Of a DNA stretch of 64,000 nt, positions 1 through 64,000 are shown piece by piece; positions within the stretch are counted from its first letter, which is position 1; each line of letters begins with the position of its first letter. Position numbers and translations under genes: made by a program. The notes below the pieces were generated by a model that did not search any database, had not been told where the DNA came from, and saw nothing but the letters and a program-made list of their open reading frames with translations. This DNA is from Lingula anatina. Taxonomy: Eukaryota; Animalia; Brachiopoda. The DNA lies in NCBI GenBank assembly GCA_051362555.1, contig CM120645.1, forward strand, positions 16,430,001-16,494,000, written 5' to 3'.

Positions 1-1513
1 GGCTGATGCACATCTTGCATAAAAGCAAGATTCGATCCACATTGGTGTTGTGTGAACCCACCTGACTGCTGCCCATCTTGCATATAAACAAGACTAGGTC
101 CACACTGGTCCCGTGTGACCACACCTGGCTGCATATTTACATGTCTGACCCCACTAGTCGGTCCATCATGGCCTTGTGTGAATGGACCTGGCTGATACAC
201 TGCACCATAATTTTCATGACTCCCTCTGGTGAAAGTTGGGACTGGCTCTGTTTTCCAGTGTACAGTAGCCTGTCGCACTTGGCTGGTTTCTCTATTCCGC
301 CCAGGTATACGCATATCATGAGTGAATGGAATTTTCACTACAGTATCATCCCCATGCCCTGGATTCTCGGGAATAGGACTTATTCCCCACGGAATTGTGC
401 TTAACGTCCCTCTAGCTGACCCACGAGATTCCTGTCTGGAACCCACAGGAATCCCCCAGGTGCCTGGTTAACACCTGTCTGCTCCAGGTTTATTACCTCA
501 TATGTTACTCGTCTCCAGTCTGTGTAGAAACCACCGTCTGCACTGAAGTGGAGACCATTTCCCTCATCCCCTCTCCTGTCTGTACAGGCGTGGAGACCAT
601 GCGCCTCTCGTCAGCCCTTGGTACCTCACTCAAGGGTGACCGAATGGGTGTAGAAGTCCATAAACACCCAATCCCGAAACCCGAAGAACTGCTGGGCTCC
701 CTTGACACCATTTTCTGATCCGCGCTGGTGTTACCTCCAGAGGCTTGCGGTACTGCAGAGAGGGTAGTATTAGGAGTAAAGTCCAATAACTCCAACACAT
801 CATCAGTCAACTTTTTTCGAGTTATTAGTTGTAATAACTCCCTGGTGATTTGCCCACCATTTTGTCTCGCTGACACCATAGTTTCAGCTATTTTGTCACT
901 AACACCCGGTATTAGTGACAGCTCCTGAACGTCAGCCGAGTTGACTTTAATGACATGTACATTCTCCATATTTAATATCAATATATATAAAAATGAAGAA
1001 CACAAACGACTATAAATATATTTTTATTGAAAATATATAAATATAGCCCCCTCTAGAAATAATGCACCCACAATTTAATTGTTACTTGCAAAATTTCTAC
1101 AAAACAGTAAAGTCTGCCTAAGCAAACCGCTGAATAAACTAGAAAAACAGCTATTTGTATGAAAAAACAAACAACTACTCGTTTTTAAACTTTTATTCAG
1201 CAACGTGGGCTCGTTGTTTTCGCTGCCACCAATATAGAAATCCCTTACGCTAATCAACTCTAGCTCCGGATATTTCTACTAATATTCTGCTTACCTTAGC
1301 AGTAACGAAATCCCTTTCCTATAGATAACCACTAGAAATCAGGATTCCAACCTCTCTCTCTATCTTGCGTCACAGATATGGCGTCGCCCTTTGTTCTCAG
1401 TGCTCCTCGCTGTAACCCACTCCTTACAGCTATCGAGTTACTCGCAAACTGACACTCAGCCTCGACTCGGATCGAGGCCAAGACAAGCCAAACACCGATG
1501 CTGGATCACTACA
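1..1513 (-). mobile_element. 5' part of a Gypsy-like LTR retrotransposon: LTR 1233-1513, PBS 1221-1231, decayed gag-like ORF starting near 969
   Basis: On the minus strand the LTR starts TGTAG and ends CTATA (degenerate CTACA). One base later comes TGGTGGCAGCG, complementary to the 3' end of eukaryotic tRNA-Leu. The ORF begins MENVHVIKVNSADVQELSLIPGVSDKIAETMV (helix-hairpin-helix-like). Confidence 0.7.
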
Positions 1514-1538
1514 GTAGGCATATTTCGTCGCTTATATA

Positions 1539-3599
1539 CACTGTAAAAACAGTGTTAAGCTCCTAAACACATTTCTAAGCGCCTGTTTTGTCTCACTTTT
1601 TCCACGCGTTTAGCTCCTAACATGCTTAGCTTCTTAACACGTTTCACGCTTGTGTTTAGCAGTATGACGCGTTTGACGGCTTATAAATGTAGGGTGTATT
1701 TGTTTAACCTTTAGGTGCTAAGGGTTTCAACTGTTTTAGTCGCACACACGCGCGCACGCGCACACACACACACACACACACGAACTCACGGTCACTTTTA
1801 ACTGCTATAGTTATCTCTTTCTATAACAGGGTACCGTGAACTGTCAACATCGTTGACTTCCCACTATCATCTTTACAGCTGTACTTATTCATCCTTATGT
1901 TAGCTGACCTTGCGAGGAAGTTTATTGGAATGTATTTCTGAAAAGCAGGTTAGGAAAATTCACTAGTTCACTAAAGGCAAGAAACAACTATCAATTTTAC
2001 TTTAAAACACCTTTCTCCATATTTTGATAAAATGCGATACGGTATTGATATCTATTATTTTTTTTCCGAAAGTAATGAACAATAGAACATCAGGATCATA
2101 TTGGGGTATTCATTATAATGCTTTATTTAAGCTTTCATCACATGCTGGTTATTTCGGTACCGATAGTCCGAATATTTGTACCGCTCTAGTCGCCGACTAA
2201 CCCCAAGCCCATTTTGGAATTAACCACTAACTGTAATTCAAACAGCATAAGACGTGTTTTTGTTATTTATATAAAAATGTTTTCAAAACATTATATAATG
2301 TTTTTCCAGAATGTTATAAACACGCTGATAAAACTCCACAAAATGACGTTACATGTATCATAAAATTGTGTAGAAACGGTCTTCGAATCTTTTTACAAAT
2401 TATAACGTTACTGTACATCATTTTGCATGGAGTTAAAACACCCATAACGTTACCATAATGTTCTTCTATACCATTACCAGCATGTAACCATCTGATAACG
2501 TCGTGAAATCGTTATTTGTTATTGGATTATTACTTAAAGGTACATATGAATCGAGCATCGGTGGAGCGTGGGTTGCCAGTAACACATATAAACCACCTCT
2601 ACTAGATTCTTATACGACTCAAATAAAGTCGACATGCCAAGGGACAAACTGAATAAATCATTCGATCAGCCATAAAAGAGCTTTAGACTGCTCTTTTAAT
2701 TTTTGGTCAGAAATTTAACCTACTTATGTGACCTACTTTTCTGCCCCATGTATATACAGGATAGTAAGCTAACAGAAAAATCCATTCAAATAACATTTTT
2801 CGGCGAATATTAATCAATGCCTTCTGGCAATTTCCTTAATTATACTTTTTGAAACTATATACTGGTATTTGGTTGGTTTTTGAGCAAAAAATTGACTTTG
2901 TATGCATCTTTAATAGGCCTATTTTAAATAAGCACGCGTTACTGCAAGGAGGGACACCAAGCGTTCGAGCAGACTGCTCCACGCCTTCAACAGCTCCACA
3001 CGTTTACAATGGGGGGGAAGTGTTAAGCCAAATTGTTGAGCCTTGTAATAAACTTATGGGACCGGTGAAACAAATCACATAGCTAAAAGTGTGACACTTC
3101 TAAGAATGTTAAACATTTTTATTTCTTCTGAAAGAAGCTTGAAAAGCTAAACTTGTTGTTCAGCTACCCTCTACCAGGGCGACAGATGGATTTTTCACAG
3201 ATATGTCTCTAGATAAATAGATAGTCAATTTGGTCTGATGTCACCTCAGCAAAAAAATGTCCCCAAGAACTGTGGCCTTGATAGAGGGTATTGTTCAGCA
3301 GCTACACGCGTTTAGGAATTCCACACCTATAGCAGCTCCATATGTTTAGCAGCCTCACGCGCTTAGCAGGGGAAGTGCTTAGACAATGTGCTTAGCTTGT
3401 GATAGACTTATTATAGATCCATATACCGGTGAAGCTAAGCACATAGCTAAACGTGTAACACTGCCAACGTGTCTAGCATTTTCTTCTGTGAAACGCTTGA
3501 AAAGCTATACGTGCTTAGCTTTTACACATATTTCTAAATGCGTATAGGTGCTTAACGTATGTTGTATGTATTTAAATGCTAAGCACTGTTTTTACAGTG
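1539..3599. mobile_element. Non-autonomous CACTG (CACTA/EnSpm-like) TIR element with TA TSD
   Basis: TIRs cactgtaaaaacagtg / cactgtttttacagtg with TA on both sides; subterminal gcttag/ctaagc-type repeats; second copy at 7087-8460. Confidence 0.8.
2538..2909. mobile_element. TTAA-flanked (Kolobok-like) MITE nested in the CACTG element
   Basis: ttaa|aggtacata ... tatgcatct|ttaa; related copies at about 7990-8313, about 10680-10792 and 24313-25228 (reverse). Confidence 0.7.
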
Positions 3600-4200
3600 T
3601 ATGTGCACAGTTAAGCCTGTCTTACGTCGTTTTTTATAATTGACATTTTAATTGACTTCTCAGGGGTATTGTGATCCTTTATTATCATCCAAATACCGAA
3701 AAAAGTGAGGATATTTTCTGGAACTAATTGTTCAATAATGCAAGTATCTTTGTGTTGAATTAAAACTTTATAAATCCCCTCCAAAATATATCTATCGTTG
3801 CAATATATAAGCACAGACAACTCAAAGCTTTTATCGTCAATTTTACACCTTTCCTTTTTGAGGTGACATAAAAATCGGTACGGGCCATAACTTCTTGCCT
3901 AAACAAAATTTTATCACGAAAATTGACATAGCTGATCTAAAGTCAATGTGTTACAATAGCATGTCGCCATTGTGGTTTAAATGCTTTAGTTATAGAGTTT
4001 TGAACCAGTAATTTCATTTTTTCATTAAACAAAGGCATTATTTTGTTTTGTCAATGGTGAATTTTAGAAAAATCGCTGGTTAATATTTGGAGTGCTTAAA
4101 AGTGCCCTTAAACTGACGCTAAAACGGTGTTCTCGGGTGCTTGGGTAAAAAGAGGAATTTGAGAGAACTTTCTTTTATTTTTAGGTTACATTGTTTTAGA
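3600..4200 (+). repeat. Dispersed repeat family; other copies about 38460-39760 and, reversed, about 49700-50535
   Basis: Shared blocks such as gaggtgacata, cgccattgtggtttaaa and ttcattaaacaaag; the left part lies at 1514-1538. Confidence 0.7.
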
Positions 4201-5919
4201 AAAGGTGGTTAGACTTTTTTGTCGATTAAATACGTGCACACTTAGGCCAGTATCACATCGTTGTCTTTTATAATTTAGATCCCCCATGAGTAGAATTTGA
4301 TTTACTGATACGACATATAAACACAAGTTATTTTTTCAAGGGCATGAAAGGGAGTTAGAGACCTTTGAAATAAATAATATCAAAGGTCCAATCCATAGGA
4401 TTCCATGTCAAGATAACTTTTTCTTGGGTAGGGAGCATTTTAATACTCACGAACTATTGCTTTACAGTACAGGGGTATATTGATAATTGCACAATATTTT
4501 TAATTAGAATATGCATTATACCCCTGTAATTATTATTTTCATTAACCGTTTATAAAAAGCAAGGTTTACAGTTAACAGTAAGAGTATGATATGGAAAAAC
4601 AGTTTTTTACGTATTTTGATGTACCGGGAAGTTGCCACTCCCCTAAATAGAAATTAAAACAAACGATTTTTTTCTGTACATTTTTTTTACAGAAATGTAC
4701 AGACTTAAAATTATTGAGTTATTGATTCTTCCGAGACATTGAGGCCTTTCTAATATGAGGTTCACGTGTAGCTGTTGATGGAAGGTCTGCTACCAAACTT
4801 GGGACTCGCCAATGCGGACCTGAACTTAGTTTTGTCAAGTAAAAACCTAAGTCCGCGGTTTTCTTTCGCAACTCTCTATTACTGAACAACATATACCGTA
4901 CATGGTATATGCTGATTTGACGTAATACGAATCCAAGGGTCTATTAATCCGTCTTGAATTTGAACTGTACGTGTTTTATTTTCAAAAAACACTGATGTTG
5001 TTATTTTGAAGACTAGCACAAAATGTCTGCACTATCGTCCAGGGCCCGGTTGCACCAAGCCGTCGTAAGTGAGGCGTAGCAGTTGCGCTGGCGTAACAAT
5101 CGCCAATCCTCGGCTCATTCCGCAAGCTCCATACTAACCTCGGATGTGATAGGCGGAGAAATATGCACCAAATCCATGCATTTTGTTAGCCGGAAATGCC
5201 TTCTCACTCAATTCGATTATTCAGCTCATAAAGATGGCTGTCAATACCCCTGATTTCTATGATGCTTTACAGTTTGCCAAACAATGCACTAAGATTGACT
5301 TTGATTTAAAGGATAAACAGATACAGACGTTGAAAGATTTATGGTCTAAATTAGCGCGAGGTTGAAAGTAGTTCCTTCCCAACAATCAACAATCAAATAT
5401 GGCTGCCTCCGTATTACGTCCGAGGTTATTGTCGAGTGCGGAGACATCCGAGTAGTTCCGAGTGCTGGCGTAAACTGGTGTGGCATGAATCGTTCGAAGC
5501 GTGAACCATCCGTACTGCTCATGCGCACGAAGCGCAGCCAAATCTGAGAGACTTCCGGCGTGTACTGTTCGTCTTCATCGATACATTCTGCTTGATTTAT
5601 GTAAAATTTGTAGGTAGAATGGTGTAACAGATTATACGAAACATGGAGTACAATGTCTGTTTACTTTTAAGAACCACATAATTAAGTACATTTTTAAACG
5701 TGAATAAACATATTGTACACTGTTGAGAACATACTGCATAATCTTTAGAAATATTCATATCTTAAAGTGGTCACCTCTAATGCGATTTCCACCAAACTGG
5801 AATAGTGTTTACGTTGGTCTTAAATTAGTCGTAGATTTACGCCTACCAGCTAGGTGGTGTATGTTGGTCGTAGCTCGTTTTCCACAATGGCTAGGCTACC
5901 ATAGAGAGAGTTTGGTGAC

Positions 5920-5922
<3 letters not shown>

Positions 5923-5982
<60 letters not shown>
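5923..5982. repeat. (TA)n microsatellite
   Basis: About 30 perfect TA units. Confidence 0.95.
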
Positions 5983-5985
<3 letters not shown>

Positions 5986-6199
5986 AAATCGTCAAAGAGG
6001 AGGGTTAACGCAGGTATAACTCAAGACGCTCTTTATTGTGTTGAGATCCATTGACCCATCAAGGTGACAGCCGAGTCGGTATCTTTGTCGTAATCACTGG
6101 ATGTCACCTTGTTTATCACTTTAGTACTACAGTCTAGATTAATCGATTATACTAGGTACGTTGTGCGCATTGAAAAGAGGGGTTATATGGCGTCCTACC

Positions 6200-7076
6200 G
6201 GGTGTACTGTACCATGGTAATCTGACTCCCCTCAGATATGCCTCTCCAGTCAGATTTTCATCATAAAAATGTGACTCCCCTGTCAAATTTTCATAATGTG
6301 ACCCCCCCCAATGAAATTTTGACTCCCCCCACAAAACTTTATAAATTTTATTATATCTTATATTGTAGAATGCATAATGGAGGATACATTGGCACTTTTT
6401 GTTAGTTTGCAGGTGAAATTTTAAATGAGAAAGTAAGAAAATGAAAAATGTGTATTTTACACCCAATGGCCCCCCTACGAAAAAGCTATATATATATTTA
6501 TATTATTTATTTGATATTTGGTGATCATTTCAACATATTTCCCTTAAGTATACTTAATGAAGAATATATTGGAAACATTTGAAAGTCTAAAGGTAAAATA
6601 TTGTGTGCAAAAGATGAAAAGAAAAATCGTGAAAAATCTTCATATTCATACCCATGGGATTTGGACTCCCAAGAAGAAAAGGCCTTATTTTATATTTTCA
6701 CCAACCATACCATTGTTTTCCACATGGTTTGCATTGTGATGTATATTCTGTTAGTATTTGAAAGTTTGATGGTGAAAATTGATGATTTTTGAAACAAGTA
6801 TTTCTCTTACTATCTTTAGGATTTGGACTCCGATAGCCTTTTCTTAGAAGTCATTGGGTGGGAAAACACACAATTTTGATTTTCTTTTTTTTTCTCATGA
6901 AAATTTTCAAAAAGTGCCAATGTATCCTCCATTATGCATTCTACAAGATAAATGTTATATACTCAAATAAAGTAAAATTCATAAAGTTTTGTGAGGAGTC
7001 AAAATTTCATGGGGGGGGGAGTCAGATTTTCATTATGAAATTTTGACTGGGGGAGTCAGATGTTGATGTAATACCA
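6200..7076. mobile_element. Foldback MITE with long imperfect inverted arms
   Basis: atctgactcccc / ggggagtcagat termini and internal inverted blocks (tgcataatggaggatacattggcac vs gtgccaatgtatcctccattatgca). Confidence 0.65.
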
Positions 7077-7086
7077 TGTATATCTG

Positions 7087-8460
7087 CATTGTAAAAACAG
7101 TGTTTAGCTCCTAAACACATTTCTAAGCGCCTGTTTTGTTTCATTTTTTCGACGCGTTTAGCTCCTAAGCACGTTTAGCTTCTTAACATGTTACACGCTT
7201 TGACGCCTAATAAATGTAGGATGTATTTATTTAACTTTTAGGTGCTAAGGGTTTCAAATTGTTCAGTCACACACACACACACACGTGCGCGCGCGAACGC
7301 ACACACACACGAAGTCACGGTCAACCTTGACTGCTGTAGCTATCTCTATCGTTGACGGGGTACCGCGGACTGTTATCATCGTTGACTTAACACCATAACC
7401 TTTACAGCTGGACTTATTCATTCTTGTGTTAGCTGAACTTGCAAGGAAGTTCATTGGAATATATTTCTGTAAAACAAAGTACGAAAATTCACCAGTTCAG
7501 TAAACACACGAAGCAACTATCACTTTTACTTTAAAACACATTTTTTCATAATATGATAAAATGCGTTACAGTATTGATGTCTATTTTTTCTGGAAGTAAT
7601 GAACAATAGAACACCAGGATGATGGTGGGGTATTCATTATATTTAAGCTTTCATCACATGCTGGTTATTTCGGTACCGAAAGCCCGAATATTCTACAATT
7701 CGCCCGTTCTAGTCGCCGACTGACCCCGAGCCCATTTTGGAATTGACAGCTAATTGTAGTTCATAAAGCATAAAACGTGTTTTGGTTATTTATGAAAAAA
7801 AATTTGAAACATTATATATTTTTCCAGAATGTTATCAAAACGCTGATAAAACTCCACAAAAATACTTTATAATAAAATTTTGTAGAAACGGTCTACGAAT
7901 CTTTCTACAAATTACTGTAATGGTTTTTGTTATCTGGGACATCATTTTGCATGTAGTTAAAAAAACCCATAACGTTACCATAATGTAGATTGCCAGTAAC
8001 ACATTTAAACCACTTCTACTAGAATCTTATACTGAATCTTATACTTATCTTATATAGAATCTTAAACTTAAGTCGTCATGCCAAGGGATAAAGTGAATAA
8101 ATCACTCGATCAGCCATTAAAGAGCTTTAGCCTGCTCTTTAATTTTTGGTCAGAAATTTAAACCACTTATGTGACCTACTTTTCTGCCCCATGTATATAC
8201 AGGATAATAAGCTAGCAGAAAAATCCATTCAAATATCATTTTTTTTCGGGTAATATTAAACAACGCCTTCTGGCAATTTTTGGCAAAAAATTGATTTTGT
8301 ATGCATCTTTAATAGGCCTATTTTCAATAAGCACACGTTACTGCATGGAAGGTCTTCAAGCGTTTCTGTCGAGCTGCTGCACGCCTTCAACAGCTCCTCA
8401 CGTTTACAATGGAAAGTGCTTAATTGTTGAGCCTTGTAATAAACTTTATCATAAACATAC
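7087..8460. mobile_element. Truncated second copy of the CACTG element
   Basis: Starts cattgtaaaaacagtg and is colinear with 1539-3060; right end missing. Confidence 0.8.
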
Positions 8461-9636
8461 CGCCAATTTGTAAAGAAAATAGAAATAAGCCCAATTAACA
8501 TTCGATAAATGTACTTTATTTGGTGGTTTATAGAAATTTTATCCTGTCGGAAGAAGACAGTGGGTTAAATTTTTGAACGTGATTTTTGTCAAAAATCTAC
8601 TAACCTCCAGAACATATGGCAGAGAACAAAAACAACAACTGCAAAATCAGCCCCTTTCTGGTATGACTTGGCTAATCAAATCCCGTGTATAGATGTTAAC
8701 ATTTTGCTGTTACCCAGTATCGTGAAGTGCAGATATATAAGTTAGCGTTACAAGCGAGGTCAAAACAGGCAACAAAATAAAACAGAAATACAAGTTATGA
8801 AACAATGAATGATTTTTGCTGCACTTGCGTCTACCGCTGCTGAACCCTGACCTGTAAATTCAGAAACTGCCAATGTGTGACAAACTGACAGAGGTCGCCC
8901 ATGTTTTAAGCTCGTCTTAATTATTGTGGGAGGCTTCTGACAAACTCAACGAACTATTATATTTTTGAGTATTTAGGTAACACCGCCTATACTTTCAAAT
9001 CTATTGAGTGTTTGTTATTCATCATGACAACACGATAATTCCCCTGAAGATAGTGATGGATTAGTTGGGGTAAAATAGTTTCTATTCTTTTTGTTAATTG
9101 TTTACGTATAATCTTGTGCAGATCTTTTAATTCTGGACTATCAAACTGGCATTCACTACTTCCATTCACTATTGTCAACCACTGTTGATTGATCTCGCTT
9201 CTTGAACTTCGATTGGTTAGGTACAATTAACAATTCAATAACTTACAGGAATCTCATGGCCTTTGATTGATCAGTTACAAACCCTTGTTTTGATGTTGAT
9301 CGTTACGCAAGATGCCAATTGCATTAATCAAAATTATTTTGATGTGAATTTCCGATCACTGCGGTTGATAAGATATTTTTAATATTCTAAAATATCTTAA
9401 CTGATAAAAATGTTAAATGCTTTTTGTTTAATTTATGTCTTTTTAATATTCTTAAACATCATTGATCATGTGAATTAATCTATAGGCCTAAATGTACATA
9501 AAATCAAATTTTCCCTTCATACATATACATAGGTGGACAATATGAAAAATAAAATATATGATTGTTCGTATGTGAGAGAAAGAGAGAGAGAGACATGTAT
9601 ATTTTTCTTTTCATTCTTGCACTCCTTCAGAAAAAA

Positions 9637-9831
9637 ATGTCTGGCCAAGATACCCCCGAAATTACCTTAGCTGAAATAGATGCTATACCTGATTTTAAAA
9701 AAGCCAGAGAAATGCTACGAAAGTTAGGGTTGGACCTCGTTGGTGTGAAAAACAAGGACGACGCCGTCCTAAAATTGAGGAAACACCTGAGGGATAAGTA
9801 TGGTGAAGGTGTGGCTGAGGACCCACTGAAT
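9637..9831 (+). CDS. Gene A coding exon 1: N-terminal basic helical (SAP/HeH-like) module
   Basis: MSGQDTPEITLAEID...EDPLN followed by a gtaagt donor; aligns without gaps to gene B exon 1. Confidence 0.85.
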
Positions 9832-12800
9832 GTAAGTTTAAAATGCTGTAGTGCACAATTCCTTATGTCTGTACTCACTTCGCCTTTGTACATAAATAAG
9901 GTCTACAACTCAACATACCGGTGTATACCTTTAGTTTTTAATTCACTACAATATCAAAATAAGACAACAAACACAGTGGGTTTTAAGAGGTCGTTTGCAG
10001 CCGAAATATTTCTGAAAAAAAATGGACATACATCCAACAACTAACTAGAAGTTTAATTTTGTACATGGTTGCCCTTTTGTTTCATTTCAGGCTGCTGAAC
10101 TAATGGTAGATGCCTTGCAGGAAGATGAAGAGACAAGACAACAGCTTCGCAAATTTTACGAAGCCACGATTAAGTATATTTCTGATTTACCAGAAAGAAG
10201 ACGCAATGACCTTAATCAAAACATTCCGCGAGTGGAAAAAAGATTATGTGAAAGCATTGAAAAACTCTCTAAAAGCGAAAGCGGAATTTTAGTAGCAGGT
10301 AATTCTGAATATGTTGGACACCTTAACTTTCTCTCTGTTTTTATTTTTATTTTAAATAATGCTTTTGTCTTATCTTAGTGGTTGATTAGCAGCACCGTCT
10401 TCTCCCACTAACATAATTTAATGTCCTAGCTGTACGATATACACATTTCCAGACTGTAGGTTTTAAGTAACCTATCACGAAAAAGATTAAATTTGTCAAC
10501 AGTATATCTTCTAATTAACTTCACGTGAATTGCTTAGAAGGTAAGTTAAAACCTGGCCGCTCATTTTGCTTCATTCAAAAATTATATAATAAGTATTAAT
10601 ACCTTTACATAAAATTCGTAGTTATTGTACATTAACTGATTGACATTGTGGATAGGATTAGGGTTATATATATTTTCGGTAAAAAATTAAACAATGCCTT
10701 TTGGTAGTTCTCTTAGTTGTACTACTTGAAACTATATGCTAGTATTAGGGAGGTTTTTTTCACAAAAAATTGACTCTGTATGCATCTTTAAAGGAATACT
10801 TCACCTATCTCAAAATGAATCAATGTTATATTTATGTCTAAATATCCTCCAAACTTATGTTTTTTTTTCGTACATTTGTCTCGACATTTTGAGGTCCCCT
10901 TTTAATACTTGTGCAATTTTGTTCATATATAATTAAGGTGAGACTGGTGCCGGCAAGAGTTGTTTGTTAAACCTACTCCTCGGGGAAGATCTTCTTCCAA
11001 CTGATTTCTTCAGTTGTACCGCCGTGCTGTGTGAATTAAGGTACGGCGACCGTAGGAAAGCTATTGCACATTTCTGGGACACCAGTTTACAACCTGTTAC
11101 CTTGGACCTGGAAGTGCCAGATCCTCTTAAGGTTTTGAAGCCTTACATATTCCAGGAAGAAGGACGAGGGAAGAAGGAATTTCCATACAACAGAGTCCAG
11201 TTATTTTGGCCTATCCCTCTGTTACAGGTAACAAAAGCTACACGATGACAAATTTTGGGAGAGCTTGAACCATTATTATATGGCATTTCTATTCCTTAAA
11301 TAATAACCTACTGTTTAATTAGTTCCTTCAAAAGTATGAATTGTGCCCACATATCTCTGAACATAAAGATTTCGTGACAAGATGTACGTCACATAAAATG
11401 TTTTTCTTCTTAATCAGTTTATGAAACAGGACAAATTCCATTGAAATTTAGCATGCATTAGAAAAGGGCCATCAGTTAAATGATATTGCAACGGCTAAAG
11501 AAGTTTACAATTTATTTACATAATGTATGATATTTTTGATATTAAAGAAATTTACTTACAGGGAGGTGTCTACATCATGGACAGCCCGGGTATAGGAGAG
11601 AATGAAATGATGACAAAGCTTACAAAGAGTTATTTGGCCAAGGCATTTTCCTTCATCTACGTCATCAACAGCATGGTGGCCGGAGGAGTGCAAGAAGATA
11701 GGGTAAAACGAATAGCAACTTAGCGACTTTTACCTTTTTAACTCAGACACTCTTCGTTAATGAATATAATTTAGATCAGTATCGAGCTGGGGTTGGGACT
11801 TAATGTCCCTCATGGGTTGAAGATGTTAAACTAAGAAGTAACTGATATAAGCGGTTTAGATGAATAAGGTTCTTTCGCCATTATTTTTTCTTTTTAAGAG
11901 ATGAGTATGGTTAAGCAGCTCCAGATCAGCCAAAGGATTCGACCAGTTTGCAGCAAATTTAATTTCCGCAAACATAAAATCTTTGAAACTTTTCTCATAT
12001 CTTTGCTTAACTGCCTTTGATGATTGAATAGATATATATAACAACTGCTTTGAATTGGGCAATAAACGGATTTCCCTGGGATAAATGCTAAATTTCCCAA
12101 ACTAATGGTAAATGAATCCATGCAGACATTTAAAGTCCATTCATTGTTTTTCCTAAATAAAATGTATAATAATTTGTTAAGATTACTTACACATTAAATC
12201 CTTGAGAGGAATGGCAATCTATAAAGGTACGCGTGGTCTGATGACAACAACAGATTTTAGAATTATTGTGATAACCACTTTCTTGTGGTAAAAGGAATTT
12301 ATGATATTTTTCTGAGTAGTTAACAATGTATGTATTGTGAAATATAAATCTCATACGATCAGCTGTAATCCTTTCGAGGCGAGAGTACTCGGTAAGTGGT
12401 TTCGGTTTTTATGATTTGGCAGGACAAGCTGACAGCAAACCAAACATTTAGCTGATTTCAGAAGTGAAGTTAGTGAGTAGATTAGAACCGAAGAGTTGTT
12501 CTTTTTTGTAGCTCCAAGGTCTACTTAGTGACGTAGTGAAGGGTAAATTCGAGACAGAAAACAAAAACAGTGGCACAGAAAAACTTGCTTCTGGAGTTCA
12601 TCTGTTCAATCCTTCCACGGCCATCTTTGTACTCAACAAATGGGACCAGGTGCCAGAAAAGGATAAGACAGGCGTTTTAAACGACACGCTTCGCAAGCTG
12701 CAAAAAATCTGTGACGGCTTTACTGCAAACCAGCTATTCCCTATGTCTGTGACAAAGGTGAGCGCACATAGTAAACCTTATTTACATTTAATTACTGGCC

Positions 12801-15800
12801 GTTCTGTACCTAGTAAATCCCAATGGATCAGAGGGTCAGTTTGCAGCAGGCTTCTTTTTGTGGCTTAGATCAAGAAGTACCCCTAAAGTATTTTGATCCA
12901 ACAGCTAGAGGAAGAACAGCCGCTAAAAATGCATGTCTGGTTGTCCGATAAAGCGAGATGTCTCTTTCTTTGTGTAAGGACACTTCATATTAGATGACAA
13001 TGTTTCGAGAGATTGGCTGAAGACTGACATGAGGGGGTAACTGTTGCCCATCGGGTTAGTTCTGTCCACATTTTGGTCTTCACAGAGGTCATCTATAGTA
13101 GGGTAGCGTTCCCCAGAGAAAGAGAAATTGAAGTCTCTAGATGTAAGTCTTAGCACCAGAAATGGTGTCACATGGTAGAGCCCATTATGGTCGGTGTTTT
13201 ATTTGACAACGTGACAATGCTCAACCTCATCGTGCTCTCAGAAAACAATTCTTCAAATACTAGGAAATTGAGAGAGCGCTGAAGTTAGTTGTTATATTGA
13301 GGAATGACGCCAGCAGTCTGGAGCTTTCGAACGTTTATTCACCGACTTACTTTTTCACAGAATCTACAAGTATTTATACATACCTAGGGATGTTATGTGA
13401 CCGTGGTGATATGATGATCACTGAAGCCTGTCCATTTAGACAAGCTTCAGTGAAGATCGAGGGCAACCTCGAGCCGCTACCCAAAAATATCTCGCTTCAC
13501 TCGACATTTCTGCGTAGCGTCTCTCGGAAAACTCGGATTTAACCTCGATGTAGTCTAGAATTTCACGACTACATCTTGGTTAAATCAGTCGAGGTCTCTT
13601 AAATGCTGGAAGTCAAAGAGAGATTGATCGTGAGACCTTCTTGGCATCAAGAGAATAGTGACGTTGCTAGTGTTATATATCTACCAGTAGACAAATGTAA
13701 AATCTCTCACTCTTAAAAAATAAACATTTCACGTTTAACAATTATTAATTATAATTTTATAACAATAATTCATATCATATGGATATGGTTTGAAAACGGG
13801 AATTAGTTTACATTTAAGCCACACGTGCGTACACATTTTTGTAAATCTATGACTTTTTAACGAGGGCTGTGTTATTTACCTTTTGTTTTTAAGCTGTTCA
13901 TTCTTCCTCTTTATCAGATATATCGGTAAAAATCAAATATTTTCCCCCTTTGAACTTGTATAACATGTAGCATGCTCCATGCTCTGAAACCAGCACATGT
14001 ATATTCCGAAACCGCCTCGTAGTAAAACATGTCACCAAAACGTAGAAATATTACTCCTGTGGCCTTGAAATAAACATCCTGTAGTGCCAGGGGCAGGTAG
14101 AACATTTTGACTATATTCCGTAACCGCCTCGTCGTCAGAAATAACAATAAAAACTATAATTATTACTCCCGTGAACTTGAAATAAACATCCGTTTGATTT
14201 TGACTATATTCGGTAACCGCCTCGTCGTCAGAAATAACAATAAAAACTAGAATTATTACTCCCGTGAAATGTAATACACATCCGTTTGATTTTGACTATA
14301 TTCCGAAACTGCCTCGTTGTCAGAAATATCACCAAGAAGTAAATTTCTTTCTCCTTTGCACTTGTGAAAAATTAGTTTGACTTTATTCCGGTCCGACGCT
14401 CCTTGTTTATAAGAAATGTCACTTAAAAGTAGAGGTTTTGTCGTGGGACCTTTTTCTGCAGCAGGTCCAGCTAGGTGTGGCTCAGCTGAGACGCGCATGG
14501 TCAGTGTCGACGATTGATTAAATACTTTTCACGCCAGTTGAACGTTCATGACAAGCATTTAGCAAAAATTGACCACATTGGTCAGTCATTACGTAAGAAT
14601 TTGGCGGGAGGTGACCAGAGCACGTGGACGAGTTTATTTCATATAACATCTCTAGAGCGTGATATAGGGTCACTTTATTCGGTTTTAGGGGTGTTTTAGG
14701 ATGAAATGACTGTATTTGTTCTCGGTATGTATGTCAAATAATACACTGTCACCCTCTCGCGATATATGCCATGAACACCTCTCGCTGACGCTCGAGGTGT
14801 TATGGCATATATCGCTCGGGTGACAGTGTATTATCTCACACATAAACTATTTTCCCAAAGAATTTCCCATTCTCATATTACATAACTCTATTCAATATTT
14901 CCTAATTTAGTAATTTAAATTATACTTGTTTATGATTTAGAATATTTAAAATATTTTCCTAATTACTCATCTTGGATCCTGTCCAACTCGAGTATGCATG
15001 AGTTTTACGTGCAAATCAATAGAAAAATTAACCAATCAGATCCAGCTATATCTAACTCTGAAACGTTCCACCCTTTCTTGTTTCGAGAAAAGTCTCTACA
15101 CTCGTTGACACTTGAAGACATTTACTTTGCACTCAAAAACTTCCTACACATTTAATTCTGTTTTAATTGTTTTGTAATTGTCGAAAGTGTATGTCATTTG
15201 CTTTACAACATACACCCCTTTTTCAAAAGAATTCGTCCTCGAATTCTAAAACTTTACAACATGCGCTCCTTTTTCCATTTTTTTGTAAAGCAAAAACTAA
15301 ATAATATCAAATTTGTAAATTAACAAAACTAATAATGCTATCGTGATGTAGTAAGAGATCCCCTACAAAAATCTATGCCGCATGCTTTAGTGCTCAATAG
15401 GACAGCGTGCCACTGAACGTATAGTAAGAGCAGAACAAAGTCCTTTCCTAGTAATTTTTAGAATAAGTCGTCGAAATCGAGTATACGTCATTCCCCGATC
15501 AACATTCATCAATAATTCATGATAACGTTTAACAGGAATATCTGAACGTCGCAGTAATAGTACAGTAACTAAAACTAACTTAGTAACACTCTATGCATAA
15601 TAGAAATCTTGAATAATACATTTACCAAAATCTAATGGTATTTGATGCAACATGTATACCATGTAATCTTCAGATATCATCAAATAATGAGCACAACTCC
15701 ATAAAGTCCAACTAGGTAATCAAACCGTCCACAAAAATACAAACAAAATTCATTCATGTGTCAAATCAGATGAAAACTTAATCTGAAAATTCGGTTCTCT

Positions 15801-18800
15801 TTGTTGTTTGTATAATTCATTTATATATATACAGAATGTTCACGGAAGTTCTTAAACGACAAGGTTACAGTTCTGTCATCAATGTAAATGTAATGCACAA
15901 GTTCGTCAGGTCCTGCAAAATCAAAAATAATGATAATATTCCTTAAACACCCCATTTCTACCATAAAGTCATTCAAATGTAATAAAAAAATTATTTTTTT
16001 CTATATAATTAACTTACGCATAAAATTATAAACACATTCAACATGAAAACAAAAATATAACCTGAAGGACGATAAATTAATACTTTTTTAGGAAAATGCA
16101 ATTGGATATAGTTTATATTGTCATGTACACATGTTAATATGCGCCCAAGAGCACAGACACTTTTTGTTTGTTTTCTCATGCGGATATTTAAATCTGTTGC
16201 TCACTTATTATGGGTCTGATACAGTTTCTATTTTATTGGTTTTCATTTTAAATATAGTATGAATTTGCTAGGTGAGACAATAGGGTTAGCTACTCCCTGT
16301 CCAATGAACAGCATTCACCACAACGATGCGACAAGCGCATCGTTCATGATGAAATGCATTTTCATCTTCATATTTGTCCACACTGTAGCTCTCCTCTGTG
16401 ATGTCTATAAGAGAAACACTTGTTCGTATCAAATCCAATCCACGAATTTTATGAAATCATTCTGACAAATAATTAAGTCGCAAAATGTGAGAATCTTCCC
16501 TAATGCATTTCATCAGTTTCATGTAATCATTATTTTAAAAATATTAAATACACTGTCCATATCACAAAAGATCATCTGGTCAAATATCGATAACTAATAA
16601 TAATGATCATGGTTAAAACACAATAAAATTAATATTATTATATATCATAGTACATAGTGATTTAAAAAAAACATAATATCTGTCAGGACTTAAGTGTCAT
16701 GTTAATTCCGTGCATCTCGCACACTCTCAGTAATAATAATTATAATACACAGATCAGTTCCTTAGATCATTAAAGGTACAATGAGAAAAACTCAATCATA
16801 CAGTCATTAAAATGTTGTAATAGTACACACACTTCTTATACCAAAAGTTGGCTCGCAAAGATTAATCCACTTAGTTAATTCTAGACACATGTAGAAAGTC
16901 AAGTCAAATTCAACTTGGATAAAAATTAATCTGCATAATTGTGATCAAATGGTTCAAACTGAATATAGAAAAGTGCATTTACATTGTTAATACGCAAAAA
17001 TGCATAATATTCGCTCTTGAGTAATTTTCTGGGTTTAAAAGCTGCAAAAAGTGACAATGGGATAACTCTTTCCAAAACAATGTTTTTGTTTATTATGGTG
17101 TTTATAATTATGAAACCATGCCAATGTTTAGAGTAGTCTGCAGGCACAGAGACTGAAATGAATTGTCAAAATGAGAACAATTATTACTTCACTTTTTAAA
17201 AAGAATGAATCTTTGGTTCTAAGTTCGGCTTATTAATTGATTTTGTTGCGAAATTTTATATTCACTACGGTATAGTAAGTACTATATCGTTTACGCATAC
17301 TTCTTTTAGTAAAGCCATTACTTGTGCCAATTACCTGACCTTGATACACAGATGAAATGTCATCACGAACAATAAGTTCTGTATCCCGAATAAAAGTTTG
17401 AGGTGAATCATCTGTAGGAAATATTTCGTCTGCTGGAATAGCATCTGCCATATAAGTATATGTATTATCTTAATTGTCTCTTTTTTATAATCTCAAATGA
17501 TCACTTATATCTTTGGCAAGAAAAATTGATGAAAAGAAATTGATGAAAATGCTGAAGAAGAGTCGATTCCGAATTTAAAGGTTCCCTAAATAAATAAATG
17601 TTGAAAATATGCATGGTAAACAGAAATAATGCAACAAACCAAATTTAATGGAATGTAGCTGTACGTGCTATCTTAGTGTTGTTATGACAACTTGCCACAT
17701 GGGTTGGGAGGTAAAAAAAAAACATCTAAGTTCAAAATGCAATAACAAATAAAAAATTTGAATGACACATTAATGACATCTACTTAAAGAGGTTGTTGTT
17801 CTATGGCATTTCAGGGGTAATGTCAGTTATGTTAACTTAAAGTAACTGACTTGTCAAAACATCTCGTCTGTATTTTGCCAGTTTATTATGTGCCTTCCAT
17901 TTTGATGTGGCGTTATATATTTCCTTGTGATAACTTGTATTACATCGTTTGGATGTAACCTTTACTCGTATCAAGAAGTGATAAAGAGAAGGAGTAGAAA
18001 CAAGGGGTTTCCTTTCATCCTATTCTCGTAACGGGCTTAATCCTCATAATTACCCAGCTTGTGGTCTTAGGGAGAGCTTGTGCCTAATACATATTCAAAA
18101 GACCGTCCACGTGGGTTGCTTCAGCCAATTGGGATAAAGTCTCGCGGAGTCTCTAATAATCTCACATAGAAAACATGGTGGGATTACAGAAAGGTGTAGA
18201 GATATATTTCCAGCCTGTACGCAACCATTTTGGGAAATAAACCTCAAATCATGTAAGATACACCTCCGTTTGATCTAGAGCCGATCAGTTACACAAAAAT
18301 TAGTTTCACATCAAGAATGTATGAGAACAATTTCACAAACCCACCTTCAACGCTAAAATTTGCACCTGTAGAAGCGTCATTATTATTTTTAATTCTTTTG
18401 TCGTATAAAGGAAATTTACCTTACAGCCGTGTGCACAAAACAGTAGTACTTGCAATTTCTGTATGCTAGTCTCGTTTCTTTCTTTTTTTGGCACATTATT
18501 GCTTATATACCAGGTAGAGAAAAGCTTGCACAGGAAAATTGGGGAAATGAAAATAAGTTATTGCACTTCGTATGATTCTAAATAAAATTTCATTAATACA
18601 TATTTTTGTTTATATCTTCGTCTATTACATGAGGCCAACTTTTAGTAAACTGATAGTTTAAATTCATTAGAATAAAAAATGAAAGAGATATTATTATCGA
18701 TTGATATTGCTTTATTTTAACATTTGAGCAAATTGTATAACATCTAAAACAAAGTACCATCTATGAAAATATGTCAATATTGTTACACCCAACAGTGATT

Positions 18801-21800
18801 AAAGCAATGCAAAAATACATGAATGTATGTGGCAAAAATGGTTAGTTTTTATTTTGATGTGGTGATTATTTTATTTTATACTTCTGACAGTTGGCCAATG
18901 AACACTAAATTCTCTTTTAAAACTTGGACCACTCTTCAATTTTAGCCAAAAATTTTACAAATTTACCTGCGGTCCAGTATCACTTCATATTTGCATCTGA
19001 ATTAATTTATCTTTAAAGGAGAATAGACCCATAAAAATCCATTTCTCGAATTTTGAATATTCAGCACTCAATCTATACACTACAGGTATGTTTTAATCGA
19101 TCCTCACCATTAAAAATTTATAAAAACAATCTATTATTAGAAAAAAGCGTTTTAGTAAACCTCACCTCAATATACATAAATGAAGCAACAGATCTGGGTC
19201 ACGTGGTACTGTGACGACAATGAGGATAAAGAACTATGAGACTTAACTGAGCTGCATGGTGCACACAGACAATAGTTTAAGAAATTTGTGTTAAACGGAG
19301 TTGAGCAATTTTCTTTATGCCTCAGTGTGTTGCCGTGGGATTCACCAAAATTGCAGCCCTCCTTGACAATCTTTCTTTGTCGGTGACGGTCTTCCGTGAC
19401 TTATTAACTTCGGTGACAATAGTTGCGAGCTTGCGATCTCGGTCACCTCATGTGTTTTAGATCATACCAAAAGCTGATAGTCTTTTAGATAAACTGTCAT
19501 CAGTTGGCAAGCTTACTAATTGCTGATGCATTTAAATGCATTGTAGTTGACCAAGAGCTCGTAAACAATAAAACCTGTTAATTATGCACTGCTGCAATTC
19601 CCAAGCCAGCTAGGTAATAACAGGTATCAAACTCGTCTTGGTGGGCTTTCATATTTTACAACATATCTCATTTATTTCATGGGGTTATTTTATTGATATT
19701 TTTAAGTGACGTTAAATATCAATATTTAAACAATTAAGATAAAACACGGTCGCGAACATTAATAACAGATATGGCTCTCAGGGTATCTTGAAGCATGCTT
19801 ATGCCCAGGCATTACTTCCTTGGAAGAAAACGTGTTGAGGAAAAACAGGAAAAAGAGCGTTATATTAAAGAAAAATGGGAACTCATGTAATGAAATGGTT
19901 CGTAATCCTAATACGTTTATTCTTTAAGGATTTGTTTTTGAAGGTTATTTCTTCTGAAATATTAAATAATTTAAAAGGTTTATCATTTTATAACTTGAAA
20001 CGCAAGTTCTGCGTCTGTACGCAAAACTTTTTGCAAATTTGTAAGCTTTGTCAAACCCAAAAACGTGTAGCAGATCAAGGTAAAAGAGCATTGTCTGCTA
20101 CTGGTAGTTTACTAAATGTGCAGTTTTACGTACGTTAGTATATTTCAAATTATGCATGGAGATTTAACCTGATAAGGGATATAAGAAAGCCACAAACGGA
20201 TTTTTTAAAAAGAATGTTGGGTGTAAAAAAAGAGCCTTACTGATAACTTAGTTCATTGTATATAACTTAGTATATTATGAAAAGCGGGAGATACCCAATT
20301 CTTTTAAGTATGAAGCTACTATTTTTTTAATATATTGATTTAAATCCCCTCTTCGAAAAATTTTATTATAAAACCGTGCTATAAAGATCTACTCAAGAAA
20401 AAAGTTTGCTTGGCTTAAATTGAGTACGGAATGAACTGGAGACCCTTGGCTTGTCATTAAGTTTTCACGAAAATTTGTCAGATAACTTTATACTGTCCTT
20501 GAAAGAGTAAAGATTGAAAGAAAATTTTAGACAAATAGGCAAACTTTGACGGGGGAAATATCCACAAAGAGTAAAGGGCTATTGCGCCAACATCTTGTTG
20601 AATTTTTTTATACTGCAATTCTATTTAAATAAGCTAAGAAACTAACTGCCACATTTAGACTTTCATCACATAACAGGGGCATAACCAGACCTGCAAAAGC
20701 TGTACGCACAGATTAAAAAAATTACAAGCACGTACAGCAAAATGTAGACTAACGCAAAACATGAAGGACAGCGTAATCACAGCAAATGTACCTCATATAG
20801 TAGCTTAATTTCCATTTATAATAAAATCATCATTTTTAAAAAAATACATATTTGAGTGATATTTGATATCTGTCTATATCCATGGACAGAGTGGAATCAA
20901 AGTAGACACCCAGGTTTTTCACGTATGGTAATGGGTTCACAACACTGATGCCTACTGTAATTCAAGTTGTAGATTCTATACGTCTTGGAATGTTTCTAGA
21001 ATATTCAGAAAATTTTTTGTGCCACCTTTGATAGTGTTTCTTTTCTTTTAACAATTCATTATGTTTATATCAGGCTCAAAGTGCACTGAAACAGGGCTGT
21101 GCAACACCCGAGTTCTCCAAATTTCTTGTTGGACTGAAGAATCTTTTTCCTAAGACCCTTAAATCAAATCAGGAGAGTAAATACAGGTAACGAAATGTAC
21201 ATATTAGGCTGTTTCCTTTATAATGGTCACCATAAAATATGTCATTCAGTGAACTGTTTATATAAGATGAGCATGTATGAACTCTGAAAATTTTATATTA
21301 TTACTTAATAATGATAACCTTTTAACCACAGAAAATATAATTTTCTTTTTTTCATACACAATTTAGATTTTTGGTCCACATTCTGCGAAGATCTGCGTTT
21401 CATCTAAAGTCAGCTTTAAACATCTTTGAAAGATCTGAGGAAGAGAGTAGTAAAAAAGCCACTGAAATCAAGCGACAGATTGGAAACATAAAGAACAATT
21501 ATGAACAGATTCGTGTTAACTTGCAAGGAGTTTTAAAAATAAAGGCTGAACAAGCGGAACGGCAAATCAAAGATTATCTGAAAAAGAATAACCAGCGTGT
21601 CCTTAAATGGAAAGACGGCGATTGTCCAAAGCCAACAGACCATTGGGATGACCTTTACACACAAGCTAGAACCCTAATCCTCGGGAGAATCCGTGAAATT
21701 CTTGAGGAATGGAACGCCAACACGGAGTTTTTCACAAATGCTCAGAAGGAGCTTATAGGAAAGTTTCGCGAAGAGTTCAACATCATGGAGAACCAAGTTG

Positions 21801-24800
21801 CTCTTTTGGAAGGTCAGTTAACCAGCAAAGATATGCTTGTAGTCGAAGATGCAAACCCCACAGGCTTAAGATCCGTGGAGGACACTTCTACTTTCACCAC
21901 CACTGCTAAAGTCATGATTGGCGTCACTTCTCCAGTATGGATTCCAATAGGCCTTGTAGCTGCTCTTTTCGTTGTACCTGTTGCCCTTGGGGTGGCACTC
22001 AAAGAGCGTCTCAACGAGAAGAAACAAATTAAAGAGTATACAAAACACAAAGCGGCAGTCATGGAAACTATTGCAGAAAAAGTGCTCGAACATTTTATGT
22101 CCGAAGAAAACCTGTCGAAAGAGGTGATGCGGTACTTGGACTCTGCGGTTGCCACACTGAAAGACCTACTCAGTGCTATTCCAAAACTCCTAGATGATGA
22201 CCAGAAGCTCATAGAAGGGTTGCTAAGTGAACGTCAGAGAGCAGACTCAGAGTTGCAACTGTATCACAAAAATCTCCAGCAGAACGATGCCTTAGAGGGA
22301 GGCCTAGGGATGTTGTACGTGACAAAAATCCGGGAAGACATCAACGCAAATACCGAAATATATTGGGACAAGCCTGCTTTTGCTTCTGGCACGTTTAGTG
22401 AAGTTTATACCGTGAAGCTTCTATCAAGAAACAACATGGAAGCAGCGGCAAAGGTGATGAAGCAATTTGCCACAGCAGAGAACGTGGGCGAGGCTATATT
22501 GGAGGAGGAAAGTTTAAGGTGAGATGAACTAAGATTTTGCAGACCTAAGATTTGATCATTTTATCAGTGGCGAAAAATGCTCTTTAATGAGGTTATTTGG
22601 TGTATTTTTAATATGTATGTCTTTTAATGCGGAAGGGAAAATAATTTTGCTACATTTGATACGTAGATTGGCATGATCAGTTTGCCTATTTTGTTGATAC
22701 AGGAGACTTAATAGAACCCCAAACATCATCAAGTTCATAGGAACCAGCGCCATCATAGAGCCAGATGGTAACAGGCGCCTTGTCATTCTAATGGAGTATT
22801 GCCCCACAACCCTTGCAAATCGTATGTTAAATGCCGATGCGACAAGTCCCAAAGGACGACAAGAGATCATAAACCCTGGTTTGAAGCAACCGTTAGATCC
22901 TGGGCTCGTGCATTCTGTCGCTTACTTTGGTAGAGAAATATGCATTGGATTAAAATACATGCATGCTAAAGGATACATTCACCGAGATCTAAAACCAGAA
23001 AACATACTGGTAAGTCTGGATTTTGATGGATGATTTATGTCTACTCTCTAAGATCTAGTGACTTAAATTTCATCTATTATAAATGAGTGGCATTTTATGA
23101 TGGTAGTATTGTACCACTAGCTTAGTCCCGACCAGTCTCGTCCGCCGTTTCCGCCGTATTCGCAGCCCTTTCACCACTTCTCCTCCTAGACTACAAAGGA
23201 CTGTGTACCCATTTACTGGATTTAGGTCACACATAATCTCATCTCCTCCCACGTAAATTTTGGGCTTTGTCAGTGCACTAGTGCAGGTGTGGTGCTCGTT
23301 GTAATGAGCCAGGCTTGTTATTAAATGTTAAATATCTCCCAATAAGAAGGAAGTGTGAGAAAATTCACTATAATAGTCTAACCAAAAATAATGTGGAGAG
23401 ATTCCAAATATATGTGTGCCCTTGGATTTGACCTCTGATATTTATTTCAAAGTCAAATGGGCTAAAATTTTCCAAAATGGAAATTTTTCTGCGAAAAAAA
23501 ATATTTGTTTGTGCCAATTTTCAGAAACCACCCAGACCTAAGCTCTCATATTACAGTGAAGGGTTACAGTTAGGGACATCTGGCATCTTCATCTTCGGGA
23601 GTTTGGGGTCAGTCATTTTCACGAGAGAAGTCGCCATTAGATGTTGAAACCGAAATTTCTCTCTTAATCTGGAATCGTTAATGCTAGAGGCCTCTTTTTT
23701 TGCATTTTGTAAAGCTTGTCAAGCGCATTATTGGAAGTGATGTCAGTTTTGTCATACGGTTTAAGCATTGTGCAATATCACAAAATACGACAAAATATTC
23801 AGTGGTGAAAATAAAATGTGAAATACACGTTCATGTATAGTTACTATTGAACTTGGATCGAAAGCCATGTACTGGTAATCTTTGTCCTTGAAATTGACCT
23901 TTGTCCTTGTTTTTATGATCAGCTGGACTGAATTTTCGACCGCAATAATTATGTATACACCAAACAGCCAGAGATACACTGGTAGGCACTATTGAACTTA
24001 AATAAGAACTCAAATTGACCATGAACCAAACTTAGCAAAAATTTTAGATCCTTCTGTATTTAAAATTGGTAGAGATACGCCCATACCTACTATTGAAATT
24101 GATTGGGAGGTCATATTATACGCGATATTCCTGTGACTTTGAATTTCACCTTTGACCTACTTTGCATCGTGAACTGCACTTTGCAAAATTAGAGATGTGC
24201 ACATTATTTCTACTGAACTTGGATAAAAATTAATATATTGGAAATCTGGAATTCTTTCAGTGCCTTTGAATTTGTACTTTGACCTACTTTTAACCAAAAA
24301 CCGCAACTTTAAAGATGCATACAAAGTCAATTTTTTGTCACAAAAACCAACCAAATGCCAGCATATAGTTTCAAGTAGTATAACTAAGAGAATTACCAAA
24401 ATACGAGGGTTGATTGATAAGTAGTGAGCCTCGTGTGGAAGGGGTTAAGCAGGGATATCCCTTTTCAGCCCTTCTATTCCCTGACTATTTAAAGGTGTGT
24501 AGCCGAAGTTTGGTGTCATTTGGTTAGTTTACGTCGACGAGGTAGCACTCTCAAATAAGCAAGGCAAGTGACTTTTGCAAAATGCCCCTGCTCACAAGTC
24601 TGTCATTGCCATGGCTGCAATCAACGAGTGTGGCTTTGAACTGATAGAACATCCACCTTATTCGCCTGATCTTGCTGCCTCTGACTATTATCTATATCCC
24701 AAATTGAAAAAAGGCTATTTCAGGAACTCACTTTGTGTCAGAAGATGACGTCATACGTGAAGTGGAGGGGTTTCTGAACGGCCAAGAGAAGGGCTTCTAT

Positions 24801-26699
24801 AAAAGTGGCATAGAGGCTCTCAAAACTAGCTGGCAAAAGTGTATAGATTCTCAAGGAGACTATGTTGAAAAATAAAGCAAAATACTTGTTAAATGTGTAC
24901 CCCTTCTATATGAGGCTCACTACTTATCAATCAACCCTCGTACATTGTTTAATTTTACCCGAAAATGATGTTTGAACAGATTTTTCTGCTGGCATTCTAA
25001 GCTGTATGTCAATGGGGCAGGAAAGTAGGTCACGAATGTAGGTTAAATTTACAACCATAAATTTAAAGAAAGGAGCAGTCTAAAGGTCTTTTATGGCTGA
25101 TCGAGTGATCTATTCAGTTTATCCCTTGGCATGTCGAATTTATTTGAGTCATATCAGAATCTAGTTGAAGTGGTTTACATGTGTTACTGGGAATCCACGC
25201 TCCACCGATGCTTGGTTCGTATGTACCTTTAAGAGCTAGATCTTATAACTACTATTGACCTTGGATTGGATTTCTTATATTCACAATCATACTTCAGCCT
25301 TAGCTTTGGCCTGTTTCTTTTCCCCATGTTAATATAAGTGTATTATAAATTGTAATTTTCCAGAAAAAATAAGAACTCTGGTTTATTGCATTTTGTAGAG
25401 CTTGTCGGGCACAACATTGGAGGTCGTGTCCCTTTTTTGTTTTCCATACAAATTAAAGTGCTAATTACATCTGGTGGTAATGCCGACGATAACGTCTCTC
25501 TGATCCTCTGATTAAATTTCTGTTTTGACACAATGCTTTGTATAATATGTTTTGCCATTAGGTAACTGCTAAACACGAAATTCGACTTGCTGATTTGGGA
25601 CTGACAAAACCGCAATGTGACATCACTGGTACACTATGTGGAACACTGGTTTACATGGCACCAGAAATTCTGAAGAAGGAAAAGGTCGGGGCACCAGCAG
25701 ACATGTACACGGTTGGGGTCATGCTTTGGGAAATGTGGTATGGGAAACGTGCCTACAATCTGTCTTGCTTTAGGGATTTTGAGGTGAGTTATACTTTATT
25801 AATTTATATTATTGCACAGAATGAGTAAATATTTAATTGGTGCAAACTGAATATGCCTCAGAAAATTTTTTGTCATAAGATTCATTTTACAACAGGGGAA
25901 ATGTAAGAATCGGTATCTACCGGAAATCACCTTTAGACATGTTAATAATAATGTTAATAACATATAGATAATATGTTGGGTAGAGATGGTATTGTCCGTA
26001 TTCTGAACTTCGTAGTAGACATTTCCATGAGTGAAAGTTTGCAGGATTATGCACGATTCAGGATTATTATTCTTCCTCTTTTCATTTATTTCATACGATT
26101 TTAATAAGATGTGAGCGATGAGAAATCGCAAGCTACGTTTTCAGGATTTTCATGCAGTTTCACAACTTTCACTCATTCATTTTAATATCTGGATTCACCC
26201 TTCCAAATCCCCCATAACACCAGTTTTAACCCAATATTGATTCACTTTTGAAATAATTTGTTTAAAATCAAATGAAAAATATTAAACGGGATTAAGAAAG
26301 CCATGATTGTAAACCACCCAGATTCAATACCCTCTGCCATGGCCACAGGTTGGTTTTTCACAAGATATTCACAGATATGCCTCTAGATAAATAGGTCATT
26401 TTGCTATCTCTTTTGGAACATTTCCCTATGATATCTGCCACCCTGGTAAAGGGTCATGATTAAACACGTTCCCATTGTGAATACTTCATACTGTTAGAAA
26501 AAAAGCTTTAACGTTTAATTTTCATTTTCAGCTTGACTGGACATCACATATTGTCCTTGAGGGTTTTACACCGCCGCCGCCCATGTGGTGCAAGAAGTTA
26601 GAAAAGCTGCTTTCCCCCACGCCATCCGAAAGACCAACCGCAAGCGAAATGGAGATATTCCTTAAAGAAGAAACCCGCAAAAAATCCCATCATAAGTAA
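9637..26699 (+). CDS. Gene A: dynamin-like (mitofusin/BDLP-type) GTPase + membrane hairpin + protein kinase fusion, DSTYK-related, 1013 aa, 10 coding exons
   Basis: Exons 9637-9831, 10091-10298, 10938-11227, 11562-11702, 12512-12757, 21074-21186, 21367-22518, 22703-23009, 25562-25783, 26532-26699. All introns are GT-AG with compatible phases, and the 3042 nt total is an open frame. Motifs: G1 AGETGAGKS, G2 SCTA, G3 DSPG, G4 NKWD; hydrophobic VMIGVTSPVWIPIGLVAALFVVPVALGVAL; kinase AAAK, HRDLKPEN, DLG, GTLVYMAPE, DMYTVG, ERPT. A splice acceptor at 9629-9630 just before the ATG implies an upstream UTR exon. Confidence 0.92.
10091..10298 (+). CDS. Gene A exon 2: pre-GTPase helices up to ILVAG
   Basis: tttcag acceptor, AAELMVD...ILVA, phase-1 gtaatt donor. 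Confidence 0.88.
10938..11227 (+). CDS. Gene A exon 3: P-loop GETGAGKS and G2
   Basis: Completes the Walker A motif across the splice junction; ends WPIPLLQ with a gtaaca donor. Confidence 0.92.
11562..11702 (+). CDS. Gene A exon 4: G3 DSPG
   Basis: GGVYIMDSPGIGE...GGVQEDR; boundaries match gene B exon 4. Confidence 0.92.
12512..12757 (+). CDS. Gene A exon 5: G4 NKWD
   Basis: tttgtag acceptor, LQGLL...AIFVLNKWD...MSVTK, gtgagc donor. Confidence 0.9.
14000..14340. repeat. Degenerate tandem repeat, about 93-bp unit
   Basis: tgactatattc...ccgcctcgtcgtcagaaata recurs at 14108, 14201 and 14293. Confidence 0.75.
14738..14834. repeat. Long imperfect palindrome, probably a transposon terminus
   Basis: ataatacactgtcaccc...gcgatatatgccat...atggcatatatcgc...gggtgacagtgtattat. 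Confidence 0.75.
15387..17451 (-). pseudogene. Decayed multi-exon gene of unknown family, antisense within gene A intron 5
   Basis: Phase-compatible exon chain 15912-15833, 15782-15626 (two TGA stops) and 15541-15387 with 50- and 84-bp GT-AG introns; further exon-like pieces at 17451-17340, 17152-16926 and about 16460-16290. Confidence 0.4.
21074..21186 (+). CDS. Gene A exon 6 (not in the ORF track)
   Basis: AQSALKQGCATPEFSKFLVGLKNLFPKTLKSNQESKY; aligns with gene B AWQHSQAG...EHVHR; phases 0 and 2 fit the neighbouring exons. Confidence 0.85.
21367..22518 (+). CDS. Gene A exon 7: helical stalk, membrane hairpin and kinase N-lobe
   Basis: 383-aa ORF with coiled-coil character, a hydrophobic segment at about 21911-22000, and ASGTFSEV and AAAK motifs. 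Confidence 0.93.
22703..23009 (+). CDS. Gene A exon 8: kinase hinge and catalytic loop
   Basis: NIIKFIG, ILMEYC, HRDLKPENIL, gtaagt donor. Confidence 0.93.
23105..24300 (+). mobile_element. Helentron/HINE-like non-autonomous repeat in gene A intron 8
   Basis: ttagtcccgacc...ttctcctcctagac head, then degenerate gacctttgacc-containing repeats; homologous to 45340-46560. Confidence 0.55.
24313..25228 (-). mobile_element. TTAA-flanked MITE (same family as 2538-2909) interrupted by a mariner
   Basis: ttaa|agatgcata ... tatgtacct|ttaa; the two halves are colinear with the reverse of 2538-2909. Confidence 0.75.
24404..24940 (+). mobile_element. Internally deleted mariner element
   Basis: Perfect 29-bp TIR cgagggttgattgataagtagtgagcctc with TA TSD; transposase remnant NAPAHKS...HPPYSPDLAASDYYLYPKLKK. 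Confidence 0.92.
25562..25783 (+). CDS. Gene A exon 9: DLG and activation segment
   Basis: IRLADLGLTKP...GTLVYMAPE...DMYTVGVMLWEM, gtgagt donor. Confidence 0.93.
26532..26699 (+). CDS. Gene A exon 10: kinase subdomain XI and stop
   Basis: ttttcag acceptor, LDWTSH...LLSPTPSERPTASEM...HHK then TAA. Confidence 0.85.
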   Translation, partial: LDWTSHIVLEGFTPPPPMWCKKLEKLLSPTPSERPTASEMEIFLKEETRKKSHHK

Positions 26700-27202
26700 T
26701 TTCCAGAAGATTGTGACTGAAAAAGTATTTTATATACTTTTTTTAATGTGAACAAGTGGAATGGCTGTGTCGTAATAATATCATTACAGGAAAATACGAA
26801 GTGTTTCAAGGACGAAAGAACGGAGGCTTCTGTTTTCCTAGGGAGGGAGGGTGAACTTGTCATGGACAGGAAAATATCGGTTGTAAAGGGCATGCGCACA
26901 CACACATACACACAAACACAACAGTTATTGTTTAGAATAAATTATAATTTTAAGGTTAATTCTTTTCATGCTAGAATAAAAAAGTAAGGTTTTAATTTAA
27001 AACATTTTAATTCATTAAAAAAATCCTACGGTATATCAATCTGTGTATGGCGTTAGTGCATGATATATAATATCATATTTAGAATTTATTATATTGCCTA
27101 CAATATGTGATAGATGACAGGATTGATAGATGTTCTGTCTAACACACCAAATATAATAATATCCCATACATTGATTTTTGTTTGAATCTGATAGATTGGA
27201 CT

Positions 27203-27238
<36 letters not shown>

Positions 27239-27314
27239 AAATTTTATTAAAATTAATTTCCATTTTCTTAAATGTTACTAGAAGTCTCTTTTTTTTTTTT
27301 TTTTGATAAATGCA

Positions 27315-28019
27315 CAGGGGGTGATAAAAGTATTGCACCATTTTTTCTTTAAGGGGAATAACAACTGGCTTTGTTAGCTTTTTCAATTGTTATTTTATTG
27401 AAAACCGTCAAGCGAGTATCTTTATTTTAGGTTTACAGAACAGTGCATTTCCCTTACTTAACACATATCAGCATTAATATTTTGTTGGATAGCAGCGTGA
27501 TCTCAATATGGCCACCATCTTTCTGGTGATAGTACTTGCAGCCCGTGCCACTCCCCTGCGTCTGTTTGACAAGGTGATGAGTGGCTTTCTCTTGACAATC
27601 CTGCTGTGCATACATTAAGCATGGAACCTTTTTTACCGGTCTTTCGCTAACCTAAACCTGCAAACTGCGCGACCACTGCAACGCTAATTCCCCGCATAGC
27701 TAAAACCTTCTTGGCCTTGACAGCATAAAAAGGCGTATGTCGTCCCTGGCATTAGTTGTCCTTGGGCGGCCACTTCGATGTAACTTATGGACATAACCAG
27801 TGTCCTTCATCCTTCTGCAAACCTTATACAGTCGGACGAGATATACCACATCTGGCAGCTACATTTATCTGGGTAACATTGATACTCTCCTCCCTCAGAG
27901 GAACAATTCATCACTGGTAAAGCGAGCAATTAACTAAAAAATCCGTTGAACTAACAGGTCCCCCATGTCACATAGAGCACTATTTACGCAGGTGGTGTAA
28001 TACCTTTGTCTCCCCTCTG
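27315..28019 (-). mobile_element. Internally deleted Tc1 element
   Basis: TIRs cagggggtgataaaagtattgcacc / ggtgtaatacctttgtctcccctctg; decayed transposase N-terminus (CGISRPTV, RSGRPRTT, HSRIVKRKPLIT); an empty site is seen near 47810. Confidence 0.8.
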
Positions 28020-29314
28020 TACATTCTAATCACCAGGTCCATTCGGCATTTATGGGCAGGTTATAATTAAATGTTGAATCATATATCGGGTTTTTAATAA
28101 ATAGAAATTCATAACCAGTAGGACGTTCACTGTTTGTCATGTTTTCGATAAATTTGCCCAATTTGATTTTTTTTTTAATTTAAATTTTCTTTTACTATTC
28201 AACTAACCTAGATGTCATTGTTTCTGTTCCTTTGAATATCTTTTTTGTTTTATCAGTGCACACATCATATGTTATCTTTGATGCCTAGTATTAACAGCTT
28301 TTGAAAAGCAATTATATACATGTGGTTGTGTTACAAAATATGTCAAGTTTCCATGATCATCGACAGAAGTAGTGTAGTCGCAGTTTGTTTTATTCATTAC
28401 TTAAATATGTATAGCTGGCTGTTTGGGAACTTTATAATTTTAGCACCATTGGTAAAGAGTTGTTTTTTACATTTTTATTTTGTTTATCCAGATGTAATCA
28501 CGCTGTGAACTTCTTTGAAAAAATATGTAATGCTTTTGTGTGATCCTGTCTCTTTGTTTTACAACAACACTGACCATGGAATCTAATTACTTATGCAATG
28601 ATAATAATGCTAATCTTAACCGAGCAACTTTAAATATCTTATTTAAATTTCTAGTTGTGATTGATTTTCTTCCCCTACCCCCACTGATCTGAAATGGAAC
28701 TGACACTCCCATACGCTAATTATATCCATCATCATTCTCACAAACTGTAAATTTAAGTAACAAATGGCCATTAAATATTTGTAATATAGATGACATTAAA
28801 CAAAATATACCCTAAAAAGTATGTTATTAGCTCACATTCTCTATTTAGATAAATTTCATTGCTTTATTTTTTTAAAAAGTTTTCTCAAACTTGACCTCAT
28901 TTGACCTAATTTCACTTAAAATTGTTCAGTATTATATAATATTTATTACTTCTATGTTTAGAGAACCCTTCGGCTACATAATGATATATAAACCATCCTT
29001 ATATCTTATTCAAATTGCAAACTATAGATATTTTTCTTCCCCTACCCCCATTATTTTTAATGTGCTTATTTGAGACACAAAGTGTTACATATTATTAAAT
29101 TCAAGCCCCATGTGACATTTTTTTGCTCTGGGAACATCTAGAAATTAAAAATTTAGACATCAAGGAATAAGAAAATATAGGTATCTACTTTTTTTCACGG
29201 GGTTGCACGTGAACCCCTCCTTCCCACCAGACTAATTGAGCAATGCGCACTGTGACGGGTGACACTCCAATACAAAAGAGAAGACTGTATTTGTACTCAT
29301 ACGGTTGATTTATT

Positions 29315-29891
29315 AGAGAGTTTTGGCAAGGCCTTCCGTACGACGTATAACGTGCGACGTCATCACTTTGTGCGTAGTTTTTCTCAAGGACAAGTCATAA
29401 GTCATACGGCACTACGTATGAATCGGTGATTACACGTAGGTAAGAAAGTATCGAATTTAGTAGATTTACGCTCATTTCTTTCAAGTTTAACATGCTGCAG
29501 AGGAATATAAAGGGTGTTAAGATTCCACTGAATCACTTTTAGACGCTGTCGGTAGAAATACTCTGTGAAAACAGCTGGAAAAACAGAAAGTCAATCAGTC
29601 GTCCGTAGTAGTATCAAATTCAATTTAAGTTGATTTTTTTCATAAACAACAGGATCCGCGGCATCAATTGACGTAAATAACACATTCCATTCAACATCTT
29701 AATTATTCATCTATCTAAAAAGAATCCAAATATTATAATAGTTATATATAATATAAATAAATATAATATTAAAAAAACGCATACGGAGTGAGACCTGCCA
29801 AAACCACTGCTAGCTTTCTCGCGTACGTAAAACGTATTACGCATTGAACTATACGTTACACGTCATACGGAAGGCCTTGCCAAAACTCTCT
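29315..29891. mobile_element. MITE with ATT 3-bp TSD (PIF/Harbinger-like)
   Basis: TIR agagagttttggcaaggccttccgta / tacggaaggccttgccaaaactctct, with att on both flanks. Confidence 0.8.
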
Positions 29892-31192
29892 ATTGTCTCT
29901 TTACACAAACTTGTGTGACGATACTTATGTGTGTATGGTTCAAATCTGTAAAAATAAAAAATAAAAAATGCTTAAATAACTGACAAAAACCCTAGAGCAC
30001 ATTATATATAGATATAAAGAAACAAACAGATAAATAAATATTAATAAAGTGAATACATTATATAATAAAGAAAAATGACACTTCTTTTGAAATTATCCAC
30101 GAGTCCACACCCAAATTTTACTGAGACTTGTAAATACCACAATATATTTACCTAAAACTAAATTTTAAGTCAATATGAATTTGATAGTAACAATGGCAGT
30201 TGTATTAAAGTAAAGTAAATGAAACTTACAATTTTTTGTCCTCTTTTGTATGTCAAATTTTGTAACTTCTTGGATGTCTGCATATAATTCAACTGCTTGC
30301 ATCTAAGCTTTCTGTGTAACCAACTGCTCATACTTGGTGGCAGTGTCTATTATTGATAGGGGTGATAAGTGGACTACATTACACAGTAGGGGTGTCAGAT
30401 TATGTCCTTTACACCGGCCCCTTAAATGTGAGATTATAAAACGAACATTTACCTAATATACTTCTAAAGGACAGAACTTAACTCTCTATGTATGAAGTAC
30501 ATTTTATAACATAAACATATCAGTTATATGGTACATCTTAAGTTAACTATACTCCTTAAATGTCAATCTTAAACTAAGTAACACAATGTCCACTGTTTAA
30601 TTAATGTCACTTTATCCAATGTCCTTCATGGTAACCTCCATGAATTATTGTCCTCATTGATCACTTTCCATGTCTTAAATGTCCTCCATGAATATCCTTT
30701 CCATGAATGAAATCCATTGTTATAACAGTCTCTGACTTAAACATAAACTGAATAATAAATGAAAATTCAATTACATATGTTATCATAGTCTCTGAACAGT
30801 CCATAATAAAACAAAAGTAATGAAACAGTCTCTAAAGTCTATAAATCACACAGTTCTACATTCTGTGACCTCTTCCAATAAGCACAACTTGGTTATGGGC
30901 CTAATCAAAGTTGTGTTGGCAGTTTGTACTTCTGCAGATCTTACATGTCCATCTCTCCCTGGAAAAGTTTTAATGACTGTTGCAATTTTGCCACATGTTC
31001 CTTGGAGTGTTGTTGTCTGCAATTAAAACAACATCACCAACCTGTATATCACGTCTTACAGTCATCCACTTTTGTCTGCTTTGTAATAATGGCAAATATT
31101 CATGTCCGTGGGACGAAGACTCCCAAGTAATGTAAGTTCTACGTTTAGTTTTGCGCGTCCTAATGGGACGTGCGCTCCTGACATTTTATTAA

Positions 31193-31362
31193 CAGGCCCG
31201 TAGCTAGCAATTTCAAAAGGGGGGTTCTTTTTCTGAAAAAGTGGACCTTTTTTCCATAAAAAAACTTCATGAAACCAGATCAAATTTTACCCAGAGTGGA
31301 CCTTTTCCCAGCAAAGGGGTGGTTCTTTTGAACCCCCCGAACCCCCCCTGGCTACGTGCCTG
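31193..31362. mobile_element. Short CAGG-type MITE; related copy about 45144-45310
   Basis: caggcccgtagc / gctacgtgcctg termini with attaa duplicated on the flanks. Confidence 0.7.
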
Positions 31363-32489
31363 ATTAACGCGTGTCCCATATAGTTAACACCGATAAATGA
31401 CATGATTAAATACATGTAGATATAAACTAGTTTTAAAGATATAATAAACGTTTGCTTTATTCTATTTATATGACATTTTATCTTTATATTTTACAATGTT
31501 TTTTATTTTCCGATGGACAGTTGATATGCATATTAATGAAGTAACAAACACAATTTATTTATTTATTTTTTATGTGTATTTTTCATCTAGGTAATTTTGA
31601 TCGTAGTATGTTAACGCATACTTTTGGCGTACTCCTCCCTCGGTGCACTTTATGTATGAGCCTGGTTTACCCGATATTTTTAACAAAATACGGTACCATC
31701 CAAAGATGTCCCTTACCTTTTCTCCTTTGGGGTATTTGTCTGTTATTTCATGTCCTTTTCTACTGGGGTGTGCCTTTTGTGTTTTGCGTCGAGAAAACAG
31801 TTGTAAGTGTAAAGAGCACGGAATTTCGAACACATATTAGACATTTAAAACAACATTATACATTTTGCTACAAGTAATATGGGGGCGGGAGGTGAGGGTG
31901 GTAAGTTCATGTCAAAGGTAGGTCACGAACATAAAGATGTACGTTACAGACCGATTTATGAATACTTACCTTACGAATTGCACGCTAACCACTACACAGA
32001 CGAGCTGGAGTTGCAAAGCACCCATTTTTTTGTCTGATATACATGTATGGCTCACCAGAAGGAATTCATATACATTTATAATTGTATCATTTAACCGTAT
32101 TATTGCGTATGGATAGGAATCTTAAATAGCCTGACTTCTACATTACTGACATAGGTGTAACAGGAATAAGAGTCCGACAGTAATACAAGTTCTACTTACT
32201 TTAATTATAAGCCAGGAACCTAAGTCCCAGGAGGACTACAAATTCCAAGTCCGTAGGACCACGGTTCTTGGGGGAATTGGATTACTGATACACCGGGGCT
32301 AGTTGGACCCCCTAACATCAATTGTTTTTTTGTATTAAATTGTGAGCCAACTGGCATTATATTTGAAAAATAATGACGTTGCATACGTAGCTTAGTTCAT
32401 GGTGCTTACTTTGAAACCGGTTTTGTTACTCTAACTCATTCTTAGTTGGCTTTACAAGGCCAAAAATGTCCAACTTGGCCAACTAGCCC

Positions 32490-33809
32490 GGTCTCTCATA
32501 TCCATTGTTTTGTCAGTCTGCATTATTCATGTGCAAATAGGGTCTCTGGGTAATTCTTATTTAAGTAAATTGACCAGAATCAGGTGTAAAACTTACCTTT
32601 ACTGGACAAGTAATGGGTAAAAACGAAGAATGAAAGGACTCCACAATGTAATTCTTTTCGGCGAAGAGACTATCTTCGGACAACACATCCAGGTGTGCAC
32701 ACTGCATGTAAATACAAGTTTATCTTTCCAAGCGTGTGAAAGGGTGTTAGAATGATTTGAGATCAACTGCATCAAAGGGGCCACTCGATGGGATTACCTG
32801 TCAAAATAATGTGGAATTCTAAAGACTAGCACAAAAGTCTGCCCTAACGCTCCTGATACAGTATATAATGGCTGTTTTACCAGCGTACATATAGATATTA
32901 AAATCGTCAAACAGAAGGATTAACGCCTGAATAACTTAAGCCGCTCTCTATTGTGTTCAGATCCATTGACCCATCAAGGTGACAGCCGAGTCGGTCTCTT
33001 TGTCACCTTGGTTATCACCGAACAGTGAAGATTATTCTGTTATCCAAATGAAAGCACGTGAAGCAGTAAACAAGGAGTTTTTGGTTAAGGTTAACAAAAT
33101 TCTTCAGTGGTAGTGCGTGTTTTTGTCACAAGAACGTTTGTTCTTTTCAATGCAAACAACTTGGTGGATAAATATTCTCTCTTACTTTTGGACCCACGTC
33201 CCCATTGCATGGATACAGCGCATCTTCAGGTACAGTACCTACAGGGTACATGTACTGTTGTCATGCCTTGAATATTTTATAGGGATAAAAAAGATAAGGT
33301 GGTTAACCTAAATTGTATTTTATCAAATGAGTTAATATCATGAGTTCTTTTATTCGAAATACTTAGAACACGACAGAATTTCCCATTTGTAATCCCTGCG
33401 TTGCATTACAACAGCCCAGGCGGTCACTCCCACCATCAGTGTAACGGCAAACAAGCAAAAAAGAGTACCTACCATTTATATTATCGTAAACATTCTGAAT
33501 AAAAATTGGCTAAGGATATGTGTTGACTGCCGATCTGCGTTCAGTCTATTTTTGCAAGGAATGCAAGTTTACCCATTTATAGATCCCGTCGAGGCAGTAT
33601 TTAATTGCTGTTCTACCAGCTAAAATTTCATCACACGGCGCCCGTGGCAAATGCGATTTAGTTTTAAGGTGCACGTGGACATGTAGCTGTTGATCGGTGG
33701 TCGGCTACCAAACTTGGGACGCACCAGTACAGCCCAGAACTAGGGAATGTCATGTAAAAACCTATAAAAATCTTGTTCAAACTAATATTGGCACAATATG
33801 AACTAGGAT

Positions 33810-33850
<41 letters not shown>

Positions 33851-36390
33851 TTATTTATTTGGCAGTTACATTTGTTAGCCCTCTATACTACAAATATATA
33901 AATAAATAAATAGTTATACATCACTATGGATTACTACTTATACAGTGTTTAAGAATATCTAATACATTGTATACGTTGTTTAAAATACTTATTACAATTG
34001 CAAATAGTTCAATACACTGAGGGAACACACATCTCCTTTGATAGGCTTATAGCTATATGTATCTAATGTGCCATTCTTATGGTTCATATAATATAGTAGG
34101 ATGAGGCTACATCAGTGTGGCAGATGCTCATTTCTTTTCGAAATTGCCCATAAGAACGTGGTGTTTTAGGTCTGGTGTAGCGTCCTCTTTCCATTTCCAG
34201 AATATGATCACTGACTCTAATTTTAGCCACTTCCCTTTTTAATGACTGAGGGGCATTAGTTAGCAGGAACTTTTCAATTGTGTAGGACTTTTTTTATCAG
34301 ACTATAAGTTTTTAACTTGGTGCTTTGTGGATCAGTTTACTCTTCCCAGAACATTTTTTCAATTTTAGCATTGATTTTTTCCTCAATATTGCAATGTGTT
34401 TGGATTTGCTGTTTGGACATTTCCACTGTGAAGATGCCAAGTTGTTAACATAGTATTAAGCGCTCCTGGCCAACCTTTTTCCCCTATTGTCAGTTCTGCA
34501 TCATGGGTGAGTTTCACTATTCTGTTATTTGGTAGATTTCCAAATCTTTGGCAGTATCGTTGTACCTGTTTAAAATGTTAGAATATAAAGGATAACGACC
34601 GAGCTCTGCGCGACTAGCATTGTTGCTGGCGTGTTTACTCAAACCCAGTGCCCATTTGCACATTCTCAAATGTGCTTGCTCAAAAGGCATTTGGTTAATT
34701 TTGTTCAGGGTCATTTTCTTTTCTTTGAACATTTCTTGGGACCAAACTTCACAGCCGTAAAGGAGTATTGGCCTTATCACTTTGTCAAACAGTTTTAAAT
34801 ATAGGAGAGGTGAGGATAAGTTTTGTGACGAAAGTGATCTGGGGGTCGATTTAATGGAAGTCCGACATTCTTGGAAGATAGTTTCTTCGCCGAAAAGAAT
34901 TACATCGTGGAGTTATTATAAGGGTACCGTAAGATGGCCTTGGTTTGAAAATTGGTTACTGTTTCTACCCCCTTTCTATATTAAGTTTTTACGCACGAAG
35001 TCAGCGTTTTTGTTGCGCAACCTGCTATTAATGAAAAACGTATATGCATAGTATCATTTATATAATCTGACTTTTTATTTGAAAAGAGAAGCCTGCTCGG
35101 ATTTTTCATTTTTGTCAGAATGTGTTATCTACGTGAAAATAGGGCCGCTGGTTATTTCGTATTTTAGTCAACATTACAGTATTAGACATAAAACCTTTAC
35201 TGATTTACACGACCTGACTTTTTGTGTGAACTTAAAAGCCTGCTCAGAATTTTCCATTGCTATGTCAGACTGCATTTTCCACGCGCAAATAGGGTCTCTG
35301 CTAATCTTCGTTTTCAGTCAAAAGAATTAGGAATAATACTCACGTTTTTTGGACAAAGTTTTGCCCACAACGAAGGGTAAATTAACTCAACTATGTAATT
35401 CTTTTCGGCGAAGAAACTATCTTCTAAGAATGTTGGACTTCCATTAAATTGACCCCCAGATCAGCTGCCATCACTTGTATAACAATAACCTAGGCAAAGT
35501 TGTTTTTGCAACTGCACATCCAGGTGTGCACACGGCATGTAAATACAAGTTTATTTTTCCAAGCGTATGAAAGGGTGTTAGAATGCTTTCAGATCACTTG
35601 CATCAAAAGGGACACTCTATGGGATTCCCTATCAACATAATGTGGCATTTTAAAGACTAGCACAAAAGTCTGCTATAACGCTCATGATACAGAATATAAT
35701 GGCAGTTCTATCAGCGTACAAATCAAAATTGTCAAACAAAATGGTTGACGCCTGAATAACTTAAGCCGCTCTTTATTGTGTTCAGATCCATTGACCCATC
35801 AAGGTGACAACTGACTCGGTCTCTTTGTCACCTTGGTTATTACAGAACACTGAAGATTACTTAGTTATCCAAATGAATGCACGTGAAGCAGTGAACACGA
35901 AGATTTTGGTAAAGGCTAACAAAAGCCTTCACTGGTAGTGCGTGTTTTTGTCGAAAGATCGTTTGTTCATTTCAAAGAAAAACACTCGGCGGAGAAATAT
36001 TGTCTCTTACTTTTGGACCCACGTCACCATTGGATACAGCGCATCTTCAGGTACAGTACCTACAGGGTACATGTACTGTTGTCATGCCTTGAATATTATA
36101 TAGGGATAAAAAAGATAAGGTGGTTAACCTAAATTGTATTTTATCAAATGAGTTAATATCATGAGTTCTTTTATTTGAAATAGTTAGAATACGACATAAT
36201 TCCCCATGTTTAATTCCTGCGTTGCATCACAACAGACCAGGCGGTCACTTCCACCATCAGTTTAACGGCAAACAAGCAAAAATGAGCACTTAACATTTAT
36301 ATCATCGTAACCATTCTGAACGAAAATTGGCTAAGGATCTGTGTTGGCTGTCGATTATCTGCGTACAGTCTATCTTAACAAGGAATGAAG
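32490..36390 (+). repeat. Tandemly duplicated unit of about 1.6 kb (third copy 40310-41750, diverged copy 4770-6120)
   Basis: Near-identical blocks, for example ORF-track peptides 33117 and 35938 share WIQRIFRYSTYRVHVLLSCLEY; gatccattgacccatcaaggtga occurs four times. Confidence 0.8.
33812..34830 (-). mobile_element. 5'-truncated non-LTR retrotransposon 3' end (RTEX-like)
   Basis: IRPILLYGCEVW...HLRMCKWALG...RAELGRYPL, with a simple (TAA)n tail at 33813-33850. Confidence 0.75.
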
Positions 36391-36502
36391 TTTTTCATAG
36401 CTCTTCCAGAAAAGCTATCAAAAGTAACAAAAACTATGAGATACTAAAATAGGGTTTGCGGTTACATCAGCAAAAAGTACGAAGAAACAATACTAGGACA
36501 CA

Positions 36503-37365
36503 ATGTTTACTATTAGTAACAAACTGGCGAAGAAAAAACAAAATGAGAGAACAATGGATACTCCGGATTCGCAGACTGACAAGGGAAAAAGACTTGAATC
36601 AAATCCCTCACCGGGAAATAGTGACATAGCAAAGAAACTCAGGATGGGAAGCCCACTATGCCTCGAAGACTACACAAGCGCAAACGAACATTCAGGCGAA
36701 ATCAGCCCAGATGACACCTGACCATCTATAGAAGGTACGAGTAAATTTCAAACGATACTATCTACAATAGATAAACACCTCGCGTCCATTGACAAAATTG
36801 CAGCTATGTCGGAAGCAAACCAAAGTATCTTACACGAACTATTGAATAAAGTCAGTGACCTTACTGTTTAACTTTGACGCAAAATGAAGTGGATACGCTG
36901 AAGAAGGAAAATGAACAATTGAAAGAAAGAATCAAAGTCACTGAAAACAAATCAAATATAAATACTGAGCGCCAAAAGGTTGTAGACGCGGAATTGTTAC
37001 AGATGAGAACACGCAGTATGAAAGACAATCTTTTGATATAAAACGTTGAGGACAAACAGAATGAAACGCCCATTGAAATGGAGAACGCTTTTTATAACTT
37101 TCTTGAAACTCAGCTCTCTATTCCAAACCCAAGACATTCAGTAAAGATTGACAGGATTCATAGAGTGGGACCACAGAACAAACAGGGAAAAATAAGGCCT
37201 ATTATCGCCAAATTCAACCCCTACAAAGGTAGAATGCTTGTCATGAACAGCGCCTACAGGCTTAGGGGTAAGAAAAATTCAGCTGGTCTCCACTACGGCA
37301 TCTCAGAACAATTTCCGCATGAAATTGAGCGACGACGCAAGGAGTTGTACCCTGTACCCTTCGTG
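36503..37365 (+). pseudogene. Decayed L1/Tx1-type LINE ORF1 (coiled coil + RRM-like)
   Basis: LKKENEQLKERI coiled coil, RSMKDNLLI, IDRIHRVG, RPIIAKF, ISEQFPHEIERRRKELYP; internal stops and a frameshift. Confidence 0.8.
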
Positions 37366-39060
37366 GCTTCCTTTATTGAGGTCAGATTTCACCTGTACCG
37401 CTCAACTAGTCGAAACAGAGTTTACAGACATCCAGAAGAGACCAGCGACGAAGCGTGTGCCGCGTCTAAAGTGGCTAAGGTCATTAACAGCGTCAGTATT
37501 TGGAGTTAGTACCACATTGGTGCCAAAACACCAATGGAAGTCATTGACGAAAACCTGAACCAGATCAAATCAAGGAATAATCATGGAACCGCTTGACTAT
37601 CATTTGAAAGGGGGCACCTTAGGAACAATTTTAGGTTGCAAAGTGAGATAGCCGGTTCACACAGAGCACTTTTAATAGCAGATTACATGCAAAGCCAAGT
37701 GAATGATTAGCTACCTTGGTCATCGAAATCGCCACATTTGAACCACATAGACAATATTTGGGTAGGTCATTACTTGCCGAATCAATGGCCTACATGTCCT
37801 ACAACAAAACTGGACCAAATTGGACAGATTTTGACCGATGCCTGGAATGTTATTCCAGTTTGAACTCTAAAAACATATCCCAAGGAATGCCTTGCCACTT
37901 GAGAGCGCTGGTAGCAGCCAGAAGAGGTCAGGCGTAACAGCGACCGTTACTGTGACTAGACACTGACATGAGGGTCCTTTGTGGAGAGTGTAACTCTTTT
38001 ACAGATAATAATTTGGAAAATATGGAGATCCAAAATATCTCTTTTAATTGTTGTCGTATGACATAGAATAAGCAATGTGTTTTTGTTTGCTTCTCTGGCG
38101 AATTCCATTAATGAACTGATGTCACAGTGACATCAAGGAGATAATAAAAATTTATTAAAACACGATTTTAATCCTTATTTTCATTTATCAGTCAGCAAAA
38201 TAGGAAAAAAAACTGATGAAAATGATTTGGAAAAAAATATTCCATATTAAATGTCAAGTCTGTATATATTGTTTACTGAGGGCTTTGTCGTTGTCGAGAA
38301 AGAGGAATCTCCCGAGGGGACAACATTACCAAGGTTTGCTGCCGTATCGACGATGCATTGCCTTAGCGTCAAATTACAGGATCCGTTCAACTTTTGTTTT
38401 TACCAAAGCGCAGGTGAGTGTACGCGCCTCATGCACAAAATGGCGTTGATTTAGAAGGGTTTGTAGGCATATTTCGTCGCTTATATACATTGTACATGCA
38501 CTCTTAGGCCTGCCTCACACCGTTTTCTTTTATAATTGAAATTTTTATTGACATCTCAGGGGTATGTATAGCCTTTATTATCATCCAGATATCGAAATAA
38601 AATGAGGATATTTCATGTATCTAATTGTTCAATATTGTTCAATAGTATCTTTGTGCTGATTTAAAACTATATAAATCCCCTCAAAAATATAAAATATCGA
38701 CGTTTATATATTTCGTTGCAATGATTAAGCATAGGCAAATCAAATCTGCTATTGTCAATTTAACACCTTTCTTTTTTGAGGTGACATAATAATTGGTATG
38801 GGGCGTAACTTCCTGCCTGACAAAGAATTTATCACGGAAATTGACATAGTTGACCACAAATCAATGTGCTACAATAGCACGCCGCCATTGTGGTTTAAAC
38901 ACTTTCTGTTGTGGAGATATAGGCCCATTACTACATATTTTCATTAAACAAAGCCCTTATTTTGCTTTATCAACAATATTATCTGAACTTAGGCTTTTAA
39001 GAGGAAACACTGGCTGATATTTGGAGTACTTACTGATGTCCTTAAATTAACGGTGTTCGT

Positions 39061-39704
39061 CACCCTGAGCTTCAGAGATAACTTGACACTAACCTCTTCA
39101 CAATAATAGCCTATCTTCATCGTGTCAAGTTACCTCTGACCACATTCGATTGCCCCCACCGCCCGCCAATCATATTTAAAGCCCGCCCTCAATGACTCAT
39201 TGAACGATCTAGCCAATGAACGCAAACGACTCAAAGCGCGCTTTGTTCAAATCTGGACCAATCAAAAATAAGGCTGAATATCAGGGACTTGCCTTAACCT
39301 GTGGGCAGCACGCAAAATACATCATCCCTCAGTAGATAATGATGCAGGGCCTCAAACTGCTTTGGTTTCAATTCCGATATACTCATATTTTGCAAAGAAT
39401 CAAGAGATAACTTAACACATTATTTTACGTAGTCACTCGTAGGAGACGCCATGGTTTCTTTGTGTACGGGTATGCACTCGGAACTACTCGGATGTCTCCG
39501 CACTCGACAATAACTTTGTTGTTAGTATGGAGCTTGCGGAATCAGCCGAGGATTGCCGATTGCCGGTCAACCAATCAGCGTTTTCACCAAACTTTGGTTA
39601 AAAATTTTGAAACTTGGATTCGATTGGCTTATATAAACTAGGTCAAACTATTTTCGTCAGAGGTAACTTGACACGATGTCAAGTTATCTCTGAAGCTCAG
39701 GGTG
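39061..39704. mobile_element. TIR element with 8-bp TSD (hAT-like or other 8-bp-TSD superfamily)
   Basis: 28-bp TIR caccctgagcttcagagataacttgaca; TSD gtgttcgt at 39053-39060 and 39705-39712. Confidence 0.88.
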
Positions 39705-41218
39705 GTGTTCGTAGATGCTCGTGTAAATAGTTGAGAGACCAATTTCTATTTTTTTACTTCAAAAGTGCAATTATGACGTCACACGTAAGATGACATGTTT
39801 GTAAATGTTAATTACAGGTAATTAAGTCAATGAATACTGAAGATTATTTTCTTATCCAAACGAATACACGTGAGGCAGTAGATAAGAAGTTTTTGATAAA
39901 GGCTAACAAAATCCTCACACACGAAATCCCACGTTTTCCCCAATGTTTTGGCCATATAGACTAGACGTAGCAGCCCGTACGTTGGGTTGGGACCCAGGTT
40001 TAAAAGAGTTATGGGTTCTAGTTGACCATATCGCCGCATTTGCGCGGAGCATGGTTTTTAGCACGACTTAAGAGTTTCAACATATAGCAAGGACTCACTT
40101 TCCTACAATGCAATTTACAACATGGAAAAGATGAAAACGGTTAATATAAGCGCTTTTCAACCGACAAACTGATCTTTCACGAAATAACCTCAAGGTCATG
40201 TAGGAGAAATAGCATGGCGTCCATATGCAATGTAGATATTTTCGACAAATCCTGTAGACCCTTACGATGTCACAAAATCGTTCGGAAATTCGTATACGAT
40301 TTCAGCACACGGCGCCCGTATCTAGGCTTAAGGTGCTGTTGATCGAAGATCGGCTACCAAACTTGGGACGCGCCAGTACAGACCAGAACTTAGGCATGTC
40401 ATGTAAAAACCGATACAAAAATCTAGATCAAATTAAGAAACGAATATTGGCACAATATAAACTAGGATTATATAGGTACCCTTTAGGTGGCCTTGGTTAG
40501 AATATAGGTAACTGTTTCTGTCTCCTTTCTATATTAATTCTTTCGTTTTTGCTGCGCAACCTGCTATTAATGAATAACGTATATGCACAGTATCATTTAT
40601 ATAATCTGACCTTGGTTATCTGGTTATTTCGTATTATTACAAAATTAGGCATAAAACGTACCTTTAGTGATTAACATGACGTGACTATTTATGTGAACTT
40701 AAAAACCTGCTCAGAATTTCCCATTGTTTTGTCAGACTCCGTTACCCATGTGAATATTTTGTCACTGGTTATTTCATTTTTCACTCAATAGAATCAGTCA
40801 TAAAACTTACCTTTTTTGGACAAAATGTTGCTTACAACGAAGGATAAATGAACTCAACGAAGTAATTATTTTCGGCGAAGAGACTATCTTCCAAGAATGT
40901 CGGACTTCCATTAAATCGACCCCCAGATCAGCTGCCATCACTTGTATAACAATAACCTAGGCAAAGTTGATTTTTGCAGCTGCACATCCAGGTGTGCACA
41001 AGGCATGTAAATACAAGTTTATATTTCCAAGCGTACGAAAGGGTGTTAGATTTGCTTTCAGATCAATTGCATCAAAATGGACACTCTATGGGATTCCCTG
41101 TCAAAATAATGTGGTATTCTAAAGACTAGCATAAAAGTCTGCCCTAACGCTCCTGATACAGAATATAATGGCTGTTCTATCAGCGTACAAATCAAAATCG
41201 TCAAACAGAAGAGTTAAC

Positions 41219-41494
41219 TTCAAATTACTGTTTTTCTTTTTATCAAGAGCTTGTAAAATATGTGGGTATTACCTCCAATATTTCCGTGACTGTCAGTCAC
41301 CATCATCAGGGAGTAAATGACTAGGGTCATTTCACTTGGAATGAAAATCCAGGTCAATTGCCCCTAATCACTGGCCTTGTGTTGTAACTGTTACTTGCTC
41401 CCCCCGGGATCCTCCCACATATTTTACAAGCTCTTGATAAAAAGAAAAACAGTAATTTGAATTTATACATACAGAGCTAATGAAACTGTTCTCT
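41219..41494 (-). mobile_element. Penelope-like solo pseudo-LTR with inverted partial copy
   Basis: Perfect 48-bp inverted repeat (41219-41266 / 41414-41461), 13-bp flanking duplication cagaagagttaac, and an internal hammerhead core. Confidence 0.75.
41273..41313 (-). ncRNA. Minimal type I hammerhead ribozyme motif
   Basis: CUCC-CUGAUGA-UG-GUGAC-UGACA-GUCAC-G-GAAA-UA-UU-GGAG: core boxes, stem I CUCC/GGAG, stem II GUGAC/GUCAC, palindromic stem III remnant. Confidence 0.65.
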
Positions 41495-41749
41495 CAGAAG
41501 AGTTAACGCCTGAATAACTTAAGCCGCTCTTTATTGTGTTTAGATCCATTGACCCATCAAGGTGAAAGCCGACTCGGTTTCTTTGTCACCTTGGTTATCA
41601 CTGAACACTGAAGATTATTCTGCTATCCAAATGAAAGCACGTGAAGCAGTAAACAAGGGGTTTTTGGTAAAGGCTAACAAAATCCTTCAGTGGTAGTGCG
41701 TGTCACAAGATCGTTTGTTCATTTCAATGCAAACAACTCGGCGGAGAAA

Positions 41750-44165
41750 TGATTCCTTAGAATGGAACTTCATATTCGAGACTTTATCCTTCTTTAATTT
41801 CGGTCGCACCATGATACAGTGGGTTAAAACCTTATACACTGATATCTCCTCTACAATACAAAATAACGGCCATCTTTCGGAGTTCTTTATGGTAAAAAGG
41901 GGTGTACGACAGGGAGACCCCCCATATTTTTTTATTCTTTGTCTAGAAATTTTCTTGGCCACAGTTAAGACAGACCCTTAAGGCCCGGTCACACTGCGCT
42001 TGCGACCTTTTTGCAACCTTTTTGCAACCACAAAATCTGGCGGTCGCTTGCGATCACTTTGCAAGCTAATTAAGAAGCTATGGCCAATTTGATCGGCAAG
42101 CAGTCGCAAACCGGTTGCAACAAGGTTGCAGTATGGTATCTGCAACCTCTTATAGACCATCTTCAAGTTATAGGTTACCAGTCGCACACTGTTTAACGAG
42201 CGATAAACAACCTGTCTGCAACCACTTGGTGACCGAAAACCGGTTGCAGGACTGTAGCAATCGCTTGCCAACTGGTAGCAGCAAGATCGCGCAAAATATA
42301 TACATGATTATACCTGTGACAGTAGCTGCTTTCCTATTAATTCCCCTCTCAAAATACAAAAATGCTCTAGTAAAACGATTCCTTTTTAAAAAGAGGGGAC
42401 TGCTATAATAATTGACTTTGCTTACCCTAGAAGTAAAAAGAGTAAAAAAAAACTTCAAAATAAAAACATAAACTTGCATACGTTTAAGTCCTTATTAATC
42501 TCATAATACTCTTTAATATTTTCTTGGCCAAATAATTGGTCTCTTTGAGGTCGGTCACACTGGACAAAAAAACTCTTTGCGACTTGCAACTTTCACCGGT
42601 TGCAAAAAGGTCGGCAACCGGTTGCAACAACTCGCAAAGTGGTTTCCAAAAGAACGCTGGTTTAATAACCGGTCGCGCCGGTTTACGGTGCAGCACCGAA
42701 AACCTCCTGGCGACCGAAAAACCTACTTGTGGTATCTAACCGGTTGCTAACAGGTAGCCGACTACTTTGCAACTGATTTGCAACCGAATGTGTGGTTTTC
42801 CCTTTGTCTTTTTAACCCTAGGCGTTTGCCACTTACAATAAGGCGAAATTAAATCGTGACCAGTCTTGCGCATCGTGTACTTTTTACACTCTCCTTGTAG
42901 TGAGGGTACCGAGCACTGGGAAGATGTTAAATTGTTTGTATTGAAACTATTTTTTATTTAAGTCTATTGGACACATTTTACGATTTGTTCGATTATTTGT
43001 GGATAATTTTGATTGTTAAAATTATGATATTAAATAGCAGTTATACCTTGCTGATTAAATTGCTTTTATTTTCGTTTTCTCTGCATTCATGTATTTGTTT
43101 CATTGTTTACTCTGATAATATGGCTTTGCGGATTTTAAATAACATACAGCGATATATAATTGAGGTTTTCGGCATTTTACCTATGATTTTCGCAAAATGA
43201 TAAAATAAATAAACGTAGCGTCAAAAAATCGTACATTGCTTTTAGCATTACTTTTTTTTTGTTTCGTACAAGTGTGAAATACCTGGTATATGAAAACCTT
43301 GGCAATTGGTATTAAATATATTGCCAACAAATGCAATATATGTTTTTTTTTCTAAAATATTATAATTTATGACCTTGATATTTAGAAGGCTTACATAACA
43401 AATTATGAAAAAAGTCTTTGCCCAAATATACCACCATCCTACGCCTATTTTATTGCAGTTGCTTGCAACCTTCCTGCGACATATTTTCGAACGCCTGCGA
43501 TCGGTAAAAAACCTATAAGCGACCAAGAGACTATAGACCGTCAATCGACCATGCAGTTACAACTGCAACCTTCTAGCGACCTGCTGCCGACTACTTGCGA
43601 TTGGTAAAAAACTTGTAAGCGACCAGTCGACTAAATACTGTCAATCGACCGTGCAGTTGCAAATGGTATTATACTTGTTATAGCAACCTACTGACAACCA
43701 AGAAAAGACGGATAGGCAACCTTTAGGATACCGATAATTTTCCTCTTTAGTCGCACTGGTTGTCGGTGCACAAAAAATGGCCTTCATATGTCAACGATCG
43801 CAGGCGAGCTGTTAGCAACCTTATGCGACCACTTTAAAACCTATGGCAACCTCCTTGCGACTGAAGTTGCAAAAAGGTTGCCAAAAAGTTGCAAGCGCAG
43901 TGTGACCCAGGCTTTACGTAAATGGAATTAATATAAACAATACGGAGTTTCTTATTACGTCTTATGCAGATGATACAACCATTATACTGAGAGACGACGA
44001 GCTCTCCTTGAACAGGGTCCTCTATTTAATTACTGCATTCTCTAAATGCTCGGGCCTGAAAGCCAATCTCGATAAAACAGAAGCAATATGGATTGGGTCC
44101 AAGAGAGGATGTCAAGAAAAAATCAAAACTAAAAAAGATATAAAATGGAATCATGAAGGATAATG
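41750..44165 (+). pseudogene. L1/Tx1-type reverse transcriptase fragment split by a DNA transposon
   Basis: DSLEWNFI...KRGVRQGDP...VKTDP rejoins YVNGININN...SYADDTT...SGLKANLDKTE once 41981-43913 is removed. Confidence 0.85.
41981..43913. mobile_element. PIF/Harbinger-like non-autonomous element with TTA TSD
   Basis: TIRs aggcccggtcacactgcgcttgc / gcaagcgcagtgtgacccaggct with tta on both sides; many gcaacc/ggttgc subterminal repeats. Confidence 0.88.
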
Positions 44166-46120
44166 TGTCGTGGACATGAAGATGTCGGTTGTAAAGGGTG
44201 CGCGCACACATATACACACAAACACAACAGTAATTGTTTAGAATAATATATTGTAATGTTAAGGTTCCTTCTATTCATGCTAGAATTAAAAAAAATATCA
44301 GTTATTAATTTAAAAGCACACTTTACTTACATTTCATTAAAAAAGCAATAGTTCATCAATCTATATAAGATGGAGTTTGTACTCATTAGTGCATGATATA
44401 TAATATCCTTCTTAGAATTAATTTTATTAGGCAGTTTTTTAATAACTTGTTTCTCAAGCTCCGCCGACCTCAAAATGGCAAAAAAAGAAAATACATAATT
44501 GAAACCTAAAATATTTTATTTTTTACCGACGTAAATTTATTGGCTGCTTTTTGTCGGAAATGAAAATATCAACTGCAACACTTGTGTCACGTGTGGAGGG
44601 TTCCAACAGGGAGCCAGCATAGTCAAGAGCACAAATATAAACTTAATGTAACTGAACTTAATGTAAGCATACCGGTCTCTACGGTGGTATATTTTGACTT
44701 TAAGTACAGTCCGATAACAGTTGCCAGTGAACACCAAAAGAGGCAGGCTCGGCTAAAGTCTCTGTGATCATCCAAAAACAGAGCGCAGTGGATGTTTTAA
44801 TGCAGCATTCGCGTGCTTCTGAAAGTCTCCAAAAATGTGAGTATTTTTATTTTCGCTTTATTAGAGGGTCATAGTATTTTCAGGTGAATGTATTTCAGGC
44901 ATTGACATGTTGATTAATCAATGTACTTTTTTGCACTTTCACAAAAACGTATGTTAATGCTAATTGCTTGCTAACAACAGCAAATGTTTCTGTACTAAAG
45001 CAATGTGTCTTTGACATTTTTATTAAGTTTAGCCAGGTAATAACTGTAAACTAGCATTTGTTTGGATAATGAGCCTGTCAAAACGAATTCATAGTTTAGT
45101 TTTCCATCAAGTTTTTATTGCTTATATAAATATTAAGGTTAGACAGGCCCATAGCCAACAATTTTAAAAGAGGGTTCTTTTTCTGAAAAAGTGGACCATT
45201 TACTGTAAAACCTTCATGCGCTTAGATATATTTTGACCCAGAGCAGACCTTCTCCTGATAAAAAAGGTGGTTCCTTCAAATCCACCAAACTCCTTGGCTA
45301 TGGACATGTGACCTGGCAGTTCATTAGTACCACCAGATTGTACGCTGGCGGTACTCATGGTTTTAGTCCCGACCCGTCTCGTACAGCTCCGCCGGCTCCG
45401 CCGGCTCCGCAGTCGGGCGTCGGAAACAAGTCACCGTTACCGCTTCTCCTCCTAGACTGCAAGGACCTGTGTCCTCATCTCTTGGATTTATGTCCCATAT
45501 AATCTCAACTTGAACCCCCTGGTTTTTTGTCTCGGTCGGTGCATTGGCCTGGGCGTGACGCTTGTTGAAACGCACCCTTGTCAAAAAATTTGAAAATTCA
45601 ATGCTATATATCTCCCAAACCGAAGGAATTATGGGAAAGATTTCTATAGATGACTGACCGAAAGTCATATGTGGAGAATTCAAATATGCCCTCGGATTTG
45701 ACCTTTGACCTTTATTTTAAGGTCAAATGGGCCAAAATTTTCTAAAAATGGGAAATTTTTGCGAAAAAAATTTGATTTCTCCTTTTTTTTCAGAAACTGT
45801 GCAGATCTAATCTATAATATTATGGACAGGTGTTTTTCTTAGGGTCATCTTTCATCTTTTTGAGTTTGGGGTCAGTCGGTGCATTTTGATGGGTGTAGCA
45901 GCCATTAGATGTCGAAACTGAAAACTTTCTCTAATTCTGGATCCGTTAATGCTAGAAACCTCTTGTTTTTTGCATTTTGTAGAGCTTGTCAAGCGCAACA
46001 CTGAATGTGGTATCGGTTTTTTTGTTTTCGATACAGCTAAGGCATTGCACTATATCAATAAGTTCAACATGCAATATTCAGTGGTGAAAATGAAATGTGA
46101 GATGCTCCAAAATTAGCAGA

Positions 46121-46558
46121 GATATACCCATAGTTACTGTTGAACTTGAATAGGAAGTTATATACTGGTAATCTAACTGTGACCCTGAAATTGACCTTTG
46201 ACCTACTTTTCATGATGAACTGCACTTTTCAAGTCTTCTGTCCCTTATATCTCGAAAACTGGCAAAGATACGCCCATAGTTACTGTTGAACTTGAATAGG
46301 AAATCATATACTGGCAATCTCATTGTGACCTTGAAATTGACCTTTGACCTACTTTTCACCATGAACTAAACTTTACAAATTTTCTGTCCCTTATATCTCG
46401 AAAACTAGCAAAGATATGCCCAAAGTTACTATTGAACTTAAATAGGAAGTCATATACTGGCAATCTTACTGTGACCTTGAAATTGACCTTTGACTTACTT
46501 GTTATGATGAACTGCACTTTGCATGTTTCTTGGCCTTCATATCTCCAAAGTAGGCGAA
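46121..46558 (+). repeat. Three 146-bp tandem units inside a HINE-like element (45340-46560)
   Basis: Units start at 46121, 46267 and 46413; each contains tgaaattgacctttgac. Confidence 0.85.
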
Positions 46559-46904
46559 GAAACATTTTAATTTTATCATTATTTTGTTTATTAAATAAGT
46601 TAAGCTGTTGTTGCTATTAAGATTTAATAAAAATTAAGACATGGTTCCATCACAGGCCATATTATCCTTGCTGGTTTTAGTATTTTCAACAACCTGGCTA
46701 TGCAATTGTTTGCTGTCTTTTGAGTTGTATGTTCCTATGCAGCTAACCGAAGGTACACATCCAACTCAGTTAACATATCTGAAATATTTTTGTAGTAAAT
46801 CCCCAAGTACTGCAAGGCAGACAATGTATAATTCCATCTCGCAAGTAGTGGGCAGGCCAAAGATTTTGGAAAGCGCATAGTAGAGACACTGACACAGGAG
46901 CCAT

Positions 46905-46995
46905 CCCAGCAGACATTGATTCTACGTTGATTCAACGTTGATCCACCAAAATAAATGTTGAATCAACGGTGAATCAATGTCGTTTGTCTGCTGGG
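46905..46995. mobile_element. 91-bp CCCAGCA-type mini-MITE with AT TSD
   Basis: cccagcagaca / tgtctgctggg termini and internal gttgattcaac palindromes. Confidence 0.75.
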
Positions 46996-49778
46996 ATGGT
47001 ATGTAAGACCATATGCAGAGAGAGACTGGTTAGCTTAGTGCAGCTGCCATAGTGACCATTTAACTGATGATTCTCAAACTTACTGAAAGATTCAAAGGTT
47101 TGAAATATAGCCTAAATGAATTCATTTTATGGATGTAATGCTGTTTTTGTGAAATGTTTATTTTTCACATATTGGTGTTTCCAGCGTGGGACTTGACACT
47201 CCCATGGGCATGAAGCCATATTGTTTCTGGATGGCCATGTTTCATGAAGTAGATAACTTAAATTTAGTGATTATTTTCCACTTAATCATTAATCATACAT
47301 AATATTGCATCAAGATTGACAAAACACTATTTTGTACACTGCCACCAAAGCGTGTTTATTAATTTTTATTATTATTATTTTGTAATTTACAAGAATGATT
47401 CGTAGAGTTGACATTCAGTTTAATATGACATTGAAACATTGAAAAGAAATTGCTGTTTTTATCCAAAAAAAGCTTTACTGTTTTAAAAGCAGTTAAAGCC
47501 ATTGTCCAATGTAGTATTGAAAGTGAGCTACCAAAAAGTCATTATTTTGAAAAAAATTTTTTTCATTTTCCCCCCTCCGACCTCTGACAAAAAATTGTTT
47601 GAGAAACAAGTAATTAAAAACAACCATGTGATAGGTGGCAGGAGTGATATATATTCTCTAAAACACACAATAACACCCAAGACATTGGTTCTTGTGTGAA
47701 TCTGATACATTGCACATGTAACTTGTAAGGTGTTTTTTTTTTAATTTTCCGAAAATTATTTTAGTTTTCATCTTCTTAAAGGTTACTAGAAGTTTGTTAT
47801 TTAGCACTATACATTCTAATCACCAGGTCCATACAGTATTTTTGAGCAGATAATTAAATGTGGAATTACATATCAGATTTTTAATGAATGAAATAATAAG
47901 CAGTAGGTGGCTCACCCATACACAATATTTTTTTCATACATAATTAGTCATTTTTAGATGAAAATTGCTGAATTTGTTTAATTTTAATTTTATTTCTTTC
48001 ACTATTCACCTAACTCAGATGTCATATATTGTTCCTTAAAATAACTGTTTCTTTAATCAAGGAATATATATATATATATATATATACGCCTGGCAGCCTG
48101 GGATCTTTCTATGCTGTTTTTAGTATGCATTTGTAATTTTCATAACACCATTGTATATTTCAAAAACGATTCTGATGCTTAGGAATCATTGCCGTTTTTT
48201 GAAAAAAAATATTCTGGCAACCAATAACTAGTGTCGTTTTTTTTAATAGCCCGACAACAATGGCGTTTTTAAACGATGCTGACACTGTACACTGATGTTT
48301 TAATTAAATGACTTACAGGCAACGACATATCAATGAGCCAGAGAGTGCAGATCCTTCATCAGTTCATTCCTCGGTATACTGAGAGGGCAACTTCTGTTCA
48401 CTCAACAACCCAGGGGCAGCAGAAAATGATTATTTTAGAGTGACTAAATAATGAAAAAGATTCAGGCACACAAGTTCTGTTATTTCCCCTTGATGGCACA
48501 GTTTTTATCAAAGCATCGTGCAGAGTACATGTACATGGACCAATGTCAAAATGGTACTCTTTTTCTCACAGTCAAAGTGCCACGATGATAAAATCTCATT
48601 CAAGTGCTGTTTGGTGTAGTACTACCTTACTTTCGTAAGTGTGATAAAACCTTGACCTTCCAACAAAATATTTTTATTTTCTTAACCATGATAATAGTTC
48701 ATATCATTGGAGAACCGCCTTACATAATTTTACAACAATATACTACATATTCTCATTTGTAATGCCATTCTCCATGGATATTACCTTATCTTTCAACGAT
48801 ATTATACGGAGTAAACTTCTCTCTTTAAGTCTTCAAATCCTTTAATTCCTTTCTTGGTTTTTTTTTTTTTTTTAACTTCAATTTGAAGAACTTCTTGAAG
48901 TGATGTTTCTGAAAAGCGTGCTGCAGAAATGGATACCGCAGAGTGCTTTGCCAGGTCAGCCCGATTCAGATTCAGATTCATGATTTATTGTAGATGGTAT
49001 ATACACATCCAGCATGTAATAAAAGCTTGGGTCCCAACTACGTTTTGGACGCACGGTTTTTTAGGTTTCTTGCGTCCGGCTAGGACGTAGCTAGATCGCA
49101 GGGAAGGAATCAAGTAATTGGTGAAAAGTTTCTACGTGCTGTTTGCCTCCTCCAAAAGTCGCACGTTGGACGTGCTCCTCACGCACTAACTCCATTTTCT
49201 TGGCCGTAGACCACACGAAGCAGCACGCACGTTCGGTTGGGACCTAGGCTTTTGCCTTGTAGAAGCACTGTTAGGGTTAAGCTTGATAATGGCTCTCAGG
49301 TGAATAATTTACTGAAACATGTATTTAACTCCATTAGTCATATAGCTGACCCGAAACCCCCAAGTAAGAATGGTCAGTCATTAGACAACTCAGTGAAATC
49401 TATACGTCAAAATGACACATTTTATGAGAAAAATTGTTGAAAAATAAGGTAAAAGTTACTATAATCGGCCTGCTGTGCTACTTACAACACGCTAATGATC
49501 GATTTCCAAAGTCAGACTTAGTTTGCAGTTCGATCGCACAACTCTTCATTGTGATCTTAAGGATATCTTCACCCTTTGCCCCAAACTCTTTATTTACTGC
49601 CTTGCATACATTCTATTGGGTAATGAATGAATCTTCGGTGTCCAGTGACTAAATTAACAGTGACATTTACACATATGTCATCTAACAGGTTACGAAATAA
49701 TCGCGATTTAGGGGTACAAACTGAAAAATTGGTTTCTCAAAAGCTTTAACCTGAGCACCCACGATCATCGTTTTAACG

Positions 49779-50111
49779 GGGGTGGGGTGTGTTCAGGGGT
49801 GTTCAGGCGCCTGGCTTCACATCTAATCCATAAGGGCGAAAGGTAAAATTAAGTAGCTTGCCGGTGACCTACTAGGATCACTCAAGTCAACCTCTCCTCC
49901 CCGCGGTACACCCTGAAAACTAGGTCCTAGCGGGCCTAGGCTAACGAGGCTCTGGCTAAGTGAAGGAAAACCCTGATATAAAACCTACCGCGGGGGGCCA
50001 ACAACCCTCCCGGTTCAAATAATTGTTACTGAAACCACAGAAACTTCTACTTCAATTAGGATCTGCGGCCATAAGTCCCACACGTGACAAAGAGGAATGA
50101 TGAAGATAATT
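49779..50111 (+). mobile_element. RTE-derived short non-autonomous retroelement
   Basis: 25-bp flanking duplication agcacccacgatcaYcgttttaacg, RTE-like gaaggaaaaccctga motif and a gaggaatgatgaaga tail. Confidence 0.6.
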
Positions 50112-50536
50112 AGCACCCACGATCACCGTTTTAACGCCGATTTAATGACACTTTAGTCCGCAAACCCTGCCAGACATTTTTATAGAAGTCTTAGGTCAGA
50201 TTTTATCGTTGATAAAACAAAATAATGCCTTTGTTTAATAAAAATATGTTATTAAGGGATTCATAACCAATAATAAAAACATGTAAACCAAACTGACGGC
50301 ACAGCATTGTAGTCCGGACAACTCTGCCAATTTTCGTGATAAACGTTCAGGGATAACGTTACGCGCCATACCGATTGCTATCTCACCTCAAATAAGAGAG
50401 GTGTTAATCAATGATCAAAGCTCAGAGTTGCCTTTGCTTATGCATTGCAACGAAAAAATAAAAACGTCTATATGTTATTTTAAGGGCTTTTTCATTGTTT
50501 TAAATCAGAACAAAGATAGATGCATTATTGAAAAGT

Positions 50537-53520
50537 TCATCATCATCATTTAAAGCCTATAGTGTTCCACTGTTGGACAAAGGCCTCAGCATGCTTTTTC
50601 CCTTGTTTCCTATCCTGGGCCTCAGATTTCCAGTTTGGCCAAGGTTTCTTCTTCCAAGACTTCCAGTAGTCATCTAATTCATCCCTCCATCGTTTGACCG
50701 GCCTTCCTCTTTTTCTTTGTCTGAACCATAGGTGATTGCCGGCAGCACACAAGCATTGAACACTTTTTTTTTCAGGCAGGTAGGAAGGTTGCTCTTATAG
50801 ATGTCATTGTGCTTCCCATATGCTGCCCATCCTGCTTTTATCCTTCGTTTGATTTCTTTCTCCAGTGTTCGATCACTAAGGCTGAACCGTTGCCCAAGGT
50901 ATATATATATACTCTTCTACTGCTTCTATCTCTTTGGTGTTGACCTTCACTGTGCAAGGGGTGGTTAGTGGTCCAAACATCACCTTTGTCTTGCTGGTGT
51001 TCATCTTTAGCCCACTTTTTGCGCTTTCATCTGCTAACGCCTGTAGCATTTCTTCGAGGTCTTTTGCATCATCTGCTACTATTATGATGTCGTCTGCAAA
51101 CCTAAGGTGATTGAGCCTGGTACCGTTATGTCCTTGTCCTGCCAGTCTAGATCTCTGAATATACGTTCCAATCCTGCTGTGAAAAGTTTAGGAGAGATTG
51201 TATCTCCTTGGCGTACACCTTTCTTGATCCTGATCTTATTGGTGGTCTTGTGTAGTTTGACTGTTACAGAGCTATCGGTGTATAGGTCTCTGAGGACGTC
51301 TACGTATCCATCTTCGATCCCTAGATCTTGCAGGGATGCCAGTATATACTGGGTTTCTACTGAGTCGAGGGCTTTTTCATAATCAACGAATGCTACACAT
51401 AGTGGAATGTTATACTCGAGACATTTCTCTTTGAGCTGGTTGACAGTGTGCATATGATCAGTAGTGGTGTACTGGCCTCTGGAACCTGCTTGTTCCTTTG
51501 GCTGCGCTTCATCTAGTTGTCTTGTTAGCCTTTCGGTCAATATTTTGGTGTAAATCTTGTACAAATTAGAAAGTAGGCAGATGGGTCTGTAATTCTTGAT
51601 GTCTTTCCTATTGCCCTTTTTGAACATTATGATCATGTTGGCGTTCTTCCATGCTACAGGAATTTCCTTCAGATGTAAGCACTTTGTGAAGAGCCTGGCT
51701 AATTCCTGAGATAGGATATCTCCTCCTGCTTTTACCATTTCTGCTTTGATGTTGTTATTTCCTGCTGCCTTCCCGTTCTTCATTTTCTGGACTGCTGACT
51801 CTACTTCCCAAGCTGTTATGTCTGGTAGATCGCATGCCTTTGTTGAGATTTCTATTCCCTTGTTGCTATCATACAACTCTCCATAGAATTCTTCTACTCG
51901 TTCTAATATCTGGTCTTGTGTGGTGAGGTCGTTTTCATCTTTGTCTAGAAGAGTCAGCATTCTATCCTGCCCTAGTTGAAAGGATCTCTTTGCTCTTTTC
52001 ACGCTCTTTCCATTTTCGATGGTCTCTGCTATCTTCTTCATGTTCTGCTTCCTGATGTCTTCCCTTGCCTTTTTCTTATCCAGTTCTGCATATTCGATGT
52101 TGTTTCTGATGTCCCTGTTGTTATTTACCTCCATTTTCTTCATCATCCGTCTTTTCTTCATGAGAATCCTTGTTTCTGTTGAGAGCTTTGAGTCCTTCAT
52201 TTTAATGGCCGGTGCGACTCCTGATACACATTCTAGGATGGTGGTCGTTATTCTATCGTTCATTTCATCTACTCCAACTTCACCTTCTAGCTCTAGTGCA
52301 CTGAATCTGTTCGTTAGGAGGATTTGGAACTTGTCTTTCTTTATGACCAGTTGCTCGATACTAGGTCTCTTTGATGGATTTGATAATCACTCCCATAACT
52401 GCTCTGTGGTCACTGCCCGCATCTAGTCTGTTAAGCACTTTCACATCCGTGAAGAAGTTCGGTCTGTTTGTCATGATGTAATCAATTTCGTTTCTTGTAC
52501 ATTCATCTGGGCTTTGCCATGTCCATCTTCTTGATATCTTCTTCTTGTAGACGGTATTCATGATCTTCAAGTTATTTGATGTCGCCCATTTAATAAGTAA
52601 GTCTCCTCTTTCATTCCACTCTCCGCTGCCAAATTTCCCTGTGGCACGCTCTTGTTCGTCTGACTTTATCCCGATCTTGGCGTTGAAATCACCCATGACT
52701 ATGTGGTAGTGGCAGACTGTTGTCAACTGACGTTCTGGTAAACATGTAAAACCAGTACTACCTGTATCATGCGGGGGGTCAGGACCCGTAAGCTTTGAAC
52801 AGCAACCTGACTAGGAGTTAGGATAACTCTACACAAAAAACACTACTGCCTTAGTAGCAAAAATCCAGCCGGATCATAAGGCTAGCGGAGAAAAACCGTA
52901 TACAAACATAGGGCAGGCAAAGCTCTTAAGTGTGTTCACACAAGTTTGCCTAGGAATGGCGTTGCCAACTTCAACACCCTCTCCCAACCCGCAATGGCCA
53001 GCGTGGGATGAGTAGGCCTAAAATCCAGCTTGAAACGACCAACAAACACACGGCCTCCAGTACCCAGCCGCACAAACGCCCTGAACTTAGGAGGTTATCC
53101 TGGTTCAGACCAGCAGAGTGCAGGAGGTGCTAAGAATCTCTGGGTCAGTAAGGATCACCGAACATCAAACCAGTGAAAAATTTCAACATCATTACTTACA
53201 ACATTAGAGCTCTGAAGAACAATGAAAGACTTGCAGAATGGGAAACTGAACTCCAGGAAACCGGTGTTAAATGGCATGTGATAGGCTTGTCAGAATTTAG
53301 GCGAGCGGAAGAACGCTTAATTACCTTGAATAGCGGACATATATTGTACCATACATATGCTTCAAATGGCCAACAAGGAGTTGGATTTCTGATACACAAG
53401 GCGCTAAGCAAGAACATCATCGAGGTAGAGCAAATTAGCGCAAGGGTGGCTACAGTCAAGCTCAAAGTGAACCAGAGATTCTCAATGAAACTCATTCAGG
53501 TATATGCACCAAGATCAAGC
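50537..53520 (-). mobile_element. RTE-clade LINE, near full length, with its 5' segment inverted
   Basis: Minus strand 52728-50537: endonuclease GDFNAK, EIDYI, SDH; RT NYRPICLL, KGVRQGD, LRFADD; RKRGRP; (TGA)n tail. Plus strand 52729-53520: 5' UTR and endonuclease N-terminus TYNIR, IGLSE, IQVYAP. Frameshifted. Confidence 0.92.
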
Positions 53521-53526
53521 AGATCA

Positions 53527-53610
53527 GGTGTGATGGCCTAGTGATTAGCACGCTTGATTCGGGTGTGAGGGGTCCCGTGTTCAAATGCTGTAGTTGCGAC
53601 TTATCATTCT
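53527..53610 (+). mobile_element. tRNA-derived SINE head (degenerate)
   Basis: A-box tggcctagtgattag and B-box-like gttcaaatgc at tRNA spacing, with no intact acceptor stem. Confidence 0.55.
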
Positions 53611-54062
53611 GGTAAACATTAAAAAATAAGATGTAGGAAAACTCATTTTCGGTATTCAATACAGAAGAGTAATAATAACTTCAGTAAATGTCTGTAACGC
53701 TAATTTCGTTATTCAACAGTGGCGACGGTAAACAGATAGCATGCCCTTCTTATTTATTTATTTATTTATTTATTTTACTTTGTTTAAATCGAAGACAGTA
53801 ACGCACCATAGGGTTTTCTTCACGCACCGCTCAGTTCGCAGTGTTTAAACGATAAATTGTCGCCTTGACACAGACTACGTGGAAATGTGAAATTTTAGAA
53901 TTTCGCTGTCCTTGGTCGATACTGGCTGTAGGAACCACTAAAGAAGTTAAATGCGCGTAGGTACTGGGATTTCTTTTATATGGTGGAGATAAACGCTCAT
54001 AGCCAGTCGCACCTCACTCCGTCCACTCCCGATTCTGGTTTCTGAGCGTCAGAACCGTTACG

Positions 54063-54482
54063 TATGGTGTCTGGTTGCCACAATCGTTTTGAAAAAACTA
54101 AATGAATTTCTGGGTGCCAGGTTCCTTTTTCGAAAACCGACATTTTTTTCGACAAACAGGATTTTTTTTAAAATCGTTTTATGAAAAATTTAATAAAAGT
54201 AAAATTTTACTCCAGTCTTGCATCGCAGGTCACCCCTTCACCTGTCCTCACCCCCCCCCCCCCCCCTCATACACACAAAGAACAATTCGTCAAAAACGAC
54301 ACTAGCTTCTCAGTGACAGAGTCGTTTTTTCGATTGAATTTAATCAAACTTAGAACCCCCCACCCAGCAAAACGAGTCACCCAAGGCCAGTTAACCCTCC
54401 CCCACCAACCTGCTATATATTTAATCGTAGACAACGAGCCCTCCTGCGCAGCGGAAAGAGACCGTGATATCCAGACACCGTA
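54063..54482. mobile_element. MITE with imperfect TIRs
   Basis: tatggtgtctgg..cac / gtg..ccagacaccgta. Confidence 0.5.
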
Positions 54483-55741
54483 GACACCGATTTGGCCTCC
54501 CTACACGGCGGTTGTTCCTGACACCCCCTCACACATACACACCCAAATGACTCTAGAAACTAAGTATAGTCATATAAATTTACCACGCTGCAGTAGGAAG
54601 GAAAAACGTATATTGTTGTGTAGCCCAAATGTTTATTCGTGCATTCTATATTTACAATTACAAGATTTCTTATCATGTCATATTTCCACACCACGGTGCA
54701 TCACAAAGTCTCTATGGTGCTCCGAAACTTTACATTCTAACCTTTTCCACAGTCTACTTTCATTTACTTGGTCATGGAGACGCTCTTACATATTATATAT
54801 TTTTTATTATTTTCTCTATAAGTATTTATTAAAAGCGAATTAGAAGCGCTCAATCAAATCATTTAATTCCCTTCATCTCAACTTAAAAGAATGACTAATC
54901 TTTATGCTGCTATCTTTTACATCCCGTTGATTGATTCTTTTATCCACACACTCTGGCTCGTTGAAATAAGACTAGTCGTTGACTGTAATATCAATTTCAT
55001 TTAAACAACAGAAAAATAGTAAAAAATAGTAATTGATTTTAATTACGATAAAAGTGACAGAGTCGTTTTTGAAAAACGCCAATAGTTTCGAATTACTAGG
55101 TTCCTTCTTTAAAAGTTTGCAGTGAATATTTTCTTGAGTTAATGAAATAATAAAAAGCATTCGCCCTACACCAACAATGCATTACATCACTGTTCAATAT
55201 TGCGATTTATATAAGGGTAGGATGCATGCTAATAATAAAAAAACACTAACTCTTAAAGTTGCGTGTCTACCCCCATGCAGAGCCAAATGACATCTCTGTA
55301 CACAAGCTAGCGTAGGTTTCTAACGGTTAGAGCTTTTCTATATAAAATATATTATATATGTGTTTCCAAAGAATATTCACATAAGAAACAAATGTTATTA
55401 TGTATAAATAGTAGTGTACAAGTCAATGGAATAAAATGGAATAAAGAAATTGCCGCTGAAAAAGCAAACCTTAAGCATTAGTTTATAACACACACACAAA
55501 CAAACAAAAACATAGATTAACGCGAATTCAAAGATGAACCATCATTAGACAAGTACATAGCATGATCTTTGTATGAATATGTGATTACCCTGTACAAAAT
55601 CTAGGAAATTAAATCAACAGCTACACTGCATGCTCTCTGTAATGAATATCATATTTAAAGATCAAAGTACCCTTTATTAAATACATGCCCCTTAATAAAA
55701 ATACGGTCACCTGTTCTGTCGTTTAATGACAATTAACACCA

Positions 55742-56161
55742 TCACACAGCACTTTCTTTTCGGTTCAGTAAATCCTGTATTCCATGCATCCGATCTCTGC
55801 AGTCTTTTATGGCGATTTCCCCGGATAGACAAGCCCTCATGGTCTTCTCCCAATATGCCTCCAAGGTCGGGTCCATTTTACCAGTTTCAAACTCTGGGGG
55901 GAAGTTGCCCTGCCTAATGCCGGCAATGAAGTCTCCAACTACAAGAATTCTCTGGCTTTTGTACACATGTTCATTATGCCATATCTCCCACATCATGAGC
56001 CCAAGGGCGTAGATGTTGGCATCAGCATCGTAAGGTTTGGTGCCATCGAGGACGCTGTAGGGGAGATAAACCATAGATCCTATGGGGGAGTTGGGATCTG
56101 GGGGTGGCATCGTGACAGGCTTGCTAATGTTCACTAACTTCACGGTTTTATCCCGCCCAGC
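55742..56161 (-). CDS. Gene B exon 8: pseudokinase C-lobe and stop
   Basis: AGRDKTVKLVNISKP...GSMVYLPYS...DANIYALGLMMWEIW; equivalent to gene A exons 9 and 10 fused. Confidence 0.88.
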   Translation of the reverse strand, partial: AGRDKTVKLVNISKPVTMPPPDPNSPIGSMVYLPYSVLDGTKPYDADANIYALGLMMWEIWHNEHVYKSQRILVVGDFIAGIRQGNFPPEFETGKMDPTLEAYWEKTMRACLSGEIAIKDCRDRMHGIQDLLNRKESAV

Positions 56162-59100
56162 CTATAAAAAATATAAGGGATCGTTCAGAATGAACTTAGT
56201 CGCAACAGCTCACTTACTCCTCGGGGACCCTCGCTGAATGCAATCAGATTAACAGACTAACACGCCTCCTCTTGACGTTGAGTAAAATACGGAGAATGAG
56301 TACGCCAGTCACGTTAGAAAAAAAGAGGATTAAGCAAGTGCTACCATGAAGTTAATGTGCATGAACTATTGCGACCTAACTCCCCTAAGTGAACAGGTAT
56401 GTGTGTAAACAGGTATGTGTAAAATTTCTAGTTATTTCCTTTACATATTACTAGGCGATTCTCCATGCCACCATACAACTATATCTTTCTTTTGGAATAT
56501 CATTACACATTACACACGGTCAATTCCACCATGTGCACCAGATTCCAGGACAATCCCCCCCCCCCCCGATAATCCCCCCGCCCAGACAATACTCCCCGGA
56601 CACCCCCCCTCCCCCGAGTTGAGTACAAGTAGAGAAAGTATTATTAAATATTTAATCAAAGTATAACCAGGTAAAGGTGGGGTAAACATATGAACAGTTC
56701 AACAGGTAAACATTTTTTAATTCTTTTTCTTTTTGTACGGCGGGAAGTGAGTAGGTGGATAGTTGTCAATCAATTAAAAGTGACATATAATCAAATGGAT
56801 ACCTGTATGAGTGAGAGAATATGTTTACCCAACCTCTCCCTAGAGATGCACCCTGGTGCAAGGCTTACTTAATCAGGGGGACGGATATTTTAACAATTAA
56901 AAGTAACACTAAATTCATCTAAATGTTACCTGGATGTATGAGATCATTTGTTTACCCCACTTTACCTGGAGATATACTTTGATAAGATTTTTAATAAAAT
57001 TTTCTTTACTTCTATTTCTGAAATTTCCTGTACTTGTATTACTTGAAAATAATTTGTTTAATGAATTAAATATCTTCTATCTTTGAGATGCATTATCACA
57101 CTAAGAAATATCCATACAATAGATTAATAGATTTGAGCTTCATACTCTTTACTTTATATTTGAATATAATTATTTATTCTTCGGGGGGGGGGAAGTCCGG
57201 GGGGGGGGGGGGGAAGATTGTCCAGGGAGGAATTGTCAGGGGGGAAATGTCCGGAGGGGGGGTTGTCCTGATACCTGTACACCTTATCTTGTACAAGGTT
57301 GTGAGTTCGCGACTGTTTATTTGTTTCTTGTAATGCTCTTTGCGCTCTGTGTCAAAAAGCAACAAAATCAAACTAAATCACAAGAGAAAGGAGAATTCAA
57401 GATAAAATTTGATATTTCTTTTTTATAAATACTCACGGTGATCATAACTGTATCCATAGACAAATCCAAACAGACGAAGCCGTTTTGTGCAGGTAGGCCA
57501 AGGCAGCCGCCAGTTGGATTAGACAATCTATCGGTTCTTTGAGTAAACATTGGACCAGCTGACCCGGGACGACTTTTCGACTACCCTTGCCACTGCTGAG
57601 GACCCTCAAACTGGTCAAACGCGGGGTCAAGATAAGAGATGGCAGTTCAGTTGTGGGGTCCAAATAAGTACCCAATATGGTAGGAATGAATCTCCTCTTT
57701 TGTTGCTTCATTTTTCTGGAAAAAATAATTTGTCCTTGTGTTATGTCCTATTTAATGTATGGTGCCAGCCATAAATCTCTACGATTAAGAAAGAAAAAAC
57801 TAAACTGAAGTAAACATAGAGAATGTTTAAGACAAGAGTTAACTTCTTATTTCTACACACCTCATTTCAATGATATCTTCACGTACTTGCTTTTCACATG
57901 TAGCCCCTTTATATCGTTTTACAGATATTTTGAGGGATTGACCCTTTGGAGATTTTAAGATGGCAGAGAAAACTTCAGTCCAGTTTCCTTTATATGACGT
58001 TGGCCCTTTAACAAGTCTGATGTCTGCTTCCACATCTGTCTCGTTATAATCGTACGATAAAAGATGTGTAATAGCAAAATCTTCCAGCGCACGGTTAACT
58101 CTGGTAAACTTCTTGACGACAGGGTCATAGGTGTCGATGAGCTGCTCTTTAGACCGTTGATCTTCTTTAATGGACTGCATGTACTTTCTTGTTGATGATA
58201 TAAGCTGTGGAATGGACTCGCGCACCATCTGTAGATGATCCCTGGCCTCTTGGAGTTGAGCATCGACGTAGGCCTTTGTAACATCACGCTTAGCCATTAT
58301 TTTCAAAGCCTCGGATGACCTATCTCGAAGAAATTCACATTTCTTCTGGTCATATTGTTTTAAGATTTGTTTCTCTTTCCTCTTCCTCACATGTTTTTTT
58401 ACGTCAACAAAAAGAAATGCCGGTGACGCAAGAAGCATACCCAACGCACCAATGGGTAAAATGATAGGTGAAAATAAACCGAGTGCAATTTTTTCACCTA
58501 GGTTAAAGTCTACAATTGACATTTTGTTCACCTCATTGTCCATTAGGTCTTGTAATTCCATGTAGGCCGCCAAATCTCTACTTTCACTGGAATCTGTTTC
58601 CGAGGACCGTTCCAGCATGTTTTCAATCATGCGCAGCTCAGATTCAATTAACTGGAATTCTCTAGTGAATTTTTTGAACAAGTCTTTCTTCAGAGTTTCA
58701 AAATGTTTTTCGTCCGTTTCCCAAGACCTGATGGCATCAATCATCTTTTACAGATGGCATCTTCTATTCTTCCTTCTAAATAGTTCCAACTAAACCCATA
58801 AGGAGCTTCGGCATTGGTCCAAGAGGTAACTTGAGCACAGACAGGATCGCTGCTAAGATATTTAGATAAAGAATCAGTAATGGTTTCACATTCTTTATAA
58901 AGATGTTCGTCTAGTTTTTTCAAAATTTCTTCCGACTTTTTCTCAAGTCTGTCCAGCCGTTTCTTCTGGGAGTTGTGCTGAGCCTCAAGTTCATCCCTTG
59001 TCAAATTGGCAGAATGAAGATACTGCTGAGCACAATCTATAGTGCGCTCTACCATATGTTTGCCCCATCTAAAATAAACATAGTATAAATAACCTCTATT

Positions 59101-62100
59101 ATGAAAAATATTTTAAACAGCCTCAGGAACTGGCTCAAAATCAGCGCGCTATATAAAAATGTAAACGCACATTACAAATAGATATTGTTTATTAACATAA
59201 TGTTAAATTGGGTGTCGTATTATTACTCAGGAACACGGAATGAGTTTACTTTAATAAAGAAATAAATAAACTGAAACACACCGGTGCACATGCTCCGTCC
59301 TTCTTTGCAAACTCACTGGAATCAGGCCCTTGATGCCTCTGACCAGCCGCCTGTAGTCGTGAGTCATGTACCCAGCCTGACTGTGCTGCCACGCCATTTT
59401 AGCAGAAAGGGTAAATATCTGCTTTGATGAATCCATGGGCCGGTTCCAGCCCTCACTTACTGCCAAATGTACGTTCTCTAAAGCCTTTTTCCTTGCGTCC
59501 TCTGGCACCAGATCCCAGCGGTTGCAGACAAAAATAGCACAGCCAGGGTCAAATATTGGCTCTCCAGCAGTATCCTTCATATCTTGAAGTTGCCGGAGCA
59601 ATTTTTGGATCTACGGAAAGAACATCAGATAAATAATAAGATAAAGATGCTATCATATGGTCTTCGCACACTTCAAATCATTTCATTTATTCTCTCATCT
59701 TCAAACGAGAAAGAAAAGGCTATCACACATATTAGATTAAATGGAACGTGTTGGAAGTGAGCTGAAAGTAATTTTTGAAAACAAATATTATTTTTAAATT
59801 ATTAAAATGTTTAAGTCAATTTAGCGAAAATATTATTCCTGACTGTTGGTGGCCGTTTAGGATTTTAAACAGTAAAAAATGAAATCAGAAAAACTTCTAG
59901 TGAACACGTGAGCTGGGATAGTGGTATAAGGCTTGTTAATGAGTATTTTATATACACTTTGACCAAAAGCCTGATCAGGCCTGGCTCAGCTCCTCTCGTT
60001 TAGTCGGCCAGTCCTCTTTCCTTCTTATTGCACAGCCTAGAGCATCTCAAAAATGCTCTATGGGATTCGAACAAGGAGAAAAGGCAGGCTTGTCTATTTG
60101 CCCGGTAGGCCATTGAAGAATTGTTGCGTTCTTTGATCCCGATGAAGCTTGTTGAAATAGAAAAAAGACCAAATTGGCTTGGTTTGATGATGGTTCGACC
60201 TTCATTATGACTACTACCGTTGGCAAGTTCTAACCCAAAAAGTATTTAGCAAACCTACTAGTATCTCAAAATTGACATGGAAGAAAGATTCTTATATCAG
60301 TACTATGAAAAAACAACTACATTTTATCGGAAAACCAAACGTGCACCTAGTAATGCACGTGAAGGCAATGAAGTTGATGGGTCCATTGTAATGTGGGTTC
60401 TTCTGTTAGGTGAAGAAAATTTTCTCTGAGTCCTCTGAGAAAAAGCTGACAACTGTTCTTTGACGACCCATCTGGTAGAGCATACGATCCTTCCAGGTTG
60501 TAGTCTTAGGTGGGAAACCACTGCCGATGACTGATCACACATATTTCTTTGACCTACCGCTGGATGATATTACGATTTATCTCAGGAAGCTACAGTATCT
60601 ACTTTTCACACCTCAAGCCTCAAACAAATCAAGGACTATATCCAATGAAGACGTGTTAAAACAAACCAACCGTAGAAGCGTTAGTAAAGTCATCAAGAAA
60701 AAGAGATGGAAATGGATTGGCCAAGTTTCACCACAAAAGTAACCATGTACTGGACACCAGAGGGACACAGAAAAAGAGGCAGACCTAAGACCACACGGAG
60801 GCTGAAACAACTGAGGAAAACCCGGGGAATTATTCAACACCTAGCTCGTGACAGAGCGCAGTGGGAGATCTTTGTCGGTGCCCTAGACGCCCGACTGCGT
60901 GAAAGTATATAGTAGTAGTACCTATAACAGCACTAGACAAAACTGACATGCGACACCAACTCCGAGTGAAAAATGCACATGACCCATCAGTGTGATCAGA
61001 TATGTTACATAACCATAAGGTAATCAAATCTAATCAGCTCTTGTGTATTAAGAAGGTAATTATTACACTTATACCATTGTGATGATAGTTAAGCTATTTT
61101 CATATTTCTGACAATTATTACGGTGAACTTTGAAATTAAATCATCTCTTGTTTTCGAAATATTCCATTATTTTAACAAAGGAGTAAGAGGGCGAATATAT
61201 TTGTATGGTGACTGATGGTCACTTATATTAATTAAAGGAAGTTCATGTTCACCCCGCAAGGGCTCTTCGCAACTTTAAGTATGTTGATTTGAATATTTTT
61301 AAGCAATACAGACTCAAATGCTTTTAATGCAATTTTGTCTGGGGAAAACTGAGCAAGTATATTTCAAGCAATATTATTGGAGAATTGAGAAAAGCTTAGA
61401 ATACAATATCAGTGGGAAATATTATTGCATTTAACTTACCCTATCTTCTTGTACTCCGCCTGACTTATCAGTCATAATGACGTAAATGAAGGCAAAGACG
61501 TCATTGTTGGCAATGAAGTCAAGAACCACGTCATCCATGACACCACTCTCACCAATACCAGGGCTGTCGATGATATACACACCACTCTAAGGGCATAACA
61601 CAATTTTGTTTATGCATTTTGTGGATACTTAATATAAAGGCGTCATACCTTAGACAATTTTCTATGAAATTACATGTACATACCAGTTCCCAATTTAGTT
61701 TCATGTCACAATTTTACACGTACATAGAGGTATATCTTTAAGAAACACAATCTATACATCATTTTCCATAAACCCTGTCTTTATGAAATACGTCATTACC
61801 TTTAACAGTTCAAATGGCAAATAAACATCAACAGTGCACTTTTCCAGTTCATCCTCCCTCGCTGCACCTTTAGGAAATAGAACAGGCTCCAAAGACGAAC
61901 ACAAATCATCAGGCTTCTTTATGGGGACTTCCGACGACTTCTTGCTGCCGTCAGGTTGGTATGTCACTTTGAATACTCTAGGTTCTTCTCCATACTTTAT
62001 TCTTGTGATCGCTGCTGTGCAGCTTAAATGGGCTTCCGGTAGGATCTTTTTGCCAAGGAGAAGGTTCAAAAGCGTGCTCTTCCCCGAAGAAGTTTCGCCT

Positions 62101-63666
62101 AGAATGTGAAAAGCCTTGTAAGTGAAAATAACATGATAAAGCCTTCATAACACATTGGTAACAATGCCTTGACGAAGTACTTTTTGCATTTCATTATATA
62201 TATATATACAATAAGGCCAAAGTAATAAACAAACAATCAAATACATATGTAAAAAGCAATGTTTGATACATAAATGAATGAACCGATAATGCAAAATAAT
62301 GTGAATAGAATTGATTGAATAAAAAAATTAAAAATCAATGACCCAATCTAGAAATATCATATGGATAAAATACATGTATTTTTTATTAAGTATGCGTATG
62401 CGTGCTTGTGTAATCATCGGATATTGTGATTGTGTTCCCTTTTACAACTGCACATGTTGTAAAAGGTTGAGCTCAGAAAAACGCTCCAGGTTGTTATCCG
62501 GCCGTTCACTTGTTAACAGCAATAATTATAAGGTATTAGAGCTGACACGTCTGGGGGTAACACCCCATGCTCCAATGGGTAGCTCAACGACTGGCTAACG
62601 ATAACACAGTGAGCAAACATGTATTGTGTTCATGTAATACAATCAATTCATAAATGAAAAAAATATCACTACCAGTTGAGTTATAAAAAACTGTTACTTT
62701 TGTTAACATCTAATTTATTATGAGCTCAATAGTATATATAATTTGAATGACATATTAACAGAGGAAGAGTATTTTGATAAAACTGCCCAGTAATTTGATT
62801 ATAAACAGTGACTTGTTTGGTTAATAACTCCTACCTGCTACAAGTATTGGGCAGTTACCAGTTTCGAGCATGGTGATCCTTTTACGCACGTTTGTGTCTG
62901 CGCTCTCAGATACAACATTCTCAGCTTCCAGTCTCTTTAAGATGCTCAAGTCAAGTAATGGTAGGGACTCCTTAATGGTTTTAAAGATCGACTGAAGTGC
63001 ATTTCTTCTTTGCGTATCATTCTCTCGTAGTTCAGCGAAAACATCAGCGGCCTAAAATTATATATATTTAGATAAACATACAGTAACTTTTGTACCCTGG
63101 CTCCCAACAACATATTCAATATACCCAACTGATATAAGGAAAACGAGGATCAACTGCTCCACGTATAAAATATGGAGAACCCTGCATGAAAGAAGACCAG
63201 ACAAATCCGCAGATGGGCTCCCCACCTCCACACGCGCCATTAAGCGGATTGAATCACTAGCCCAAGGTTTAATTGCTGGACCTCTGCAATGACAGAGCGT
63301 GTGAAACGGAGAAACCATTAGCAGATTAGTCGGGTCTTCTTTCAGGTAGAGTCCGCCATACTTGATCCGTGGATCAGAAGACCCTCGGGTTTTTTATTCT
63401 GATTGGCCTCTATGTTTACAAAACAAACGCAAAAAAAAGTAAACGTGAGTATATTTGAATAAAAAGAAAGACATAGACTATACCCTTTCCAATCTGGGAA
63501 CTTGAGAGTGTTCTGCCTCGAAATGTAAGCGAAGCCTTTCTTTTAGATCCTGTAGATCTTCAATGTCGTCAGTGTATATCTCAAAACGATCGCAAATATC
63601 AAAGGCCTCCACGGAGTCGTTCAAAGACTCGATGGTGTCTAGAGTTATGTCAATTATATTTGCCAT
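55742..63666 (-). CDS. Gene B: paralog of gene A, dynamin-like GTPase + membrane hairpin + pseudokinase, about 1027 aa, 8 coding exons, with two apparent 1-bp deletions
   Basis: Exons (minus strand) 63666-63484, 63051-62835, 62098-61800, 61586-61440, 59610-59282, 59068-57861, 57715-57437, 56161-55742. All introns are GT-AG, and all seven match gene A intron positions and phases. G1 AGETSSGKST, G2 SCTA, G3 DSPG, G4 NRWD; hydrophobic IALGLFSPIILPIGALGMLLASPAFLFV; kinase fold with ISVK but CLDLSMDT, NIS and PYS. Frameshifts at T4 runs 58746-58749 and 57483-57486. Confidence 0.85.
56540..57277. mobile_element. Foldback MITE with poly-C/poly-G arms in gene B intron 7
   Basis: caggacaatcccccc / ggggggttgtcctg termini; internal ccaggtaaaggtggggtaaaca vs tgtttaccccactttacctgg. 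Confidence 0.7.
57437..57715 (-). CDS. Gene B exon 7: degenerate catalytic loop (frameshift near 57485)
   Basis: LAYLHK, then after a one-base shift NGFVCLDLSMDTVMIT with a gtgagt donor; aligns with LKYMHAKGYIHRDLKPENIL. Confidence 0.8.
57861..59068 (-). CDS. Gene B exon 6: stalk, membrane hairpin and kinase N-lobe (frameshift near 58745)
   Basis: ORFs 58741-59055 and 57839-58744 overlap at ATGA and align colinearly with gene A exon 7. Confidence 0.87.
59282..59610 (-). CDS. Gene B exon 5: G4 NRWD
   Basis: IQKLL...AIFVCNRWD...EHVH; equivalent to gene A exons 5 and 6 fused. Confidence 0.9.
60597..60920 (+). mobile_element. RTE LINE 3' fragment in gene B intron 4
   Basis: ISNEDVL...RWKWIG...WTPEGHRKRGRPKTT...ARDRAQW, with a (TAG)n tail. 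Confidence 0.8.
61440..61586 (-). CDS. Gene B exon 4: G3 DSPG (not in the ORF track)
   Basis: SGVYIIDSPGIGESG...FAFIYVI...GGVQEDR, gtaagt donor. Confidence 0.92.
61800..62098 (-). CDS. Gene B exon 3: P-loop GETSSGKST
   Basis: GETSSGKSTLLNLLLG...SCTA...LPFELLK, gtaatg donor. Confidence 0.92.
62835..63051 (-). CDS. Gene B exon 2 (this frame is not in the ORF track)
   Basis: AADVFAELREND...GNCPILVA, phase-1 gtagga donor; homologous to gene A exon 2. Confidence 0.85.
63484..63666 (-). CDS. Gene B coding exon 1: N-terminal acidic helical module
   Basis: MANIIDITLDTIE...PRLER, gtatag donor; an upstream acceptor at 63710-63711 implies a UTR exon, as in gene A. Confidence 0.82.
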
Positions 63667-64000
63667 TGCTGCTACCGCCTCTTATTTCCAAGTATTTTGT
63701 GTTTTTAACCTAAAAATGATAAAGATGTGAATGGGTCGGTGTTTTTAAAAGAGAGAAAATGCACTATTATCTGTGTCAAAATTAGATTAAAAGATTACTG
63801 GCCTTGAGAGTAATACAAAAATGCTGGTGATTATGGTGATTATAATAATACTAATTATCATAATAATAATAATAATAGTTTATTAGGTAAAATTGGAAAC
63901 CTACGGTTGAAGTTGTACAAAGTATATGTTTAAAAGAAAATCGACAATAAACTTTAAATTATAAAGCAATATATGTGGTGTTTCGCCGAATTTGCAAATT

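What the first reader, a model, noticed from the sequence alone, without database searches (positions are those of the whole stretch)
9637..63666. Paired dynamin-like GTPase-kinase and GTPase-pseudokinase genes: candidate two-component membrane-remodelling/signalling system
Seen in the sequence: two diverged paralogs in convergent orientation with the same domain order (small helical module, dynamin-family GTPase, stalk with membrane hairpin, kinase fold) and seven shared intron positions. One has an intact kinase; the other has a catalytically dead kinase but an intact GTPase. Established knowledge: bacterial dynamin-like proteins often work as genomically paired hetero-oligomers (Campylobacter DLP1/DLP2, the fused Bacillus DynA, which limits phage spread), and kinase/pseudokinase pairs act as switches (RIPK3-MLKL, LKB1-STRAD). 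Inference: A and B co-assemble on a membrane, with GTP-driven dimerisation controlling kinase A and pseudokinase B acting as allosteric partner, substrate or decoy, plausibly in innate immunity or membrane stress. I know of no functional description of such a pair, although automated pipelines may label these proteins DSTYK-like.
Basis: partly seen in the sequence, partly recalled or inferred. Interest (0 to 1): 0.9.

Follow-up and report, generated by a model that had tools for sequence, protein, structure and literature searches.

The report
Paired dynamin-kinase and dynamin-pseudokinase animal genes
A lamp-shell (brachiopod) genome carries side-by-side genes for two related predicted membrane-remodelling GTPases, one fused to a kinase with all catalytic residues and one to a kinase lacking them; such neighbouring pairs recur in this animal and in amphioxus and likely work together as an undescribed membrane-signalling switch.

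Summary
Observation confirmed. Gene A (+, 9637-26699, 10 exons, 1013 aa) and gene B (-, 63666-55742, 8 exons, 1027 aa) are 23%-identical paralogues: small helical module, BDLP/mitofusin-type GTPase, stalk with hydrophobic tip, kinase fold. All 7 B introns match A. A keeps every kinase motif; B lacks the Mg-binding Asn and Asp. Closest hits are Lingula anatina genes. New here: A-type and B-type genes are neighbours at 5 Lingula loci (5 of 8 A, 5 of 8 B loci seen) and at one amphioxus locus (1 of 4 B loci seen). B-type is an old, widespread pseudokinase subfamily with an intact GTPase (43 of 90 full-length family proteins). Binding, co-expression and immune function are not shown; RNA evidence is thin. 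No paper describing the family turned up. This scan earlier noted related paired genes in Trichoplax. Verdict: a real, ancient, apparently undescribed paired system; the mechanism is inferred.

The parts
9637..26699 (+). Gene A: N-module + BDLP/mitofusin-type GTPase + stalk + kinase with intact motifs (1013 aa). Exons 9637-9831, 10091-10298, 10938-11227, 11562-11702, 12512-12757, 21074-21186, 21367-22518, 22703-23009, 25562-25783, 26532-26699
9637..9831 (+). A exon 1: small three-helix N-terminal module; most variable part of A (60-62% identical to 3 of 3 comparable Lingula A copies)
   Evidence: weak, under-the-bar likeness to Rho_N/SAP-type folds
10091..21186 (+). A exons 2-6: first neck helices and GTPase domain (G1-G4)
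21367..22518 (+). A exon 7: helical stalk, hydrophobic tip (residues ~590-608, 19-residue hydropathy 2.49) and start of kinase N-lobe
22703..26699 (+). A exons 8-10: rest of the kinase (HRDLKPEN, DLG, APE)
55742..63666 (-). Gene B: same domain order with a pseudokinase (1027 aa). Exons 63666-63484, 63051-62835, 62098-61800, 61586-61440, 59610-59282, 59068-57861, 57715-57437, 56161-55742
59282..63051 (-). B exons 2-5: neck and GTPase domain with G1-G4 intact
57861..59068 (-). B exon 6: stalk, hydrophobic tip (residues ~594-612, hydropathy 2.14), start of pseudokinase; holds one apparent assembly indel near 58743
55742..57715 (-). B exons 7-8: pseudokinase (CLDLSMDT at 877-884, NIS at 899-901); second apparent assembly indel near 57484
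26700..55741 (.). 29-kb spacer between the convergent 3' ends: repeats and retroelement remnants; no further family exons, no Rfam hit

Best explanation
A and B are two ancient subtypes of one animal family of bacterial-dynamin/mitofusin-type GTPases fused to a kinase fold, repeatedly found as neighbouring genes, and they likely work as a heterotypic pair on a membrane in which the predicted-dead kinase of B would control the predicted-active kinase of A. Shown: domain order, motif states, deep A/B split and neighbouring genes in two distant phyla. Inferred steps: (1) both bind a membrane through the hydrophobic stalk tip; (2) GTP-dependent A:B GTPase-domain dimerisation, as in Campylobacter DLP1/DLP2, changes the stalk conformation and brings the C-terminal kinase folds together; (3) B's pseudokinase serves as allosteric partner, scaffold or substrate and A phosphorylates a target; (4) the most likely setting is surveillance of damaged or microbe-containing endolysosomal membranes, with A's variable N-terminal module setting specificity.
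For: Fold: predicted models of both subtypes match BDLP 2j69 first, then IniA; B's list continues with mitofusins and Cj-DLP1/2. Linkage: consecutive gene or protein numbers with equal contig length for 5 A/B pairs in Lingula, and BRAFLDRAFT_81321 (active motifs) next to 81322 (pseudo motifs) in amphioxus, also on one contig in a second Branchiostoma annotation. Age: on GTPase+stalk columns alone, pseudo and active carriers are split by one branch at 97/99 (32 rows). Window B groups with amphioxus and mollusc pseudokinases (98) and window A with amphioxus, hemichordate and mollusc active forms (95) (51 rows). One origin of the pseudokinase class is not rejected (p-AU 0.72). Constraint: all four G motifs are intact in 41 of 43 pseudo and 45 of 47 active rows, and 0 of 43 pseudo rows keep the DFG Asp. 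About equal numbers of the two types (47:43). Bacterial precedent: most DLP genes are paired, and GTP hydrolysis needs heterotypic G-dimers (PMC6104087, passages). Defence hint: multi-copy family, A copies diverge faster than B copies, and weak LeoBC (Eleos) profile match over 73-749 (E 1.9e-8). A related kinase family, DSTYK, sits on late endosomes and phosphorylates STING (PMC11933320, passages; likeness).
Against: 3 of 8 A and 3 of 8 B Lingula loci, and 3 of 4 B. floridae B loci, had no partner among the proteins seen. The named coral proteins seen were active-type or lacked the kinase, none pseudo-type (sampling incomplete). The five Lingula pairs are recent block copies (A 80-97%, B 88-99% identical), so they count as roughly one event, and some may be alleles. 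A's N-module varies while B's is nearly fixed, which fits poorly with it being a rigid A:B interface. The hydrophobic tip is missing in 17 of 47 active and 22 of 43 pseudo rows, including both named mollusc proteins checked. Deep tree branches are weak: 2-3 label changes.
Confidence: 0.45

Rival explanations
1. Linked but physically independent paralogues: A and B arose by an ancient tandem duplication, each works as a homo-oligomer (B as a membrane GTPase whose kinase fold is only a structural or binding domain), and adjacency is inherited cluster structure plus recent segmental duplication.
For: Family genes cluster anyway: two A-type genes close together in amphioxus, and an active plus a kinase-less gene on one coral contig. 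The Lingula pairs are recent copies. Unpaired loci exist. X12 shows B reads without A reads.
Against: An opposite-type neighbour recurs in both a protostome and a deuterostome, whose A and B classes split before those lineages did. In Lingula 5 of 5 neighbour pairs seen are A-B, none A-A or B-B.
Confidence: 0.25
2. Guard/decoy pair: one member is bait for a pathogen effector or senses a foreign membrane, and the other executes; B's pseudokinase would be a decoy mimicking host kinases, as for plant pseudokinase baits (recalled).
For: Dead kinase on an intact GTPase; copy-number expansion; asymmetric divergence between A and B.
Against: A decoy should vary fast, yet B's pseudokinase is the conserved partner in Lingula (89-100% across copies) and keeps one signature across phyla.
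Confidence: 0.12
3. Housekeeping membrane machine: the pair tethers or fuses endolysosomal or vacuolar membranes in normal development, and the kinase couples this to trafficking, with no immune role.
For: BDLP/mitofusin fold; DSTYK clusters are the next nearest by language-model features (0.91) and DSTYK is endosomal (PMC11933320).
Against: Very low expression in the three RNA runs laid; many diverging copies per genome, unlike a housekeeping gene; molluscs keep a separate DSTYK cluster.
Confidence: 0.13
4. B in this window is a decaying pseudogene and the pair is an accident.
For: Two frameshifts in the assembled sequence; few RNA reads.
Against: Both gaps are filled in contigs of two independent studies; a 99%-identical intact protein is on record; 8 of 14 listed exon variants are synonymous (small sample); the B class is ancient.
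Confidence: 0.05

Closest known systems
Nostoc BDLP (PDB 2j68/2j69), mycobacterial IniA, mitofusins
   Same: Best sequence hit in PDB for the GTPase (E 1.1e-18) and best fold hits for both models: GTPase, helical neck and trunk, hydrophobic tip.
   Different: About 16% identity; added N-terminal helical module and C-terminal kinase or pseudokinase; intron-containing animal genes in many copies.
Campylobacter jejuni DLP1/DLP2 pair (and fused B. subtilis DynA; LeoA/LeoBC = Eleos)
   Same: Two diverged BDLP-type GTPases encoded side by side; heterotypic G-dimers needed for GTP hydrolysis (PMC6104087, passages). DynA limits phage spread (PMC8844932, listing and abstract start only). LeoBC profile matches weakly.
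   Different: No kinase domains in those systems; here the genes are convergent and 29 kb apart, not an operon; heterodimer not shown.
DSTYK (dusty kinase, 'RIPK5')
   Same: Similar length and C-terminal kinase; 15 of 30 language-model hits fall in the set headed by a DSTYK cluster (top score 0.91); databases give some family members this name; acts on late endosomes in STING signalling (PMC11933320, passages).
   Different: DSTYK clusters are separate from the family's clusters (0.97) and lack the Pfam Dynamin_N match; no pseudokinase partner known to me (recall); no direct alignment or tree with DSTYK was possible.
Roco proteins (LRRK1/2)
   Same: GTPase and kinase in one chain, with dimerisation-linked control (PMC9573974 passage for the architecture; mechanism recalled).
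   Different: Roc-COR GTPase, not dynamin-type; no membrane stalk; no paired pseudokinase gene.
Kinase/pseudokinase switches RIPK3-MLKL, LKB1-STRAD (recalled)
   Same: Active kinase plus dead kinase; MLKL also couples a pseudokinase to a membrane-acting helical domain.
   Different: Partners there are not full-length paralogues sharing a GTPase, and are not known as neighbouring genes.

Membership tests
BDLP/mitofusin-class dynamin-like proteins | GTPase with G1-G4 motifs and Dynamin_N match above cut-off | tested here: met
   Both A and B types: Pfam 58.6 and 73.1 bits versus cut-off 27; motifs
BDLP/mitofusin-class dynamin-like proteins | Helical neck/trunk fold like BDLP | tested here: met
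   Predicted models (pLDDT 72 and 74) hit 2j69 first at E 7e-19 and 3e-19; prediction only
BDLP/mitofusin-class dynamin-like proteins | Hydrophobic membrane-inserting tip of the stalk | tested here: inconclusive
   Hydrophobic segment present in A and B, but pLDDT under 50 there and absent in 39 of 90 family rows
BDLP/mitofusin-class dynamin-like proteins | GTP hydrolysis and membrane remodelling | not testable with these tools
   needs assays
Active protein kinase (A) | beta3 Lys, HRD..N, DFG-type Asp, APE | tested here: met
   K760, HRDLKPEN, DLG, APE
Pseudokinase (B) | Loss of catalytic motifs | tested here: met
   Catalytic-loop Lys and Asn and DFG Asp lost, Gly loop lost; beta3 Lys and the HRD-position Asp are kept in window B
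Pseudokinase (B) | No phosphotransfer activity | not testable with these tools
   needs assay
Paired heterotypic DLP systems (Cj-DLP1/2, DynA, Eleos) | Two diverged DLP genes adjacent across genomes | tested here: met
   5 Lingula loci plus 1 amphioxus locus by consecutive accession numbers; not universal in what was seen
Paired heterotypic DLP systems (Cj-DLP1/2, DynA, Eleos) | Obligate hetero-oligomer with heterotypic G-dimer | not tested
DSTYK orthologues | Falls inside the DSTYK clade, full-length homology | tested here: inconclusive
   Separate clusters; no DSTYK sequence was in hand for a tree
Roco proteins | Roc-COR tandem domain | tested here: not met
   No Roc or COR family at E up to 0.1 in 5 of 5 proteins scanned

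The most novel reading that the evidence does not exclude
An ancient animal signalling machine, at least as old as the bilaterian ancestor, in which an obligate heterodimer of two bacterial-dynamin-type GTPases uses GTP-driven assembly on a damaged or foreign membrane to switch on a fused kinase through a fused pseudokinase: a membrane-integrity or pathogen sensor descended from paired bacterial anti-phage dynamins, and the expanded sister family of human DSTYK.
Probability: 0.3. Interest if true: 0.92.

Novelty: new variant of a known kind. Interest (0 to 1): 0.76.

Why it matters
Animal BDLP-class GTPases are usually equated with mitofusins (recalled). This shows a large second branch, in corals, molluscs, brachiopods, hemichordates and amphioxus, that fuses the membrane GTPase to a kinase and comes in active and dead versions that recur as neighbouring genes. 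If they act as a pair, it gives a direct way to couple membrane state to phosphorylation, a candidate invertebrate innate-immunity module, and a testable idea for the unexplained N-terminal two-thirds of human DSTYK. It also defines a widespread pseudokinase class with a fixed signature.

Tried and rejected
Complex prediction of kinase A (P0001 718-1017) with pseudokinase B (P0035 733-1027): score 0.00 in both runs, alignments not used, verdict 'no answer'; not used as evidence either way. No whole genome was held, so synteny rests on accession numbers and contig lengths; orientation at other loci is unknown. No RNA holder was listed; RNA runs were added by species label. Metagenome loci (20 of 20) were too short or held a single gene, so gave no pairing information. 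No extra family exons elsewhere in the window. Search for a micro-exon giving the 7 residues that database A copies have at the exon 9/10 junction found none. The N-module gave no usable feature hit and only under-the-bar fold hits. Rfam: none. A first large alignment timed out and was rerun faster. Literature searches aimed at this family listed no paper describing it; PMC10280142 excludes BDLP and mitofusin classes (passages). Considered and rejected: B as pseudogene; shared introns as a sign of recent duplication; Roco membership.
Full report
OBSERVATION. The window is AT-rich animal DNA; no whole genome is held. Gene A (+ strand, 9637-26699) has 10 exons with GT-AG introns and is open for 1013 aa. 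Gene B (- strand, 63666-55742) has 8 exons and gives 1027 aa once one unknown base is allowed at each of two gaps. They are 23% identical over 972 columns, and profiles of the two subtypes align end to end. All 7 B introns coincide with A introns in position and phase; A has 2 more. Both types match Pfam Dynamin_N and the kinase families. A keeps K760, HRDLKPEN, DLG and APE. B keeps G1-G4, the beta3 Lys and an Asp at the HRD position, but has lost the catalytic-loop Lys and Asn, the DFG Asp and the Gly-rich loop, so it is predicted unable to bind Mg-ATP productively (established kinase chemistry). The 29-kb spacer holds repeats and retroelement remnants, no further family exons and no Rfam family.

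Contigs of two DNA runs from different studies carry an extra base at both places: all depth in X1 at both sites; all depth at 58743 and 157 of 203 at 57484 in X6. X1 also holds contigs matching A's introns without a difference over 492-898 bases, so it carries the window's A haplotype, yet shows no frameshifted B. A database protein of 1027 aa is 99% identical to B (P0042). Assembly error is the likely cause. Of 14 exon variants among the 40 rows shown (of 299; one row beside an indel was dropped), 8 are synonymous and 6 are not, a small sample leaning to purifying selection.

IDENTITY. The closest proteins are uncharacterised Lingula anatina (brachiopod) genes: 86% to A's large exon and 98% to B's. 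Full-length relatives at 25-34% come from amphioxus, corals, a scallop and a freshwater mussel, and from hemichordates. AlphaFold2 models of P0001 and P0035 (mean pLDDT 72 and 74) show a three-helix N-module, neck, GTPase, long trunk, a poorly predicted hydrophobic tip and a kinase fold. Foldseek ranks Nostoc BDLP first and IniA next for both; for B, mitofusins and Cj-DLP1/2 follow. BDLP is also the best PDB sequence hit. A hydrophobic 19-residue tip (hydropathy at least 1.6) is present in A, B and in 30 of 47 active and 21 of 43 pseudo rows; the two named mollusc proteins checked lack it.

B IS AN OLD CLASS. A profile search listed its best 150 hits. From all proteins fetched by then plus the two window models, 90 covered GTPase, stalk and kinase (near-copies included): 47 have the catalytic Asp, Asn and DFG Asp; 43 do not. 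The 43 share a signature (commonest Hx[E/D]L[S/T]xDT; none keeps the DFG Asp), while all four G motifs are intact in 41 of 43 and 45 of 47. Trees used only GTPase and stalk columns, so the kinase state could not drive them. With 32 rows one branch (97/99) separates pseudo from active carriers, with a long-branch warning. With 81 rows (9 near-copies dropped) FastTree puts 29 of 37 pseudo rows in one supported clade and needs 3 changes. With 51 rows (39 dropped as near-copies, long branches or thinning) window B groups with amphioxus and mollusc pseudokinases (98), window A with amphioxus, hemichordate and mollusc active forms (95), with 2 changes. Holding all 24 pseudo rows together is not rejected and scores 10 log units better (p-AU 0.72). 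The A/B split therefore most likely predates the protostome-deuterostome split. Intron positions are family-wide.

LINKAGE. In the L. anatina annotation, A-type and B-type genes have consecutive or near-consecutive locus numbers and equal contig lengths at five places: LOC106174710/708, 106179517/516, 106178621/620, 106166321/322 and 106164177/176; the first four also have consecutive protein accessions. That is 5 of 8 A loci and 5 of 8 B loci seen; several models are partial. These are recent block copies (A 80-97% apart from the chimeric P0002, B 88-99%), some may be alleles, and together they count as about one event. The independent case is amphioxus: BRAFLDRAFT_81321 has active motifs and BRAFLDRAFT_81322 has pseudo motifs, and their counterparts lie on one contig in a second annotation. 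Three other B. floridae B-type loci (88492, 90202, 89869) had no partner among the proteins seen, and no B-type was identified among named coral proteins; only 30 clusters could be named, so absence is weak. Orientation elsewhere is unknown. Earlier unchecked notes of this scan report oppositely oriented pairs of family genes in Trichoplax, one member with a dead kinase; I did not test this.

ASYMMETRY. Window B is 99% identical to the B of one database pair, but window A is only 85% identical to that pair's A. A's N-module is 60-62% and its neck 73% identical to other A copies, against 92-100% for B. The A and B copy trees are not congruent. This suggests allele exchange or diversifying selection on A (inference).

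EXPRESSION. About 6% of X12 and X15 and 25% of X18 were read at 92% likeness. B: X12 has sparse stranded reads on exons (depth up to 3.3) and 2 reads across intron 4; X15 has depth under 0.6 at the 3' end only. A: X18 has depth 5-8 on the large exon, with differences pointing to another A copy or allele; X12 and X15 have none there.

MECHANISM. Best reading (0.45): A and B co-assemble on a membrane by their stalk tips, GTP-dependent heterotypic G-dimers rearrange the stalks, and B's pseudokinase regulates or is phosphorylated by A's kinase, probably in surveillance of damaged or microbe-containing membranes. All these steps are inferred. Precedents: most bacterial DLP genes are paired and Cj-DLP1/2 hydrolyse GTP only as heterotypic dimers, joined through an N-terminal assembly domain (PMC6104087, abstract and passages). 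DynA gives phage resistance (PMC8844932, listing and abstract start). The LeoBC profile matches A weakly over 73-749 (E 1.9e-8), and 415 co-localised Eleos-like hits were reported in 317 eukaryotic genomes (10.1101/2022.12.12.520048, passages; its supplement was not seen and may list such genes without describing them). DSTYK acts on late endosomes in STING signalling (PMC11933320, passages). Rivals: independent linked paralogues (0.25), housekeeping membrane fusion (0.13), guard/decoy (0.12), pseudogene (0.05).

COMPARISON AND NOVELTY. The proteins meet the sequence and fold tests for BDLP/mitofusin-class GTPases and fail the Roco test. They are near but separate from DSTYK: family clusters score 0.97 and DSTYK clusters 0.91, and the latter lack Dynamin_N; orthology was not tested. 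Seven searches aimed at the family (listings only) found no description; the library lacks most subscription papers. PMC10280142 and PMC9573974 (passages) do not cover it. RIPK3-MLKL and LKB1-STRAD are recalled comparisons. Verdict: a real, ancient, apparently undescribed variant of the paired dynamin-like theme with a kinase/pseudokinase layer added; interest 0.76.

Noticed in passing
window 50546-53541 (mainly -): Broken non-LTR retroelement: endonuclease and reverse transcriptase pieces in several frames; another RT fragment at 43906-44163 (+).
   Followed up: partly
window 505-1023 (-): 172-aa ORF with a helix-hairpin-helix motif (HHH_3, E 1e-7), possibly the start of a transposon ORF.
   Followed up: no
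window 24402-24942: 541-base segment with TA ends inside a high-copy repeat in A intron 8; other copies of the repeat lack it (joint in X1, X12, X15, X18). Looks like a DNA-transposon insertion.
   Followed up: no
window 32684-33570 / 35515-36393 and 1533-2461 / 7081-7986: About 900-base dispersed duplications at 88% and 80% identity.
   Followed up: no
P0002 (LOC106164177): Database model joins an A-type front to a B-type last exon, while its neighbour P0039 has its own B last exon: either a mis-joined model beside an extra B fragment on A's strand, or a real hybrid with a dead C-lobe.
   Followed up: partly
window 25783-26532: Window A lacks 7 residues that database A copies have at the exon 9/10 junction; no micro-exon was found.
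   Followed up: partly
window 9822-13340 and 25733-26885: In run X1, contigs identical to A's introns have depth 56-61, about half or less of those over B (103-294), suggesting that the window's A haplotype is heterozygous or hemizygous.
   Followed up: no
P0014, P0036: Family models without a kinase domain (coral and Lingula); real short forms or truncated models.
   Followed up: no

Follow-up and report, generated by a model that had tools for sequence, protein, structure and literature searches.

The window, a 64,000-nucleotide stretch of the Lingula anatina genome, raises the question of whether one of its genes, gene A, joins a GTPase to a kinase, and of how such a protein would be related to the kinase DSTYK. 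An earlier note had read gene A as a fusion of an intact mitofusin/BDLP-type GTPase to an intact kinase and as a possible GTPase-active form of DSTYK. Translation of the window and fitting of splice sites resolved gene A into 10 exons with GT-AG borders at 9/9 introns, encoding 1013 amino acids without internal stop (Table 1). The product is colinear end to end with the L. anatina protein LOC106174710 (P0001), to which it is identical at 860/1019 positions (84%). This ortholog was used in place of gene A for folds and searches.

Table 1. Positions in the window of the exons and intron 5 of gene A, and of gene B.
Feature	Positions	Strand	Residues	Content
exon 1	9637..9831	+	aa 1-65	small unnamed domain at the N-terminus; helices in P0001 model
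exon 2	10091..10298	+	aa 66-135	neck helices, start of G1; P0001 model
exon 3	10938..11227	+	aa 135-231	P-loop G1 (to 10960), G2 Thr162 (11018-11020); Dynamin_N E 1.6e-8
exon 4	11562..11702	+	aa 232-278	G3 at 11580-11591
exon 5	12512..12757	+	aa 279-360	G4 at 12635-12646
intron 5	12758..21073	+		8316 nt, repeat-rich
exon 6	21074..21186	+	aa 361-398	G domain end
exon 7	21367..22518	+	aa 398-782	stalk helices, hydrophobic hairpin at 21914-22000; N-lobe of kinase (K760, E777); 3' end is the alphaC intron common to DSTYK
exon 8	22703..23009	+	aa 782-884	catalytic loop 22980-23003; Pkinase E 1.1e-11; 3' end is the second intron common to DSTYK
exon 9	25562..25783	+	aa 885-958	DLG 25592-25600, APE 25658-25666; Pkinase E 1.8e-13
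exon 10	26532..26699	+	aa 959-1013 + stop
gene B	55742..63666	-		convergent paralog of gene A; predicted GTPase-stalk-hairpin-pseudokinase, 8 exons

Exons of gene A were covered by RNA reads in one run out of four (X7), with next to no exon cover in the other three. Among the joints listed for X7, intron 1 was spanned by 8 reads and intron 7 by 6. The interior of intron 5 held no match coding for the gene A family. The joint across this intron is well supported because it lies within the G domain itself, because gene B codes both sides of the same position in one exon, with no intron there, and because residues occupy both flanks in 57/60 aligned rows. Two adjacent genes, one for a GTPase and one for a stalk-kinase, mis-joined across the 8.3-kb intron would fit the absence of an intron-5 joint among those listed (15 of 26), but this reading is made barely conceivable by these three observations and by the colinearity of P0001, and was rejected. 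We regard it as confirmed, at the level of the predicted gene, that gene A is a single gene joining GTPase and kinase.

The predicted protein comprises a small helical domain (aa 1-60), for which exon 1 gave no Pfam family at E < 0.1, neck helices (aa 62-125), a G domain (aa 126-390), a long helical stalk (aa 390-716) and a kinase (aa 726-1005). The motifs described in the earlier note were all found in place within the 1013-residue frame. G1 (aa 135-142, split by intron 2), G2 (T162), G3 (aa 238-241) and G4 (aa 320-323) are intact, and the kinase carries the beta3 Lys (K760), the alphaC Glu (E777), an HRD-x4-N catalytic loop (aa 875-882), a DxG motif in the form of DLG (aa 895-897) and APE (aa 917-919). 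The description of the kinase as intact holds for its catalytic residues but not for the glycine-rich loop, which is down to one Gly (aa 738-743). From motifs only, both GTPase and kinase are predicted to be active. The tip of the stalk bears a hydrophobic hairpin (aa 581-609, KD19 2.49), a region modeled in P0001 with pLDDT below 50.

Structure and sequence both point to a GTPase of the BDLP/mitofusin type. The P0001 model (pLDDT 78) has helical bundles for neck and trunk, with a C-terminal helix closing them, as in that type, and its top Foldseek matches were BDLP (E 8e-19; TM 0.35/0.47, rmsd 12) and then IniA, with a TM of 0.71 to a BDLP cluster in the Atlas. Dynamin_N was matched in P0001 at E 1e-15, and a sequence profile of 7 kinase-less members placed BDLP (8e-29) above Campylobacter DLP (1e-12) and MFN1 (5e-12). 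Over G1-G3 the alignment with BDLP 2j68 is close. None of the 22 Pfam matches at E ≤ 1 was to Fzo_mitofusin, Roc or COR. These results support the assignment of the gene A GTPase, as predicted from its sequence, to the BDLP/mitofusin-type dynamin superfamily, nearer to BDLP, in agreement with the type first proposed.

The best sequence and structure matches of gene A and P0001, Nostoc BDLP (2j68/2j69), the Campylobacter DLP pair (5owv) and mycobacterial IniA (6j72), resemble gene A in G1-G4, in neck and stalk fold and in a hydrophobic tip. In contrast to them, gene A is an animal, intron-rich gene that encodes, in addition, a small domain at the N-terminus and a kinase at the C-terminus. MFN1/MFN2 and Fzo1 share the fold class and the type of G3 and G4, but mitofusins match less well than BDLP and, to our knowledge, have no kinase; with BDLP scoring far above MFN1 and no Fzo_mitofusin match, gene A was rejected as a mitofusin proper. 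The ROCO proteins (LRRK1/2) likewise combine a GTPase and a TKL-like kinase in one chain, an analogy that brings to mind possible dimer-driven coupling. However, the gene A GTPase is dynamin-class with a stalk, a BDLP fold and no Roc or COR match, and a ROCO identity was rejected, which bears out the original distinction from this class.

Gene A belongs to a sizable animal family. A search with its GTPase-stalk region returned 59 hits from Lingula, amphioxus, corals and bivalves, mostly named 'uncharacterized', 50 of which combine Dynamin_N with a kinase. The stalk exon alone as query retrieved 197 clusters at 50% identity. Among the 144 new clusters listed, 21 were full GTPase-to-kinase proteins and 38 resembled that one exon, with its end at the alphaC intron; of 20 clusters looked up, 19 could be named, all from animals, adding hemichordates, nemerteans, gastropods and more bivalves. 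Motif counts covered gene A together with P0001-P0058, 59 rows in all, of which 54/59 retain G1, G3 and G4 intact. All four catalytic residues (K, D, N, D) were present in 31 of the 52 kinases examined, spanning corals, molluscs and amphioxus, the other 21 being pseudokinases; the kinase C-lobe is absent from 7/59 rows. At a threshold of KD19 ≥ 1.8 the hairpin was found in 47/58 rows and missing from 11/58. Gene B, the paralog in the same window, matches P0045 (L. anatina LOC106174708), which carries pseudokinase motifs, at 73-98% by segment, and its reading frame shifts twice in this assembly, near 58743 and near 57484. Scans with family-specific patterns gave 600 pattern matches in prokaryote genomes and 319 in viral contigs, with no confirmed relative in either; because of that specificity, bacterial kin may still exist. 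Of the 389 plasmid records that gave a match, none spans both GTPase and kinase halves.

We then turned to DSTYK. A short-motif scan yielded 55 loci, 7 of them with long DSTYK frames, and the DSTYK features named in the earlier note (DLGFCKP...GTPIHMAPE, the N-terminal stretch and a degenerate P-loop) proved to be real in these loci and frames. With one long frame as query, 66 proteins were recovered, many named DSTYK and ranging from cnidarians to lungfish; the connection to vertebrates depends on the lungfish member of this set (39% across 98% of the query region). After removal of the kinases, HHalign of 58 gene A family rows against 51 DSTYK rows gave 96.8% (E 2.6e-10, 412 columns), compared with 0.6% for the reversed control and at most 2.0% for 15 block shuffles. 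The signal sits in the neck and G domain, and the stalks alone did not align (1.0% and 0.2%). The DSTYK N-terminus against gene A alone reached 92.4%, the family profile set against the N-terminus of the lungfish protein by itself 1.5%, and HHalign of A1 against full-length DSTYK reported only the kinase. In the Atlas, on the gene A side, the N-terminus alone as query returned bacterial clusters with no DSTYK shown; when Dynamin_N clusters were skipped, the top three rows were named DSTYK (0.93-0.94).

A kinase-free DSTYK profile of 11 sequences searched against the PDB ranked BDLP first (E 2.7e-5) and IniA second (0.003). The N-terminus of a hydrozoan-like DSTYK protein (625 aa) was modeled with pLDDT 81 and matched BDLP by Foldseek (E 1.2e-11), and also Campylobacter DLP, IniA and MFN2. 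Comparison with 48,161 chains by VIA-align placed MFN2 (Z 18.5, 364 aligned, rmsd 8.2), Fzo1, EHD4, SynDLP and BDLP (14.1) above the first non-dynamin chain (10.6). In the 51 DSTYK rows the Lys of G1 is kept in 49, the preceding Gly in one and the G3 Asp in none, and the hydrophobic hairpin was found in 0/51 (maximum 1.47). As both the P-loop Gly and the G3 Asp are gone, DSTYK is a predicted pseudo-GTPase. The models and profiles support a predicted degenerate dynamin-class domain of BDLP/mitofusin fold at the DSTYK N-terminus, in line with the earlier note. We hold with high confidence the structure, motifs and family of gene A and the match of both its predicted protein and the DSTYK N-terminus to the BDLP/mitofusin fold.

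DSTYK (Dusty, RIPK5, SgK496) thereby resembles gene A in domain order, in its homologous N-terminus, in a TKL-like kinase with DLG and in two intron positions. It differs in that it is conserved, lacks the hairpin and has degenerate motifs at G1 and G3, while the gene A family is fast-evolving, expanded, GTPase-intact and often pseudokinase. Some family members are auto-named 'DSTYK-like' in databases, as would be expected if gene A were simply the DSTYK ortholog of this animal. However, both types occur together in Branchiostoma lanceolatum, in Sinanodonta woodiana and in the genus Acropora, which makes gene A a paralog, and DSTYK forms a 100/100 clade without gene A in the kinase tree; with its intact GTPase motifs and hairpin set against a degenerate, hairpin-less DSTYK, orthology is very improbable and was rejected. 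Of the original proposal, the predicted dynamin-class nature of the DSTYK N-terminus stands, and gene A itself falls into a separate, expanded paralogous family.

What might such a protein do? The established membrane behavior of BDLP and the mitofusins is the source of the anchoring and GTP-driven pairing that we propose. The gene A protein, with its BDLP-type GTPase, hairpin-tipped stalk and kinase, is likely a membrane-anchored tether that clusters and switches on its kinase via GTP-driven head pairing. The hairpin would anchor the protein in the membrane, and GTP would pair G domains head-to-head, leading to tethering or curvature of membranes. The kinase is attached to the last stalk helix, which would return to the neck, so that neighboring kinases would be brought together, and the clustered kinases would activate in trans. 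For hairpin insertion, head-to-head pairing, membrane tethering or remodeling and trans activation as such, all modeled on BDLP and mitofusin behavior, the chances are about even.

Published work places DSTYK on late endosomes and lysosomes, whose fusion it promotes (PMC6981171), and describes it as driving vacuole/lysosome fusion, docked carriers failing to fuse in mutants, in a role that needs kinase activity and for which no effector has been identified (PMC7012607); STING is phosphorylated by DSTYK at late endosomes (PMC11933320). By analogy with this location, endolysosomal or vacuolar membranes are a candidate site for the gene A protein, at a likelihood just short of even. A role in defense or stress is rather doubtful, being suggested by family expansion and pseudokinase paralogs; an antiviral function has been described for some bacterial DLPs (PMC11789081).

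Alternatively, the two halves may be uncoupled, the protein being a mitofusin-like membrane remodeler, possibly mitochondrial, in which the kinase at most adjusts self-assembly or is not needed. Such a protein would tolerate what is seen in the 21/52 kinases without catalytic residues and the 7/59 rows without C-lobe, next to a GTPase intact in 54/59. Retention of K, D, N and D in 31/52 kinases, from corals, molluscs and amphioxus, speaks against it, as does DSTYK, which lost the GTPase but kept the kinase whose activity fusion requires (PMC7012607), and as does the lack of Fzo_mitofusin among the 22 Pfam matches at E ≤ 1. We give this alternative a low probability and prefer the coupled tether.

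Whether the gene A family and DSTYK stem from one fusion was addressed through their kinases and introns. Introns were compared in 23/55 DSTYK loci, picked for several exons and including some near-duplicates. The commonest are a phase 2 intron after alphaC (13/23 loci) and a phase 0 intron after the catalytic loop (16/23), and both coincide with gene A introns 7 and 8 in position and phase; the alphaC intron may also be present in Raf kinases. The length from DxG to APE is equal in DSTYK and the gene A family. Viral contigs supplied the outgroups for the kinase trees: of 122 loci, 65 had sufficient length and 46 were left once duplicates were removed. We take some of these to be TKL-like, and no animal kinases served as outgroups. 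A quick tree of 84 rows joined the gene A family and DSTYK with SH-aLRT 88. A careful tree of 48 rows, with 22 outgroup, 9 DSTYK and 5 family rows dropped, pseudokinases left out and outgroups viral or bacterial only, joined them at 95/82. The kinase grouping foreseen in the earlier note was thus recovered but is borderline, as trees that group DSTYK with 5 viral kinases (p 0.467) or with 14 (p 0.164) withstood the AU tests.

Profile scores were mixed. The gene A family kinase profile scored DSTYK at 147 bits at most, below B-Raf (155), and the gene A kinase scored DSTYK at no more than 64 bits, the best PDB kinase against P0001 reaching 68. With the DSTYK kinase profile, a giant-virus kinase scored 112.6 and the best gene A family member 116, and 10/51 family kinases outscored the best PDB kinase. 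For the N-terminus, the DSTYK profile gave 34.7 and 33.4 for cyanobacterial DLPs and, for the gene A family, 40.4 at best with a median of 23.8. A quick, unrooted G-domain tree (41 rows, three groups, without mitofusin) says nothing on sisterhood. Taken by itself, neither half points specifically to the other group, and neither proves sisterhood, because alternatives pass the AU tests, the profile scores are mixed and cyanobacterial DLPs score nearly as high as the best family members.

If a dynamin-like GTPase had been fused to a TKL-like kinase twice independently, this would be compatible with the alternative placements of the DSTYK kinase allowed by the AU tests, with bacterial DLPs and the gene A family matching the DSTYK N-terminus to a similar degree, and with stalks that fail to align. 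Such convergence would, however, have to produce an identical order and spacing of domains, introns at two coinciding positions and an equal DxG-APE length, and both kinase trees join the groups; we consider it improbable. Given the common domain order, introns and both trees, sisterhood is the best reading, and the gene A family is likely the sister of DSTYK. It is probable that the two share a common origin, after which DSTYK would have given up GTP catalysis along with the hairpin and kept the scaffold and an active kinase.

A broader reading is tentative, and its chance as a whole is somewhat below even. As a kinase with a pseudo-GTPase of mitofusin fold, DSTYK would itself tether endolysosomal membranes or prime them for fusion. 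In the gene A family the GTP-burning ancestral state would have been kept. Derived from a bacterial-type dynamin, this family would form, beside ROCO, a second class of GTPase-kinase fusion in animals, and its kinase and pseudokinase paralogs would have multiplied in marine invertebrates to serve as a system of membrane sensing for signaling or defense.

Within the literature covered, with most subscription papers outside its scope, we found no description of the gene A family or of a dynamin fold in DSTYK, and the family is apparently an undescribed branch of the animal dynamin superfamily. In published work the N-terminal part of DSTYK is drawn as non-catalytic regions (PMC6981171), the placement of its kinase is treated as unsettled (PMC9573974), and PMC10503413 makes no mention of dynamin or GTPase, DSTYK appearing only as a kinase-domain row of a supplement. 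DSTYK has been linked to kidney malformation and spastic paraplegia. A mitofusin-type fold in its N-terminus would make the missing fusion mechanism directly testable, as it poses the questions of whether DSTYK itself tethers membranes, binds nucleotide and oligomerizes, and the gene A family offers natural GTPase-intact versions for comparison. The architecture of gene A is already visible in database annotation.

Among the 51 DSTYK rows compared, Gly-Lys-Ser at the P-loop was found in only one (P0062, L008:1545-4406), which lacks the G3 Asp despite this P-loop. Subgroups of the GTPase-kinase family in which both GTPase and kinase are intact and the hydrophobic hairpin is absent were detected in amphioxus (P0042, P0043, P0046-P0048, P0051, P0054) and likewise in bivalves (P0034, P0050); in the missing hairpin they resemble DSTYK. 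The small helical domain at the N-terminus of gene A carries no Pfam name, its spacing is alike in many family members, and DSTYK seems to lack it.

The kinase domains of P0001 (the gene A ortholog), P0060 and P0110 scored 158-186 bits with the PADLOC mad6 profile and lower, 123-135 bits, with Pfam Pkinase, a difference that may simply reflect the breadth of mad6 as a kinase profile. The GTPase-stalk gave a weak match to LeoBC (E 2e-8).

Gene B shares the intron sites of gene A except those of introns 5 and 9. Both of its frameshifts fall at short A runs and therefore point to either an assembly error or a young pseudogene. In the L. anatina protein P0002 (LOC106164177), residues 401-565 match the ortholog of gene A with 79% identity, and residues 566-704 match that of gene B with 76%; the protein looks chimeric, through either inter-paralog recombination or a mis-joined model.

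Features of the window
Feature	Position	Strand	Remarks
Small helical N-terminal domain	9637-9831		gene A
Gene B, pseudokinase paralog	55742-63666	-	convergent with gene A
Element with 49-nt inverted ends	24397-24947		inside gene A intron 8
LINE-type reverse transcriptase and endonuclease remnants	51085-52810, 43906-44160	-, +	between genes A and B
172-codon frame	508-1023	-	helix-hairpin-helix match (HHH_3, E 1e-7)

The 172-codon frame bears no relation to the GTPase-kinase finding. The intronic element carries what we take to be a mariner-like motif and is skipped by many RNA reads, which come from related repeat copies.
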